In this document: one piece after another, positions 1-64,000 of the stretch
Position numbering within the stretch: position 1 is the stretch's first letter
Layout: each line of letters opens with the position of its first letter
DNA from: an uncultured Clostridia bacterium
Lineage (GTDB): Bacteria > Bacillota > Clostridia > TANB77 > CAG-508
Length of the DNA: 64,000 nt
NCBI GenBank assembly: GCA_934130285.1
Contig: CAKOXT010000006.1
Span: 19,115 to 83,114 of the forward strand
Reading direction: 5' to 3'
Notes under the pieces: model-generated
Database searches by the model: none
What the model was told of the DNA's origin: nothing
What the model saw: only the letters and a program-made list of their open reading frames with translations
Translations under genes and position numbers: made by a program

Positions 1-2089
1 TGGCTCCTCCAACCATATTACTATCATCTCTTGATGATGTAGCAGCAACTGTTTGAACATCACCAGCACTTGCTGAACCAGATCCTGTTGATGTAGTTTT
101 TGACAACACATTTACACCCTGTGTCCAATGAATCTCTAAGAAATTACCTTTATAATATTCATATTTTCCACCAGCTGTTAAATATTGAAAATCAAATTTA
201 AAGTTTTTAATTTTGGCTAAATTATCTAAATAATCAATTTCAATATAAAATTCTTCACCAGATGAAGGATATGGATAATCCTCATCAGTATCTAATGCAT
301 TTCTAGCTGTATCATGGCCATAATTTGTACTTTCATCATTTGTATTTGAGTATACAAATCTATAATTCTTTCCTAATTGAAGTACACTATTTCCATCTTC
401 ATCAACTAATTCATTACCTTGAGCATCTGTTCCAACTAGTATTGAATTAGAAATTCCTGAAAAACTTACCTTAGGTCTGTCACCTTGTTTTGTAACAGCT
501 CTTAAATAGTTAACCTTAAATGGTCCAACTATATACTTATTTGTATCACTATTAAATCTTGTTTGAACTTTTGAAGTATCTTCAGGTTCAAATGAAACTT
601 TATAGTCAATTTTAAATGTTGTATCCTCATTTCTTTCTAATTTTGATACATCACTTACACCTGTAACTTGTTTTATATAATTTTCAAAGTCAGTAGCCTC
701 ATTAGCTAAATCAGTATCTTTTATACTTGCTGAGTCAGCATTATGACCAACTGTTTTCTTTTTCCACCATGCATGTTGAACATATGTATAAGGAGCATAT
801 TCATCACTAATTTGTACATAGTAAAATTTATTTCCTTCTTTTCTTACATATTTTTCTTCACCAGGGTTTCCAACAATATAAATTTCTTGTCCATCTATAT
901 TTGTTTTTGTTGCATCATTAGATGTTGCAGCAGTTACATTATTACCTTTAATTTCTTTTAATCTATATGCAACTCTAAAACCTAAACTAGCAACATCTTC
1001 TTTAATTGGTTGTGAATTATATCCTGAGTATGAATTTTCCAATTTAATTTTGTCATTACTACTTAAATCATATACTTTATTCTTAGCAGCATATATTACA
1101 ATTCCCTCTTCACCGCTTCTATTTAAGAAAACAATATCTCCGGCTTGCAAATCATCAATATTTGTGATCTCTGTAAATCCTTGATTCTTGCAGTAATCTT
1201 CAATAGATTCATCTCCAACATCATATCCACATGAATATAATGCCCATTTTATAAGATGAGTGTTGTTAATTTTTTCATTCCAAACAACATTCTTATCTAA
1301 AGGTATAGTATCTGAATCTCCAAACTCATATCCATTTGACTTAGCAAATTTTGCAATACTTCTAACATTATCTACAAAAGTTGACATTGTATTACCTTGT
1401 GTAGTTAATGTTTGTGAAGGAGTAGGTCCTGTGTACTCTTCTCCTGTATTACTTACTATTGTAGCTGTTTTACCAGGAACATTATTATCAAACTCAGCCA
1501 AAACCCAAGCCTCAGCTGGAGTACATAATCTTGTTTCAGCTAAATTAAATTTAGCTAAAGTCTTACTTGTTGTATTTTCATATTTTGTTGTATATGTTGC
1601 TCCAAAACCTGTCCATTCGTTCAAGTTTCTAAATACTGTTGCAGCCGGTATATCATTTGCTGTTAAATAAGCTGTTTCTTTTCCTTGGTCAGTAGTACTT
1701 GTAGATCTTCCACCACTTGTTACAACTGTACTTCCCATACCAGGTAAAGCAACACCTTTAGCAGAACAGAATAAACTAGGTATGCTAATTAAATCTTCAT
1801 ATGTAATATAAATTCCACCATCTCTTACCTGACTAGAATCAACTAATTCTGATAATGTTGGTGCAGATGGATTTTTTAAAATTACCTTTCCATCTGAATC
1901 CTTTTTTCCATTCCATTCAGCAACAGCAGTAGTACCTCTCGCAACAGAATCCGCTGTAGTCTGTGCCGCTGACTTAGCAGCAGCCCAAACTTCTTGATTC
2001 GTAATTCTTGCATATATAAATAAGCTTAGTAATAGTATGAATGCAATTGTAAATATTATTTTAGACGTTTTCTTTAATTTATTTATCAT
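1..2089 (-). CDS. giant surface protein, family B paralog, 5' partial in window (N-terminal 696 aa; runs off window start)
   Basis: Hand-translated reverse complement. The ATG at 2087-2089 overlaps the TGA stop (2086-2088) of the upstream 1785-aa gene as ATGA, with a GGAGGTGA SD upstream. The N-terminus is a signal/TM segment (MINKLKKTSKIIFTIAFILLLSLFIYA). The frame stays open to position 1. Several blocks are paralogous to the 2041-aa protein, e.g. TNKYIVGPFKVNYL vs NRKYKVGPFSVEYL and EEFYIEIDYLDNLAKIKNFKFDFQYLTAGGKYEYYKGNF vs ENFYIEINYQEGIESIVNLKFYFRYLEASGGYTLYEGNI. Not in the supplied ORF track because it is open-ended. Confidence 0.7.
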   Translation of the reverse strand, partial: MINKLKKTSKIIFTIAFILLLSLFIYARITNQEVWAAAKSAAQTTADSVARGTTAVAEWNGKKDSDGKVILKNPSAPTLSELVDSSQVRDGGIYITYEDLISIPSLFCSAKGVALPGMGSTVVTSGGRSTSTTDQGKETAYLTANDIPAATVFRNLNEWTGFGATYTTKYENTTSKTLAKFNLAETRLCTPAEAWVLAEFDNNVPGKTATIVSNTGEEYTGPTPSQTLTTQGNTMSTFVDNVRSIAKFAKSNGYEFGDSDTIPLDKNVVWNEKINNTHLIKWALYSCGYDVGDESIEDYCKNQGFTEITNIDDLQAGDIVFLNRSGEEGIVIYAAKNKVYDLSSNDKIKLENSYSGYNSQPIKEDVASLGFRVAYRLKEIKGNNVTAATSNDATKTNIDGQEIYIVGNPGEEKYVRKEGNKFYYVQISDEYAPYTYVQHAWWKKKTVGHNADSASIKDTDLANEATDFENYIKQVTGVSDVSKLERNEDTTFKIDYKVSFEPEDTSKVQTRFNSDTNKYIVGPFKVNYLRAVTKQGDRPKVSFSGISNSILVGTDAQGNELVDEDGNSVLQLGKNYRFVYSNTNDESTNYGHDTARNALDTDEDYPYPSSGEEFYIEIDYLDNLAKIKNFKFDFQYLTAGGKYEYYKGNFLEIHWTQGVNVLSKTTSTGSGSASAGDVQTVAATSSRDDSNMVGGA

Positions 2090-5000
2090 ACTATCACCTC
2101 CTTATTTTTCTTATCAATCTGTATCTTAATTACATACAGAGCAATCAGTACCGTTATCAGAGTAGTACTTATAATCATTAAATTGATCATACTTCCACCA
2201 GTTTGAATACCAATGATTAAATCAACCTTACTCATATCATCTTCATCTTGAGCTTGGTTTCCAGGAATAGAATCTATATCTTCAATTGCATACTCATTAT
2301 ATGTCTCTGCAATTTCAAAAGTATTATTTATAATTCCATTTCCATTTTCAGTCATTTGTTTTGTTAATATTAATTTAATTTCTTTTGTTTCACCTGGTTG
2401 AATTAATATATCTTCAAGTTGATTTGTATATGCATTACCATCTGAACCTACATACCATCCATTATTCATGCTTGTATCAAGTTCTAATCCCTCAGGTAAA
2501 TAATCAACTATTGATTTGGCATATCCTGATATCTCTCCTCTGTTTGTAACACTAATTGTATATTCCGCAAATATTTTTGAAGAATTTACATACTTAGGAT
2601 TTATATCAATCTTAGCAAGTTTAGGATTTTCCATTTCGTAAGTATTTGCACCTTCATCATTTTGAACTGTTACTTTATTAAGGTTAGCATCCAATGATAA
2701 ATCAAATATTCCTGCTCTTACTAAACCAATGTCAATATCAGATATACTTGTATCTGTTACTTTAATTTTATCAGTTACTGCTTTATAATTTGAAACTATA
2801 GCATCTGAATTTCTATCAGAATTTACACCCTGCTTCTTATAATCTGTAACTGTATATTTTGAAGAATCATATTCAAATCTTACATAATACTCACCAGGAG
2901 TTACATTTTCAAAAATGTACTCTCCGACATTGTTTGTAACTGTTTGTCCTACAACATCTTGTGTAGCTGCATCACATAAAACAGCAACTACATTTGCCAT
3001 TCCCTCTTCATCATCATCTCTTTGTCCATTTTTATTCATATCAACAAATGCTTTACCTATTATTCTATATACATTATTAGAAATCTGAACTTCTGATTTT
3101 TGAGCTTCTTTTGATGTTCCATTAACAACAACAATATCTTCTGTCGTTTCTTTTTCTTCGTTATTTGTTCCAATAATTATTTCTTCATACGTATTATCTG
3201 TAACATCAGGACTTTGTTGAATTATATTCTCTATCTTATTTGTACTAGCAACAGATAAGTTAGTTCCACCAATATTCCATTTATTCTCTGCCAAAGTCTC
3301 ATCTACTACGTTAGATAAATTCTGAGCTGTACAGTTCAATACAACCTCAGCAGTCTCACCAACGCCTAAGTTTAATGTTAATGTTGGATTTTCAGAAGAT
3401 AATGCTGAGAATACATATCCTTCTTTATTACATTCAACAGATGTAACTCTAAATTCACTTGGCATTTCATTTTTCAAATCAATTTGCGTTGCTTCTGCTG
3501 TACCAGTATTTTTTAGTTTTAAAACATATTGTACTGTATCGCCTTCTTTTACATATCTGTTATCATTAGTTGAATAGTATGTTGCTTCTATTTGTGGTCT
3601 ACCCAATGTGTTCTTAACTTCATTAGATACATATTCTTTTGTAAGTCCATTTGCTATAACTCTAGATGAAGTAGTTAAATCACTTTGTAAATCTGAAATA
3701 TTATTTGTTTTAATAGTTAATTTAAATGTTTTAAATATTTCTAATTTATCCACATTCCATGTAACAGTTCTGTTTTGTGCATCGTATATACCATTTGCAC
3801 CTCTTCTTGTTGTAAGTCCATCATCATTAAACTCTTCTACATATGCATCAACAACATCAACATTCTCTGGTATTGTCTGAATTACTCTTACGTTACTTAA
3901 ATCTTTTCCTTGAACATTAACAACATGCGTTGTATATTCAATTGTATTATTTTCTGCAATCACTCTATCTTGTAAGTTAGCATCCAATTCAATATTTATT
4001 TCTGCTGCTTGTATTGGTAATGACTCAGTAGTTGTATAAATAGGTGTTTCCAATCCTTCAGCTTCTACATTGCTATTAGTTTCTATATATGTTCTATCTG
4101 CTGTTTCTTTATTAACCTCAACCTCATATGTAGCTTCTTCAGTTTTTCCAGGAGCCACATCACCTAAATTAATCTTAAGTTCTGTAACATCTGGTCTTAA
4201 TTCACCATTTTCAACATAAGTTGTTCCATCAGGAATAATACTATTTACAACAGTATCAGCAGAAACTGTTCTACCTTCATTAGTAACTCTAACTGTATAT
4301 TTAATATGTTGTCCTTCAACAACTGAAGCTTCATCAGTATCAGAAACAGTTTCAACTTTAAGAACTGGAGCATTACCAGTTGTTAATACAACCTTATCTG
4401 CTTCAACAACTCCTTCTGTTTTAGTTCCTGTATAATATGTTCCAAAAGTTCCTATTAAGTCTAAGTTATTAGTTAAATTTGCTGGAATTTCAAAATCATA
4501 AGCAAATGATAATATGCTTCCTGATTTAACTACTTCATTAACTACTATTAAATATGATTTAACATTAGCTAATGATTCAGGTTCTACTGTCCATCCATTT
4601 GATGGTTCTTCTAAATCATCAGTAGCATCTCCATTTTCTGAATAATAAACTGTAGTTGTAAATCCACCAGTTTCAGAAATAATCTTTGATGTCATAGGAA
4701 CTGTTGTATTTGTACCTAATGCTTCTCCTGAAACAATAGATTTATTTCCATCAAATATTGTTCTTCCTAAAATATGAACATCACTTAACTCTTCATTTGT
4801 ATTATTAATTACAATCATTTTCATCTCAGCTGCCTTAGCATCTGTAAATGGTGTAATTGAATCTTCTTTTCTTCCTTGATTTACAGAAATCAAAGAACTG
4901 TCAGCTTTGTAATTTGAAACCATTTGAGCATTTACAAGACCTTCTGGAGCAACAATATTAAGCTCTGTATCATATGTTCCCTGTCTTCCTATTAACATAT

Positions 5001-7443
5001 AAGAAGATGGTGGAGTTATCATTGTCCAATCTGAACTCATAACATAATTTGTAGCATCTTCATTGTAGTAGTTCATTATAACAGCTTCATTTTTTGAGGC
5101 TGTATACATATCTACTTTCATATCTGTGTTTAAAATAACTGTTGTACCCTTAGCAGAATCACCAGCTGTGTATTGAGCTTGTGTTCCGTTTAATGTAATT
5201 TTAAGTACTATTCTATCTTCGCTATCTCTTAAAGTTTCAACATTAGCTATTTCTAATTCATCATTTCCATATAATAAGTTCATATCTTTAATATTGATAT
5301 TTTTTATTTCCTTTGGAAATGTCAATTCAAACACTGGATTTTTGTAAACATCACTTGTTGCATTAGCATTATTTAATGAAATATTAATTTCAATATCTTC
5401 ATTATCAACTAATGTACTTAGATCTGTTCTACTTAATGAAAGTGTTGCTCCTGTTGATGTTTCTGTTAGATCTGTTGAAACTGTTTTATCACCAACTTCT
5501 GTAACAATACCTTCTTCCAACTCAGCTAAACCAGTAAAGCTTTCCTCTAAACCTCTAAACATTGTTAAATCAACTTTCTCATAAGTTGTTTTTGTCATAG
5601 TCTTTTTAGCAACAACATTTAAGATTCCATCTCCTGTTGGATTATTTATTCTCATTAATATCTTTCCAATTTTACTCTCCCCAAAGTCAATTGTGATATA
5701 TCCATCGCCATCATCATTAGTATCTTTATTAATTTGAATTAATGAAGTTCCATCTTCACGTAATAATTCAAAACTTCCTGTATCACCAATAATTGATTGC
5801 AAGTTGCTTTTGTTTAATTTTATTTCTTTATAGTAAGTATTTTCTCCTTGCTCTGTTGATGTGTTATATCCATTTCCATAATCATCAACAAAATATTCTG
5901 TTCCTTCTGCTATTTGAACTGTTTTTACTAAATCTACTCTTGAAATATTTATATCAAATGTATTGTCATATACAATGCTGTATTCAGGTTCATTTGAATT
6001 ACCATTTGCATATAAATATCCTTTGCTTACTTCTGCTGTTCTTCTTGAAACATCATAAGTAATTATATTTGAATTTGCCTGAGATAAATCATATTCTTTT
6101 TCTATTGCATTAGAGATTTCATTTGTGTTTGTACTTGTAAATACTGTTGATTTTGCACTAACATTTGCTTTTAAAATTCCATCTGTTAAATCTGAATAAT
6201 CTTCATATGTATATGAAATAATGTATTCATCATTTCCATTATTCATTTTGTATTTTCCATCTTTTTCTGGATTGTTTACATTTATGAAGACTTTACCATT
6301 TTCATAAGACCAGTTCTCAACAGTAAATAATGTTTCACCATTTAAAAGTCCATTTGTGAATCCTGTACTAATTGCTGTAACATTAACGTCTTTTATTGCA
6401 GCACCATCAATAGCTGGTAATTCAACTTTTACGTTTGTATCCTTAACAGGTAATTGATTTTTAGTATCTGTTCCAACTGTAACTTTTATTTGAACTAATG
6501 CTTGTCTTGCTCCATTTTTATTATAAGGAATAAATTTTTCAACATCACTTCCAACTACTAAATTTATATCATTAGAAATATCTAAAACAGGTTTAGTAGA
6601 TTTTGTTATTATTGATTCATTTCCTTCCTCATCAACATATGTTCCTAATAAACTTAGTTCAACTCCAGATTGAAGTTTATTCATATCTATTGATTCTTCA
6701 TTCTTAAGTTCTATTGGAATATAAACTTTTATTTCTGTTCCACCATTAATTTGTTTTAACTTAATTTTGCTTTCATCAATTGATTGAATATATTCTCCAA
6801 ATGAAATATTGTCTTTTAATTTGAAAGTTTGATTAGCTAAATCTTTTATATCAACTTTAGCATTCTTTAAATAACCACTTGATTTAACACCTAATGTAAT
6901 TTCGATTGCTAATCCATCTTGAAGTTTTTGTCCTTCTGTTACTTTCTCCTCTTGAGCATCTTTCGTATCTTCTTCAACTGGTTGTTCTTCATCTGTTGAA
7001 TCATTTGTATTATCTGTAGCCACAACTTCATTTGAAACATTTTCATCAGTCATAGTATCTTTTTCCGTATCAGCCGTGTTTTCATCTGATTCTGCAACTA
7101 CATTCTCTGACGTTGTATCCTCTACTGGATTTTCAACATCATCTTGTGATTGTTCTTCATCAACCACATTTTGTTCAACACTACCCACTGTATCTGTACT
7201 TGAATTAGCCTCATCTGTACCAACTTGTACATCAGTCGTTGTATCTTCAGTCTGATCTGTCTGCTCTTCATCTTGTGTATTCGTAATCATCACAAACTGT
7301 GCAGAATAATTGATAACATCACTTGAGTCATCAGCTGCATAAGAAACCAACGCAGATCCAAGGGTTGCAAAATTGCTAAATGCAAGCATAAATACAATTA
7401 AGCTAGCTATGAACTTGTTCTTGAAATCTCTTTTCTTTTGCAT
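2086..7443 (-). CDS. giant cell-surface protein, family A (signal peptide, acidic D/E/T-rich stalk, SdrD-B/Cna-B-like and DUF11-like repeats, C-terminal TM anchor with basic tail)
   Basis: 1785-aa ORF with a strong SD (GGAGGTAAATA-ATG). The N-terminus MQKKRDFKNKFIASLIVFMLAF is a signal peptide. It carries a GEYIFENVTPGEYYVRFEYD SdrD-B-like motif and a DUF11-like segment (TISVTNRGEISGYAKSIVDYLPEGLE). The C-terminus is IGIQTGGSMINLMIISTTLITVLIALYVIKIQIDKKNK. It is collinear and homologous with the 1613-aa protein. Confidence 0.75.
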   Translation of the reverse strand: MQKKRDFKNKFIASLIVFMLAFSNFATLGSALVSYAADDSSDVINYSAQFVMITNTQDEEQTDQTEDTTTDVQVGTDEANSSTDTVGSVEQNVVDEEQSQDDVENPVEDTTSENVVAESDENTADTEKDTMTDENVSNEVVATDNTNDSTDEEQPVEEDTKDAQEEKVTEGQKLQDGLAIEITLGVKSSGYLKNAKVDIKDLANQTFKLKDNISFGEYIQSIDESKIKLKQINGGTEIKVYIPIELKNEESIDMNKLQSGVELSLLGTYVDEEGNESIITKSTKPVLDISNDINLVVGSDVEKFIPYNKNGARQALVQIKVTVGTDTKNQLPVKDTNVKVELPAIDGAAIKDVNVTAISTGFTNGLLNGETLFTVENWSYENGKVFINVNNPEKDGKYKMNNGNDEYIISYTYEDYSDLTDGILKANVSAKSTVFTSTNTNEISNAIEKEYDLSQANSNIITYDVSRRTAEVSKGYLYANGNSNEPEYSIVYDNTFDINISRVDLVKTVQIAEGTEYFVDDYGNGYNTSTEQGENTYYKEIKLNKSNLQSIIGDTGSFELLREDGTSLIQINKDTNDDGDGYITIDFGESKIGKILMRINNPTGDGILNVVAKKTMTKTTYEKVDLTMFRGLEESFTGLAELEEGIVTEVGDKTVSTDLTETSTGATLSLSRTDLSTLVDNEDIEINISLNNANATSDVYKNPVFELTFPKEIKNINIKDMNLLYGNDELEIANVETLRDSEDRIVLKITLNGTQAQYTAGDSAKGTTVILNTDMKVDMYTASKNEAVIMNYYNEDATNYVMSSDWTMITPPSSYMLIGRQGTYDTELNIVAPEGLVNAQMVSNYKADSSLISVNQGRKEDSITPFTDAKAAEMKMIVINNTNEELSDVHILGRTIFDGNKSIVSGEALGTNTTVPMTSKIISETGGFTTTVYYSENGDATDDLEEPSNGWTVEPESLANVKSYLIVVNEVVKSGSILSFAYDFEIPANLTNNLDLIGTFGTYYTGTKTEGVVEADKVVLTTGNAPVLKVETVSDTDEASVVEGQHIKYTVRVTNEGRTVSADTVVNSIIPDGTTYVENGELRPDVTELKINLGDVAPGKTEEATYEVEVNKETADRTYIETNSNVEAEGLETPIYTTTESLPIQAAEINIELDANLQDRVIAENNTIEYTTHVVNVQGKDLSNVRVIQTIPENVDVVDAYVEEFNDDGLTTRRGANGIYDAQNRTVTWNVDKLEIFKTFKLTIKTNNISDLQSDLTTSSRVIANGLTKEYVSNEVKNTLGRPQIEATYYSTNDNRYVKEGDTVQYVLKLKNTGTAEATQIDLKNEMPSEFRVTSVECNKEGYVFSALSSENPTLTLNLGVGETAEVVLNCTAQNLSNVVDETLAENKWNIGGTNLSVASTNKIENIIQQSPDVTDNTYEEIIIGTNNEEKETTEDIVVVNGTSKEAQKSEVQISNNVYRIIGKAFVDMNKNGQRDDDEEGMANVVAVLCDAATQDVVGQTVTNNVGEYIFENVTPGEYYVRFEYDSSKYTVTDYKKQGVNSDRNSDAIVSNYKAVTDKIKVTDTSISDIDIGLVRAGIFDLSLDANLNKVTVQNDEGANTYEMENPKLAKIDINPKYVNSSKIFAEYTISVTNRGEISGYAKSIVDYLPEGLELDTSMNNGWYVGSDGNAYTNQLEDILIQPGETKEIKLILTKQMTENGNGIINNTFEIAETYNEYAIEDIDSIPGNQAQDEDDMSKVDLIIGIQTGGSMINLMIISTTLITVLIALYVIKIQIDKKNKEVIV

Positions 7444-7489
7444 TATTTACCTCCACAAATCTTTTGGCTTTTTTATTCTTATAATCCTT

Positions 7490-7525
7490 ATTTTAAAGAG
7501 TAAAAAAAATCTGTCAATTTTATTT
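7490..7525 (-). promoter_or_regulatory. candidate sigma-A-type promoter for the 1785-aa gene (TTGACA at 7513-7518 on minus strand; weak -10)
   Basis: TTGACA lies about 70 nt upstream of the start codon. The downstream AT-rich region has no clean TATAAT, so this is tentative. Confidence 0.25.
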
Positions 7526-7693
7526 TTTTCCAATATTGCATTTTTAAGAATTCACACACAAAAATACTATTACGGAAAATAGTACATTATGAGCTATTTT
7601 ACATTTTGATTAAATTTTTAGACACATTTTATCGAATATGCTCGATTAGTTTACATATTATTTTTATGGAAACCTTTTTTCCTTGTTTTGTTC

Positions 7694-7731
7694 AAGTTAT
7701 CCACATACTTATACACCTCTGTGGATAACTT
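7694..7731. promoter_or_regulatory. perfect 12-bp inverted repeat containing two consensus DnaA boxes (TTATCCACA / TGTGGATAA) separated by 14 bp
   Basis: AAGTTATCCACA tacttatacacctc TGTGGATAACTT. Each arm contains the 9-mer TTATCCACA. It lies between the terminator of the 2041-aa gene and the promoter/start of the 1785-aa gene. Confidence 0.5.
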
Positions 7732-7952
7732 TTGCTTTTTCTTCACCCTCGTTGAACAACACATCTAATTTCATTTAATACTTATTTTTGATAATAGGAA
7801 AAAGTTCATATATTTTTTGTGCAATATTGATATTTGTAATTATTAATGTTAACTAACGAATTTCTTTTATATCAAACTTATTCTTAAATCATCACAGCTA
7901 AGCCTAGCAATACATCTAATTAATGCAATAATTATCACCAAGTATGAATACA

Positions 7953-7990
7953 GAAAAAGAACGTAGATTATTTAAAATCTACGTTCTTTA
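7953..7990 (-). terminator. rho-independent terminator after the 2041-aa gene
   Basis: 13-bp stem AAGAACGTAGATT / AATCTACGTTCTT with a 6-nt loop, followed on the minus strand by a T-run. It sits 20 bp downstream of the stop at 8006. Confidence 0.7.
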
Positions 7991-8005
7991 AATTTAGATA
8001 TATAC

Positions 8006-11000
8006 TTAGTCTTCTTTTCTTTTACGAAATATCTGTACTTGTTTTACTCCAAACATTACCATCATAATTACTATAGTTCCAACTAATATTGCTATTGGTA
8101 CAATGTAATTCTTAATATATGTTCTTAACGCTATACCTGTAGGAGCTATAACTGTTACATACTCAGGTGACCATGCATCATTTTCTGGATATTGCGTCCA
8201 GTCTTTTTTCATTTCTTCTTTTTTCTGTTGCTTCTCCTCTGCAGTAAGACTTGCAAATTCAGGTTTTTCATCTACTTTTTTATTAATTGCAACATCCCAA
8301 TATGCCTCACTATTAAATCCTGCATACCATACGCCTTGTTCTCCAGTACCTACTGCTAAATTATTTACTATTGCCATTGCGTTACCTGGTACAGAATTTG
8401 TATCACGTCTACCTGTTGGGTTAGAATATACTAATACCTCTGCCAAGTTGTCAATCTTCATTTGATTTGCATCTGTTCCTGAAGAAGCAGTCTTAGCAAC
8501 TGTTATTTCAATATTAGATATTGCATCTTGCTTATCCTCCAATTTAGAATATGCTTCTGGAATTAATTCTCTGGTTAAATCTGTATTATATCTACTTGTA
8601 CCTGCGCCAACACCGTTTAAATACTCAACTCTTCCTGCATCCTTGTCATTGTCCTTTGTTGTTGACATTTCTCTATGGCTCTGTAAAGTACCTAATCTTT
8701 CATTATATGATATAGCAATATTTGATCTTGTATTATTTATATACTCTCTATCCTTATCATCATAAATATTAAATAATCCATTATCTGAAATCTTTCTATA
8801 TGATGATTTTGACAATAATCCGTTTAATGATTTATTATAACCATTTGCTTCTTTTTCTAATCCTGAAAGATCCCATGTAGCATCTGTTACTGAACCTTGA
8901 TAATCTAAACTTGCATCTATGTCAATATAATCTACAACTTGATCAACTGTTGTTTTTACAACATTATCTGCTGGATATATAACTGTTGGATTTTGTACTG
9001 CATCATTCAAATAAGATTTTACTATCACTGTTCCAGATGCAGTTTCTGAAATAGCATTTTCATAATAGAATCTTCCTACATATCTACCATAAATTATTAC
9101 TTTAGGTCTAATTGTATCTTCATTTCGATTTTCATTAGCTCCTATAACAATATCTTTCAATCCTGGATCATCTTTTGCCAATATTTCAGCTAATGTAGCA
9201 TTTGAAGCCACTCCTTCATCATTATCTACATTATTTTTCATATCATCAATAATGTTCTCAGTTAATTTATCTGTTGGAGCAATTGTTGCCATATTAACAA
9301 TATCTTCTGCTCTATATAAGTTAGCAATTTTTCCAGTGAAATCTACCTCAGACACGTTTCTAATTTTAATCTTATATGTAATTTTTAAAGTTAAATCATT
9401 TAAATAATCATCTTCAACAGCAATTGCATAGAATCCTTGTTGTACAAGTCCTGCTTTTTCATGAGAAAGGTATGTTAACTTATCAAGATGCATAGCATTT
9501 GTATCTTCTTTAATAACCTCACCATTCTCTAGCATAGTAGCATTAAATATTACTTCACCACTCTTAATCATACTAATACTTTTAATGTATTTCTCAAGTT
9601 TAATATCTGTATTAGCTCTTTCCTCTAAACCAAAGTTGATGTTTTTAATTGTGTATCTATGTTGTTCAACTCGTTGTTTTTTATCAGCATCCTTTTCTAC
9701 CTTCTCTTGATATAAATCATTTGAAGGTTTTTCAAGAGTTCTAGGATCCTCGATTTCGATTTGCATTATTGGAGTTTCAGCAAACATTCTTGTTGATTCA
9801 ATAAACTCAGCTGAATTTCTTTCTCTCAATAACTCGCCTCTATCATTTTCAATAGTTCTTGAATATGCATCAACAACCATTCTTCTTGATTCATTATCTC
9901 TTGCTTTAGAAACTGCCGTATCAATAAAGCTTTTTCCGTCTATTTTAGCAGTTAAATCTAAGTACTTATCATTCAATGTATCTAATTGTCCATCTAAGAA
10001 TTGGGTGTTTTCATAATCTTGACCATTATATTTTGAAACATTGTTATTTATTTCATTTTTATTTGCACTTCCATTTGCATTACTATAATAAGTTGTCTCT
10101 TTAGTATCAATAGAATTTGATGTACCATAGTCAAATCTTAATATATAGTCTCCTGCCAAATAACCATATATATAATAGTTACCTTGAACAGTATTTCCAT
10201 CTATATTTTGTACATCGCTTGATGATGTTTTTACTATATCATCATTTTCTGAATTAGAAGCATCTATATTGTATGCATTCTTTGAACCATAATTATAATA
10301 CTCTGTTGGTACTTTATAATAATAATCAAAACTATCATAAGTTGAATTATATGTACCATCACTATTTAATTTACCAAGACTTATAACTTCATACATTGTC
10401 ACTTCAACATTCTGTATTAATTTATCTTCAGAATCATATGAACCATTACCAACCTTTATACCATATGAACCTGTTTCAGTATTCTTAATGTCTTCCCATA
10501 CATATCCATACATATCTCTTTCATGAGTATCTATTGCAATATTTATTGGAATAGCTCTATCTGTATCATCCTCATATTTATCTCTATTTATTACATTACT
10601 TGTATCTATATTATTTGGAGCAGAATCTCTATCAACTTTACCAGATACCCAACCGCTATTAAATCCTGTGTATAATCCAGATCCATCATTATCAACCTTT
10701 GTATAGAATGTTGAATAACTTGATATCTCTGCAACATTTTGCTTATCACCCAATAAATTTACTCTAGTTTTTATATCTGCTCTTGTATACTGCATATCTT
10801 GGTATCCCTTTAAATCTACCTCATATGTAGTAAATATCTCAGCATACTGATTTGTATGAATTTTCAAAGTATCCAAAGAAGCTGTTGTTGATTTATGCAT
10901 TGTTCCTACAGAACCATCATCATCCCATACCAAGCTTTCGCCTTGATGACCTTTCATGTTTTCATCTTTAGTTTCATGCCATACATTATTTGCAGCCCCA

Positions 11001-14000
11001 TCTTTATTATCCATTATTCTATAATATGGGAAATCTGCTACAGTTTCTTCATTTCTCTGTAATTTTTCATCAACAATAGAAACTTTAAAACTTCCATCAG
11101 TATTTTTATATTTTGTTGGTTCAACAAGTGTATAATTTTCATCATAATAATCCGTAATTTCATTAAACTCTACATCATTTGTTTCCGAATTATTATAAAC
11201 TCTTACAACATATGTTACATAAACCCTTAATTCAGTTCCTTTCTTTATGTCTTGAACCTCTTTTATAGCATTTTTGTATCTTTGATATGATTGATATGCT
11301 AAATCAGTAGAATATAAACCTAAAGAATATTTATACTCTGAACTTCCTGTTTTTCTCTTTTCAAGAGTAGCTTTCAAAGTAGCCTCATAATCAGAACTAT
11401 TTTGAACATTATCTGAAGTTCCTCCAATAGAATTAAACTGTTTTGTAAGTTTTTGTTCATTAACAACCATTGTTACCTTATATAAGTCTTTAAGAACACT
11501 CATATCAGTATATGCTCTTCCTTGAAGACCTAAATTTATATGTAACATATATTCTGCAATATATCTTTTATTTTTATCACCAGTCTGAACAGCAACACCA
11601 TTCATATTATATTTCCATCCTTCAAGAGGATACTGGATTCTGAAATTATTTCTATCATGCAATCCTTTCATATCAGTATTATCATAATATGTACTTGCAG
11701 ACATTCTATATCTTGCATATTCAGCTTTATCCGTGATTTTCTTATTTTCATTATCCTGGTTTTGAGCAGGTGATTCCAATTTTGAATCAATAAAAGTAGT
11801 ATCATTTGTTGCAGTTGTTTTTTTACCATAGTAATTTAAATTACCACTAGCTCCCTTACCAACACCATTTTCATCTGTTGTATATGTTAAACCATTTGTA
11901 GAATCATTAGCCTTGATTGGTTCTTCACCAGTAATCTCTCCAAATGATTGATCAAATGCATATCTATCTACAACTTCTTCAACAGCCATTGAACTCGTAG
12001 AATAATAATTTGGATTATTTTTGTAATTAGCTGCATATCTTTGACCAGCCCTACCATTCACAACGCTATTTCTGTCTGACATATAAATTGTATGTCTATA
12101 AACTTGTCCATCATATTCAAATTTTACTACATAGAAATAATTTGAACCAGTTCCAGGTGCTTCTAATCTATCAATTTTGTAATGACCATTTGCATCTGTA
12201 TATTGTGGCCAACTAATTTGAGTTCCATTTGCATTATGTGCTATAGCTTTTTTTCTTTCATTTCCTGAAGTATCGTATAAATAAACTGTTACAGCTATAT
12301 TTTTTAACGGTGCATCATTACTTTCTTTAATACCTATTACTGTATTATTAGTTTTTTCTGGATTAGCATCACACCAGACATCTCCTTCTAGCCTTGTTGT
12401 TAAATCAATACTCCAATTAAATACTCTTGATGGATTAGCAGAACCAGTTCCACCATATCTGTTTCCAGCATATGATCTGGAAGCTCCTGTACAATAAGCA
12501 ATATCCTGTATATCCTTATCTTTGCTTATTATTTTTGATGAATATTTAACCCATACATGATCTATATGGTTGTAATAGAAACCATGTGGACATAATTTAC
12601 CAGGAGAACAATAATCTGGATCTTCGGAATCACCATGATTATGTGAGCTTAAGTGTCTAGAACCTTCATCACACAACTCCCAGTCACTACATGTACTTGA
12701 TTTTACAACAGCACTCCATTGTATTTCTTCAATATTTCCTTCATATAATGTATAACCACCACTAGCTTCTAAATATCTAAAATAAAATTTAAGATTTACA
12801 ATGCTTTCTATCCCCTCTTGATAATTTATTTCAATATAAAAATTTTCTTTTGTATGTGGATATACATTATATGATGAAGGATATTTACTTACATTTCTTC
12901 CAGAAGCATATGTTATTCTCCAATCAGAATCAAATTTTAAGCTCGCATTCCTTCCATCTTTTCTTACAATCAGTTCCGGTATACCAGTCATTCCACATAA
13001 TTGTGTTGTACCAGTATATCTTTCTAGATATTCCACACTAAAAGGTCCAACTTTATACTTTCTATTTGTAGCATCATATTCAACTGTTACTTTAGTTGAT
13101 CCATCACTATATTTAGGTGTAACATCTTTTATTGTATTATCATATCCACCCGCTGCTACTATTCTATCCCACATCTCTCCAAAATCTGTTGCCTCTTTCC
13201 ACAAACTAGTTGCCTGTAAATTAACATTTCCTGTGCTTGAAGATATAAGTTGATTTATTTCTTTATTTAATTGATTAATTCTATCATTTGCTGCCTTTAT
13301 TTGCTTGTTCAATCTAGTAGCCTCTGATGCACTTACGCCTTGAGAAATTTGATGATTCCATTGTGCTATTTGATATTGCAAGTTAGTAATTTCTTCCTGT
13401 TTAGCATCAGTTTGATTACTAAATGGTAAGTTACCACTATCAAATAAACCTGATTGAATATTTCCACTAGTTGCATCAGGCGTAATCATTGCCTGCCAAA
13501 AAGCAACCTGTACATAAGAGCCTATTGGTGCACCTACATTATATTGGCACTCTGCTAATATGTATGCTAATGCACTATTTTTTTCATTTTTTCCAGAAGT
13601 TTTTCCATTTGGTTTAAAGTGTGTCATACCTGTAGTAAAAACATTAATAGTTGTTTCTGAAGAACTCGTTGAAGCAACATCTGTTCCAATTCCTAATTTA
13701 GCCTTATAATATTTTCCTGAATATTCTTCAGCATTCATTTTTAAACTAACATCCGTGAGACTTTTATGCTCTGGAGTCCAACCATTTCCACAAGTATCAT
13801 TATCAAACACATTAAAACTATCGCTCACAGGTGTAATGCTTGTTATAGTCTTATTAGCATTATGTCCACACGCAGAAGCCTCAATCGTAACTTGAGGATC
13901 AACCCTCCTAAAAAAAGTTGCTCCATGTTGACCACACAACCAAGAAGTATGACTTTTTAAATCAGGAAACCATACATTTGTAGAAGCAGGAGGATTAGCA

Positions 14001-14131
14001 TCAGGCGAATAACTAATTTGTGTCTCTACCTTTCTTGATTGATCGATAACTACATCCACAGCATATATTAGCCCTGTTGAAAGCATTACAAAAAATATTA
14101 TTATCAAAACATTTTTTATGAATCTTTTCAT
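8006..14131 (-). CDS. giant cell-surface protein, family B (signal peptide, Cys-rich N-terminal domain, coiled-coil segment, multiple SdrD-B/Cna-B-like repeats, C-terminal TM anchor plus RKRKED tail)
   Basis: 2041-aa ORF. The SD is AAAGGAGGTATGTATA-ATG. The start overlaps the stop of the upstream 1613-aa gene (TAATG). Motifs include NIAVTVYLYDTSGNERK...GHYKIDRLEAPGTGSNYFYVVKFEYDG and GNYYIYGYLAGDYILRFDYG (SdrD-B-like). The C-terminus is IAPTGIALRTYIKNYIVPIAILVGTIVIMMVMFGVKQVQIFRKRKED. Confidence 0.75.
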   Translation of the reverse strand: MKRFIKNVLIIIFFVMLSTGLIYAVDVVIDQSRKVETQISYSPDANPPASTNVWFPDLKSHTSWLCGQHGATFFRRVDPQVTIEASACGHNANKTITSITPVSDSFNVFDNDTCGNGWTPEHKSLTDVSLKMNAEEYSGKYYKAKLGIGTDVASTSSSETTINVFTTGMTHFKPNGKTSGKNEKNSALAYILAECQYNVGAPIGSYVQVAFWQAMITPDATSGNIQSGLFDSGNLPFSNQTDAKQEEITNLQYQIAQWNHQISQGVSASEATRLNKQIKAANDRINQLNKEINQLISSSTGNVNLQATSLWKEATDFGEMWDRIVAAGGYDNTIKDVTPKYSDGSTKVTVEYDATNRKYKVGPFSVEYLERYTGTTQLCGMTGIPELIVRKDGRNASLKFDSDWRITYASGRNVSKYPSSYNVYPHTKENFYIEINYQEGIESIVNLKFYFRYLEASGGYTLYEGNIEEIQWSAVVKSSTCSDWELCDEGSRHLSSHNHGDSEDPDYCSPGKLCPHGFYYNHIDHVWVKYSSKIISKDKDIQDIAYCTGASRSYAGNRYGGTGSANPSRVFNWSIDLTTRLEGDVWCDANPEKTNNTVIGIKESNDAPLKNIAVTVYLYDTSGNERKKAIAHNANGTQISWPQYTDANGHYKIDRLEAPGTGSNYFYVVKFEYDGQVYRHTIYMSDRNSVVNGRAGQRYAANYKNNPNYYSTSSMAVEEVVDRYAFDQSFGEITGEEPIKANDSTNGLTYTTDENGVGKGASGNLNYYGKKTTATNDTTFIDSKLESPAQNQDNENKKITDKAEYARYRMSASTYYDNTDMKGLHDRNNFRIQYPLEGWKYNMNGVAVQTGDKNKRYIAEYMLHINLGLQGRAYTDMSVLKDLYKVTMVVNEQKLTKQFNSIGGTSDNVQNSSDYEATLKATLEKRKTGSSEYKYSLGLYSTDLAYQSYQRYKNAIKEVQDIKKGTELRVYVTYVVRVYNNSETNDVEFNEITDYYDENYTLVEPTKYKNTDGSFKVSIVDEKLQRNEETVADFPYYRIMDNKDGAANNVWHETKDENMKGHQGESLVWDDDGSVGTMHKSTTASLDTLKIHTNQYAEIFTTYEVDLKGYQDMQYTRADIKTRVNLLGDKQNVAEISSYSTFYTKVDNDGSGLYTGFNSGWVSGKVDRDSAPNNIDTSNVINRDKYEDDTDRAIPINIAIDTHERDMYGYVWEDIKNTETGSYGIKVGNGSYDSEDKLIQNVEVTMYEVISLGKLNSDGTYNSTYDSFDYYYKVPTEYYNYGSKNAYNIDASNSENDDIVKTSSSDVQNIDGNTVQGNYYIYGYLAGDYILRFDYGTSNSIDTKETTYYSNANGSANKNEINNNVSKYNGQDYENTQFLDGQLDTLNDKYLDLTAKIDGKSFIDTAVSKARDNESRRMVVDAYSRTIENDRGELLRERNSAEFIESTRMFAETPIMQIEIEDPRTLEKPSNDLYQEKVEKDADKKQRVEQHRYTIKNINFGLEERANTDIKLEKYIKSISMIKSGEVIFNATMLENGEVIKEDTNAMHLDKLTYLSHEKAGLVQQGFYAIAVEDDYLNDLTLKITYKIKIRNVSEVDFTGKIANLYRAEDIVNMATIAPTDKLTENIIDDMKNNVDNDEGVASNATLAEILAKDDPGLKDIVIGANENRNEDTIRPKVIIYGRYVGRFYYENAISETASGTVIVKSYLNDAVQNPTVIYPADNVVKTTVDQVVDYIDIDASLDYQGSVTDATWDLSGLEKEANGYNKSLNGLLSKSSYRKISDNGLFNIYDDKDREYINNTRSNIAISYNERLGTLQSHREMSTTKDNDKDAGRVEYLNGVGAGTSRYNTDLTRELIPEAYSKLEDKQDAISNIEITVAKTASSGTDANQMKIDNLAEVLVYSNPTGRRDTNSVPGNAMAIVNNLAVGTGEQGVWYAGFNSEAYWDVAINKKVDEKPEFASLTAEEKQQKKEEMKKDWTQYPENDAWSPEYVTVIAPTGIALRTYIKNYIVPIAILVGTIVIMMVMFGVKQVQIFRKRKED

Positions 14132-17100
14132 TATACATACCTCCTTTCATCAATTTTTTTCCAAATCAGAAAGGCAATTGGTATAATTGCAATAATTGAA
14201 ACAATAATTATCGGAATAACTGAAATACTTAAACCTGTTGAAATACCAATAATTGAATCTGCATAAGATAAATCATCTTCCAACAATTTATTACCCGGAG
14301 TTGAATCAATATCTTCAATCCCCTTATCATTAGTTGTTTCTGCAATTTCAAATGTATTATGAACCAATCCTGTATTTTCTTCTGTCATATTTTTTACTAA
14401 TATCAATTTCAATTCTTTTGATTCATTTGGTTGTATAATATAATCTTCTAAACTTCTTGTACACACATTACCATCATTATCTAAATACCAATCAGAATTT
14501 AAAGAAGAATCGAACTCTAAATCGTCTGACATATAGTCTACTATTTTACTAGCATTTCCAGGTATTGTTCCTTGATTTGTAACTGTTACCACATACTCAA
14601 TCATAACCTTTGAGCCACCAACTAATTTAGGATCAATATCAACTTTACCTAGCTTTTTATTTTCAGGTATAAACTCATTGTTTTCTGCAGAATTTTGTAC
14701 AGTCATTTTATTAACATATGCATCAAGTTTTAAATCAAAAACTCCATCATCTGCTAAACCTAAATCAACATTAGCCACACTTGAATTACTTATTTCTATA
14801 TTATCTGTTAAATGATTATCTCCAACTGTAATTATCTGTGCTGGTAAATTTGAACTATAATCACTACTCAAAATATATTTAGAATCATCATAATTAAATT
14901 TAACATAGTAAATTCCTTTTTCTAAATCTCTAAACCAATATCTTCCTGAAATATCAGTAATTGCAGATGTAACTAGTTCATTTGTCTCTGAGTTATACAA
15001 GTTAGCAATTATTCCACTAATGGCTTGCTCTGTGTTATCATATTGTTGATTTCTATTTTCATCAATATAAGCAACACCAGTTACCTGATATTTATTATCA
15101 CCAGTTGTACTATCTTCTAAAAGTGTATATGTTTCTTTCTTTGTATCTACTCCAGCAACGCTATTAAGTGATATTGCATTATAAACATAGTTTTTATCTA
15201 AATTTTTTATTTTAACATTAACTAAAATTTTAGCTTCTGAATTTTCAGGTAAATATAACGGAATTGATTTATCTTCTCTATCTAATAAATCATATACAGT
15301 TTCAGCATCACCAACTACGACTTTCACGTAATCAATTTCAGCATTATCAGATACAATATTATCTAAATCAACTGAATTAACCATGCATTCTCCTATATTT
15401 TTTACAATATATTCATAGTTTAATTCTTCATCAGCATTAGAATATCCCATATCACTTTTATTAACGCTCTCAACACTAATGATTGGTTTATAATAAGTAA
15501 CATTTTCATTTTTCTCAATTGCATTCTCACCATTATTTAAATCACAAACTGTGTTAATAGTCGCAATATTTTTAGATACAGAACTATTATTACCTGTCAT
15601 TTTTAAGTTGCATTCATAATTTAATGAATCACCTGGATTAAACTCCTTAATCAATAATGTTATTTGATTATTCTCATAATCAATTTGCTCATCTACATCT
15701 ATTGAAGAATTATTAATCGCAGAAATAATAGAAAAATCGCTATCAAATTTTTTAACTATTTTCACATTATTAAATGATTTATCACTAGAATTATATACTG
15801 TAAAATAATCTGGAAATTCTGCATTCAATACTATTGGCATATAATAAATATTGTCTACCATATTTACATTATTTTCTAACACTTTACTTTCTTCTGATTC
15901 AAAATCGACTTTATTAAAATTCTTTCCTTCAACAGATGCTGCTAATTTTACAGATTCTACACTTTCATCTTTAGATAAAACATTAAATCTAATTATAAAT
16001 GAACGTTCTGAATTAGCCGCTAATTTAGCAAGATTTATTTTAGCCACTCCATTGTCAACAGTTCCTTCAAGATCATCTGCATCAAGATTTTTTACTGATA
16101 ATGATTCTGGTACATTGATTGTTATAACAATATCTTCTGCTGCTACATCTCCTGTATTTTTTAAAGTAATTTCATACTCGGCATCAGTAAATTCAGTAAG
16201 TACATCACTCTTCAACACCATACTAGCTTCAATATTTGCCTCTTTTGCAGTCTCATATCCTATCTTATTAGCAGAAGAATTTGATGAAACATTAGTAGAA
16301 GTCTCTTCATAATAAGTAGCATATGTTCCATAGAATGCATCACCAGCTTTTAAATTTGCTGGAATAACATAATCATATGAAAATTGAAGCTTAGTCTTAG
16401 GCGCTAAAACATAATCACTATTTAATAAAATCAAATATGATTTTATTGCACCCATTTTATAAAAATCTGTACGCCATCCATTATTTTCATCATATAAATC
16501 AGCTGTTGCTTCTCCATTCTCTGAATAGTAAACTGCATAAGCTAAATCAGGCTTTAAAGAAGAAATTTCTGTATCTAATATAGTATCAACTGTTGTTCCT
16601 AAATCTTCACCAGTTGTCACATCTTTATTTCCTGCAAAAGGTATTCTTCCTAAAATCTTGAAATTTGAATAACTCTTACCAGTATTATTTAATACAGTTA
16701 TATCCATTGTTGCTAATTTAGCTTCAGCACCTTCTTCAACTAGATCTGTTTCAGCACCTTGTTTTACTGAAGAAACTTTTCCTTTATCTTCATTTTCTGT
16801 ATTTTCATCTTTAGTTTCTGAAGTTTGTCCATTAACTAATTCCTCAGGAGCTTTATATGAAATTTGAACACCATCATATCCATTCATCTCATAAGAAACA
16901 TTTCCTGCCCCAGATAGCATATGCCATTCTGATTCATTTGAATATTTCTTAGAAGTAACATTATAATAGTACATTTCAACCATTTCACTAATGTTTCCTG
17001 TAAATTCATCAATCTCTAAGTCCATGTCTATAGAAATAATTGTACCATTTGTTTCCTTATTTAAATTGTAAGATTTTTGTGTTCCTGCTAAAGTAACTCT

Positions 17101-18972
17101 AATTACTTTATTGTCACCATCAATTAAAGTTTCTACATTTGCAATCTCTAATTCACCATTCGCATAAAATAAATCAGTATTCTTTATTGTCACATTTTTA
17201 ATTGCTTGAGGTAATCTAATTTCAAAAACAGGATTTTCATATAAATCAGATGTTTCTTCACTATTATTTAATCTAACTTTTAAGTTTACTCCTTCACTTG
17301 TTACTGTTGTTGGAAATTCAGTTTGAGCCATTTCAACAGTTGCTGCAGAAGTAGTTTCATTAATAGTAATTTCTGATGATACTTCACCTAAATCATCAAC
17401 AGCTCCTTCATTATATGTTGCAAATCCTTGAGAAACATTTACCAAAGCTGTAAATTCTTTTACAAAACTACGGTTATAATTAACTTTTTTAATTGCCTTT
17501 GTACTTAAAAATGTAATATTTCCATCTGCTATTGGTGAAGTTGTTAAAATTTTAATCTTAGAAATTGCCTCTTCATAAGAAACAACGTAATTTCCATTTT
17601 CATCTGCTTCTTTATCAAATGTAATTTCTGAAATTACTTCATCATTCATATTTAATATTGAAACTTTTCCTTCTTCTCCTAGAATATTAACTAAATTATC
17701 TCTAGAAAATTCTGTAGATTTATATGTAGAAATCAAAACATCAGGTGTATCTGTTGAATAAGCATTTGAATCAGAATCTACAAAATACTCATCCTTATCC
17801 ATAATTTCCAAACCAGAAATCAAATCAGCTCTACTAATATTAATTACATCTTTTTTTGTATATGTAATTGAATATTTTTCTTCATCTGTATTTGCCATTA
17901 AATATCCATTACTGATTGAATCTTCTTTGTCTTCTCTTGTATATTGAACTACATTTCCAACTGGTTTTGATAAATCATATACTACTTCTGTACTTTTCTC
18001 TTCTTTATTACCAGCATAATTTTCAATCTCTACATTGATATTATTTGTAACTACATCTTCACCTTCTTTTACACCTTTATATAAAAATGTAACTGTAAAT
18101 GAATCTTCACCAAAAGAATTAAATATTTTACCATCTTGTTCTTTATTTAAAACATTAATTTCTAATACTTTCTCATTTATAGATGAACTAATATTGCTTG
18201 CATCAATTTCATAATCTTCTCTACCTTGAGTATATGAAATTTTATTTGCTTCAACTTTTGCATCATCAAATTCCATACCAGGTATTTCTGGTATATCTAT
18301 TTTTATTTTTGAATTTTTTATAGGTAAGTTATTATTTTTATCAACTCCAGAAGTCTTAACATTAAGCTGTAGAATTTTTCCATTTTCGCCATCTTTTTCA
18401 TAATCAATATTTTTTAAGATAGTATAATCAATTTTTGTAGAAGTAGTTTCTTTCCAAGAAAGTTTTAATTCAAGTTGCTTTTCAATTTTATGCTCGTTTC
18501 CTTCATTATCAACAAATGCACCAGTAAAAGTTACTTTGTTTACTTTACTTATGTCAGATACTTTTAATGTATCTCCTCTCTTAAACTCAATTGGAATTGT
18601 AATCGTTTGAGTTTCATTTTGATTTAATACTTGAAGTTTTATTTGATTATCTTTTAATTTCACTGCTGAATCTTCTTTTACTGAAAAATTCAAATTATCT
18701 TCAAATTTCAAAGTACCACTCTTGAAATATCCCTTATTCTTTACATTTACATCAAAGTTTAAAGTAATCGAATTATTATCAGCATTACAATCAAGCGAAT
18801 TTGTATTTTCTATATTTTCACCTGAAAAATACCCTTTCACTTCTACTGAATTTTCATAATCTTCTGCTGCTAAACTTATATTAGTCAGTATTGGCATGCA
18901 TTCTAACATCATCAGTAAGAACGTTACCATCAAAGCAACTAACTTCTTAAAAATCAATTTTTTCTCTTGCAT
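14131..18972 (-). CDS. giant cell-surface protein, family A (paralog of the 1785-aa protein; signal peptide, SdrD-B-like and DUF11-like domains, C-terminal TM anchor)
   Basis: 1613-aa ORF with SD GAAGGGAAAG. The signal peptide is MQEKKLIFKKLVALMVTFLLMML. There are long collinear similarities to the 1785-aa protein, e.g. DLYENPVFEIRLPQAIKNVTIKNTDLFYANGELEIANVETL vs DVYKNPVFELTFPKEIKNINIKDMNLLYGNDELEIANVETL. The C-terminus is IIGISTGLSISVIPIIIVSIIAIIPIAFLIWKKIDERRYV. Confidence 0.75.
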   Translation of the reverse strand: MQEKKLIFKKLVALMVTFLLMMLECMPILTNISLAAEDYENSVEVKGYFSGENIENTNSLDCNADNNSITLNFDVNVKNKGYFKSGTLKFEDNLNFSVKEDSAVKLKDNQIKLQVLNQNETQTITIPIEFKRGDTLKVSDISKVNKVTFTGAFVDNEGNEHKIEKQLELKLSWKETTSTKIDYTILKNIDYEKDGENGKILQLNVKTSGVDKNNNLPIKNSKIKIDIPEIPGMEFDDAKVEANKISYTQGREDYEIDASNISSSINEKVLEINVLNKEQDGKIFNSFGEDSFTVTFLYKGVKEGEDVVTNNINVEIENYAGNKEEKSTEVVYDLSKPVGNVVQYTREDKEDSISNGYLMANTDEEKYSITYTKKDVINISRADLISGLEIMDKDEYFVDSDSNAYSTDTPDVLISTYKSTEFSRDNLVNILGEEGKVSILNMNDEVISEITFDKEADENGNYVVSYEEAISKIKILTTSPIADGNITFLSTKAIKKVNYNRSFVKEFTALVNVSQGFATYNEGAVDDLGEVSSEITINETTSAATVEMAQTEFPTTVTSEGVNLKVRLNNSEETSDLYENPVFEIRLPQAIKNVTIKNTDLFYANGELEIANVETLIDGDNKVIRVTLAGTQKSYNLNKETNGTIISIDMDLEIDEFTGNISEMVEMYYYNVTSKKYSNESEWHMLSGAGNVSYEMNGYDGVQISYKAPEELVNGQTSETKDENTENEDKGKVSSVKQGAETDLVEEGAEAKLATMDITVLNNTGKSYSNFKILGRIPFAGNKDVTTGEDLGTTVDTILDTEISSLKPDLAYAVYYSENGEATADLYDENNGWRTDFYKMGAIKSYLILLNSDYVLAPKTKLQFSYDYVIPANLKAGDAFYGTYATYYEETSTNVSSNSSANKIGYETAKEANIEASMVLKSDVLTEFTDAEYEITLKNTGDVAAEDIVITINVPESLSVKNLDADDLEGTVDNGVAKINLAKLAANSERSFIIRFNVLSKDESVESVKLAASVEGKNFNKVDFESEESKVLENNVNMVDNIYYMPIVLNAEFPDYFTVYNSSDKSFNNVKIVKKFDSDFSIISAINNSSIDVDEQIDYENNQITLLIKEFNPGDSLNYECNLKMTGNNSSVSKNIATINTVCDLNNGENAIEKNENVTYYKPIISVESVNKSDMGYSNADEELNYEYIVKNIGECMVNSVDLDNIVSDNAEIDYVKVVVGDAETVYDLLDREDKSIPLYLPENSEAKILVNVKIKNLDKNYVYNAISLNSVAGVDTKKETYTLLEDSTTGDNKYQVTGVAYIDENRNQQYDNTEQAISGIIANLYNSETNELVTSAITDISGRYWFRDLEKGIYYVKFNYDDSKYILSSDYSSNLPAQIITVGDNHLTDNIEISNSSVANVDLGLADDGVFDLKLDAYVNKMTVQNSAENNEFIPENKKLGKVDIDPKLVGGSKVMIEYVVTVTNQGTIPGNASKIVDYMSDDLEFDSSLNSDWYLDNDGNVCTRSLEDYIIQPNESKELKLILVKNMTEENTGLVHNTFEIAETTNDKGIEDIDSTPGNKLLEDDLSYADSIIGISTGLSISVIPIIIVSIIAIIPIAFLIWKKIDERRYV

Positions 18973-19011
18973 AATAACTTTCCCTTCTACTATTCGCCTT
19001 TTAGCATATCT

Positions 19012-19050
19012 AATATTTATATTAATATTTTTAATATAACTGTCAATATC
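19012..19050 (-). promoter_or_regulatory. candidate sigma-A promoter of the giant-protein operon (TTGACA -35, then TATAAT-like TAATAT/TATAAA -10)
   Basis: On the minus strand: TTGACAgttatattaaaaatatTAATATaaat, about 55 nt upstream of the 1613-aa start. Confidence 0.4.
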
Positions 19051-19237
19051 AACAATTTTCCAGCAGTACTTTGAGAATTTGTCGTTTTATTACGGATATA
19101 CAGGGGAAAAATCATTTTTTGTTCTTTATTAAGTTTTGTTTACATTTTTATAAATTGAGATTTTTTATCACACTTTTGGTATCACATTCATAATATATAT
19201 AAAAACGCTGCATATATTATGATTAGGGGGATTTAAG

Positions 19238-19363
19238 ATGAATAATTTAGATATGAACGCTCTTATGAAAATCATTTCAAAAATGGATAAAAAAGACTTG
19301 GAAGCTGGGCTTGCCAAGGCACAAGAGATTTTAAAGCAAAAGAATAATGGAAGCACTAACTAA
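19238..19363 (+). CDS. small hypothetical protein (41 aa, MNNLDMNALMKIISKMDKKDLEAGLAKAQEILKQKNNGSTN)
   Basis: Strong SD AGGGGGA 6 nt upstream of the ATG. The ORF is followed by a hairpin terminator. It is below the ORF-track size cutoff. It is divergent from the giant operon. Confidence 0.4.
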   Translation: MNNLDMNALMKIISKMDKKDLEAGLAKAQEILKQKNNGSTN

Positions 19364-19462
19364 CCAAAGATACTCTACTTTGAAAAATATTTATTTTTTC
19401 AACATTTTTATTGGTAATTGTTTAAAAATTGAAAGACATAATAATGTATTAACATTATTAAA

Positions 19463-19488
19463 GGGCGTTCTGCAAACGCCCAATTTTC
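19463..19488 (+). terminator. hairpin terminator (GGGCGTT ctgca AACGCCC + AATTTT)
   Basis: A GC-rich 7-bp stem in an AT-rich context, followed by a T-rich tail. Confidence 0.45.
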
Positions 19489-19627
19489 AATATACATAAA
19501 ATGAACAGATCAGATTTTTCAATAAATTTATTCGCGTACAAAAATTTATGAAATAAATTCTATAAACAATGTAGTATAACGACAGTAATACTACTCTCAT
19601 ATTATATTAAAAATAAGGAGGTATTTT

Positions 19628-19978
19628 ATGGATGAAGAACTATTAGATAAATTATCAAGCATACTCTCAGAAAAAAACATTAATATAAATGATATTCTAG
19701 AAAATTTTCAAAACACATCATCAAGTGAAAATGCTTCCGAAGAAACAAACGACTTCAGTAAAATAGATCCTGCAACACTTTTAAAATTACAAAAAATCAT
19801 GAGTCTACTCAACTCTAAAAAAACAAACTCAAAAGATGAAACCTTACTTTTAGCATTAAAACCATATATGAGAGATTCAAAAAAAGAAAAAATAGATCAA
19901 TACATAAAATTACTTCACATTATTAATATGTTCGAGAAATTTCAAGAAATGGGAGGAAATATAAATGACTTTTTATAA
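19628..19978 (+). CDS. hypothetical acidic/Lys-rich protein (116 aa)
   Basis: Strong SD AAGGAGG 6 nt upstream of the ATG. The 3' end overlaps the next ORF by 14 nt. Confidence 0.55.
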   Translation: MDEELLDKLSSILSEKNININDILENFQNTSSSENASEETNDFSKIDPATLLKLQKIMSLLNSKKTNSKDETLLLALKPYMRDSKKEKIDQYIKLLHIINMFEKFQEMGGNINDFL

Positions 19979-29138: not shown

Positions 29139-29432
29139 TTATTTCTCGCCATCTAGTGTCCTCCTAGCTATATGCTTAAATTCTTCATGAGAATAATATC
29201 TAGTATTAGGATCATCAATTTCTTTATCTGATTCATCCAATGATTTTTCAATATATTCTTCATATTCCTTATCACTAATTAATTTAGAATACTTTTCTAG
29301 ACTCAATACAACCATTGAACCATAACCATTTTTAGTTAAATAAACAGCCTCATCCTCTTTTAAAACTAATTTTTCTATCTCAGGATACTTATTTCTCAAA
29401 TCTGATACCGGTCTTATATTTATCATTTTCAT
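29139..29432 (-). CDS. Phd/YefM-family antitoxin-like protein (orphan, no adjacent toxin)
   Basis: The N-terminus IRPVSDLRNKYPEIEKLVLKEDEAVYLTKNGYGSMVVLSLEKYSKL matches the Phd/YefM fold pattern. No toxin ORF lies upstream or downstream. Confidence 0.5.
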   Translation of the reverse strand: MKMINIRPVSDLRNKYPEIEKLVLKEDEAVYLTKNGYGSMVVLSLEKYSKLISDKEYEEYIEKSLDESDKEIDDPNTRYYSHEEFKHIARRTLDGEK

Positions 29433-29567
29433 CTTCCTTTCAAAATATTATCATTATTCTATCATTATTTTATGATATTTTCAACATTTTATTTAACAAT
29501 ATTATCTTGCACAAACATTTCTCAACTTTTTAGCTCCACCCACATATACTAAAATTAGGTGATAAAT

Positions 29568-30695
29568 ATGGAAACACTAAAACTAGGTTCTACCGGAACC
29601 ATTGTGCAATACCTTCAAAGCACATTAAAAACACTAGGTTTCTACTCTGGAAATATTGACGGAATCTTTGGAAATCAAACAAAAAATTCAGTAATAGTTT
29701 TTCAAAGAGAATTTGGAATATCAGCAGACGGAATAGTAGGACCAAACACTTGGAACAAACTTTCTTCATTTTTTTACATCGTTCCTACAAATATTTCTTA
29801 TGGCTCAAATATACTAGACATCAATTTAAAAGGATTTCAATCAAAATTTCCATTTTTAGAGCAAGGTAATATTGGATACTCTGTTTTAGGTCAAGGCTTA
29901 AAATACATTAAATTTGGGCGTGGAAACAAGCAAATTTTTTATAGTGCTTCTATTCATGCAAACGAATGGATCAATAGTGTATTATTAATGAAATTTCTTG
30001 AAAATTTATCTTTAGCATATTTAAATAACTCTACAATATGGGGAGTTCCAGCATCTTATTTATTTAATAACTATTCTCTTTACCTTGTCCCAATGGTCAA
30101 CCCAGATGGAGTTGACTTAGTTGTAGGTAATTTGACCAAACATAACCCACAAAAATATGAATATACTAAACGTCTATCACAAAATTACCCTCAAGTTCCA
30201 TTTCCACAAGGCTGGAAAGCAAATATAAATGGTATTGATTTAAATCTACAGTTTCCAGCAGAATGGGAAACCGCTAGAAAGAACAAATTTGCTCAAGGTT
30301 ACACAAAACCCGGTCCACGAGACTACGTTGGAACTGCTCCACTTGTAGCACCAGAAGCTTTGGCATTATATAATTTTACTTTACAAAAAAATTTTTCTCT
30401 AATTCTAGCCTATCACACACAAGGAGAAACAATATATTGGAAATTTTTGAATTATCTTCCTCCAAATTCATATGAAATAGGACGACATTTTAGTCAAGTA
30501 AGTGGCTATTTATTAGAAAATACTCCTTATACTTCAGGTTTTGCAGGATACAAAGATTGGTTTATTCAAAACTATAAATTACCAGGATATACAATAGAAA
30601 GTGGTCTCGGAGAAAATCCATTACCAATATCTCAATTTCAAGATATCTATAGCAAAAATATTGGAATTTTAATTCTTGGAATGTTATTAATTTAA
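29568..30695 (+). CDS. peptidoglycan-binding domain + M14 zinc carboxypeptidase (gamma-D-glutamyl-meso-diaminopimelate peptidase-like)
   Basis: N-terminal PG_binding_1-like repeat (GSTGTIVQYLQSTLKTLGFYSGNIDGIFGNQT) and the M14 HANEW motif. The SD is AGGTGA. The start is the ATG at 29568. The track start at 29559 is GTG. Confidence 0.8.
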   Translation: METLKLGSTGTIVQYLQSTLKTLGFYSGNIDGIFGNQTKNSVIVFQREFGISADGIVGPNTWNKLSSFFYIVPTNISYGSNILDINLKGFQSKFPFLEQGNIGYSVLGQGLKYIKFGRGNKQIFYSASIHANEWINSVLLMKFLENLSLAYLNNSTIWGVPASYLFNNYSLYLVPMVNPDGVDLVVGNLTKHNPQKYEYTKRLSQNYPQVPFPQGWKANINGIDLNLQFPAEWETARKNKFAQGYTKPGPRDYVGTAPLVAPEALALYNFTLQKNFSLILAYHTQGETIYWKFLNYLPPNSYEIGRHFSQVSGYLLENTPYTSGFAGYKDWFIQNYKLPGYTIESGLGENPLPISQFQDIYSKNIGILILGMLLI

Positions 30696-30928
30696 TCCCC
30701 AAATAAAAGCATTTGTTACTTCAATACAATCAAATGCTTTTATTTCTACCATTATTTTCTTAATTTCTAAAACAAATATATAAACACACATTAACGATAA
30801 CCATTAATGATTTATATATTTGTATTCTAACGAGTCTCCCTCAAAAAAAAATAAACCCAAATCGTTGAACTTTTTTGTCTAACAATTTGGATTCACTTTA
30901 TAACTCATATATTTCTTTTTATTATATT

Positions 30929-32254
30929 TTATTGACTAATTGATGTTGAAGTTTCAAAACTTGTACGATCGAAATTTGTATTACTTGGTAATATTACATT
31001 TTGTATTGATCTACAACCAGTAAAAGCATACGCACCTATCTCTGTCAAATATATATTTTTTCTAAAATCAAGTGTTCCGCAAATACTTGCTGAATTATAA
31101 AAAGCATAAGTGTCTATTTTTTTCAATTTAGAAGGAAATTCTTTATTTCCAGAAATATTTGGCCAAGACTCTTCTAAAGAATCTGTGCTTACTATTGTCA
31201 TATTGCCATTTACACATCCTGCAAAAGCACCTTCTGGAATAATCTCTACATTATTATTAAATACTATTAACTGCAAATCCCTATTTCCATAAAACGCATA
31301 TTTTCCAATTGCTGTTGTATCAATCCAAACATATTTTAAGTGACTACAATTAGCAAAAATTCCTTGAGATGCAGAATTCGCATCAGGTATTGTAGAATAT
31401 GGTCCAAAATGAATTTGATCAACTTCTTTGAAACCTCTAAATGCCTCTAAGTCCATCTCTCTTGCATCACAATAGAAATAATTAGTATTAGTATTTGATG
31501 AAAAGCTTTCTGCCACAACCCTTTGGATTGTATTTGGAATTCTTAACTCTTTAATATTTGATACAGAACTAAATGCCCCTTTAGCAATACCAGAAACAGG
31601 ATCGCCATTAGGTTGATATGCCGGTATAACCATCTTATTCCAGTTATTATAATTACTATAATAACTATCATTTCTATGTGAATTACAATAATTCACATTT
31701 ACACCTGTTATATATCCTTCACTATTATACAAGAAAAAGTTTGAAATTACTTCTGATTCTGAATAACATTCTTCTTCCCAATCTGGAATATTTAAATTAG
31801 CTTCTAACTCATCAAAAGTTTCTTTTGGCCTAGGATAAATTTTTCCAGATAACTTAATAGGATCAATAGCATATACCGTATGTGTAGCATCATTAATATA
31901 GTAAGTTGTATCATATGCTATATTAACATTTATTTTAGAAGTATCAACTTTATAATAATCATCTGAATCATTTGGATTAAAAAATTCTGTATCACCTAAC
32001 ATATCTACTCTATGTTTTAATCTCTGAGAATCGTCTTCCCCACAAATAGGCAATACTCCATTGTTTTCTAAATAGTATATTTGAGCCTTATTTTCTATCT
32101 CTTCTATATCAGCTCTCATATTACCGAATTGCTCCATCTGTATAGAATTTCTCGCATAAAAAGTCACAACTGATAATATAATGGTAATTACAATAATCAT
32201 CAAAGTAACTGTAATTATTGTAACACCTCTTTCATTTGATAAACTTTTTTTCAT
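30929..32254 (-). CDS. membrane-anchored leucine-rich-repeat (BspA-type LRR) surface protein
   Basis: N-terminal TM. C-terminal repeats of the GAF..C..L..I.IP..V..IG..AF type (IGKYAFYGNRDLQLIVFNNNVEIIPEGAFAGC, IGAYAFTGCRSIQNVILP). It begins 15 bp downstream of the tagO-like gene. Confidence 0.6.
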   Translation of the reverse strand: MKKSLSNERGVTIITVTLMIIVITIILSVVTFYARNSIQMEQFGNMRADIEEIENKAQIYYLENNGVLPICGEDDSQRLKHRVDMLGDTEFFNPNDSDDYYKVDTSKINVNIAYDTTYYINDATHTVYAIDPIKLSGKIYPRPKETFDELEANLNIPDWEEECYSESEVISNFFLYNSEGYITGVNVNYCNSHRNDSYYSNYNNWNKMVIPAYQPNGDPVSGIAKGAFSSVSNIKELRIPNTIQRVVAESFSSNTNTNYFYCDAREMDLEAFRGFKEVDQIHFGPYSTIPDANSASQGIFANCSHLKYVWIDTTAIGKYAFYGNRDLQLIVFNNNVEIIPEGAFAGCVNGNMTIVSTDSLEESWPNISGNKEFPSKLKKIDTYAFYNSASICGTLDFRKNIYLTEIGAYAFTGCRSIQNVILPSNTNFDRTSFETSTSISQ

Positions 32255-32269
32255 ATTAATTTTCTCCTA

Positions 32270-33385
32270 TTACTTTTCCTCTGTTTTTTCTTCATTATCA
32301 TCAACTTTAATTTCTTCAAAAAATTCTCTAAAACCTAGTGCAAATACAGCAATTACAATAAGTAAAAATGATAACGCTTTCCAAACGCCACTTTCTAGTA
32401 GGATAATTGCAAACATTCCTAAAGAAGCACTTATACAATATAAAATCATGACAGCCTCTTTTTGAGAAAATCCTTTTTTCAATAACTTATGATGCAAATG
32501 ACCAGCATCAGGCTTCATAATAGCTTTAAGAGACTTATTTTTTACAACCCTTCTAATAATTGCAAAAACAGTATCAAATATTGGTAATCCTAAAATAATT
32601 ATCGGTAAAACAACAACTAATGCAGTATATGTCTTAGCCACACCCAATATTGAAATTACAGCTAATGAATATCCTAAAAAGTTTGAACCTGTATCTCCAA
32701 TAAAAGTTTTAGCAGGATTTAAGTTATATGGTAAAAATCCAACTAAAGCACCAATTAAAGATGTAATCATTATAATAGCCAATACTGGTGAATTACTTAA
32801 TGAAAATACAATAAGCATTGATACACATGAAATTATAGATATACCAGATGATAAACCATCTAACCCATCTATCAAATTAATTGCATTTGTTATACCAACT
32901 ATCCATCCAATTGTAACTATTGTTGAAACAGTATTTAAGAAATTAGTTGAATCTGCAAATTTTTGAAAAAATTCTATATTTGTTATATCAATTCTAATTC
33001 CTGAAGCAACAACTGCAGATGCAGCAAGTATTTGCACAATCAATTTTGTAACCGCTGACAATCCTTTAACATCATCTATAAAGCATGTACAAACAATTAA
33101 TGCCATCCCTATAAAAAATCCGCATAATTTTAAATGATAATTTCCATCTGTTAAATTAATCTGATTTTCTAATGTTAAACTTACTAACAAATAAATTATT
33201 GATACTAAGAAGCCACATACAACAGCCACTCCTCCAAGTCTTGGCATTACAACCTTGTTAATTCTTCTTTCATCTTTTGGATTATCAACTGCTCCAAGTT
33301 TTTTTGCAAGCTTAATCGTTTTGGGTGTAATCATAAACGCCGTAATAAAAGCAAGCAAAAATGCAATAATAATATCACCCCACAT
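32270..33385 (-). CDS. tagO: glycosyltransferase family 4 (MraY/WecA/TagO-like undecaprenyl-phosphate N-acetylhexosamine-1-phosphate transferase)
   Basis: About 11 TM segments, with the motifs NPKDERRINKVVMPRLGG and DDVKGL. It begins 11 bp downstream of rpiB. Confidence 0.8.
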   Translation of the reverse strand: MWGDIIIAFLLAFITAFMITPKTIKLAKKLGAVDNPKDERRINKVVMPRLGGVAVVCGFLVSIIYLLVSLTLENQINLTDGNYHLKLCGFFIGMALIVCTCFIDDVKGLSAVTKLIVQILAASAVVASGIRIDITNIEFFQKFADSTNFLNTVSTIVTIGWIVGITNAINLIDGLDGLSSGISIISCVSMLIVFSLSNSPVLAIIMITSLIGALVGFLPYNLNPAKTFIGDTGSNFLGYSLAVISILGVAKTYTALVVVLPIIILGLPIFDTVFAIIRRVVKNKSLKAIMKPDAGHLHHKLLKKGFSQKEAVMILYCISASLGMFAIILLESGVWKALSFLLIVIAVFALGFREFFEEIKVDDNEEKTEEK

Positions 33386-33396
33386 AATAAAACTCC

Positions 33397-33840
33397 TTAC
33401 TTCATATTTTCTTTTTCTATTTCTTTAATCATATTTAATCTTTCTAAATATCTTCCATTCAAAAATTCTGATTCTAACCAAGTATCAACAACTTCTATTG
33501 CATCATCAAATGAAATAAAATCTCCTGGTAAAACCAAAACATTTAAATTAGAATGTTCCTTTCCATCTTTTGCAGCCATTACAGAAGTACATATTCCAGC
33601 ACGAACGCCTTTAAACTTGTTGGCCACCATTGACATACCTATACCAGACCCACAAATTAAAATAGCCTTATCCTTCTCTTTATCCATTTTTTTGCATACC
33701 TCAGTCGCAATAATAGGATAATGAGCAATCTCTTTTGAATCTGTACCACAATCTTTAACTTCAAAATTCTTACTAATTAAATATTTCTTTATTTTTTCTT
33801 TTAATTCATAACCTCTATGGTCAGCTCCTAAAAAAATCAT
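33397..33840 (-). CDS. rpiB: ribose-5-phosphate isomerase B
   Basis: MIFLGADHRGYELK...ICGSGIGMSMVANK, a typical RpiB/LacAB pattern. Confidence 0.9.
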   Translation of the reverse strand: MIFLGADHRGYELKEKIKKYLISKNFEVKDCGTDSKEIAHYPIIATEVCKKMDKEKDKAILICGSGIGMSMVANKFKGVRAGICTSVMAAKDGKEHSNLNVLVLPGDFISFDDAIEVVDTWLESEFLNGRYLERLNMIKEIEKENMK

Positions 33841-33910
33841 CTAAAACTCCTTTTTTATCAATATATAGTAGTATATCATTGTATCCAATTCAATACAAGA
33901 TTTTAAAAAA

Positions 33911-33945
33911 CAAAAAGAGGAATAATTTCTTATTCCTCTTTTTCT
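33911..33945. terminator. bidirectional hairpin terminator (AAGAGGAATAA tttc TTATTCCTCTT flanked by A/T runs)
   Basis: It lies immediately downstream of the M23 peptidase stop (33954) on the minus strand. Confidence 0.65.
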
Positions 33946-33953
33946 AATTTTCA

Positions 33954-34964
33954 TTAAATATAACTTTGTGGGTTTAATGTACTTCCATTATATCTTATCT
34001 CAAAATGCAAGTGAGGTCCTGTTGAGTTACCTGTACTACCAACTGCAGAGATATTTTGACCTTGCGCAACTGACTGACCAGCAGATACATATAACGCACT
34101 ACAGTGTGCATAATATGTTTGGTAACCATTTCCGTGGTCTATTATAACTAAATATCCATAACTTCCTTTATATCCAGCAAATGTTACTGTACCTGAAGCA
34201 GCAGCGTAAACTGGTGTACCCGTAGAAACAGCCATATCAAGACCAGTATGGAATCCAGATGATCTATAACCATATGGTGATGTAATAATATATCCACTAA
34301 CTGGTTTCATAAAAGCAGCTCCTGTTGCAGGAATTGATGCTCCAGCTGTTCCTCTTGCAGAAGAACTTCTTGCTGAAACACTTGCAGCAGCCTTAGCAGC
34401 AGCTATTTTCTTAGCTTCTTCCGCTTGTCTTGCTTCCTCTTGTGCTTTTTCATATTCTTGAACTTTTACTTCAACATCCTTATTTATTTCTGTCTTAGCA
34501 ACTTCTGTTGTAGTCGTACTAGGATCTATTTCCTTAATATTTTTTTCTTGTTCTTCAACTTCGAGATTTAATTCTACTCCTTCAGTTACTGAACTTTTAA
34601 TTTCATTAATAACTGTTTCAGCCTCTTCTTGAGTATTAACTAAAGCTTTTTCATTTCCGTCTAATTTAATTGCATACGTTCTACATGTAATTTCAGCATT
34701 TTCCTTAATTGTAGCAAGTACTTCGCTTTCTTGTGTATCAGAAGCTTTATCATTACTTACTAATTCAAGGTCATACTCTGGCATTGCTTCGATTTTTATT
34801 GAAGTGATGTTTCCTTCCAAGTTATTTGCAAACTCTTCGATTTTCTCTTGCATTTTTCCTTTGTCTTCAACATATCCAATTACTTTACCATTTAACGTAA
34901 CTTTATACAATGGTTTATATTTAATGTAAATGAATGATGCTATTATTAAAAGACCAGCCAACAC
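33954..34964 (-). CDS. membrane-anchored M23 family metallopeptidase (paralog of 27318..28322); start codon uncertain
   Basis: HTGLDMA...GYLVIIDHGNGYQTYYAHCS...GSTGNSTGPHLHFE motifs. The annotated start is a TTG with no SD. A strong SD AAAGGAG lies upstream, but the in-frame codon at the expected start position is ATA. Confidence 0.75.
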   Translation of the reverse strand: MLAGLLIIASFIYIKYKPLYKVTLNGKVIGYVEDKGKMQEKIEEFANNLEGNITSIKIEAMPEYDLELVSNDKASDTQESEVLATIKENAEITCRTYAIKLDGNEKALVNTQEEAETVINEIKSSVTEGVELNLEVEEQEKNIKEIDPSTTTTEVAKTEINKDVEVKVQEYEKAQEEARQAEEAKKIAAAKAAASVSARSSSARGTAGASIPATGAAFMKPVSGYIITSPYGYRSSGFHTGLDMAVSTGTPVYAAASGTVTFAGYKGSYGYLVIIDHGNGYQTYYAHCSALYVSAGQSVAQGQNISAVGSTGNSTGPHLHFEIRYNGSTLNPQSYI

Positions 34965-35335
34965 GATTAGTGAGATTTTAAATAGTCTTTTTCCATAATA
35001 TTTTATACACTTACTTACTATAAATATTCACTCCTTTTCTCCTATTTTTTTCGTCACGCAAAATCTATTATACCATTTGTAGCGATTTTTATCAATTTCC
35101 ATATTTTATGGTATCCCTTTTTATATCATTTTATGCATATTTCAAGAAGTTATTTTTAAGTTTTTTCCATGGAATACTCGTCCTACCTTTCATTTTCTCT
35201 CATTTTCTCTATTATTTACCTGTTGACTTTCACTAAAAAAGCTGGAACACATCACAAAAATCGTCATTTTTCGACAAATCATATTTCTAATTTTTAGTCA
35301 AACTATACATATAAATTTAAAAAATTTTTCCAAAA

Positions 35336-35372
35336 TATAAAAAAACAAGCTACTATTATAAGTAACTTGTTT
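35336..35372 (-). terminator. terminator after the REC-GGDEF gene
   Basis: Hairpin AACAAGCTAC...GTAACTTGTT, followed on the minus strand by T7. Confidence 0.5.
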
Positions 35373-35393
35373 ACACATTTAATCCTTATCGAA

Positions 35394-36320
35394 CTATTTT
35401 TTTCTTCTATTTACAATATATGTACTACCCATTATAGATTTGGCTTGATGTTTTACTTGAGCACCAACTTCACCAATTTCCAAAGTATTTTTAAATCTTC
35501 CAGGAGTAACCTCAACTACTCCAATAGAAATAGATGTAAGTGGAAACTGTTCAATAATGCCACGTCTATTTGCAACTTCTATATACCCTTTTTCAACATC
35601 TTCATCATTATAATAGCCTAATACATATGTATCAAAATCAGAAATTATATCTCTACATATTTTTTCATAATCAGCAGCTCCTGTTATAGCAACAAAATCA
35701 TCCCCACCAATATGCCCTATAAAACTATTATCCATACCTATGTTATGAATATTATCTACTATAGTTCTAGCAGTAAATTTTATAATTTCATCGCCATTCG
35801 CAAATCCATATGTATCATTATATGCTTTGAAATTATCCAAATCAAAATAAAACATAGCAAAACGTTCTTTATTAAGTAGTCTCTTCTTCATCTCTGCTTG
35901 GATTTGAACATTTCCAGGCAATCCAGTAAGAGGACTAATTCTTCTATTATTTTGAAGTAATTTCAAAATGTTCTTAATAGTAAAATATAAATACTCTTGA
36001 TCAACAGGCTTAATTATAAAATACTCAATAGATTGTTCAAGAATTTTTATTCTATGTTCTTTTTCCCAATTAGAAGAAATTACAACAATCGGAGTTATAC
36101 TATTATCTTCATTTTCTCTGATATTCTTGCATAATTCTACAATATCTATATCTATTGTATCTTCATCAATTATTATCATATCTGGTATATTTTTTAATGC
36201 AAAATTCAATTCTTCCGTTTTTACAGAACTAAATTGATAATCTACATCATTTTTAAAAATCTGTTTTAATACATTTAACACGCTTTGCGTATTATCAATT
36301 ATATAGATATCCTGAATCAT
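35394..36320 (-). CDS. response-regulator receiver domain fused to GGDEF (diguanylate cyclase-like) domain; signature is GGDDF
   Basis: The N-terminal REC domain has DN instead of the acidic pair, plus IIID and conserved K (IIKP). The C-terminal GGDEF domain has GHIGGDDFVAI and RFAMFYFDLDNFKAYND. Confidence 0.8.
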   Translation of the reverse strand: MIQDIYIIDNTQSVLNVLKQIFKNDVDYQFSSVKTEELNFALKNIPDMIIIDEDTIDIDIVELCKNIRENEDNSITPIVVISSNWEKEHRIKILEQSIEYFIIKPVDQEYLYFTIKNILKLLQNNRRISPLTGLPGNVQIQAEMKKRLLNKERFAMFYFDLDNFKAYNDTYGFANGDEIIKFTARTIVDNIHNIGMDNSFIGHIGGDDFVAITGAADYEKICRDIISDFDTYVLGYYNDEDVEKGYIEVANRRGIIEQFPLTSISIGVVEVTPGRFKNTLEIGEVGAQVKHQAKSIMGSTYIVNRRKK

Positions 36321-36376
36321 ATTTTTCTCCTTTGTTTATCTCCTCTTATATTATATATACTAAACTAGCTTTATTT

Positions 36377-37195
36377 TCAAGATTTTTTCATATTATTTAA
36401 AAATTTTGACAAATTCTCTGAATTCATAGTTGGGAATGCTTTCTTTAATCTTGCAACCTTTCTTTCCAACTTATCTTGTAATTGTTTTTGTTTTAATTTC
36501 AATTCACCCAAAAGTTCGTCTCTATCTGCTGCATGTGAAATTTTCTTTAAAAGCTTATAGTCATTATGCAATTTTAATTCTTTTATTCCTGAAAAATTAG
36601 TAACTGTTTTAATGTTAATAGCTTCAATTTTTTTCTTGATATTTTCTGTAATCTCATTCCAATTTTTAAGTTTAATATTAATCTTAACAAGACCAATTGT
36701 TGTTATAACAGTATCTACAAGCATTACTAATATAGATAATACATCAAATATCTTTACATACATTATTGGAACTAAATCAACTAAATGTTCTACAACAGGG
36801 TGGATTCCTTTCATAAATACAATTCCTAAAACACCCCAATACATAGAATTTAGTAAACATACTCTACCATGTATATTGAATTTTTTATTAGAATAATCCC
36901 AATACTTTGTTTTAAACACGATTTCCAAGAATAATCCAACAATATATTCAAATACAGATAAAACAATAACACCAAAAGTAAACAATACAAATATATTATC
37001 TGTAACATCTTTTAGTGATAAATACATAATCATCGCACCATAACCATATATTGGGCAAATTGGTCCGTGCAAAAAACCACTATTAACAATTCTTTTTTGT
37101 AAAATAGATTTATATGTAGACTCTAAAACCCAGCCAATAAAAGCATATACCATAAAATATGCTAATAATGATACAACCTCATTCATATCAAACAT
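36377..37195 (-). CDS. polytopic membrane protein (putative ABC-transporter type IV / CmpB-like family, guess) with C-terminal coiled-coil tail
   Basis: FIGWVLES motif near the N-terminus and multiple TM segments. The family assignment is from memory, hence low confidence. Confidence 0.45.
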   Translation of the reverse strand: MFDMNEVVSLLAYFMVYAFIGWVLESTYKSILQKRIVNSGFLHGPICPIYGYGAMIMYLSLKDVTDNIFVLFTFGVIVLSVFEYIVGLFLEIVFKTKYWDYSNKKFNIHGRVCLLNSMYWGVLGIVFMKGIHPVVEHLVDLVPIMYVKIFDVLSILVMLVDTVITTIGLVKINIKLKNWNEITENIKKKIEAINIKTVTNFSGIKELKLHNDYKLLKKISHAADRDELLGELKLKQKQLQDKLERKVARLKKAFPTMNSENLSKFLNNMKKS

Positions 37196-37259
37196 ATCCT
37201 CCTATATCATTGGAATTATCACAAAAGGCGGATTTACCGCCTCCTGTTAATTATAAATA

Positions 37260-38348
37260 TTATGGATTATATTCACATTCTCCTGAATCTTCTGCATATA
37301 TTTGTTCTTCCTCGGCATACACTTTTACAGAAATTAAATTATACCCTTCCTTACAATCTAATGTAAGTTCATATTCCTTTTGTTCTTTTGGATCGTCAAA
37401 TTCTAATGTTTTTTGTTCTCCATTAAAATCATATTCTATCTTTTTTATACCGCTATCATATGCAAGTCTTACATATATCTTACTGTAATCAGGTTCTGCT
37501 GTAAATTCTATTGTAGGTTTTCCAACATATACTTCAAAAGTCTTATTATAAGATCCTGTATTTTTTGCCTTATCTACTGCTGAAATCACAATCTCATTCT
37601 CCTCTGAAGCATTAATTTGAATATTTGTTTTTATTGTATATTTATCAACTCTCTCAGTAACTTCTTGTTCCTGTCCACCATTAATTGAATATATTAATTT
37701 AGAAATTTCAGTCTCATCAGTTGCAGTAACAATTAATGTTGTTCCTTGTAACTTCACATTTAATTCTGGAGCTATTTTATCAACTCCAATATCTGTATGA
37801 TAAGATTGAATATATTTTGAAATCACATTATTTTGAGCTGTGACAGTTACAAGAATAGTTGTATCACCTTTTGGAATACCTATGTTGTCTAACTTCATTG
37901 ATGTCTCACCTTTACCTTTTTTCTGTTCTAGCTTTCCTAAAGCTTTTATTCCATCATCTGTAACAACTTCATCATCAGCTTCATCTGAAGATGTAGAACT
38001 ATCATTTCTTTCACTCTCGTATTTATCAATTTCATCAACTGTTACATTACCTCTATACCACTGATATGAAACACTTTCTATTGGTGATGAATACGTTGCT
38101 TCTATCGAAAGAATATCATCATTAGCATTTAATACAATACTTGGTCCTTGATTCAAATTAGAGGCATCTAGACTACTAGTCACCTTACTATTTTCATATA
38201 TCGAATATCCTGCTTTTCCTATAAAACATAATGCAAATAAAATCAACAAAAAAGCATATACCTTTATAATTCTTGCTGTATCTCCAGGATTTCTATGTAC
38301 TTTTGCCTTTTTAGGTCCACTATGATCTAAAATTTGGTTCAACTTCAT
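37260..38348 (-). CDS. hypothetical membrane-anchored protein with predicted extracellular beta-rich (Ig-like) region
   Basis: 362-aa ORF with an N-terminal TM (IIKVYAFLLILFALCFIG). No recognisable catalytic motif. Confidence 0.5.
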   Translation of the reverse strand: MKLNQILDHSGPKKAKVHRNPGDTARIIKVYAFLLILFALCFIGKAGYSIYENSKVTSSLDASNLNQGPSIVLNANDDILSIEATYSSPIESVSYQWYRGNVTVDEIDKYESERNDSSTSSDEADDEVVTDDGIKALGKLEQKKGKGETSMKLDNIGIPKGDTTILVTVTAQNNVISKYIQSYHTDIGVDKIAPELNVKLQGTTLIVTATDETEISKLIYSINGGQEQEVTERVDKYTIKTNIQINASEENEIVISAVDKAKNTGSYNKTFEVYVGKPTIEFTAEPDYSKIYVRLAYDSGIKKIEYDFNGEQKTLEFDDPKEQKEYELTLDCKEGYNLISVKVYAEEEQIYAEDSGECEYNP

Positions 38349-38528
38349 CCTTCCTTTCCTTATATACAGAATATTAATTCTAAATATAAATCATCTAAAC
38401 TAACTCATAAATTTATATAAAATCTCTTAATTTTTCCTAATTATATTTGTTAATATCTGTCAACTCCCATTTTGCAAAAAAATTATATCATAACTAATTT
38501 TAAATTTAAACCACTTTTAAAAAAGAAT

Positions 38529-38572
38529 TAAAAAAACTATATTTCCATAAATGCATACTCATGAAAATATAG
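38529..38572 (-). terminator. terminator after pcrA (CTATATTT...AAATATAG stem followed by T7 on minus strand)
   Basis: The hairpin lies about 30 nt downstream of the pcrA stop. Confidence 0.45.
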
Positions 38573-38601
38573 CTTTTTCCACATATTAATTTATCAATTT
38601 T

Positions 38602-40881
38602 TTAATCTAAAACCTCTAATCCAGCATATTTAGCCATCAATCTCTTATGTCCTATCTTATCAAATGTAATATCAACTTTTGCATCATCACCTTCTGCCTC
38701 AACATAATTAATTTTACCTTCTCCAAATTTCTTATGATATACCCTTTGTCCAGCTCTATATATACTTATATCAACCGAATTATCAGCCTTTTTAGTAATA
38801 TTATTTAAGAAGCTTTCAGCAGTTCTAAAATTATATTGCATAACTGGCTTTTGTGACTTCACATCATCTGATTTGTATGAAGTAACATGACTATTTCCAT
38901 ATTTCCATTCATATTGATAATCTTCATATGTTTTCTTTGGTGCATCTTCAAAAGATTCATTAAATCCTTCTAATAACTCTTTAGGAATTTCTTTTATAAA
39001 TCTAGAAACTTGATTACAACTTGTTGAACCAAATATTGTTCTTTGTCTAGCACAGCTTATAAATAAATTTTGCTTAGCTCTTGTAATTCCAACATAGCAC
39101 AATCTTCTCTCTTCTTCTAATTCTTTAGGTTCGCCAATTGATTTATATCCTGGGAAAATTCCCTCTTCCATTCCAACTAAAAATACAGCAGGGAATTCAA
39201 GTCCCTTAGCACTATGTAAAGTCATTAATGTAACTGAATCTTCAGAATCATCTGCATTATCAACATCACTTGATAATGTAATTCCCTCTAAAAATTCTTC
39301 TAAAGAATTTTCAGCCATTTGTTCTTCAAATTCCATTGCAACAGTTAAAAATTCTTCTATGTTCTCAAGTCTTGTTTCAGCTTCCGTTGTATCTTCATCT
39401 TCCAAAGCTTTTGTATATCCAGTTTTATTCAATGTTTCCTTGATTAAATCTGAAATTTTTATATCGTCCTTTTTAGCTCTTAATTCTTCAATTTGAGAAA
39501 CAAATTCTCTAGAATTTACAAAAACTCTGTTTAAGCCGAATTCATCAGCTCTTTTTATTACATCATACATTGAAGTTTCTGTTTGAATTGCTAAATCTTG
39601 AACATTATCTAAGCTTGTCTTTCCTATACCTCTTTTAGGTTCATTAATAACTCTAGTTAAACTTAAATTATCAGATGGATTTTGGATTAATCTCAAATAA
39701 GCTATAGTATCCTTAATTTCTTTTCTCTCATAGAATTTCAAACCACCTATAATTTTATAAGGAACATTCTCTCTTCTTAAAATATCTTCTATTGCACGAG
39801 ATTGACTATTCATTCTATATAAAACAGCAAAATCATTATATGTCATATATTCTTCTCTACGAAGTCTATTAATATTTTCAACGACAAAATTAGCTTCATC
39901 ATACTCATCTGTTCCTCTATATATGCTTATCATTCCACCTTTTCCATTTTCAGTCCAAAGCTTTTTTTCATATTTAGTTTCATTATTTTTAATAACTGCA
40001 TTAGCAGCATCCAAAATATTTTGAGTACATCTATAATTTTGCTCTAATTTTATTATTTTTGTTCCAGGAAAATCCTTTTCAAAGTTCAAAATATTAGTTA
40101 TATCTGCCCCTCTAAAAGAATAGATACCCTGATCATTATCACCAACAACTGTAATATTTCCATGTCTTGCAGCTAATATTGAAACTAAAGTAAATTGAGC
40201 CTTATTTGTATCCTGATACTCGTCTACTAACACATACTCAAATTTTTCAGCATAATATTCTAAAACATCTGGATTCTCAGATAAAATCTTAATCGTATAA
40301 TTTATAATATCATCAAAATCAATAGCATTATTTTCTCTTAATCTCTTTTGATAAAGTTCATAAACTTTAGCTATTGTCTCTTTTCTTAGTTCATTATTTG
40401 TTCTTAATTTATACATATCTGGCTCTAACATTTCATTTTTAGCATTACTTATTTCTGAAAGAACAGCTCTATCTGTAAACATTTTATCATCAACATTTAA
40501 TTGTTTTAAACATTGCTTAACTAAAGTTCTTTGATCTGATGAATCAAAAATTATAAATGAAGATGTAAATCCAATTCTATCAATATATCTTCTTAAAATT
40601 CTTACACAAATTGAATGGAATGTTCCTATCCACATATCTTTTGCGACATCACCAACTAATTTTTCAACCCTTTCTTTCATTTCATTAGCAGCCTTATTTG
40701 TAAAGGTAATAGCTAATATATTCCATGGTTTAACATTTTTTTCTTGCATCAAATACGCAATTTTATGTGTTAATACTTTTGTTTTTCCTGAACCAGCACC
40801 AGCAATAACTAAACAAGGTCCATCTGTTGCAAGCACAGCTTCTTTTTGTTTATCATTTAGTCCATCTATAATATCACTCAT
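38602..40881 (-). CDS. pcrA: ATP-dependent DNA helicase PcrA (UvrD family, SF1)
   Basis: Walker A GAGSGKT, the helicase motifs VDEYQDTN, LEQNYRC and TLHSAKGLEF, and a C-terminal PcrA/UvrD tudor-like tail. Confidence 0.9.
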   Translation of the reverse strand: MSDIIDGLNDKQKEAVLATDGPCLVIAGAGSGKTKVLTHKIAYLMQEKNVKPWNILAITFTNKAANEMKERVEKLVGDVAKDMWIGTFHSICVRILRRYIDRIGFTSSFIIFDSSDQRTLVKQCLKQLNVDDKMFTDRAVLSEISNAKNEMLEPDMYKLRTNNELRKETIAKVYELYQKRLRENNAIDFDDIINYTIKILSENPDVLEYYAEKFEYVLVDEYQDTNKAQFTLVSILAARHGNITVVGDNDQGIYSFRGADITNILNFEKDFPGTKIIKLEQNYRCTQNILDAANAVIKNNETKYEKKLWTENGKGGMISIYRGTDEYDEANFVVENINRLRREEYMTYNDFAVLYRMNSQSRAIEDILRRENVPYKIIGGLKFYERKEIKDTIAYLRLIQNPSDNLSLTRVINEPKRGIGKTSLDNVQDLAIQTETSMYDVIKRADEFGLNRVFVNSREFVSQIEELRAKKDDIKISDLIKETLNKTGYTKALEDEDTTEAETRLENIEEFLTVAMEFEEQMAENSLEEFLEGITLSSDVDNADDSEDSVTLMTLHSAKGLEFPAVFLVGMEEGIFPGYKSIGEPKELEEERRLCYVGITRAKQNLFISCARQRTIFGSTSCNQVSRFIKEIPKELLEGFNESFEDAPKKTYEDYQYEWKYGNSHVTSYKSDDVKSQKPVMQYNFRTAESFLNNITKKADNSVDISIYRAGQRVYHKKFGEGKINYVEAEGDDAKVDITFDKIGHKRLMAKYAGLEVLD

Positions 40882-41071
40882 TTTAAAATTCCTTTCATCG
40901 TTTATACATTCGTTGTTACGAATTTATGTTTGCATTATATAAAAAAACTCGTTGTTTGTAAATAGATTTTTCTTTTACATTTCATTACTTTTTGTTTACA
41001 TCTATTGACATTATATTTTTTTTATTTGTACAATATAGTAAACTATATATAATACATAGGAGGAAAGAATA

Positions 41072-41464
41072 ATGAAGAATATAAACAAAGCTCTTATCCT
41101 TTCACTATCAGTTTTATTAATATTGGCATTTGCTAATTTCTCATTTGCAGCTAGTTCAATTTCAGCCAAAAATGATACAAGTACAAATGAAAGCAGTAAT
41201 ACTTCTGATAATGAAGCTGATAACAAAGCAACAAATAATACATCATTAAACACGGCAAGTAACAATACATCTACTAATAATGTATCTACTAATAGTTCTA
41301 CAAACGCAAGCAAACCTATTAGTTCATCAAACTCAAGTGGAAACTTACCAAATACAGGTATTGAAGATACATATTTAAACTTCGCATTAATTTTATTATT
41401 AGCTATTGTACTTGGAATGTTCTCTTTAGTTCAATACAATAAAATTGTTAAAAAAGAAGACTAA
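41072..41464 (+). CDS. small LPXTG-anchored surface protein, S/T/N-rich low-complexity stalk
   Basis: Signal peptide, then LPNTG, a hydrophobic segment and a KKED tail, giving a complete sortase sorting signal. The SD is AGGAGGAAAG. Confidence 0.7.
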   Translation: MKNINKALILSLSVLLILAFANFSFAASSISAKNDTSTNESSNTSDNEADNKATNNTSLNTASNNTSTNNVSTNSSTNASKPISSSNSSGNLPNTGIEDTYLNFALILLLAIVLGMFSLVQYNKIVKKED

Positions 41465-41545
41465 AAAATAAACCTAGAAATATTTAATTTCTAGGTTATT
41501 TTTAACTTTAATGCTACACCCCAGCTATGCTGGGGAATAGCTATT
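41464..41545. terminator. bidirectional terminator region (AACCTAGAAAT attta ATTTCTAGGTT + T-run, then CCCCAGC tat GCTGGGG hairpin)
   Basis: It lies between the convergent LPXTG gene (+) and prfA (-). The hairpins are perfect and T/A runs are present on both sides. Confidence 0.7.
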
Positions 41546-41553
41546 CTTTATTT

Positions 41554-42615
41554 TTACTCTTGATTTCCTTTTAATTTTTCAGCTCTATCATATGCAGTTA
41601 TCGCATCTATCATTTCATCTAAGTTTCCATTTAAGAAATCTTCCATTTGATAAATACTCAAACCAATTCTATGATCTGTAATTCTTCCTTGAGGATAATT
41701 ATAAGTACGTATTTTCTCACTTCTATCACCAGCACCTACTTGTGATTTTCTTTCACTTGCAAGTTCTTCATCTTGTTTTTTCTTTTCCATCTCATAAATT
41801 CTTGATTTTAATAATCTCATTGCATACTCTCTATTTTGAACTTGTGAACGTTCAGTTTGACATTCTGCAACAATTCCTGTTGGTTCATGAATTAATCTAA
41901 CAGCTGATGATGTTTTATTAACATGCTGTCCACCAGCACCTGAAGCTCTAAAAACTTCCATTCTAATATCAGCCGGATTTAGTTCAACCTCAACATCCTC
42001 AACAACAGGTAACACTGCAACTGTTGCAGTTGAAGTATGAATTCTACCACTACTTTCTGTATCAGGAACTCTTTGTACTCTATGAACACCACTTTCAAAT
42101 TTTAATCTACTATAAACACCTTTACCCGTTATCATAAATGAAATTTCTTTATATCCACCTAATTCTGTAGCATTTTCATTTAAAACTTCTAACTTCCAAT
42201 GTTTTCTCTCAGCATACATTGAATACATTCTAAATAATGTTCCAGCAAATAGAGCAGCTTCATCTCCTCCAGCTCCTCCACGGATTTCACAAATGATATT
42301 TTTCTCATCATCTTTATCCTTTGGAATTAATAAAATCTTTAATTCTTCTTCTATTTTAGGTAATTTCTCTCTACATTCATCCATTTGCATTTCTGCAAGT
42401 TCTTTTAAATCCTTATCAGCCAACATTTCTTGAGCTTCATCATAAGCTTCTTTAACTTTTTTATATTCTCTATATTTTTCAACAATGTCAACCATATCGC
42501 TATGTTCTTTCATTAAGTTTTTCCATTCATTCTGTCTTGCAATAACCTCTGGATCACTAATAAGCTTATTTAATTCCTCATAACGTCTTTCAACAGCTTC
42601 TAATTTTTGAAACAT
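41554..42615 (-). CDS. prfA: peptide chain release factor 1
   Basis: GGQ motif ([11 protein letters not shown]) and a PDT (PxT) tripeptide. 353 aa. SD AAAGGAGAG. Confidence 0.9.
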
Positions 42616-42712
42616 AAATTTCTCTCCTTTATTTTTATAACATTACAATTATACACGATTATAGCATATTTTTCAAGGGTTGTATGTCCCTTATGTTTAA
42701 TTATACATCTTT

Positions 42713-43477
42713 CTATTTTATATTAAAAATTCTCATAGCATTTTCTCTCGTAACCTTAGCTACTTCTTCTATACTTAAGCCCTTCACTTCTGCAATTTTT
42801 TCAGCAACATATTTAACAAATAAAGATGTATTAGTTTCTCCTCTATGAGGCTCTGGTGCTAAATAAGGACTATCTGTCTCAATTAAAATTCTATCCATTG
42901 GAACCAAATCTATACAACCTGCTGATTTAGCATTTTTGAAAGTAACATTTCCACTAAATGATATATAAAAACCAAGTTTTAAACCTTCTTTTATCAACTC
43001 TTGATTCAAAGGACAGCAATGAAAAATACCTTTTTTATCTACCGGATGTTCTTTTAAAATTTGTAAAGTATCCATAACAGCTTCTCTTGTATGAATAACA
43101 ATAGGTAATTCTAATCTATTAGCAATATTAATTTCTTCAATAAATACTCTTTTTTGTTCCTCTTTGTTTTCCTTATTCCAATGATAATCTAGTCCAATCT
43201 CACCAATTGCAACATTTTTCTTATACTTTGCAATTTCTTCAATTTCTTTTAATTCAGAATCCACATTTCCGTTTATATCATTTGGCGAAATTCCACAAGT
43301 TGCAAACACATGAGGAAATTTTTTAGCTACTTCAATTGCATCCTTTGAACCAGATAAATTATATCCAGCACAAACAATATTCGTAATTTCATACTTATAC
43401 ATTTTCTCAATCAATTCATCTCTATTTTCCAAAAATCTCTCATCATTATAATGTGCATGTGAATCAAAAAAATCCAT
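42713..43477 (-). CDS. TatD-family metal-dependent hydrolase (YabD-like DNase)
   Basis: MDFFDSHAHYND...GEIGLDYHW...ETDSPYL motifs. Confidence 0.85.
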   Translation of the reverse strand: MDFFDSHAHYNDERFLENRDELIEKMYKYEITNIVCAGYNLSGSKDAIEVAKKFPHVFATCGISPNDINGNVDSELKEIEEIAKYKKNVAIGEIGLDYHWNKENKEEQKRVFIEEINIANRLELPIVIHTREAVMDTLQILKEHPVDKKGIFHCCPLNQELIKEGLKLGFYISFSGNVTFKNAKSAGCIDLVPMDRILIETDSPYLAPEPHRGETNTSLFVKYVAEKIAEVKGLSIEEVAKVTRENAMRIFNIK

Positions 43478-43530
43478 ATAAAACTTCCTTTCATAACAGA
43501 AGGTCTAAAATAAATTTTAGACCTCGTTTC

Positions 43531-46500
43531 TTATTTCTTTAAATCTAATGATAATAATTTAGATATACCATTTTCCTGCATTGTAATACCATAAACTGTG
43601 TTAGCAGCTTCCATAGTACCTTTTCTATGTGTAATAACCAAGAATTGTGACTCTTGGGCAAACTTCTTTAAGTACTCTGCAAAACGATAAACATTAACAT
43701 CATCAAGTGCAGCTTCAATTTCATCTAACACACAGAAAGGAGCAGGATTAATTTTTAATATTGCAAATAGCAAAGCAATCGCTGTAAAAGCACGCTCTCC
43801 ACCAGAAAGCAACATCATATTTTGTAACTTTTTACCTGGTGGTTGAACCTCAATTTCAATTCCTGATTCCAAAATATTATCCTCATCAGTCAATTTAAGC
43901 TCAGCTTTACCACCGCCAAACAATTCCACAAATACTTCAGAGAAATTTTTATTAATAACTCTAAATCTATCTTCAAATTGTTTTTTCATAACAGTCGTCA
44001 TATCAGTAATAACATTTCTTAATTTAGCCATTGTCGTTTCTAAATCCAAACGTTGTTCATTCATAAAATCATAACGTTCTTTTAATTTCTTATATTCCTC
44101 TATTGAATCAATATTTACACTACCTAAATCCTTCATTTCTCCACGAATCTTATTAACCTGCTTCTGAACTTCAGCAACATTTTTAGGTTCTTCATATTCG
44201 CCAGGATCATTAGGAGTAATCTCATATTCTTCCCACATTTTAGAAATAATCTGCTCTAATTCAACTTCATACTTAGATTTTTTAATATCAGCCTTATTAA
44301 CTTGTTCTTTTAAGCCATCAATCTTTTCCATTTGATCTGTAAAGTTCTCTTCAGCTTCTTCAAGTTTTTGATTTTTAGTAATTCTATCATTTTTTAATTC
44401 TTCAACTTTAGTTCCACTATTAGAAACCTCTTTTAACAAGTTTTCAGCTTCTTCATTCAATTTTATATTTAATTCTTCTAATTTATCATTTTCTTCAGTT
44501 AACTTAATTTTTTGTTCTTTCTTATTTTCCGTTGATTGTTTTAAATTTTCAATATCATTATTGATTCTCTCAACAATCTCATTAATTGATGCTTCACTTT
44601 CATCAAATGAAGAAACAGATATTTTTAAATTTGTAATATCAAAATTCAAATCATCAACAATTGTTTGAGTTTCTTTATTATGATTTGAAAACTCTTCAAT
44701 TTCTTCAGACAACTTCTTATTTTCTTCATCTATTGCTGAGATTTTTTCATTCAAATCATTTTGAGTTTGCTCATTAATTTTTAATTGTTCTTCTATTGAT
44801 TTTTTCTCATCTCTAAGTTTTTCTAATCTTTTTTCAACCTTTGAAACAGCTTCTTCAATAGATGAAACCCTTTGTTTCTCTGTTGCATAAACAATTTCAA
44901 TATCTTTAAGTTCGTTTTCCAAACCTTCAATTTCTTCTAATAAGTCCTCAATTGAATTTTCATATTCAGATTTATCTTTTTTAAGTTTTTCAACTTTTTT
45001 CTCTAACTCAGCAATAGTCTTTTTTAACTCTTCAATTTCTCTTGATCTTCCAAGAATATTTACTGTTTTTGTTGAAACACTACCACCACTAATAGCTCCA
45101 GATGGATTTAATACATCACCTTGCAATGTAACAATCCTAAACCCATAAGAATTTTTTCTAGCTATTGCAATAGCATTATCCATTGTATCCACAATCAAAG
45201 TTCTACCTAATAAACTAAGTACAATTTGTTCATATTTTTTATCAAATTTAACCAAATCAGAAGCAATACCAATTACTCCTTTTTCAGATTTGATTTTATC
45301 TAATTTTTTTCCTTTTACTGAAGTTATTGGTAAAAAACTAGCTCTTCCTAAATTGAATTTTCTTAAATGTTCAACTAATTTTTTAGCATCTTCCTCTGTA
45401 TCTGTTACTATATTTTGCATAGATTGACCAAGGCACATTTCAATTGCAGTTTCATATTCTTTAGGAACACTAATAAGATTAGCAATAACTCCATGTACAC
45501 CTTTTTTCAACGAAAGATCTTTTTCACAATCTTGCAAAATTGATTTAACACTTCTTATATATCCCTCTTTTTCTTTTTCAGTTTCTATAAGAAATTTCAT
45601 TCTTGAATCTTTCATTCTAATTTCAGATTCACATTGATTTATTTTTAAATCATATTCTTTAAGTTTGGCATCTGACTCTTTTCTTTTCTCATCAATCTTA
45701 TTTAAATCGCCCTTTATTTTCTCTCTTTTTGCCTCTATTTCAGCAAATTTTTGAGAAATTTCTGACTTCTGCATACGTGAAGAATCAAGTTCAGAAATAT
45801 TTACATCTATTTCTTCTTCAACAACTTTTTTCCTTGAATTAGAATTCTCAACATTAGCTTTCAAAGTAGAAATAGCATTAGAAATCTCATACTTTTCATC
45901 AGTATTATCCTCAACCTTTTTCTTCTTAGTTTCCATATCTAATTCTTTTTCAGACATTTTATCTGTAAGTTTTTTCAACTCAGTTTCTTTTTCTTCTAAT
46001 TCTTTTACAAATTTTTCTTTATTTTCAGTAAGATTTGTCTTTTTGTCATTTTTCTGATTTATTTCTTCTTCTAGGACTTTAAGTCTTTCATCGTTTTCAA
46101 TAATTTCTTTTTCTAATCTTTCAAAGTTAGCATTATTGTTATTTATTTTTTCCAAATTGATATTAATATCTGCTTTTATTTGTTCTTTTTTCTTCTCATT
46201 TTCAAAGCCCAAATTCTGCATTTTCTCAATTTGTTCAGTTATACTATCTAATGAAGCTCTCAATTTTTCCTTCAACTCTTGAATATTTGAAAGTCTCTCA
46301 TTTTCTCTAACTAACTGTGTATTATAAATATCTTGATCATTTATAACTTCTTCTATTCTTTTCTTATAATCATTTATATTATGAATAAACAATCCAATTT
46401 CTATAGATTTAAGTTCATCTCTTAATCGTAAATATTCTTTTGCTTTTTCAGCTTGTATTTTGGTTGGTTCAATATTAGCTTCAATTTCTGAAATAATATC

Positions 46501-47076
46501 ATTAATTCTAAGCAAATTTAATTTAGTTTGTTCTAGTTTTTTCTCAGACTCAGCTTTTCTTACTCTATATTTCACAATTCCAGCAGCCTCTTCAAAAATA
46601 TGTCTTCTTTCCTCTGATTTATTGCTTAATATTTCATCAATTTTTCCCTGACCAATTATAGAATACCCATCTTTTCCAATACCCGTATCCATAAATAATT
46701 CAAGAACATCTTTAAGTCTGCAAGGCGTCTTGTTTATATAATATCCAGACTCACCACTTCTATATAATTTTCTTGTTATTGTAACCTCATTATATTCAAT
46801 AGGCAATTTTTGATCAGAATTATCCATAACCATAGATACCTCTGCAAAACCTAATGATTTTCTATTCTGAGTTCCAGCAAAAATAACATCTTCTGTTTTA
46901 GAACCTCTAAGCGATTTCATACTTTGTTCACCTAAAACCCATCTAATCGCATCAGATATATTACTCTTTCCAGAACCATTAGGACCTATAACCGTAGTAA
47001 TTCCTGGCATAAATTCTAATACTGTTTTATCTGCGAATGATTTAAAACCTTGTAATTCTAATTTTTTTAAATACAT
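43531..47076 (-). CDS. smc: chromosome segregation protein SMC
   Basis: N-terminal Walker A GPNGSGKSN, long coiled coils, a hinge, and the C-terminal signature LSGGER plus Walker B ILDEIEAALD. 1181 aa. Confidence 0.95.
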   Translation of the reverse strand: MYLKKLELQGFKSFADKTVLEFMPGITTVIGPNGSGKSNISDAIRWVLGEQSMKSLRGSKTEDVIFAGTQNRKSLGFAEVSMVMDNSDQKLPIEYNEVTITRKLYRSGESGYYINKTPCRLKDVLELFMDTGIGKDGYSIIGQGKIDEILSNKSEERRHIFEEAAGIVKYRVRKAESEKKLEQTKLNLLRINDIISEIEANIEPTKIQAEKAKEYLRLRDELKSIEIGLFIHNINDYKKRIEEVINDQDIYNTQLVRENERLSNIQELKEKLRASLDSITEQIEKMQNLGFENEKKKEQIKADININLEKINNNNANFERLEKEIIENDERLKVLEEEINQKNDKKTNLTENKEKFVKELEEKETELKKLTDKMSEKELDMETKKKKVEDNTDEKYEISNAISTLKANVENSNSRKKVVEEEIDVNISELDSSRMQKSEISQKFAEIEAKREKIKGDLNKIDEKRKESDAKLKEYDLKINQCESEIRMKDSRMKFLIETEKEKEGYIRSVKSILQDCEKDLSLKKGVHGVIANLISVPKEYETAIEMCLGQSMQNIVTDTEEDAKKLVEHLRKFNLGRASFLPITSVKGKKLDKIKSEKGVIGIASDLVKFDKKYEQIVLSLLGRTLIVDTMDNAIAIARKNSYGFRIVTLQGDVLNPSGAISGGSVSTKTVNILGRSREIEELKKTIAELEKKVEKLKKDKSEYENSIEDLLEEIEGLENELKDIEIVYATEKQRVSSIEEAVSKVEKRLEKLRDEKKSIEEQLKINEQTQNDLNEKISAIDEENKKLSEEIEEFSNHNKETQTIVDDLNFDITNLKISVSSFDESEASINEIVERINNDIENLKQSTENKKEQKIKLTEENDKLEELNIKLNEEAENLLKEVSNSGTKVEELKNDRITKNQKLEEAEENFTDQMEKIDGLKEQVNKADIKKSKYEVELEQIISKMWEEYEITPNDPGEYEEPKNVAEVQKQVNKIRGEMKDLGSVNIDSIEEYKKLKERYDFMNEQRLDLETTMAKLRNVITDMTTVMKKQFEDRFRVINKNFSEVFVELFGGGKAELKLTDEDNILESGIEIEVQPPGKKLQNMMLLSGGERAFTAIALLFAILKINPAPFCVLDEIEAALDDVNVYRFAEYLKKFAQESQFLVITHRKGTMEAANTVYGITMQENGISKLLSLDLKK

Positions 47077-47264
47077 TTTATCTTCCTTCTTTTAAGTCTT
47101 TTTCATTACTTTTTACCCAATTATCATATATTAATTTTAGAATTTAATCAAGCATTTTCCCTTGACCAATTTATTTATTAGCGATAATATAAAAATAGAA
47201 TACTAATTATGATTTCAAGAACATAATTTATATTACTATATTTAGCAAAGATAGGAGATTACTA

Positions 47265-48206
47265 ATGAAAGAAGAATTCGATTTTTATGACCGAACCTCT
47301 TTAAAATCATACAATTTAAATGCAACAATGAGATATCAATTAGCTTGTCTTGATAGTCTTGATGTATACACAAGAAAACATTCTGAAAATGTAGCAAACA
47401 TAACTTGCCGCCTTTGTGAGCATCTACACCTTGAGGAAGGTTTCACAATATATTGCACAATTTGTGCATACTTACACGATATTGGAAAAATGTTCATACC
47501 ACCTTCTGTTTTACAAAAAACATCAAAACTTACAGATGAAGAATATGAAATAATGAAAACACACACAACAATTGGATACAATATGTGTATGAAAGACTTA
47601 CAGCTTCGTCCATATGCAGCTGGTGCTTATTATCATCACGAAGCATTAAATGGCTCAGGATACCCACAAGGACTTACAAAAAAAGATATCCCATATGAAG
47701 CTCAAATCATTCGTGTTGCAGATGAATTCGAAGCTATCAGTGCAAAAAGGCAATATAAAACACACATTGGTATTATTGATACTTTAAACATTCTAATAGA
47801 AAACTCTGAACCATTACAGCCAAAAGAAGGTATGAAAATGATCATAAAAGATGCTTCTGTTGGAAAAATAGATAAAAAAATAGTTAAAGCATTATTCAAA
47901 GTTATTCAAGAAGATACAGAATATGAAATTTCTGTAAGACTAGAATATCTTGACTTCTTAAAAGAAGAGTTAGCTAGACTTGATAACGCTGAAAAATATT
48001 ATAAAAAATATCTTGGAACACCATTTCAAAGCAAAAAAGAATATTACAAGCAAGGTGTAGAAATGTACCTTAGAAAAAGCAATGGTGAAACAATTAACAA
48101 CTTTGAAAATGTAATGAATCAATATAAACAATCTTATATTGATAGAAAAGAACATATCGCTAAATTATATCAAGAAGTAAAAGAAATAAAAAAATTAAAA
48201 GTATAA
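47265..48206 (+). CDS. HD-GYP domain protein (putative c-di-GMP phosphodiesterase)
   Basis: HD motif (YLHDIGK) and HHEALNGSGYP (HHExxDGxGYP variant). Confidence 0.8.
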   Translation: MKEEFDFYDRTSLKSYNLNATMRYQLACLDSLDVYTRKHSENVANITCRLCEHLHLEEGFTIYCTICAYLHDIGKMFIPPSVLQKTSKLTDEEYEIMKTHTTIGYNMCMKDLQLRPYAAGAYYHHEALNGSGYPQGLTKKDIPYEAQIIRVADEFEAISAKRQYKTHIGIIDTLNILIENSEPLQPKEGMKMIIKDASVGKIDKKIVKALFKVIQEDTEYEISVRLEYLDFLKEELARLDNAEKYYKKYLGTPFQSKKEYYKQGVEMYLRKSNGETINNFENVMNQYKQSYIDRKEHIAKLYQEVKEIKKLKV

Positions 48207-48217
48207 AACATATTTTA

Positions 48218-48258
48218 AGACTGTTGACAAAACATTTTGTTCAACAGTCTTTTTAAAT
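48218..48258. terminator. bidirectional terminator (AAGACTGTTGA...TCAACAGTCTT + TTT)
   Basis: It lies between the convergent HD-GYP gene and the cwlD-like gene. Confidence 0.65.
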
Positions 48259-48996
48259 TTACACCTCATTAAAATACAATTGAATTCCAGAAAAAATTCC
48301 CCAAGCAACCTTGTTCTGATATTCATCAGTCAACAATTTATTAGCCTCCTGTGGATTAGATAAAAAACCACATTCAACAATTGTAATTGGTATTTCAACA
48401 TGATCTACTAAATATATATTAGAAATTTCATGAGCAGTCCTCTTATTTTCCTCTTGTATTGAATTTCTTAATTCCTCTTGTATATCAACAGCAAGCCTTT
48501 TTCCAGAATCATCACTTTTCTTATAAAACGTTTGCCATCCAGTATATTGAGAATTATCTCCCTTATTCAAGTGAATTGACACACAAATATCAGCAGAAGA
48601 CTCATTTCCAATTTTAACCCTATTTTTTATATCTGAAACCTTCATCTCCCTTAATGTGTTTTTATCTAAGTCATATATTCCATTTTCATCTGATCTTGTT
48701 AAAATTACAGTTGCCCCGCTTTCTTCTAATAGTTTTTGAACCTTCAGTGTAATATCTAAATTAGTCTTTTCTTCAGTAATTCCATTTTCTCCTTCTGCAC
48801 CTTCGTCAGGTTTACCATGCCCTGCATCCAGAACAATTACTTTATTAGATGTTGGTGTAGAAGAAGTCAAAACAGTCTCACCAACATTACTAACATTAGT
48901 ACATAAAATAGCAGAAAAACAAAATATTCCCATTACTAACATTAAAATTTTCTTTCTATCAATAACAATCATACTAAACAATATGCAACTAATCAT
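48259..48996 (-). CDS. cwlD: N-acetylmuramoyl-L-alanine amidase, CwlD-like (Amidase_3; germination-specific cortex amidase)
   Basis: N-terminal TM, then VIVLDAGHGKPDEGAEG and the SIHLN...GFLSNP motifs of Amidase_3. The single-domain architecture matches CwlD. Confidence 0.7.
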   Translation of the reverse strand: MISCILFSMIVIDRKKILMLVMGIFCFSAILCTNVSNVGETVLTSSTPTSNKVIVLDAGHGKPDEGAEGENGITEEKTNLDITLKVQKLLEESGATVILTRSDENGIYDLDKNTLREMKVSDIKNRVKIGNESSADICVSIHLNKGDNSQYTGWQTFYKKSDDSGKRLAVDIQEELRNSIQEENKRTAHEISNIYLVDHVEIPITIVECGFLSNPQEANKLLTDEYQNKVAWGIFSGIQLYFNEV

Positions 48997-49186
48997 AAAT
49001 TATGTACAATATAATAAAAAATTATAAAACTTAAAATATTTTTTATTTTTTCTAAATAATAAAATTAAGCCGAATTTAGTAATTAATACTATTTTAAATA
49101 AAATTGAATATAACAAATAATCTTAACTTTCTGCACCCTACCCAAAACGAACTACTATCTATTAATTAGAAGAAAGGAGGATAGTT

Positions 49187-49732
49187 TTGAAAAACTTAAA
49201 TCATTTAATTAAACAAATACAACTTGGTGACGAATCTGCTTTTAAAGAATTGACTTTATTGATTGAAAACGATTTATATCGTATAGCAAAAACGAGACTA
49301 TATAGTGATGACGATATAATGGATGCCATTCAAAACACAATGTTAATTACATTTAAAAATTCCAAAAAAATAAAAAACATAGACTCATTTAAAACATGGA
49401 TGATTCACGTACTAATAAATGAATGCAATAAAATTTACAACTTCAATAAAAAAAGTACAGAACTATACAATAAAGTTATAATTGATACCAATTTCGATAC
49501 ATTCGATAATTCAATTCAAAATGTACAAGACACAATAAATTTTGACTCTTTAATCAATAAATTAAATTATGACGAAAAAATCGTAATAACACTATATTAC
49601 AATAGCCAATTTTCATGTAAACAAATTTCTAAAATACTAAATACAAACATTAATACAATAAAAAGCAGATTAACCAGAGGAAAAAACAAATTAAAAGAAT
49701 ATTGTAAGGAGGTAAACTATGATAAAACCTAA
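49187..49732 (+). CDS. RNA polymerase sigma-70 family (ECF-type) sigma factor
   Basis: TTG start with SD AAAGGAGGA. Region 2 (DAIQNTMLITFKN) and region 4 HTH (CKQISKILNTNINTIKSRLTRGKNKLKE). Confidence 0.8.
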   Translation: MKNLNHLIKQIQLGDESAFKELTLLIENDLYRIAKTRLYSDDDIMDAIQNTMLITFKNSKKIKNIDSFKTWMIHVLINECNKIYNFNKKSTELYNKVIIDTNFDTFDNSIQNVQDTINFDSLINKLNYDEKIVITLYYNSQFSCKQISKILNTNINTIKSRLTRGKNKLKEYCKEVNYDKT

Positions 49733-50882
49733 AGACAATTTTGACGAAAAATTATTCAACTATTTTAAAAACAATACCAAAATACCAATGAAAATTACTG
49801 AAGGAATACACACATTAAATTTAAAAACACCAAAGAAGAAATTCTTTGATTTCCATAATTTTAGAAAAATTGCATTAGCAACCGCATCTGTTGTTACAAT
49901 TTCAACAGGTATAGTATTTGCAAAAGATATTTCATCATTTATGAAAAATATATTTAACGACAATACAGGCGTTAATACTGCAGTAGAAAATGGATATGTA
50001 CATACTCCAAATGTTTATACAACTTCTCAAAACACAAAAATAAAAATTACAGAAATGATAATGGATGATTACACACTAAATCTGAATATGATAGCAGATT
50101 TTGATAAAAATATCATTGTAACAGGAGCAGAGAAGATTTATATACCTGATATGATTATTAGTGACGATGAAAATCGAATTCTATACAGTCCAGATGTTCA
50201 GCAATCTATCTCTTTCTGCCAAAAAAGCGGAATAGATAGTAGCAATGAAAATATAAGAAATATCACAACTAATACTTCTTCCTCACTTTTTATATATAAT
50301 TCTGATGCTAACTCAATGAATTTTTCTATTGTCCTATCGGCAACTGATGAAAAGTTTCCATTAAGTAAAGAAATACATATATCATTTAGTACAATAGAAA
50401 TAGAAATTAATAACGAAAAACATATTATATCAGGAAATTGGGATGCACAAATTAAAGTTCCAAATAAATTTCTAAACAGAGAATCAATACTTTATAAAGC
50501 AATTAATTGCAATAACAGTAATGTATATACCGACTCAATAAAAGCAGAAGTATACGAAACTGGAATGAATTTTCAAATGACAATGTATTGGGGAGATTAC
50601 ACTACTTGGCACGAAAAAATAGAAAAAATGAGAACTCAAAGTGTCTTATCAAGTCAACTAATAAATCAAGAAAATTCTTATGTTGAAAATGAAAATGGCG
50701 AAAAATTCTATCCAGCACAAAGCACATCTTCTGATGGAGGATATAGTTTCAATACGGATGGAAAACTTATTAAATGGGAAACTTTTAACTTAACCAAATT
50801 TAATATGACGAATAAATTAAAAGTAGTATTAACAACAATCACTAATGAACAAATTATTATAGAATTAGAAAAATGTAATTAA
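49719..50882 (+). CDS. putative membrane-anchored anti-sigma factor (cognate of the upstream ECF sigma; DUF4179-like, guess)
   Basis: It overlaps the sigma gene by 14 nt and has SD AGGAGG. A short cytoplasmic N-terminus is followed by one TM (IALATASVVTISTGIVFA) and a large extracytoplasmic domain. Confidence 0.55.
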   Translation: MIKPKDNFDEKLFNYFKNNTKIPMKITEGIHTLNLKTPKKKFFDFHNFRKIALATASVVTISTGIVFAKDISSFMKNIFNDNTGVNTAVENGYVHTPNVYTTSQNTKIKITEMIMDDYTLNLNMIADFDKNIIVTGAEKIYIPDMIISDDENRILYSPDVQQSISFCQKSGIDSSNENIRNITTNTSSSLFIYNSDANSMNFSIVLSATDEKFPLSKEIHISFSTIEIEINNEKHIISGNWDAQIKVPNKFLNRESILYKAINCNNSNVYTDSIKAEVYETGMNFQMTMYWGDYTTWHEKIEKMRTQSVLSSQLINQENSYVENENGEKFYPAQSTSSDGGYSFNTDGKLIKWETFNLTKFNMTNKLKVVLTTITNEQIIIELEKCN

Positions 50883-50894
50883 CTAAGTTTTCTT

Positions 50895-50935
50895 AACAAT
50901 AACATCCATATGCCCGCTATATGGATGTTATTGTT
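50895..50935. terminator. 17-bp perfect-stem hairpin (AACAATAACATCCATAT gcccgct ATATGGATGTTATTGTT)
   Basis: It lies immediately after the anti-sigma gene. The flanks are A/T-rich, though there is no clean U-tract. Confidence 0.5.
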
Positions 50936-50991
50936 ATAAAAAATTTAAACCACAAAAAAGCTGCAAACATTGTATTTGCAACTTTAATTTA

Positions 50992-51387
50992 TTATTTATT
51001 ATAAGCAGATACTCCCAATTCTTCTAGCCACTCTATTTGATCATCTGAAAACATAGTAGGCTTATAATATAATGTTAAAATTGGTTCACCCTCAGTAGAC
51101 GCTGTTATTGTAATCTCCATTTTATCATAATAATCCTCTAGAATTGTTCTTTTAACACTTTCAGTAAATATAGAAAAATCAGTTATCTCTTCAAGTTGGT
51201 ATGTCGTTTGTTTCTCTTTTACTAACTCTTGTATTTGCATTATATCTTGTTTAAACGCTATTTCCGCAGAATTATTTATAGCACCATTATCACCTATACT
51301 ATAATATAAAACAATTCCTGTGATAATAATCAAAATAACTATCGAAAATACCAAGATTAACATTGTAATTCCATTTTCTCTTCTCAT
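50992..51387 (-). CDS. hypothetical membrane protein (about 131 aa)
   Basis: The N-terminal TM is ITMLILVFSIVILIIITGIVLYY. The preferred start is MRRENG, with SD AGGAGGA at 5-nt spacing. The track start at 51399 overlaps the acpS stop. Confidence 0.5.
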   Translation of the reverse strand: MRRENGITMLILVFSIVILIIITGIVLYYSIGDNGAINNSAEIAFKQDIMQIQELVKEKQTTYQLEEITDFSIFTESVKRTILEDYYDKMEITITASTEGEPILTLYYKPTMFSDDQIEWLEELGVSAYNK

Positions 51388-51398
51388 TAGTTCCTCCA

Positions 51399-51764
51399 TT
51401 ACTCATTATAAAGAACAACAACATTTGCAACTGCATATTCTTTACAATGTGACATTGTCAAATCTATACTTAAAATATTTTTATTTTCAATATTTACTAC
51501 TGGTCTTCCATCAATCGAGTTTTTTATTTCGAACTTTTTCCAACTTAGCTCATCTTTATTCATAAAACGTGATAATGCCTTGAATAAAGCTTCCTTAGCT
51601 GCAAAACGTGCAGCATAATGTTGATATTTATTATTCTTATGACTTTCACAATACTTTATTTCCTCTTCTGTATATATTGTATCTAAAAACTTTTTACCTA
51701 TGTGTTCAATAGACTTCTGCACACGAGGTATTTCTACAATATCAACTCCACTAGCTAACTTCAC
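51399..51764 (-). CDS. acpS: holo-[acyl-carrier-protein] synthase (4'-phosphopantetheinyl transferase)
   Basis: GVDIVEIPRV...FAAKEALFKAL, about 120 aa. Confidence 0.85.
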   Translation of the reverse strand: MKLASGVDIVEIPRVQKSIEHIGKKFLDTIYTEEEIKYCESHKNNKYQHYAARFAAKEALFKALSRFMNKDELSWKKFEIKNSIDGRPVVNIENKNILSIDLTMSHCKEYAVANVVVLYNE

Positions 51765-51792
51765 GTTCTCTACACATCCTATCTTTACTTTA

Positions 51793-53028
51793 TCACATAA
51801 ACATATATGAAATAATAGTAAAAGTATTCAAAATTAATGAAACAATCAATAACATAACCATAATACTATAATTTCTATTATTTTTTTCTATGTCTAAATC
51901 TTTATAAATTATTTCATATTTTTTTCTAATCTGTTCAAATTGATCATCCAATTCAAATGCATTACCCAAAATTTTATAATATAAACTTCCTGTATCATCT
52001 GTAGTAATCTCTTTAGCCCACATATTTTTGGTAAATTCTATAAATCTCTTACGAATATGAATTATCTTATCATAGCTCTTGAATTCAGTGTTTATTTGTT
52101 TCAAGAAAATCTTTTGATATAGCCTTAAAATATACGTATAGTATATAACAGTCTCATATTCATAAGGTAATTTGGTATAATTATACATATCAACTGTTGA
52201 ACATAGCAAATTGCAATTTGATTTTGTCACACCAGTCCTAGCATATTTTAATTTTGATATAACACTCAAATTTTGCTCTTTACTCTGTTTATTTAAATCA
52301 GTAATATAACTGCTTGGACAAGTATTAACATACTTTAAAAACTCATTTTCAAAGTTATCAAACTCATTTCTATCATTCCAATATTCTGAAGGAATACATA
52401 CATATCCAAAAGTATAAAATTTATCATCAACATCAATCTTTTTTCTATTTCCACCAGCAATATTATTAATAATATCTGAAATCTCACTAACATTTTTCAA
52501 TAAATCTGTCTGAATATTAATATTTTCATATTGCTTTAAACCCGCAAATTCTGAATTTATTTCTTTAAATTTATAATTGAAATTAAGTAAATCTGCAAAC
52601 TTCTCACTATTCTCAACTGTTGTTTTAAAACTCAAAAAACAAATTCCTGTATTAAAACATATAATATCCATCTTAGGAATAGTAAACTGCACTCCCGTTT
52701 CATTTCCCATTTCCCCTTGAACATTCTCTCCCAAAAGATATTCAAAACAAACACAAGAATGTTTAGACAAAACTTTTGCCTTTTTTTCATTACTTAATTC
52801 CTTAAATCTTCTTAATCTATCATCCCTGAATTCAAATGTTGGAAAAAGATTTTCTCTTATAATCGGATTAAAATAATTATATATATCTAAATCTTTTTCT
52901 TTTTCAAAGATTTTTAATGTACTTTTTTTATCTTTTAATAATTTTAATATATATTTCTCGTATTTTGCCTCCTCAATACTATAAGGATACACAAAATACG
53001 TATATTGATATTTAAATGATAATTCCAA
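51793..53028 (-). CDS. hypothetical protein with C-terminal TM helix (411 aa)
   Basis: Long ORF, co-directional and tightly spaced with acpS. No motif recognised. Confidence 0.5.
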   Translation of the reverse strand: MELSFKYQYTYFVYPYSIEEAKYEKYILKLLKDKKSTLKIFEKEKDLDIYNYFNPIIRENLFPTFEFRDDRLRRFKELSNEKKAKVLSKHSCVCFEYLLGENVQGEMGNETGVQFTIPKMDIICFNTGICFLSFKTTVENSEKFADLLNFNYKFKEINSEFAGLKQYENINIQTDLLKNVSEISDIINNIAGGNRKKIDVDDKFYTFGYVCIPSEYWNDRNEFDNFENEFLKYVNTCPSSYITDLNKQSKEQNLSVISKLKYARTGVTKSNCNLLCSTVDMYNYTKLPYEYETVIYYTYILRLYQKIFLKQINTEFKSYDKIIHIRKRFIEFTKNMWAKEITTDDTGSLYYKILGNAFELDDQFEQIRKKYEIIYKDLDIEKNNRNYSIMVMLLIVSLILNTFTIISYMFM

Positions 53029-53058
53029 GGTACCTCTCCTCTTTTGTATTTTAAAATT

Positions 53059-54585
53059 TTATTTCGTATAAGCATTTAATTCAATATTTTCGTTTAAATG
53101 CCATGTTCCAATAAAATCAATATTCACACTATTATCTAATGTAACTGATGGTTCTAGTAAAACACTTCCATTCTGTTGTAGAACTCCCCATTTTCCATCT
53201 TTATTTACAGCACAAAATCCATATTGGTTTTGTTCTTTTGCATCATCATAAATGCAGTCAACAATTTTTTGACCATCCTTATTTACATAACCATATTTTC
53301 CATTTTCTTTTACTAGGAATAATGTATTATTTTTTAAAGCATCTGTATTAGCAATTTCTTGATACTGCAAATTATAGTATCTATACTCATCACCAATTCT
53401 AGCTCTTATATATCCGTTTGTTGTATCAACTTTATTAATTGTTCCAGTAAATACAAAGTTTAAATCCCTTGTAAATACATCAGTTGTATAATCTTCATTA
53501 TCACAAATTAATGAAGCAATATCACTTCTATACTCTATATCAGTATATTTAAATTCAACTCTTATATCTTTAGCCAAATCAATAACACCATATTTTCCAG
53601 CTGTACGTGCTATATAATATTCACCAAAACAATTCTTTAAATCATCAAAAGCTGTATCAATTACAGTTTCACCTGATGTTGTTATAACACCATATTTTCC
53701 AACTTTTTTAACTGTTAAATAATCTCCATTTATTTCTGTAATTTCATCAAATCCACTATCTAATAAAACAGTTCCATCTTTTGAAATTAATTTTGTTTTT
53801 AAGCCATCAGTAACCACATATTTATCAGATCCTGTAACTTTAAATACTTTATCATATGTATTTGCTAATATAACTTTTCCTTCTGAACCTATAATTCCAT
53901 ATTTACCATTTTCATCTTTAAATAAATATCCATCATTATAAGTTTTTCCAAAAGCTTCTATAGATACATATATCGGATCAACAAATAATGATTTAGAAAC
54001 ACTATTGTATAATCCATACTTTCCACCTTTTTCAACAACTAAAGTTCTTTCTATTCCAGCCATTGTATGAATATCATCATATTCAGGTGCTAATACCTGT
54101 TTTCCTGAAAAATCAATCAATCCATATTTTCCATCTTTTTCAAATTTTAAAACTTCTTTATCATACCAAACATTATTAGCACTATCATAATTAACAAGTG
54201 CACTTACATTTTGATATTCTGAAAATAATTGTTCATTCTTTTCATTTATAGCTTTAGTTTTAAAAGTACCATTTGTATAATCTACATCATATGTCACAAT
54301 AAAAACATTCTTTGATGAATCTGGAATAACAATCATTTCATCATAAGATATATTATTTAATTGATCGCCTTTACTATTTATTACTCCCCATTTAGAATCA
54401 GCATAAGCTGAAAAATATTCTACACTTTCTGGCAATATTTGCTGTTCTTTACTCTTTTTATCTAAAGCCATAACAATAGATGCAATCACCATTATTATTA
54501 CTAATAAAGCAACTAATGTTGCCACAACCTTCTTCATATTTAGCTTTGGTTCATCGTCAAATCTTCTACCTCTATTTCTTCTCAT
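53059..54585 (-). CDS. WG-repeat (KWG/WG_beta_rep) containing membrane-anchored protein
   Basis: N-terminal TM. Repeats of the KYG(L/V)ID..GK.V(L/I).P.YD type occur more than eight times. Confidence 0.7.
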   Translation of the reverse strand: MRRNRGRRFDDEPKLNMKKVVATLVALLVIIMVIASIVMALDKKSKEQQILPESVEYFSAYADSKWGVINSKGDQLNNISYDEMIVIPDSSKNVFIVTYDVDYTNGTFKTKAINEKNEQLFSEYQNVSALVNYDSANNVWYDKEVLKFEKDGKYGLIDFSGKQVLAPEYDDIHTMAGIERTLVVEKGGKYGLYNSVSKSLFVDPIYVSIEAFGKTYNDGYLFKDENGKYGIIGSEGKVILANTYDKVFKVTGSDKYVVTDGLKTKLISKDGTVLLDSGFDEITEINGDYLTVKKVGKYGVITTSGETVIDTAFDDLKNCFGEYYIARTAGKYGVIDLAKDIRVEFKYTDIEYRSDIASLICDNEDYTTDVFTRDLNFVFTGTINKVDTTNGYIRARIGDEYRYYNLQYQEIANTDALKNNTLFLVKENGKYGYVNKDGQKIVDCIYDDAKEQNQYGFCAVNKDGKWGVLQQNGSVLLEPSVTLDNSVNIDFIGTWHLNENIELNAYTK

Positions 54586-54706
54586 TACATCCTCCGATTA
54601 AAACAATAATACACAGTTACTATATCATATTTTAGTACTGGAATTCAATACTAAAAGCATAAAAAAAGATGTATACAGGGTACGCTGTATACATCTTTTT
54701 TCAATA

Positions 54707-57145
54707 TTATATTTTAACAACTTTCGCTACAATTACAGACATATCATCTTTTAATATTCCATATCCATTATCAATAGCTTCATTTAAAATAATATCTGCC
54801 ATTTTTTTCACATTGTTTGTATTTATTTCTTTAATTAACTTTAAAAGCCATTTATCATCATCCTGGTCAGGATTAGAATCCAATATACCATCACTGCACA
54901 TTATGAAAATATCGCCATCCCTCATATCCTTATCAAAAACTGAAAAATCGACATCATTCAATATTCCAACCGGTAATGATTTAGCTTCAACGGTTTCAAT
55001 ATTTTGTTTATTTTTTATATACGTTCTACAACAACCATTTTTAATAAATTCAACAACACCCTTATATAAGTCAAAAATAGCCACATCCATAGTTGCATAT
55101 ATTTCTTCAGTTGAAAGCTTAATAGTTGAATTAATAAGTTCCATTGAATCCTCTTTATCAAATCCTGCAGACAATGTTTGCTTTAATAATCTAGTAACAA
55201 TTTGACTAGATTTTTTAGCCTCGACTCCTGAACCCATTCCATCACTCAAAGCAACCATATGCTTGTTATCATCTAATTTAACTTGTATGCAACTATCTCC
55301 TGACACATCATTTCCCGTCTTAGGTAAACGTGCTAGTCCTAGTTGAAGAACAAACTTATCCTCAGATATATATTTTTGCATATACACCTTTGAATCCAAA
55401 TGACTAGTATCTTTTTGTAAAACAATTTTTTCCTTGCACACTTTTGTAAGTATTGATTCTATACATTTAATCTTATCACGTTCTTTTATATTCTTTTCAA
55501 ATAAAATATCTACAAAATATTTTTTGCTTTTATTTTGTCTTAGCTTTATTTCTTTAACTAAAATTTCTTTTTGTTTTAATAATTCTTTAATTTCTTTTTC
55601 CTGAGTTGAATAATCTTTAGTTTTTTCTTTTCCCATATTCTCTGCAATTTCAGAAATAGCCTTTGAAACACCTTTTAATTGTTTAGAAATAACTTTTTTA
55701 TTCTCATGCAATCTTTGCTTCCATTGAAAATTCATTTCATTAATTCTATACGTTCTATTAACTATTCTAACAACCTGATTTACATCTTCTCTTATTAATT
55801 GATTTGATCCAATATCTAACACTTCATTTCTTTCTTCAAATATTTTTACAATATCTTTTTCAGAAATTTCTTCTTTATCAACTAATAACATATATATTTT
55901 TTCTACAAGATCATTATTTAAATTTATAAGATCTTCATACAAAATATTATTTGGAAAACTATCCAAATTATTTAATAAATCCTCAATAAACATCTCTTTG
56001 CTATGATTAATATTTTCAACTTCATATGCAATTTCTTCATCTTTTAATCCATAGTTTTTAGCAATTTCTTTAACTGTATCTGATAAATTCTCTAATCTTT
56101 TTTCAGCTTCTTTACTTTCAGCTAATCTATTATCAGCAATAGGCGCAAAAAATTTATTTTTTCCTATTAAATCCTCTACATCAATTTCTACAAATTTAGG
56201 TACACACAATAAAGCAACAGCAGAAATCAATAATTCTTTATATAATAAAATCTGAACTGTATTTCCTGTTAGCAAATAAGAAATTATTGCATTTCCAACA
56301 AAGAACCCAACAATTGTACCAGCTCGTCCAACTTTATTTAGTGCTCCCGCTAATAAACCCGAAATAGAAAATGCTAATACCTGTGCAGGAGTAACTGCAC
56401 CAACAATTCCTAATATCAATCCTATTGAAACACCTATTGTAGACCCAACAAGAATACCATTTTTCCAAGCAAAAAATAGAATAAGAAACACTGCAAATAC
56501 ATTCGCCATTGAAATTCCAAAAATCCTGTATTGACTGACAGCAACTGCTGCTATTGATACAACTACTGTTGCGCCAATTATTTCTTCAATAGTAAATGCT
56601 GATTTCAATCCAAAATTTTCTAAAACTCCAATACTATTTACAAAAATCTTATAAAATGCATATGTAAGAATTACTGACAAAATAGCTGTAATAATATCAT
56701 AAATTAAAACTGTTCCTATCAAACATTTTATAATTTGTACAACAGCTAATGAAATAACTAAATTAATTCCAAGCTTTGTAATTTCATTTCTATTATCCTG
56801 AACATATGGCTTTTTAAATATAATAGAGAATAAAAAAACAAGTATACTTAAAAAATATACTAAAAAGCCATTAGCTCCTTGCGTTATAAATGTTGCAACA
56901 GACGTTGTAATTAAAATTGGTCCCGCAGGTATAGCACTACTGCATGCAGCAACAAAAAAAGCAAACGCAAATGGTGAAATTCCATCTTTTATTGATACTA
57001 ACGAAACTAAAAAAGACAATATATAAATAACTATATGTTGAAACATAAAAATATCTTTAAATCTCGAAAAGTCAATCTTTTTATTATCTAATTTAACATC
57101 CTTTTTTCCTAACTCGACCTTATTATCTGCCAAATTTTGAAACAT
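54707..57145 (-). CDS. spoIIE: stage II sporulation protein E (PP2C-type phosphatase with polytopic membrane N-domain)
   Basis: About 10 TM segments, then a C-terminal PP2C domain (ALSDGMGSG...DGILD). The start is the ATG at 57145 with SD GAGGTGG. The track start at 57154 is a GTG inside the SD. Confidence 0.9.
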   Translation of the reverse strand: MFQNLADNKVELGKKDVKLDNKKIDFSRFKDIFMFQHIVIYILSFLVSLVSIKDGISPFAFAFFVAACSSAIPAGPILITTSVATFITQGANGFLVYFLSILVFLFSIIFKKPYVQDNRNEITKLGINLVISLAVVQIIKCLIGTVLIYDIITAILSVILTYAFYKIFVNSIGVLENFGLKSAFTIEEIIGATVVVSIAAVAVSQYRIFGISMANVFAVFLILFFAWKNGILVGSTIGVSIGLILGIVGAVTPAQVLAFSISGLLAGALNKVGRAGTIVGFFVGNAIISYLLTGNTVQILLYKELLISAVALLCVPKFVEIDVEDLIGKNKFFAPIADNRLAESKEAEKRLENLSDTVKEIAKNYGLKDEEIAYEVENINHSKEMFIEDLLNNLDSFPNNILYEDLINLNNDLVEKIYMLLVDKEEISEKDIVKIFEERNEVLDIGSNQLIREDVNQVVRIVNRTYRINEMNFQWKQRLHENKKVISKQLKGVSKAISEIAENMGKEKTKDYSTQEKEIKELLKQKEILVKEIKLRQNKSKKYFVDILFEKNIKERDKIKCIESILTKVCKEKIVLQKDTSHLDSKVYMQKYISEDKFVLQLGLARLPKTGNDVSGDSCIQVKLDDNKHMVALSDGMGSGVEAKKSSQIVTRLLKQTLSAGFDKEDSMELINSTIKLSTEEIYATMDVAIFDLYKGVVEFIKNGCCRTYIKNKQNIETVEAKSLPVGILNDVDFSVFDKDMRDGDIFIMCSDGILDSNPDQDDDKWLLKLIKEINTNNVKKMADIILNEAIDNGYGILKDDMSVIVAKVVKI

Positions 57146-57170
57146 CCCTACCACCTCATACTTTTTCTTT

Positions 57171-57295
57171 ATTTAACACCAAATTTAATAAAAAAAATGT
57201 CAATTGATATTAAATAATTAAAAAAGTTATTTACTTTTTGTGATATATTTTTTCGACATCCCTAAAAGTATTTTTCATTCTATTACAATTCGACA
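57171..57295 (-). promoter_or_regulatory. spoIIE promoter region: TTGACA -35 (57198-57203), 21-nt spacer, TTAAAT -10; two consensus Spo0A boxes TGTCGAA upstream (57252-57258, 57289-57295)
   Basis: Read directly from the minus strand. The two 7-mers match the 0A-box consensus exactly. The unusually long spacer matches what is described for B. subtilis spoIIE. Confidence 0.5.
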
Positions 57296-57471
57296 AAAAA
57301 ATCAATAGAACAACATTTTCAACTTTTCATAGCAAATACATGCTACTTTTTCAAAAGCCTACTATTCAGGCAATTTGCTAATTTTACTTTACCAAGTAAC
57401 TTTAATAAATTTAAAATGTACTTTAAAACATAAAAAAAGGATGATATAAATATCACCCTTTTCTATGTTTA

Positions 57472-60435
57472 TTACTCAACATTTTTCAAAACTTCTTCTT
57501 TTAATTCTTTTAAACGTTGTTCTGCTTCTTCCATTGTTTTTGCTTTAACACCCATATAGAATTTAACCTTTGGCTCAGTTCCAGATGGTCTAGCACAACA
57601 CCATTCGTTATTTGCAAGTTCATAATATAAAACATTAGATTTAGGTAAAGTAACTTTTTCTTCCTTACCTGTCTTCATATTTTTTCTTACACTTGTTGTA
57701 TAATCACGAATAGCTTCAATTTCAAATTTTCCAAAACTCTTTGGTGGATTAGCACGTAAGTTTTCCATTAATTCTTTAATTTTTTCTGCACCTTCTGCAC
57801 CTTTTAAAACAATTGAAACTTGAGCTTCTCTATAATAACCATATTTCTCATAAATATTAATCATTTGATCCCATAAAGTTAAACCTTGTTTTTTGTAATA
57901 TGCAGCTGCTTCAGCAAGCATCATAACAGCAACAATACCATCTTTATCTCTTGCATGAGTTCCAACTAAACATCCATAACTCTCTTCAAATCCAAATACA
58001 TATTCATAATCATGTTTTTGTTCAAAACCTCTAATTTGTTCACCTATGTATTTAAATCCTGTTAAAGTTTCAATTAAATGCATTTTATAATGTTCTGCAA
58101 TAGCATCTGTTAAATTAGAAGAAACTATTGTCTTAATAACTGCACCATTCTTTGGTAATGTACCATTTTCTTTTCTTTGAGATAATATATATTCAGCAAT
58201 TAATAATGCTGTCATATTTCCTGTATAGAAAATATATTCGCCAGTTTTTGTATCTTTTACATGAATTCCTAATCTATCTGAATCAGGATCTGTTGCTAAA
58301 ATTATATCAGCATCAACTTTCTTAGCTAATTTTAAAGCTAAATCATAAGCTTTTGGCTCTTCTGGATTTGGATATTCAACAGTTGGGAAATTACCATCTG
58401 GCAATTCTTGCTCTGGAACAACATATACATGTTCAAATCCTAATTTATTTAAAATATTTTGTACTGGTTTATTTCCTGCACCATGTAATGGTGTATAAAC
58501 AATTTTCAAGTCTTTTCCAACTTCATGAGTAACTTCTGGATGAATAGATAATTTACTTAATTCTTCCATATATCTTTTATCAATAGCATTACCTATTACA
58601 TGATATAATTTTTTCTCACCAGCAGCATCTCTTGTCATTGTTTTAACCATTGAATACTCAGTAACTTTATTTACTTCTTCAATAATTTCTTTATCTCTTG
58701 GAGCAACAATTTGAGCTCCATCATCCCAATACACTTTATATCCATTATATTGTGGTGGATTATGGCTAGCAGTAATCATAATTCCTGCAGTAGCACCTAA
58801 TTCTCTAACAGCAAAAGATAATTCTGGAACAGGTCTTAATTCATCAAATTTATATGTTTTAATACCATTAGCATTTAAACATAAAGCAGTATATTCACTA
58901 AATTCTTTTGACATTCTTCTTGAATCATAAGAAATTACAACACCTTTTTTCTCTGTTCCTTGTTTTAAAATATAATTTGCCAATCCTTGTGTTGCTTTTG
59001 AAACAGTATATTTATTCATTCTATTTGTACCTGCACCAATAACTCCTCTAAGTCCAGCAGTTCCAAAATCTAATGATTTATAGAAACGATCTTTAATTTC
59101 TTCATCATTACCTTTAATCTCTAATAATTCTTGCTTTGTATCTTCATCTATATCTGGATCTTCACACCATTTTTCATATTGTGCCATATAAGCCATTTTG
59201 TTCCAATAATCTGTGTACAATTTTCTAGCAGTCTCTGGGCTATCTTGACCTTCTGCATTTTTTATTGGAGCAAATTCTTCTTCTCTTTTTACTCTTAAAA
59301 CAACAACATCATCAAGCATTTCATAAGAATCAAATATAAATAATTCAAATTTATATGCATTTGGCTCTGTTGGTTCAATTAATTTTCCGTTCTCATCTAT
59401 ATATTTAGCCTTTTTAAAAGCTGTATGATAAGGTAATCTTAAATCGCTTACCATTTCTAAACCTTTTATATTAAATAAATGGAATATCGCATTGGCATCA
59501 CCATACACTAAAGCTCCATATTTATCCCTCATTTGAGCCATTTCATCAGAAATTTCAGTATATTCAATAACACCTACTTTTTTATTTTTTCTGCAAAATA
59601 CTCCAACTTTTTCTTTAGGATCTGTTTTCTCAATTGTTTTAACTGATCCTAAAACTTTGTTTTCTATTGACATTCCTAATAATAATGGGTCAACAGATTT
59701 AACTAAAACATTATCAACACCACTAACAAATATCCACTCAATACCATCAGCTTTCATTTGTTTGATAATCTTTTCTTTTCCCATAGCCTTTAATGTACCA
59801 CCGTGTCCATCAGCAGCTTTTTTTACCATTTTATTTTCATCCAAAAGTATTTTACCATCTACACCTATCATTGGTAACTCACCTTGAATGAAGAATTTTA
59901 TTGATTCTTTAGGATATCCAAAATATTTATTCTTTTTGAAAAAGTCCACAGTTGCTGCATTATTCTCTCTACTTGTCATAATGTACCAAGGAATAACAAC
60001 TCCATATTTTTCATTAGCTCTTTTTAAATTATCACATAATAATTCAAATAAAGACTTATGTGAAGGCAACCCCATATCAAAAGTTCCTTTTGGACCTTTG
60101 TGACCTAATCTAGTTCCTTGACCACCTGCCATTGTAACAACAGCAAACTTATTAGCTTTTATTGCCTCAATACCTTTTTCTTCATAGGCTTTTGTTTCTG
60201 TTGCTGTCAACTTTGATTTATCGACATAATCAATTGGTTCAACAGTAACATCTTTTAAATCTAATGGTTTAGTTGCATCCTTATAAAGCTTTTCCATTAA
60301 TTCAAAATCAATAGACAAAATTTGATCTAATAATTCTTTCTTTTTTTCTTCATCCAATTCATCATAAAATTTAAGCAAATGTTCTTGATTATATTTTTTA
60401 ACAAGCTTCTTTGCTTCTTCATATTTTTCGTTCAT
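57472..60435 (-). CDS. bifunctional fusion: N-terminal UDP-sugar pyrophosphorylase (eukaryotic-type UAP1/UDPGP family) + C-terminal alpha-D-phosphohexomutase (PGM/PMM/AGM family)
   Basis: N-terminal domain with VTMAGGQGTRLG and KAADGHGG. A second domain starts at about aa 455 with FGTAGLRG and has the active-site GIMITASHNPPQYNGYK. One continuous 987-aa ORF. Confidence 0.85.
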   Translation of the reverse strand: MNEKYEEAKKLVKKYNQEHLLKFYDELDEEKKKELLDQILSIDFELMEKLYKDATKPLDLKDVTVEPIDYVDKSKLTATETKAYEEKGIEAIKANKFAVVTMAGGQGTRLGHKGPKGTFDMGLPSHKSLFELLCDNLKRANEKYGVVIPWYIMTSRENNAATVDFFKKNKYFGYPKESIKFFIQGELPMIGVDGKILLDENKMVKKAADGHGGTLKAMGKEKIIKQMKADGIEWIFVSGVDNVLVKSVDPLLLGMSIENKVLGSVKTIEKTDPKEKVGVFCRKNKKVGVIEYTEISDEMAQMRDKYGALVYGDANAIFHLFNIKGLEMVSDLRLPYHTAFKKAKYIDENGKLIEPTEPNAYKFELFIFDSYEMLDDVVVLRVKREEEFAPIKNAEGQDSPETARKLYTDYWNKMAYMAQYEKWCEDPDIDEDTKQELLEIKGNDEEIKDRFYKSLDFGTAGLRGVIGAGTNRMNKYTVSKATQGLANYILKQGTEKKGVVISYDSRRMSKEFSEYTALCLNANGIKTYKFDELRPVPELSFAVRELGATAGIMITASHNPPQYNGYKVYWDDGAQIVAPRDKEIIEEVNKVTEYSMVKTMTRDAAGEKKLYHVIGNAIDKRYMEELSKLSIHPEVTHEVGKDLKIVYTPLHGAGNKPVQNILNKLGFEHVYVVPEQELPDGNFPTVEYPNPEEPKAYDLALKLAKKVDADIILATDPDSDRLGIHVKDTKTGEYIFYTGNMTALLIAEYILSQRKENGTLPKNGAVIKTIVSSNLTDAIAEHYKMHLIETLTGFKYIGEQIRGFEQKHDYEYVFGFEESYGCLVGTHARDKDGIVAVMMLAEAAAYYKKQGLTLWDQMINIYEKYGYYREAQVSIVLKGAEGAEKIKELMENLRANPPKSFGKFEIEAIRDYTTSVRKNMKTGKEEKVTLPKSNVLYYELANNEWCCARPSGTEPKVKFYMGVKAKTMEEAEQRLKELKEEVLKNVE

Positions 60436-64000: not shown

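What the first reader, a model, noticed from the sequence alone, without database searches (positions are those of the whole stretch)
1..19050. Tandemly duplicated two-gene module [A-B][A-B] of giant anchored surface proteins
Four consecutive minus-strand genes encode proteins of 1613 (A1), 2041 (B1), 1785 (A2) and more than 696 aa (B2, truncated by the window edge). A1 and A2 are collinear paralogs with SdrD-B/Cna-B-like and DUF11-like domains. B1 and B2 are paralogs of a different architecture, with a Cys-rich N-terminal domain. In both modules A and B overlap stop-on-start (TAATG at 14131; ATGA at 2086-2089), which implies translational coupling and fixed stoichiometry. Module 1 has a TTGACA promoter and ends in a clean terminator (7953-7990). 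Module 2 has its own upstream region. Together they occupy 19 kb (30% of the window). A conserved, coupled stalk-protein plus partner-protein pair, kept through duplication, suggests a functional two-component surface structure (adhesin or fibril system) rather than independent adhesins. No dedicated assembly genes (sortase, secretion ATPase) are in the window. I do not recognise this pairing as a described system.
Basis: partly seen in the sequence, partly recalled or inferred. Interest (0 to 1): 0.75.

Follow-up and report, generated by a model that had tools for sequence, protein, structure and literature searches.

The report
Coupled pair of giant surface adhesins
An uncultured human-gut Clostridium carries two copies of a tightly coupled two-gene unit encoding giant fibre-like surface proteins, and the pairing is kept across many related gut bacteria. 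The parts are ordinary Gram-positive adhesin parts, and nothing yet shows that the two proteins bind each other.

Summary
Four minus-strand genes, A1 (1613 aa), B1 (2041 aa), A2 (1785 aa) and B2 (more than 696 aa, cut by the window edge), lie at the stated coordinates. The stop/start overlaps, a terminator hairpin after B1 and the A1/A2 and B1/B2 paralogy are all present.

The A-then-B order recurs in about 28 loci from uncultured gut Clostridia, down to about 22% identity. Most junctions overlap, with a ribosome-binding site inside the last codons of A.

Each protein has a signal peptide, a unique head, a stalk of SdrD_B and CLIPPER (DUF11) domains, and a C-terminal sorting-like signal (xxTG, hydrophobic segment, basic tail). 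One related clade has a sortase gene directly upstream, and the window itself encodes a canonical LPNTG protein.

Two natural fusions argue that A and B work together: an A-B read-through, and an A head grafted onto a complete B. Some relatives have B without A, or A followed by a VWA-head protein.

Verdict: a new, unnamed variant of Gram-positive fibrillar adhesins, made as a coupled pair. A physical complex is unproven. Interest is moderate.

The parts
14131..18972 (-). A1, 1613 aa. Signal peptide, unique head (aa 36-910), three CLIPPER/DUF11-like domains (910-1295), SdrD_B (1295-1415), a fourth CLIPPER-like domain (1415-1575), then GISTG + hydrophobic segment + KKIDERRYV tail.
8006..14131 (-). 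B1, 2041 aa. Signal peptide, Cys-motif head (28-480), Cys/His-rich insert (480-570), two [SdrD_B-like + CLIPPER-like] modules (572-1200 and 1200-2000), then APTG + hydrophobic segment + basic tail.
2086..7443 (-). A2, 1785 aa. Collinear paralog of A1 (31% identity) with an acidic low-complexity N-terminal extension. C-terminal GIQTG + hydrophobic segment + basic tail.
1..2089 (-). B2, the first 696 aa only (orthologs are about 2670 aa). Head with LFCSAKG and YVQHAWW motifs and the shared beta-sandwich.
12692..14050 (-). B1 head (aa 28-480). The AlphaFold2 model has pLDDT 78. It shows N-terminal beta strands, three conserved helices, a B1-specific coiled-coil hairpin and a beta-sandwich of about 130 aa.
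13934..13936 (-). Codon of Cys66 of B1, the conserved head cysteine (38 of 43 sequences) in the motif [LFY][LFY]C..(H/K)G.
13496..13513 (-). B1 residues 207-212, VQVAFW. A conserved Q-x-A-phi-W motif on a predicted helix (Q in 39 of 43 sequences, W in 40 of 43).
1010..1255 (-). NlpC/P60-like insert in the B2 head (aa 279-360). It scores below the Pfam cut-off and, by eye, lacks the usual catalytic His positions. It is present only in this species group.
14140..14146 (-). Shine-Dalgarno AAGGAGG for B1, inside the last codons of A1 (ERRYV). The A1 stop (14133-14131) overlaps the B1 ATG (14131-14129).
2097..2103 (-). Shine-Dalgarno AAGGAGG for B2, inside the last codons of A2 (NKEVIV). The A2 stop TGA (2088-2086) overlaps the B2 ATG (2089-2087).
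14134..14247 (-). C-terminal sorting-like signal of A1: IIGISTG, a hydrophobic stretch, then a basic tail. T1579 and G1580 are nearly invariant in the A family.
8009..8146 (-). C-terminal sorting-like signal of B1: VIAPTG, 6-7 residues, a hydrophobic stretch (2006-2032), then RKRKED. The G is invariant, and P and T are nearly so in close relatives.
2089..2211 (-). C-terminal sorting-like signal of A2: IIGIQTG, a hydrophobic stretch, then a basic tail.
7956..7989 (-). Intrinsic-terminator-like hairpin (14 bp stem, T-run) that ends module 1.
19019..19046 (-). Promoter-like TTGACA-16-TAATAT upstream of A1 (consensus match only).
7490..7517 (-). Promoter-like TTGACA-16-TAAAAT upstream of A2 (consensus match only).

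Best explanation
A and B are two Sec-exported, giant, fibre-like surface proteins of an uncultured spore-forming gut Clostridium. They are made from one mRNA in roughly equal amounts by translational coupling and act as a functional unit in adhesion.

Each protein presents a unique N-terminal head on a rigid stalk of CnaB-type (SdrD_B) and CnaA-type (CLIPPER/DUF11) Ig-like domains. Each ends in a sorting-type signal (xxTG, hydrophobic segment, basic tail). A sortase most likely cleaves this signal to fix the protein to the cell wall; failing that, the signal holds the protein in the membrane.

B carries the reactive head: a conserved Cys next to a Q-x-A-x-W helix, possibly a thioester-type or otherwise Cys-dependent binding site. 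A carries a separate head of about 870 aa with no known fold. The two heads are expected to cooperate at the tip of the fibre layer.

The whole unit was duplicated before the related species diverged (A1B1 and A2B2), giving two specificities.

Shown: the gene anatomy, the coupling signals, the domain content, conservation of the pair, the fusions, and sortase adjacency in one clade.
Inferred: export, sortase processing in this organism, adhesion as the function, and cooperation of the two heads.
For: - Anatomy and coupling. In 25 of 30 A-B junctions in relatives the gap is at most 24 nt, and 19 of them overlap. AAGGAGG or AAGGGGG lies inside the last codons of A, which constrains the A tail (RRYV, KEVIV).
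- Stalk domains: SdrD_B and DUF11 pass the Pfam cut-offs in A1 and A2. SdrD_B is found in 21 of 21 A members and 13 of 21 B members. The hhalign domain maps give probabilities of 92-99% for the SdrD_B and A-internal CLIPPER matches, and 72-83% for the B CLIPPER-like assignments. DUF11/CLIPPER is an isopeptide-bonded stalk domain of fibrillar adhesins (bioRxiv 10.1101/2025.04.25.650565).
- Topology: exactly two hydrophobic segments per protein, one N-terminal and one C-terminal.
- Sorting signals: TG is nearly invariant before the hydrophobic segment in A, and xPTG in B. B's motif resembles the (E/Q/V)(V/P)PTG motif read by the S. pyogenes pilus sortase (PMC3019223).
- Sortase: a gene passing the TIGR01076 cut-off lies directly upstream of the genes in L022-L029. 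The window itself encodes a canonical LPNTG protein.
- Functional link: A1-type genes pair with B1-type and A2-type with B2-type across genomes. P0023 is an A-B read-through fusion. L019 carries the A head fused onto a complete B.
- Head: conserved C66, G70, Q208, A210 and W212. The model has pLDDT 78, with the motif on a helix.
Against: - No direct evidence of expression, surface location, adhesion or A-B contact.
- No sortase lies in the 64 kb window or within 10 kb of the pair in the closest relatives.
- Some B relatives have PPFG or KPLG in place of PTG, which a sortase would not be expected to cut.
- B exists without A in L024 and L025, and A pairs with a VWA-head protein in L027 and L032, so the pair is not obligate.
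- Each fusion is a single case.
Confidence: 0.55

Rival explanations
1. A and B are independent adhesins. Each binds its own target, and they share an operon only for co-regulation. The tight junction reflects compact gene packing, not a joint structure.
For: - The domain content is that of ordinary single-gene fibrillar adhesins.
- B occurs alone or as B-B next to the sortase in L024 and L025.
- The slot downstream of A can hold a different, VWA-head protein.
- The A and B heads are unrelated.
Against: - The order and the overlap are kept down to about 22% identity and through a duplication.
- The C-terminal residues of A are constrained by B's ribosome-binding site.
- The A head is fused directly onto a complete B in L019.
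Confidence: 0.25
2. A and B form a covalent two-subunit fibre. A dedicated sortase joins the Thr of B's xPTG signal to a Lys of A, and A is then fixed to the wall. The result would be a minimal 'pilus' of two giant subunits with B as the tip adhesin.
For: - B's (I/S/T/A/E)(P/A/E)PTG motif resembles the VPPTG and EVPTG motifs of the S. pyogenes tip adhesin Cpa and its major pilin.
- A and B carry different signal motifs.
- A sortase is adjacent in one clade.
- B-slot heads are either the Cys-motif type or VWA, the two head types I recall from pilus tip adhesins (thioester in Cpa; VWA in RrgA and SpaC), from my own knowledge and not checked here.
- Coupling would give about 1:1 amounts.
Against: - The adjacent sortase matches best the PDB entry 4D70 (E 9.5e-15), which I recall as a Clostridium perfringens class D sortase. 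No class C or class B model reaches its cut-off.
- No pilin motif or acceptor Lys could be identified.
- The subunits are 5-10 times larger than known pilins.
- B occurs without A.
- No sortase lies near the pair in this organism.
Confidence: 0.12
3. The pair is a structural component of the cell envelope, such as an S-layer-like coat, cell-cell cohesion in chains, or spore appendages, and not a host or substrate adhesin.
For: - The locus sits next to the cell-shape and division genes minC, a PBP2-type gene and mreBCD in several species.
- The organism sporulates (SpoIIE and SpoIIR).
- The proteins are conserved core-like genes in this lineage and recur in many metagenomes.
Against: - The neighbourhood differs in more distant relatives.
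- There are no S-layer, cell-wall-binding or spore-coat domains.
- The heads diverge and are swapped between relatives (31% identity between A paralogs; VWA replacement), as expected for adhesins under diversifying selection.
Confidence: 0.08

Closest known systems
[quoted passage not shown]
   Same: Signal peptide, N-terminal reactive head, a long stalk of CnaA/CnaB-type Ig-like domains and a C-terminal sorting signal. The B head has a [YFL]C-type motif and a Q-x-x-phi-W motif on a helix, followed by a beta-sandwich. This is the motif order described for class II thioester domains (PMC6194298).
   Different: The thioester domain is not detected by any sequence or fold comparison run here. No conserved bond-forming Gln was found. 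The sorting motif is xPTG or I-x-TG rather than LPXTG. The proteins come as a translationally coupled pair with a second, unrelated giant protein.
Sortase-assembled pili, especially the S. pyogenes FCT pilus (Cpa tip adhesin, Spy0128 shaft, sortase Spy0129)
   Same: Several sorting-signal proteins encoded side by side, with a dedicated sortase in some loci. The xPPTG-type motif resembles (E/Q/V)(V/P)PTG (PMC3019223). The tip-type heads (Cys motif or VWA) also resemble those of pilus tip adhesins.
   Different: No polymerising pilin, pilin motif or class B/C sortase was identified. The subunits are 1600-2700 aa. Only two partners are present. No sortase lies in this window.
Sdr-family MSCRAMMs (SdrD, UafA)
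   Same: SdrD_B repeats are the only part of A with relatives in the PDB (E 3.5e-24 to 8.5e-12).
   Different: No match to the ligand-binding A domain of the Sdr proteins. By inspection there are no Ser-Asp repeats and no LPXTG. The heads are unrelated to anything solved.
CLIPPER (DUF11) fibrillar adhesins
   Same: Three to four CLIPPER-like stalk domains in A, and CLIPPER-like modules in B.
   Different: CLIPPER only defines a stalk module and says nothing about the heads or the pairing.

Membership tests
Gram-positive fibrillar adhesin (stalk plus head surface protein) | N-terminal Sec signal peptide and no internal membrane segments | tested here: met
   One N-terminal and one C-terminal hydrophobic segment in each of A1, A2 and B1. 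B2 has the N-terminal one (sequences).
Gram-positive fibrillar adhesin (stalk plus head surface protein) | Stalk of repeated Ig-like CnaA/CnaB-type domains | tested here: met
   SdrD_B and DUF11 pass the Pfam cut-offs in A1 and A2. SdrD_B is found in 21 of 21 A and 13 of 21 B family members. hhalign gives 92-99% for the SdrD_B and A-internal CLIPPER matches, and 72-83% for the B CLIPPER-like assignments.
Gram-positive fibrillar adhesin (stalk plus head surface protein) | Demonstrated adhesive head domain | not testable with these tools
   The heads of A (aa 36-910) and B (aa 28-480) match no Pfam, NCBIfam or PDB entry.
Sortase substrate (cell-wall sorting signal) | Canonical LPXTG-type motif recognised by the Gram_pos_anchor model | tested here: not met
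   PF00746 does not match A1, A2 or B1. The motifs are GISTG, GIQTG and APTG.
Sortase substrate (cell-wall sorting signal) | Tripartite signal: conserved xxTG motif, hydrophobic segment, basic tail at the extreme C-terminus | tested here: met
   The layout is the same as in the window's own LPNTG protein.
Sortase substrate (cell-wall sorting signal) | A sortase encoded in the genome or locus | tested here: inconclusive
   None in the window. A sortase lies directly upstream of the genes in L022-L029. An LPNTG protein in the window implies a sortase elsewhere in the genome.
Thioester domain (TED) adhesins / TIE proteins | [YFL]C-phi-zeta motif and T-Q-x-x-phi-W motif on helix alpha-2 | tested here: met
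   Motifs such as WLCGQ, LFCSA and FYCIQ, and VQVAFW, VQHAWW and AQNAIW. The motif lies on a predicted helix. Motif definitions are from PMC6194298.
Thioester domain (TED) adhesins / TIE proteins | Universally conserved bond-forming Gln on a late beta strand | tested here: not met
   No second conserved Gln within residues 28-480. The region after the sandwich aligns too poorly to decide.
Thioester domain (TED) adhesins / TIE proteins | Detectable homology or fold match to known TEDs | tested here: not met
Sortase-assembled pilus | Pilus-specific (class C, or class B as in S. pyogenes) sortase in the locus | tested here: not met
   None in the window. The sortases in related loci pass only the general TIGR01076 model, and no class model reaches its cut-off. 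Their best PDB match is 4D70.
Sortase-assembled pilus | Polymerising major pilin with an acceptor Lys (pilin motif) | not tested
   No YPK-type motif was noticed when reading the A1 sequence, and no systematic search was run. Finding an acceptor Lys needs experiment.
NlpC/P60 peptidase (B2 insert) | Score above the Pfam cut-off, and a Cys-His-His catalytic triad | tested here: not met
   19.6 bits against a cut-off of 23. By eye, the sequence has GIVIY where I expect the HVGIY-type His motif from my own knowledge of the family.

The most novel reading that the evidence does not exclude
A and B are the two subunits of a previously undescribed heteromeric surface fibre. A dedicated sortase (or the Cys-reactive head of B) covalently couples one giant B tip protein to one giant A base protein. 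This would be a 'two-giant-subunit pilus' with a new Cys-dependent warhead fold, widespread in uncultured human and animal gut Clostridia.
Probability: 0.12. Interest if true: 0.7.

Novelty: new variant of a known kind. Interest (0 to 1): 0.4.

Why it matters
These proteins fill about 19 kb, 30% of the 64 kb window, in an uncultured gut Clostridium that recurs in dozens of assembled metagenome contigs, human-gut samples among them. They are probably its main means of contact with mucus, food particles or other microbes.

The work defines two unnamed protein families: the A head, and the B head with about 150 sequence clusters. It also defines a conserved, translationally coupled pairing and a set of non-canonical sorting motifs with a cognate sortase in one clade.

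If the B head proves to be a thioester-type or other Cys-reactive binding module, it would extend covalent adhesion to a large group of commensal anaerobes and offer a new protein-ligation module. If the pair is only co-expressed, it remains a useful but ordinary addition to the catalogue of fibrillar adhesins.

Tried and rejected
1. Mobile-element origin. Megablast of 1-20000 against plasmids and phages found nothing, and the neighbours are chromosomal housekeeping genes. Rejected.
3. The first AlphaFold2 job, with a 10-sequence alignment, gave pLDDT 44 and was discarded.
4. The third word-indexed homolog search, using the gappy head alignment, returned nothing. The afdb50 fold library was not available.
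5. Sortase in the window. The 254-aa ORF at 42713-43477 gave a weak tblastn hit (E 0.18) but is a TatD DNase.
6. Riboswitch or leader RNA upstream of A1 or A2, such as the c-di-GMP control known for C. difficile sortase substrates. Rfam gave no hit at gathering or E-value thresholds.
7. Active NlpC/P60 enzyme in B2. Below the cut-off, and the His positions appear to be missing.
8. More A-head/B-head fusions among the 173 collected proteins. Only the P0023 read-through was found.

Full report
**Observation.** The DNA has about 29% G+C. The neighbours are chromosomal housekeeping genes: minC, a PBP2-type transpeptidase, mreD, mreC, mreB, radC, pcrA/uvrD, prfA-like, smc, spoIIE and spoIIR. Megablast against plasmids and phages found nothing. 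The host is therefore a low-GC, rod-shaped, spore-forming Firmicute.

A1 and A2 are collinear paralogs at 31% identity. In pairwise BLASTP, B1 and the B2 fragment share only one region significantly (E 1e-16). Full-length proteins of the B2 type from other genomes align with 67-73% of B1 at 28-29% identity.

At both junctions the stop codon of A overlaps the ATG of B (TAATG and ATGA). AAGGAGG lies 7-8 nt upstream of each start, inside the last codons of A. A 14-bp hairpin with a T-run follows B1 at 7989-7956. TTGACA-type hexamer pairs precede A1 and A2, but such matches are no more frequent than chance in this AT-rich DNA.

**What the proteins are made of.** Each complete protein has exactly two hydrophobic segments, an N-terminal signal peptide and a C-terminal segment followed by a basic tail. 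A1 and A2 pass the Pfam cut-offs for SdrD_B and DUF11. DUF11 has recently been renamed CLIPPER and shown to be an isopeptide-bonded CnaA-like stalk domain of fibrillar adhesins (bioRxiv 10.1101/2025.04.25.650565).

Profile-profile comparison of sub-alignments gives these domain maps:
- **A1:** head 36-910 with no detectable relatives; three CLIPPER-like domains (910-1295); SdrD_B (1295-1415); a fourth CLIPPER-like domain (1415-1575); then the C-terminal signal.
- **B1:** head 28-480; a Cys/His-rich insert (480-570); then two modules of [SdrD_B-like + CLIPPER-like] (572-1200 and 1200-2000) that are homologous to the last module of A.

The two proteins therefore share their wall-proximal stalk architecture and differ completely in their heads. 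Only the SdrD_B part of A has relatives among solved structures. The B profile has none.

**The pair in other genomes.** B1 has few relatives in 5.8 billion proteins, all unnamed. A scan of one genome per species found 28 loci, all from uncultured Clostridia MAGs of human, rabbit, sheep and mouse guts.

I classified every long ORF in these loci by BLASTP against A1, A2, B1 and B2. An A-type gene lies immediately upstream of the B-type gene in nearly all loci with enough upstream sequence. A1-type genes pair with B1-type, and A2-type with B2-type. ABAB or BAB arrangements recur in L001, L002-L006, L009, L010 and L013. L021 carries another ABAB arrangement, with more divergent A and B genes.

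Of 30 A-B junctions, 25 have a gap of at most 24 nt and 19 overlap. The ribosome-binding site is embedded in the conserved last codons of A (...RRYV or ...KEVIV). The pairing and the translational coupling are therefore under selection, and the unit was duplicated before these species diverged.

The exact A1, B1 and A2 proteins occur on 27-38 contigs of public assemblies, so the organism is recurrent. A full HMMER scan of 1.84 billion cluster representatives with the B-head profile found 153 clusters, mostly proteins of 2000-2900 aa.

**Exceptions and fusions.**
- The pair is not obligate. L024 has sortase-B-B and L025 has sortase-B, both without A.
- In L027 and L032, A is followed, with a 10-nt overlap, by a protein whose sequence shows a VWA-like DxSGS motif instead of the Cys motif. 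One of the 21 aligned B members also has VWA by Pfam.
- P0023 (4116 aa) is an in-frame A-B read-through. It keeps A's C-terminal hydrophobic segment and B's signal peptide, a topologically consistent hairpin.
- In L019 a single 2478-aa protein consists of the A head (residues 4-958, A-family HMM E 9e-56) followed directly by a complete B (Cys-motif head, stalk and anchor), and no separate A gene lies upstream.

Each fusion is a single case. Together they are classical evidence that the two heads work side by side.

**C-terminal signals and sortase.**
- In the A family, the hydrophobic segment is preceded by [IL]I[GS][IVL]xTG. T1579 and G1580 are nearly invariant.
- In the B family, it is preceded by (I/S/T/A/E)(P/A/E)PTG[LI] or IPTTG, VETG or VPTG. 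The G is invariant.
- This layout of motif, hydrophobic stretch and basic tail is the layout of a sortase sorting signal. It matches that of a small protein in the same window with a canonical LPNTG signal (41072-41464), which also implies that the organism has a sortase.
- In seven more distant loci (L022-L029) a 250-aa sortase gene lies in the locus just upstream of the A-B, B-B or B genes, directly adjacent in five of them. It passes the general sortase model TIGR01076 but no class model. Its best solved relative is 4D70 (E 9.5e-15), which I recall as the Clostridium perfringens class D sortase.
- B's motif resembles the (E/Q/V)(V/P)PTG motif read by the S. pyogenes pilus sortase, with VPPTG in the tip adhesin Cpa (PMC3019223).
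- Against a universal sortase reading: there is no sortase in this window or within 10 kb in the closest relatives, and a few B relatives have PPFG or KPLG in place of PTG.

**The B head.** Alignment of 28 to 44 heads shows a conserved Cys (C66 of B1, in 38 of 43 sequences) in [LFY][LFY]C..(H/K)G. It also shows a conserved V-Q-x-A-phi-W motif (Q208 in 39 of 43, W212 in 40 of 43), a conserved EA..F..Y helix, and a beta-sandwich with GPF...EEFYIE motifs.

These match the first two sequence motifs of bacterial thioester domains, [YFL]C-phi-zeta and TQxx-phi-W on helix alpha-2. The order of elements, with a beta-sandwich after the helices, recalls class II thioester domains (PMC6194298). A second AlphaFold2 run with a 44-sequence alignment gave a usable model (pLDDT 78, pTM 0.65). 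It contains N-terminal strands, three conserved helices (the motif lies on the second), a B1-specific coiled-coil hairpin and the sandwich.

Every comparison with known thioester domains failed:
- No Pfam hit, even at E up to 10, in any of 28 heads.
- No PDB sequence hit.
- No Foldseek hit at E up to 1e-3.
- hhalign probability of 0.15% against the class II domain of pLS20 TIE.
- No second conserved Gln, the bond-forming residue that defines the family, within residues 28-480. The region after the sandwich aligns too poorly to judge.

I therefore do not file B as a thioester-domain protein. I rate that reading at roughly one in four. I describe the head as a new Cys-containing module that may work in a similar, covalent or Cys-dependent, way.

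**Mechanism proposed.** One transcript per module is read so that ribosomes finishing A start B, giving near-equal amounts. Both products are exported by Sec. Their C-terminal signals hold them at the membrane until a sortase fixes them to the wall, or they stay membrane-anchored. The rigid stalks, probably cross-linked internally, project two different heads from the surface, where they act together in binding. The duplicated modules A1B1 and A2B2 provide two specificities.

Shown: the anatomy, the coupling signals, the domain content, conservation of the pair, the fusions, and sortase adjacency in one clade. Inferred: export, processing, adhesion and cooperation of the heads.

The main rivals are:
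- Independent adhesins that merely share an operon.
- A covalent two-subunit fibre in which a sortase joins B to A.
- A structural envelope role.

**Comparison with known systems and novelty.** The closest known kinds are TIE-type fibrillar adhesins and sortase-dependent surface proteins and pili. The stalk domains and overall layout are the same. The differences are the two heads without known relatives, the non-LPXTG motifs, the giant size, and above all the conserved, translationally coupled pairing with an unrelated second giant protein. I found no description of this pairing in the literature searches I ran.

I rate it a new variant of a known kind. It is of moderate interest: useful for understanding how abundant uncultured gut Clostridia attach, and possibly a source of a new reactive binding module, but not a surprise in kind.

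Noticed in passing
window 41072-41464 (+): A 130-aa secreted protein: signal peptide, a Ser/Asn/Thr-rich low-complexity region, then a canonical LPNTG motif, a hydrophobic segment and a KIVKKED tail. It is a classical small sortase substrate and implies a sortase elsewhere in the genome. It overlaps a 100-aa ORF on the opposite strand that is probably spurious.
   Followed up: partly
locus L019 6692-14128 (MAG BRZ_HH__bin29): A single 2478-aa protein that joins the A-family head (residues 4-958) directly to a complete B protein (Cys-motif head, Cys/His insert, stalk, anchor). This is a domain-level fusion of the two partners.
   Followed up: yes
protein P0023 (4116 aa, one metagenome contig): An in-frame read-through of a complete A into a complete B. 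It keeps A's C-terminal hydrophobic segment and B's signal peptide as a membrane hairpin. It could be genuine or a sequencing error at the stop codon.
   Followed up: partly
loci L027 13262-15526 and L032 15164-17518: Here the gene that overlaps the end of A encodes a different partner, with a VWA-like sequence (DVSGSMSG) instead of the Cys-motif head. This suggests the downstream slot accepts interchangeable adhesive heads.
   Followed up: partly
window 12420-12690 (-), B1 residues 481-570: A Cys/His-rich insert after the head beta-sandwich (C-x5-C ... H-x-x-H ... C-x5-C-x-H-G). Comparable Cys/His clusters appear near the same place in distant B proteins (P0025, L019, L020, L023, L028). It may be a metal-binding or disulfide knot on an extracellular protein.
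   Followed up: no
window 1010-1255 (-), B2 residues 279-360: An NlpC/P60-like segment inserted into the B2 head between the Cys motif and the Q-x-A-W-W helix. It is found only in this species group (window and L002). It scores below the Pfam cut-off and appears to lack the catalytic His residues.
   Followed up: partly
window 19238-19363 (+) and 19628-20354 (+): A 41-aa ORF (MNNLDMNALMKIISKMDKKDLEAGLAKAQEILKQKNNGSTN) and two small ORFs (116 and 129 aa, no Pfam hit) lie between minC and A1, divergent from A1. ORFs of similar size lie at the same place in L002-L004 and L033, and the larger ones recur in other loci. Their function is unknown; they might be regulatory.
   Followed up: no
window 30929-32254 (-): A 441-aa protein with BspA-type leucine-rich repeats, another likely surface or adhesion protein. 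It lies next to a family-4 glycosyltransferase gene, with M23 peptidase genes nearby.
   Followed up: no
window 49187-50882 (+): An ECF-type sigma factor followed by a protein with a weak DUF4179 match, a likely anti-sigma factor, about 30 kb from the adhesin genes. No link to them was tested.
   Followed up: no
window 1-62000: GC skew is negative throughout until about 62 kb, and almost all genes are on the minus strand. This is consistent with one replichore whose leading strand is the minus strand.
   Followed up: no
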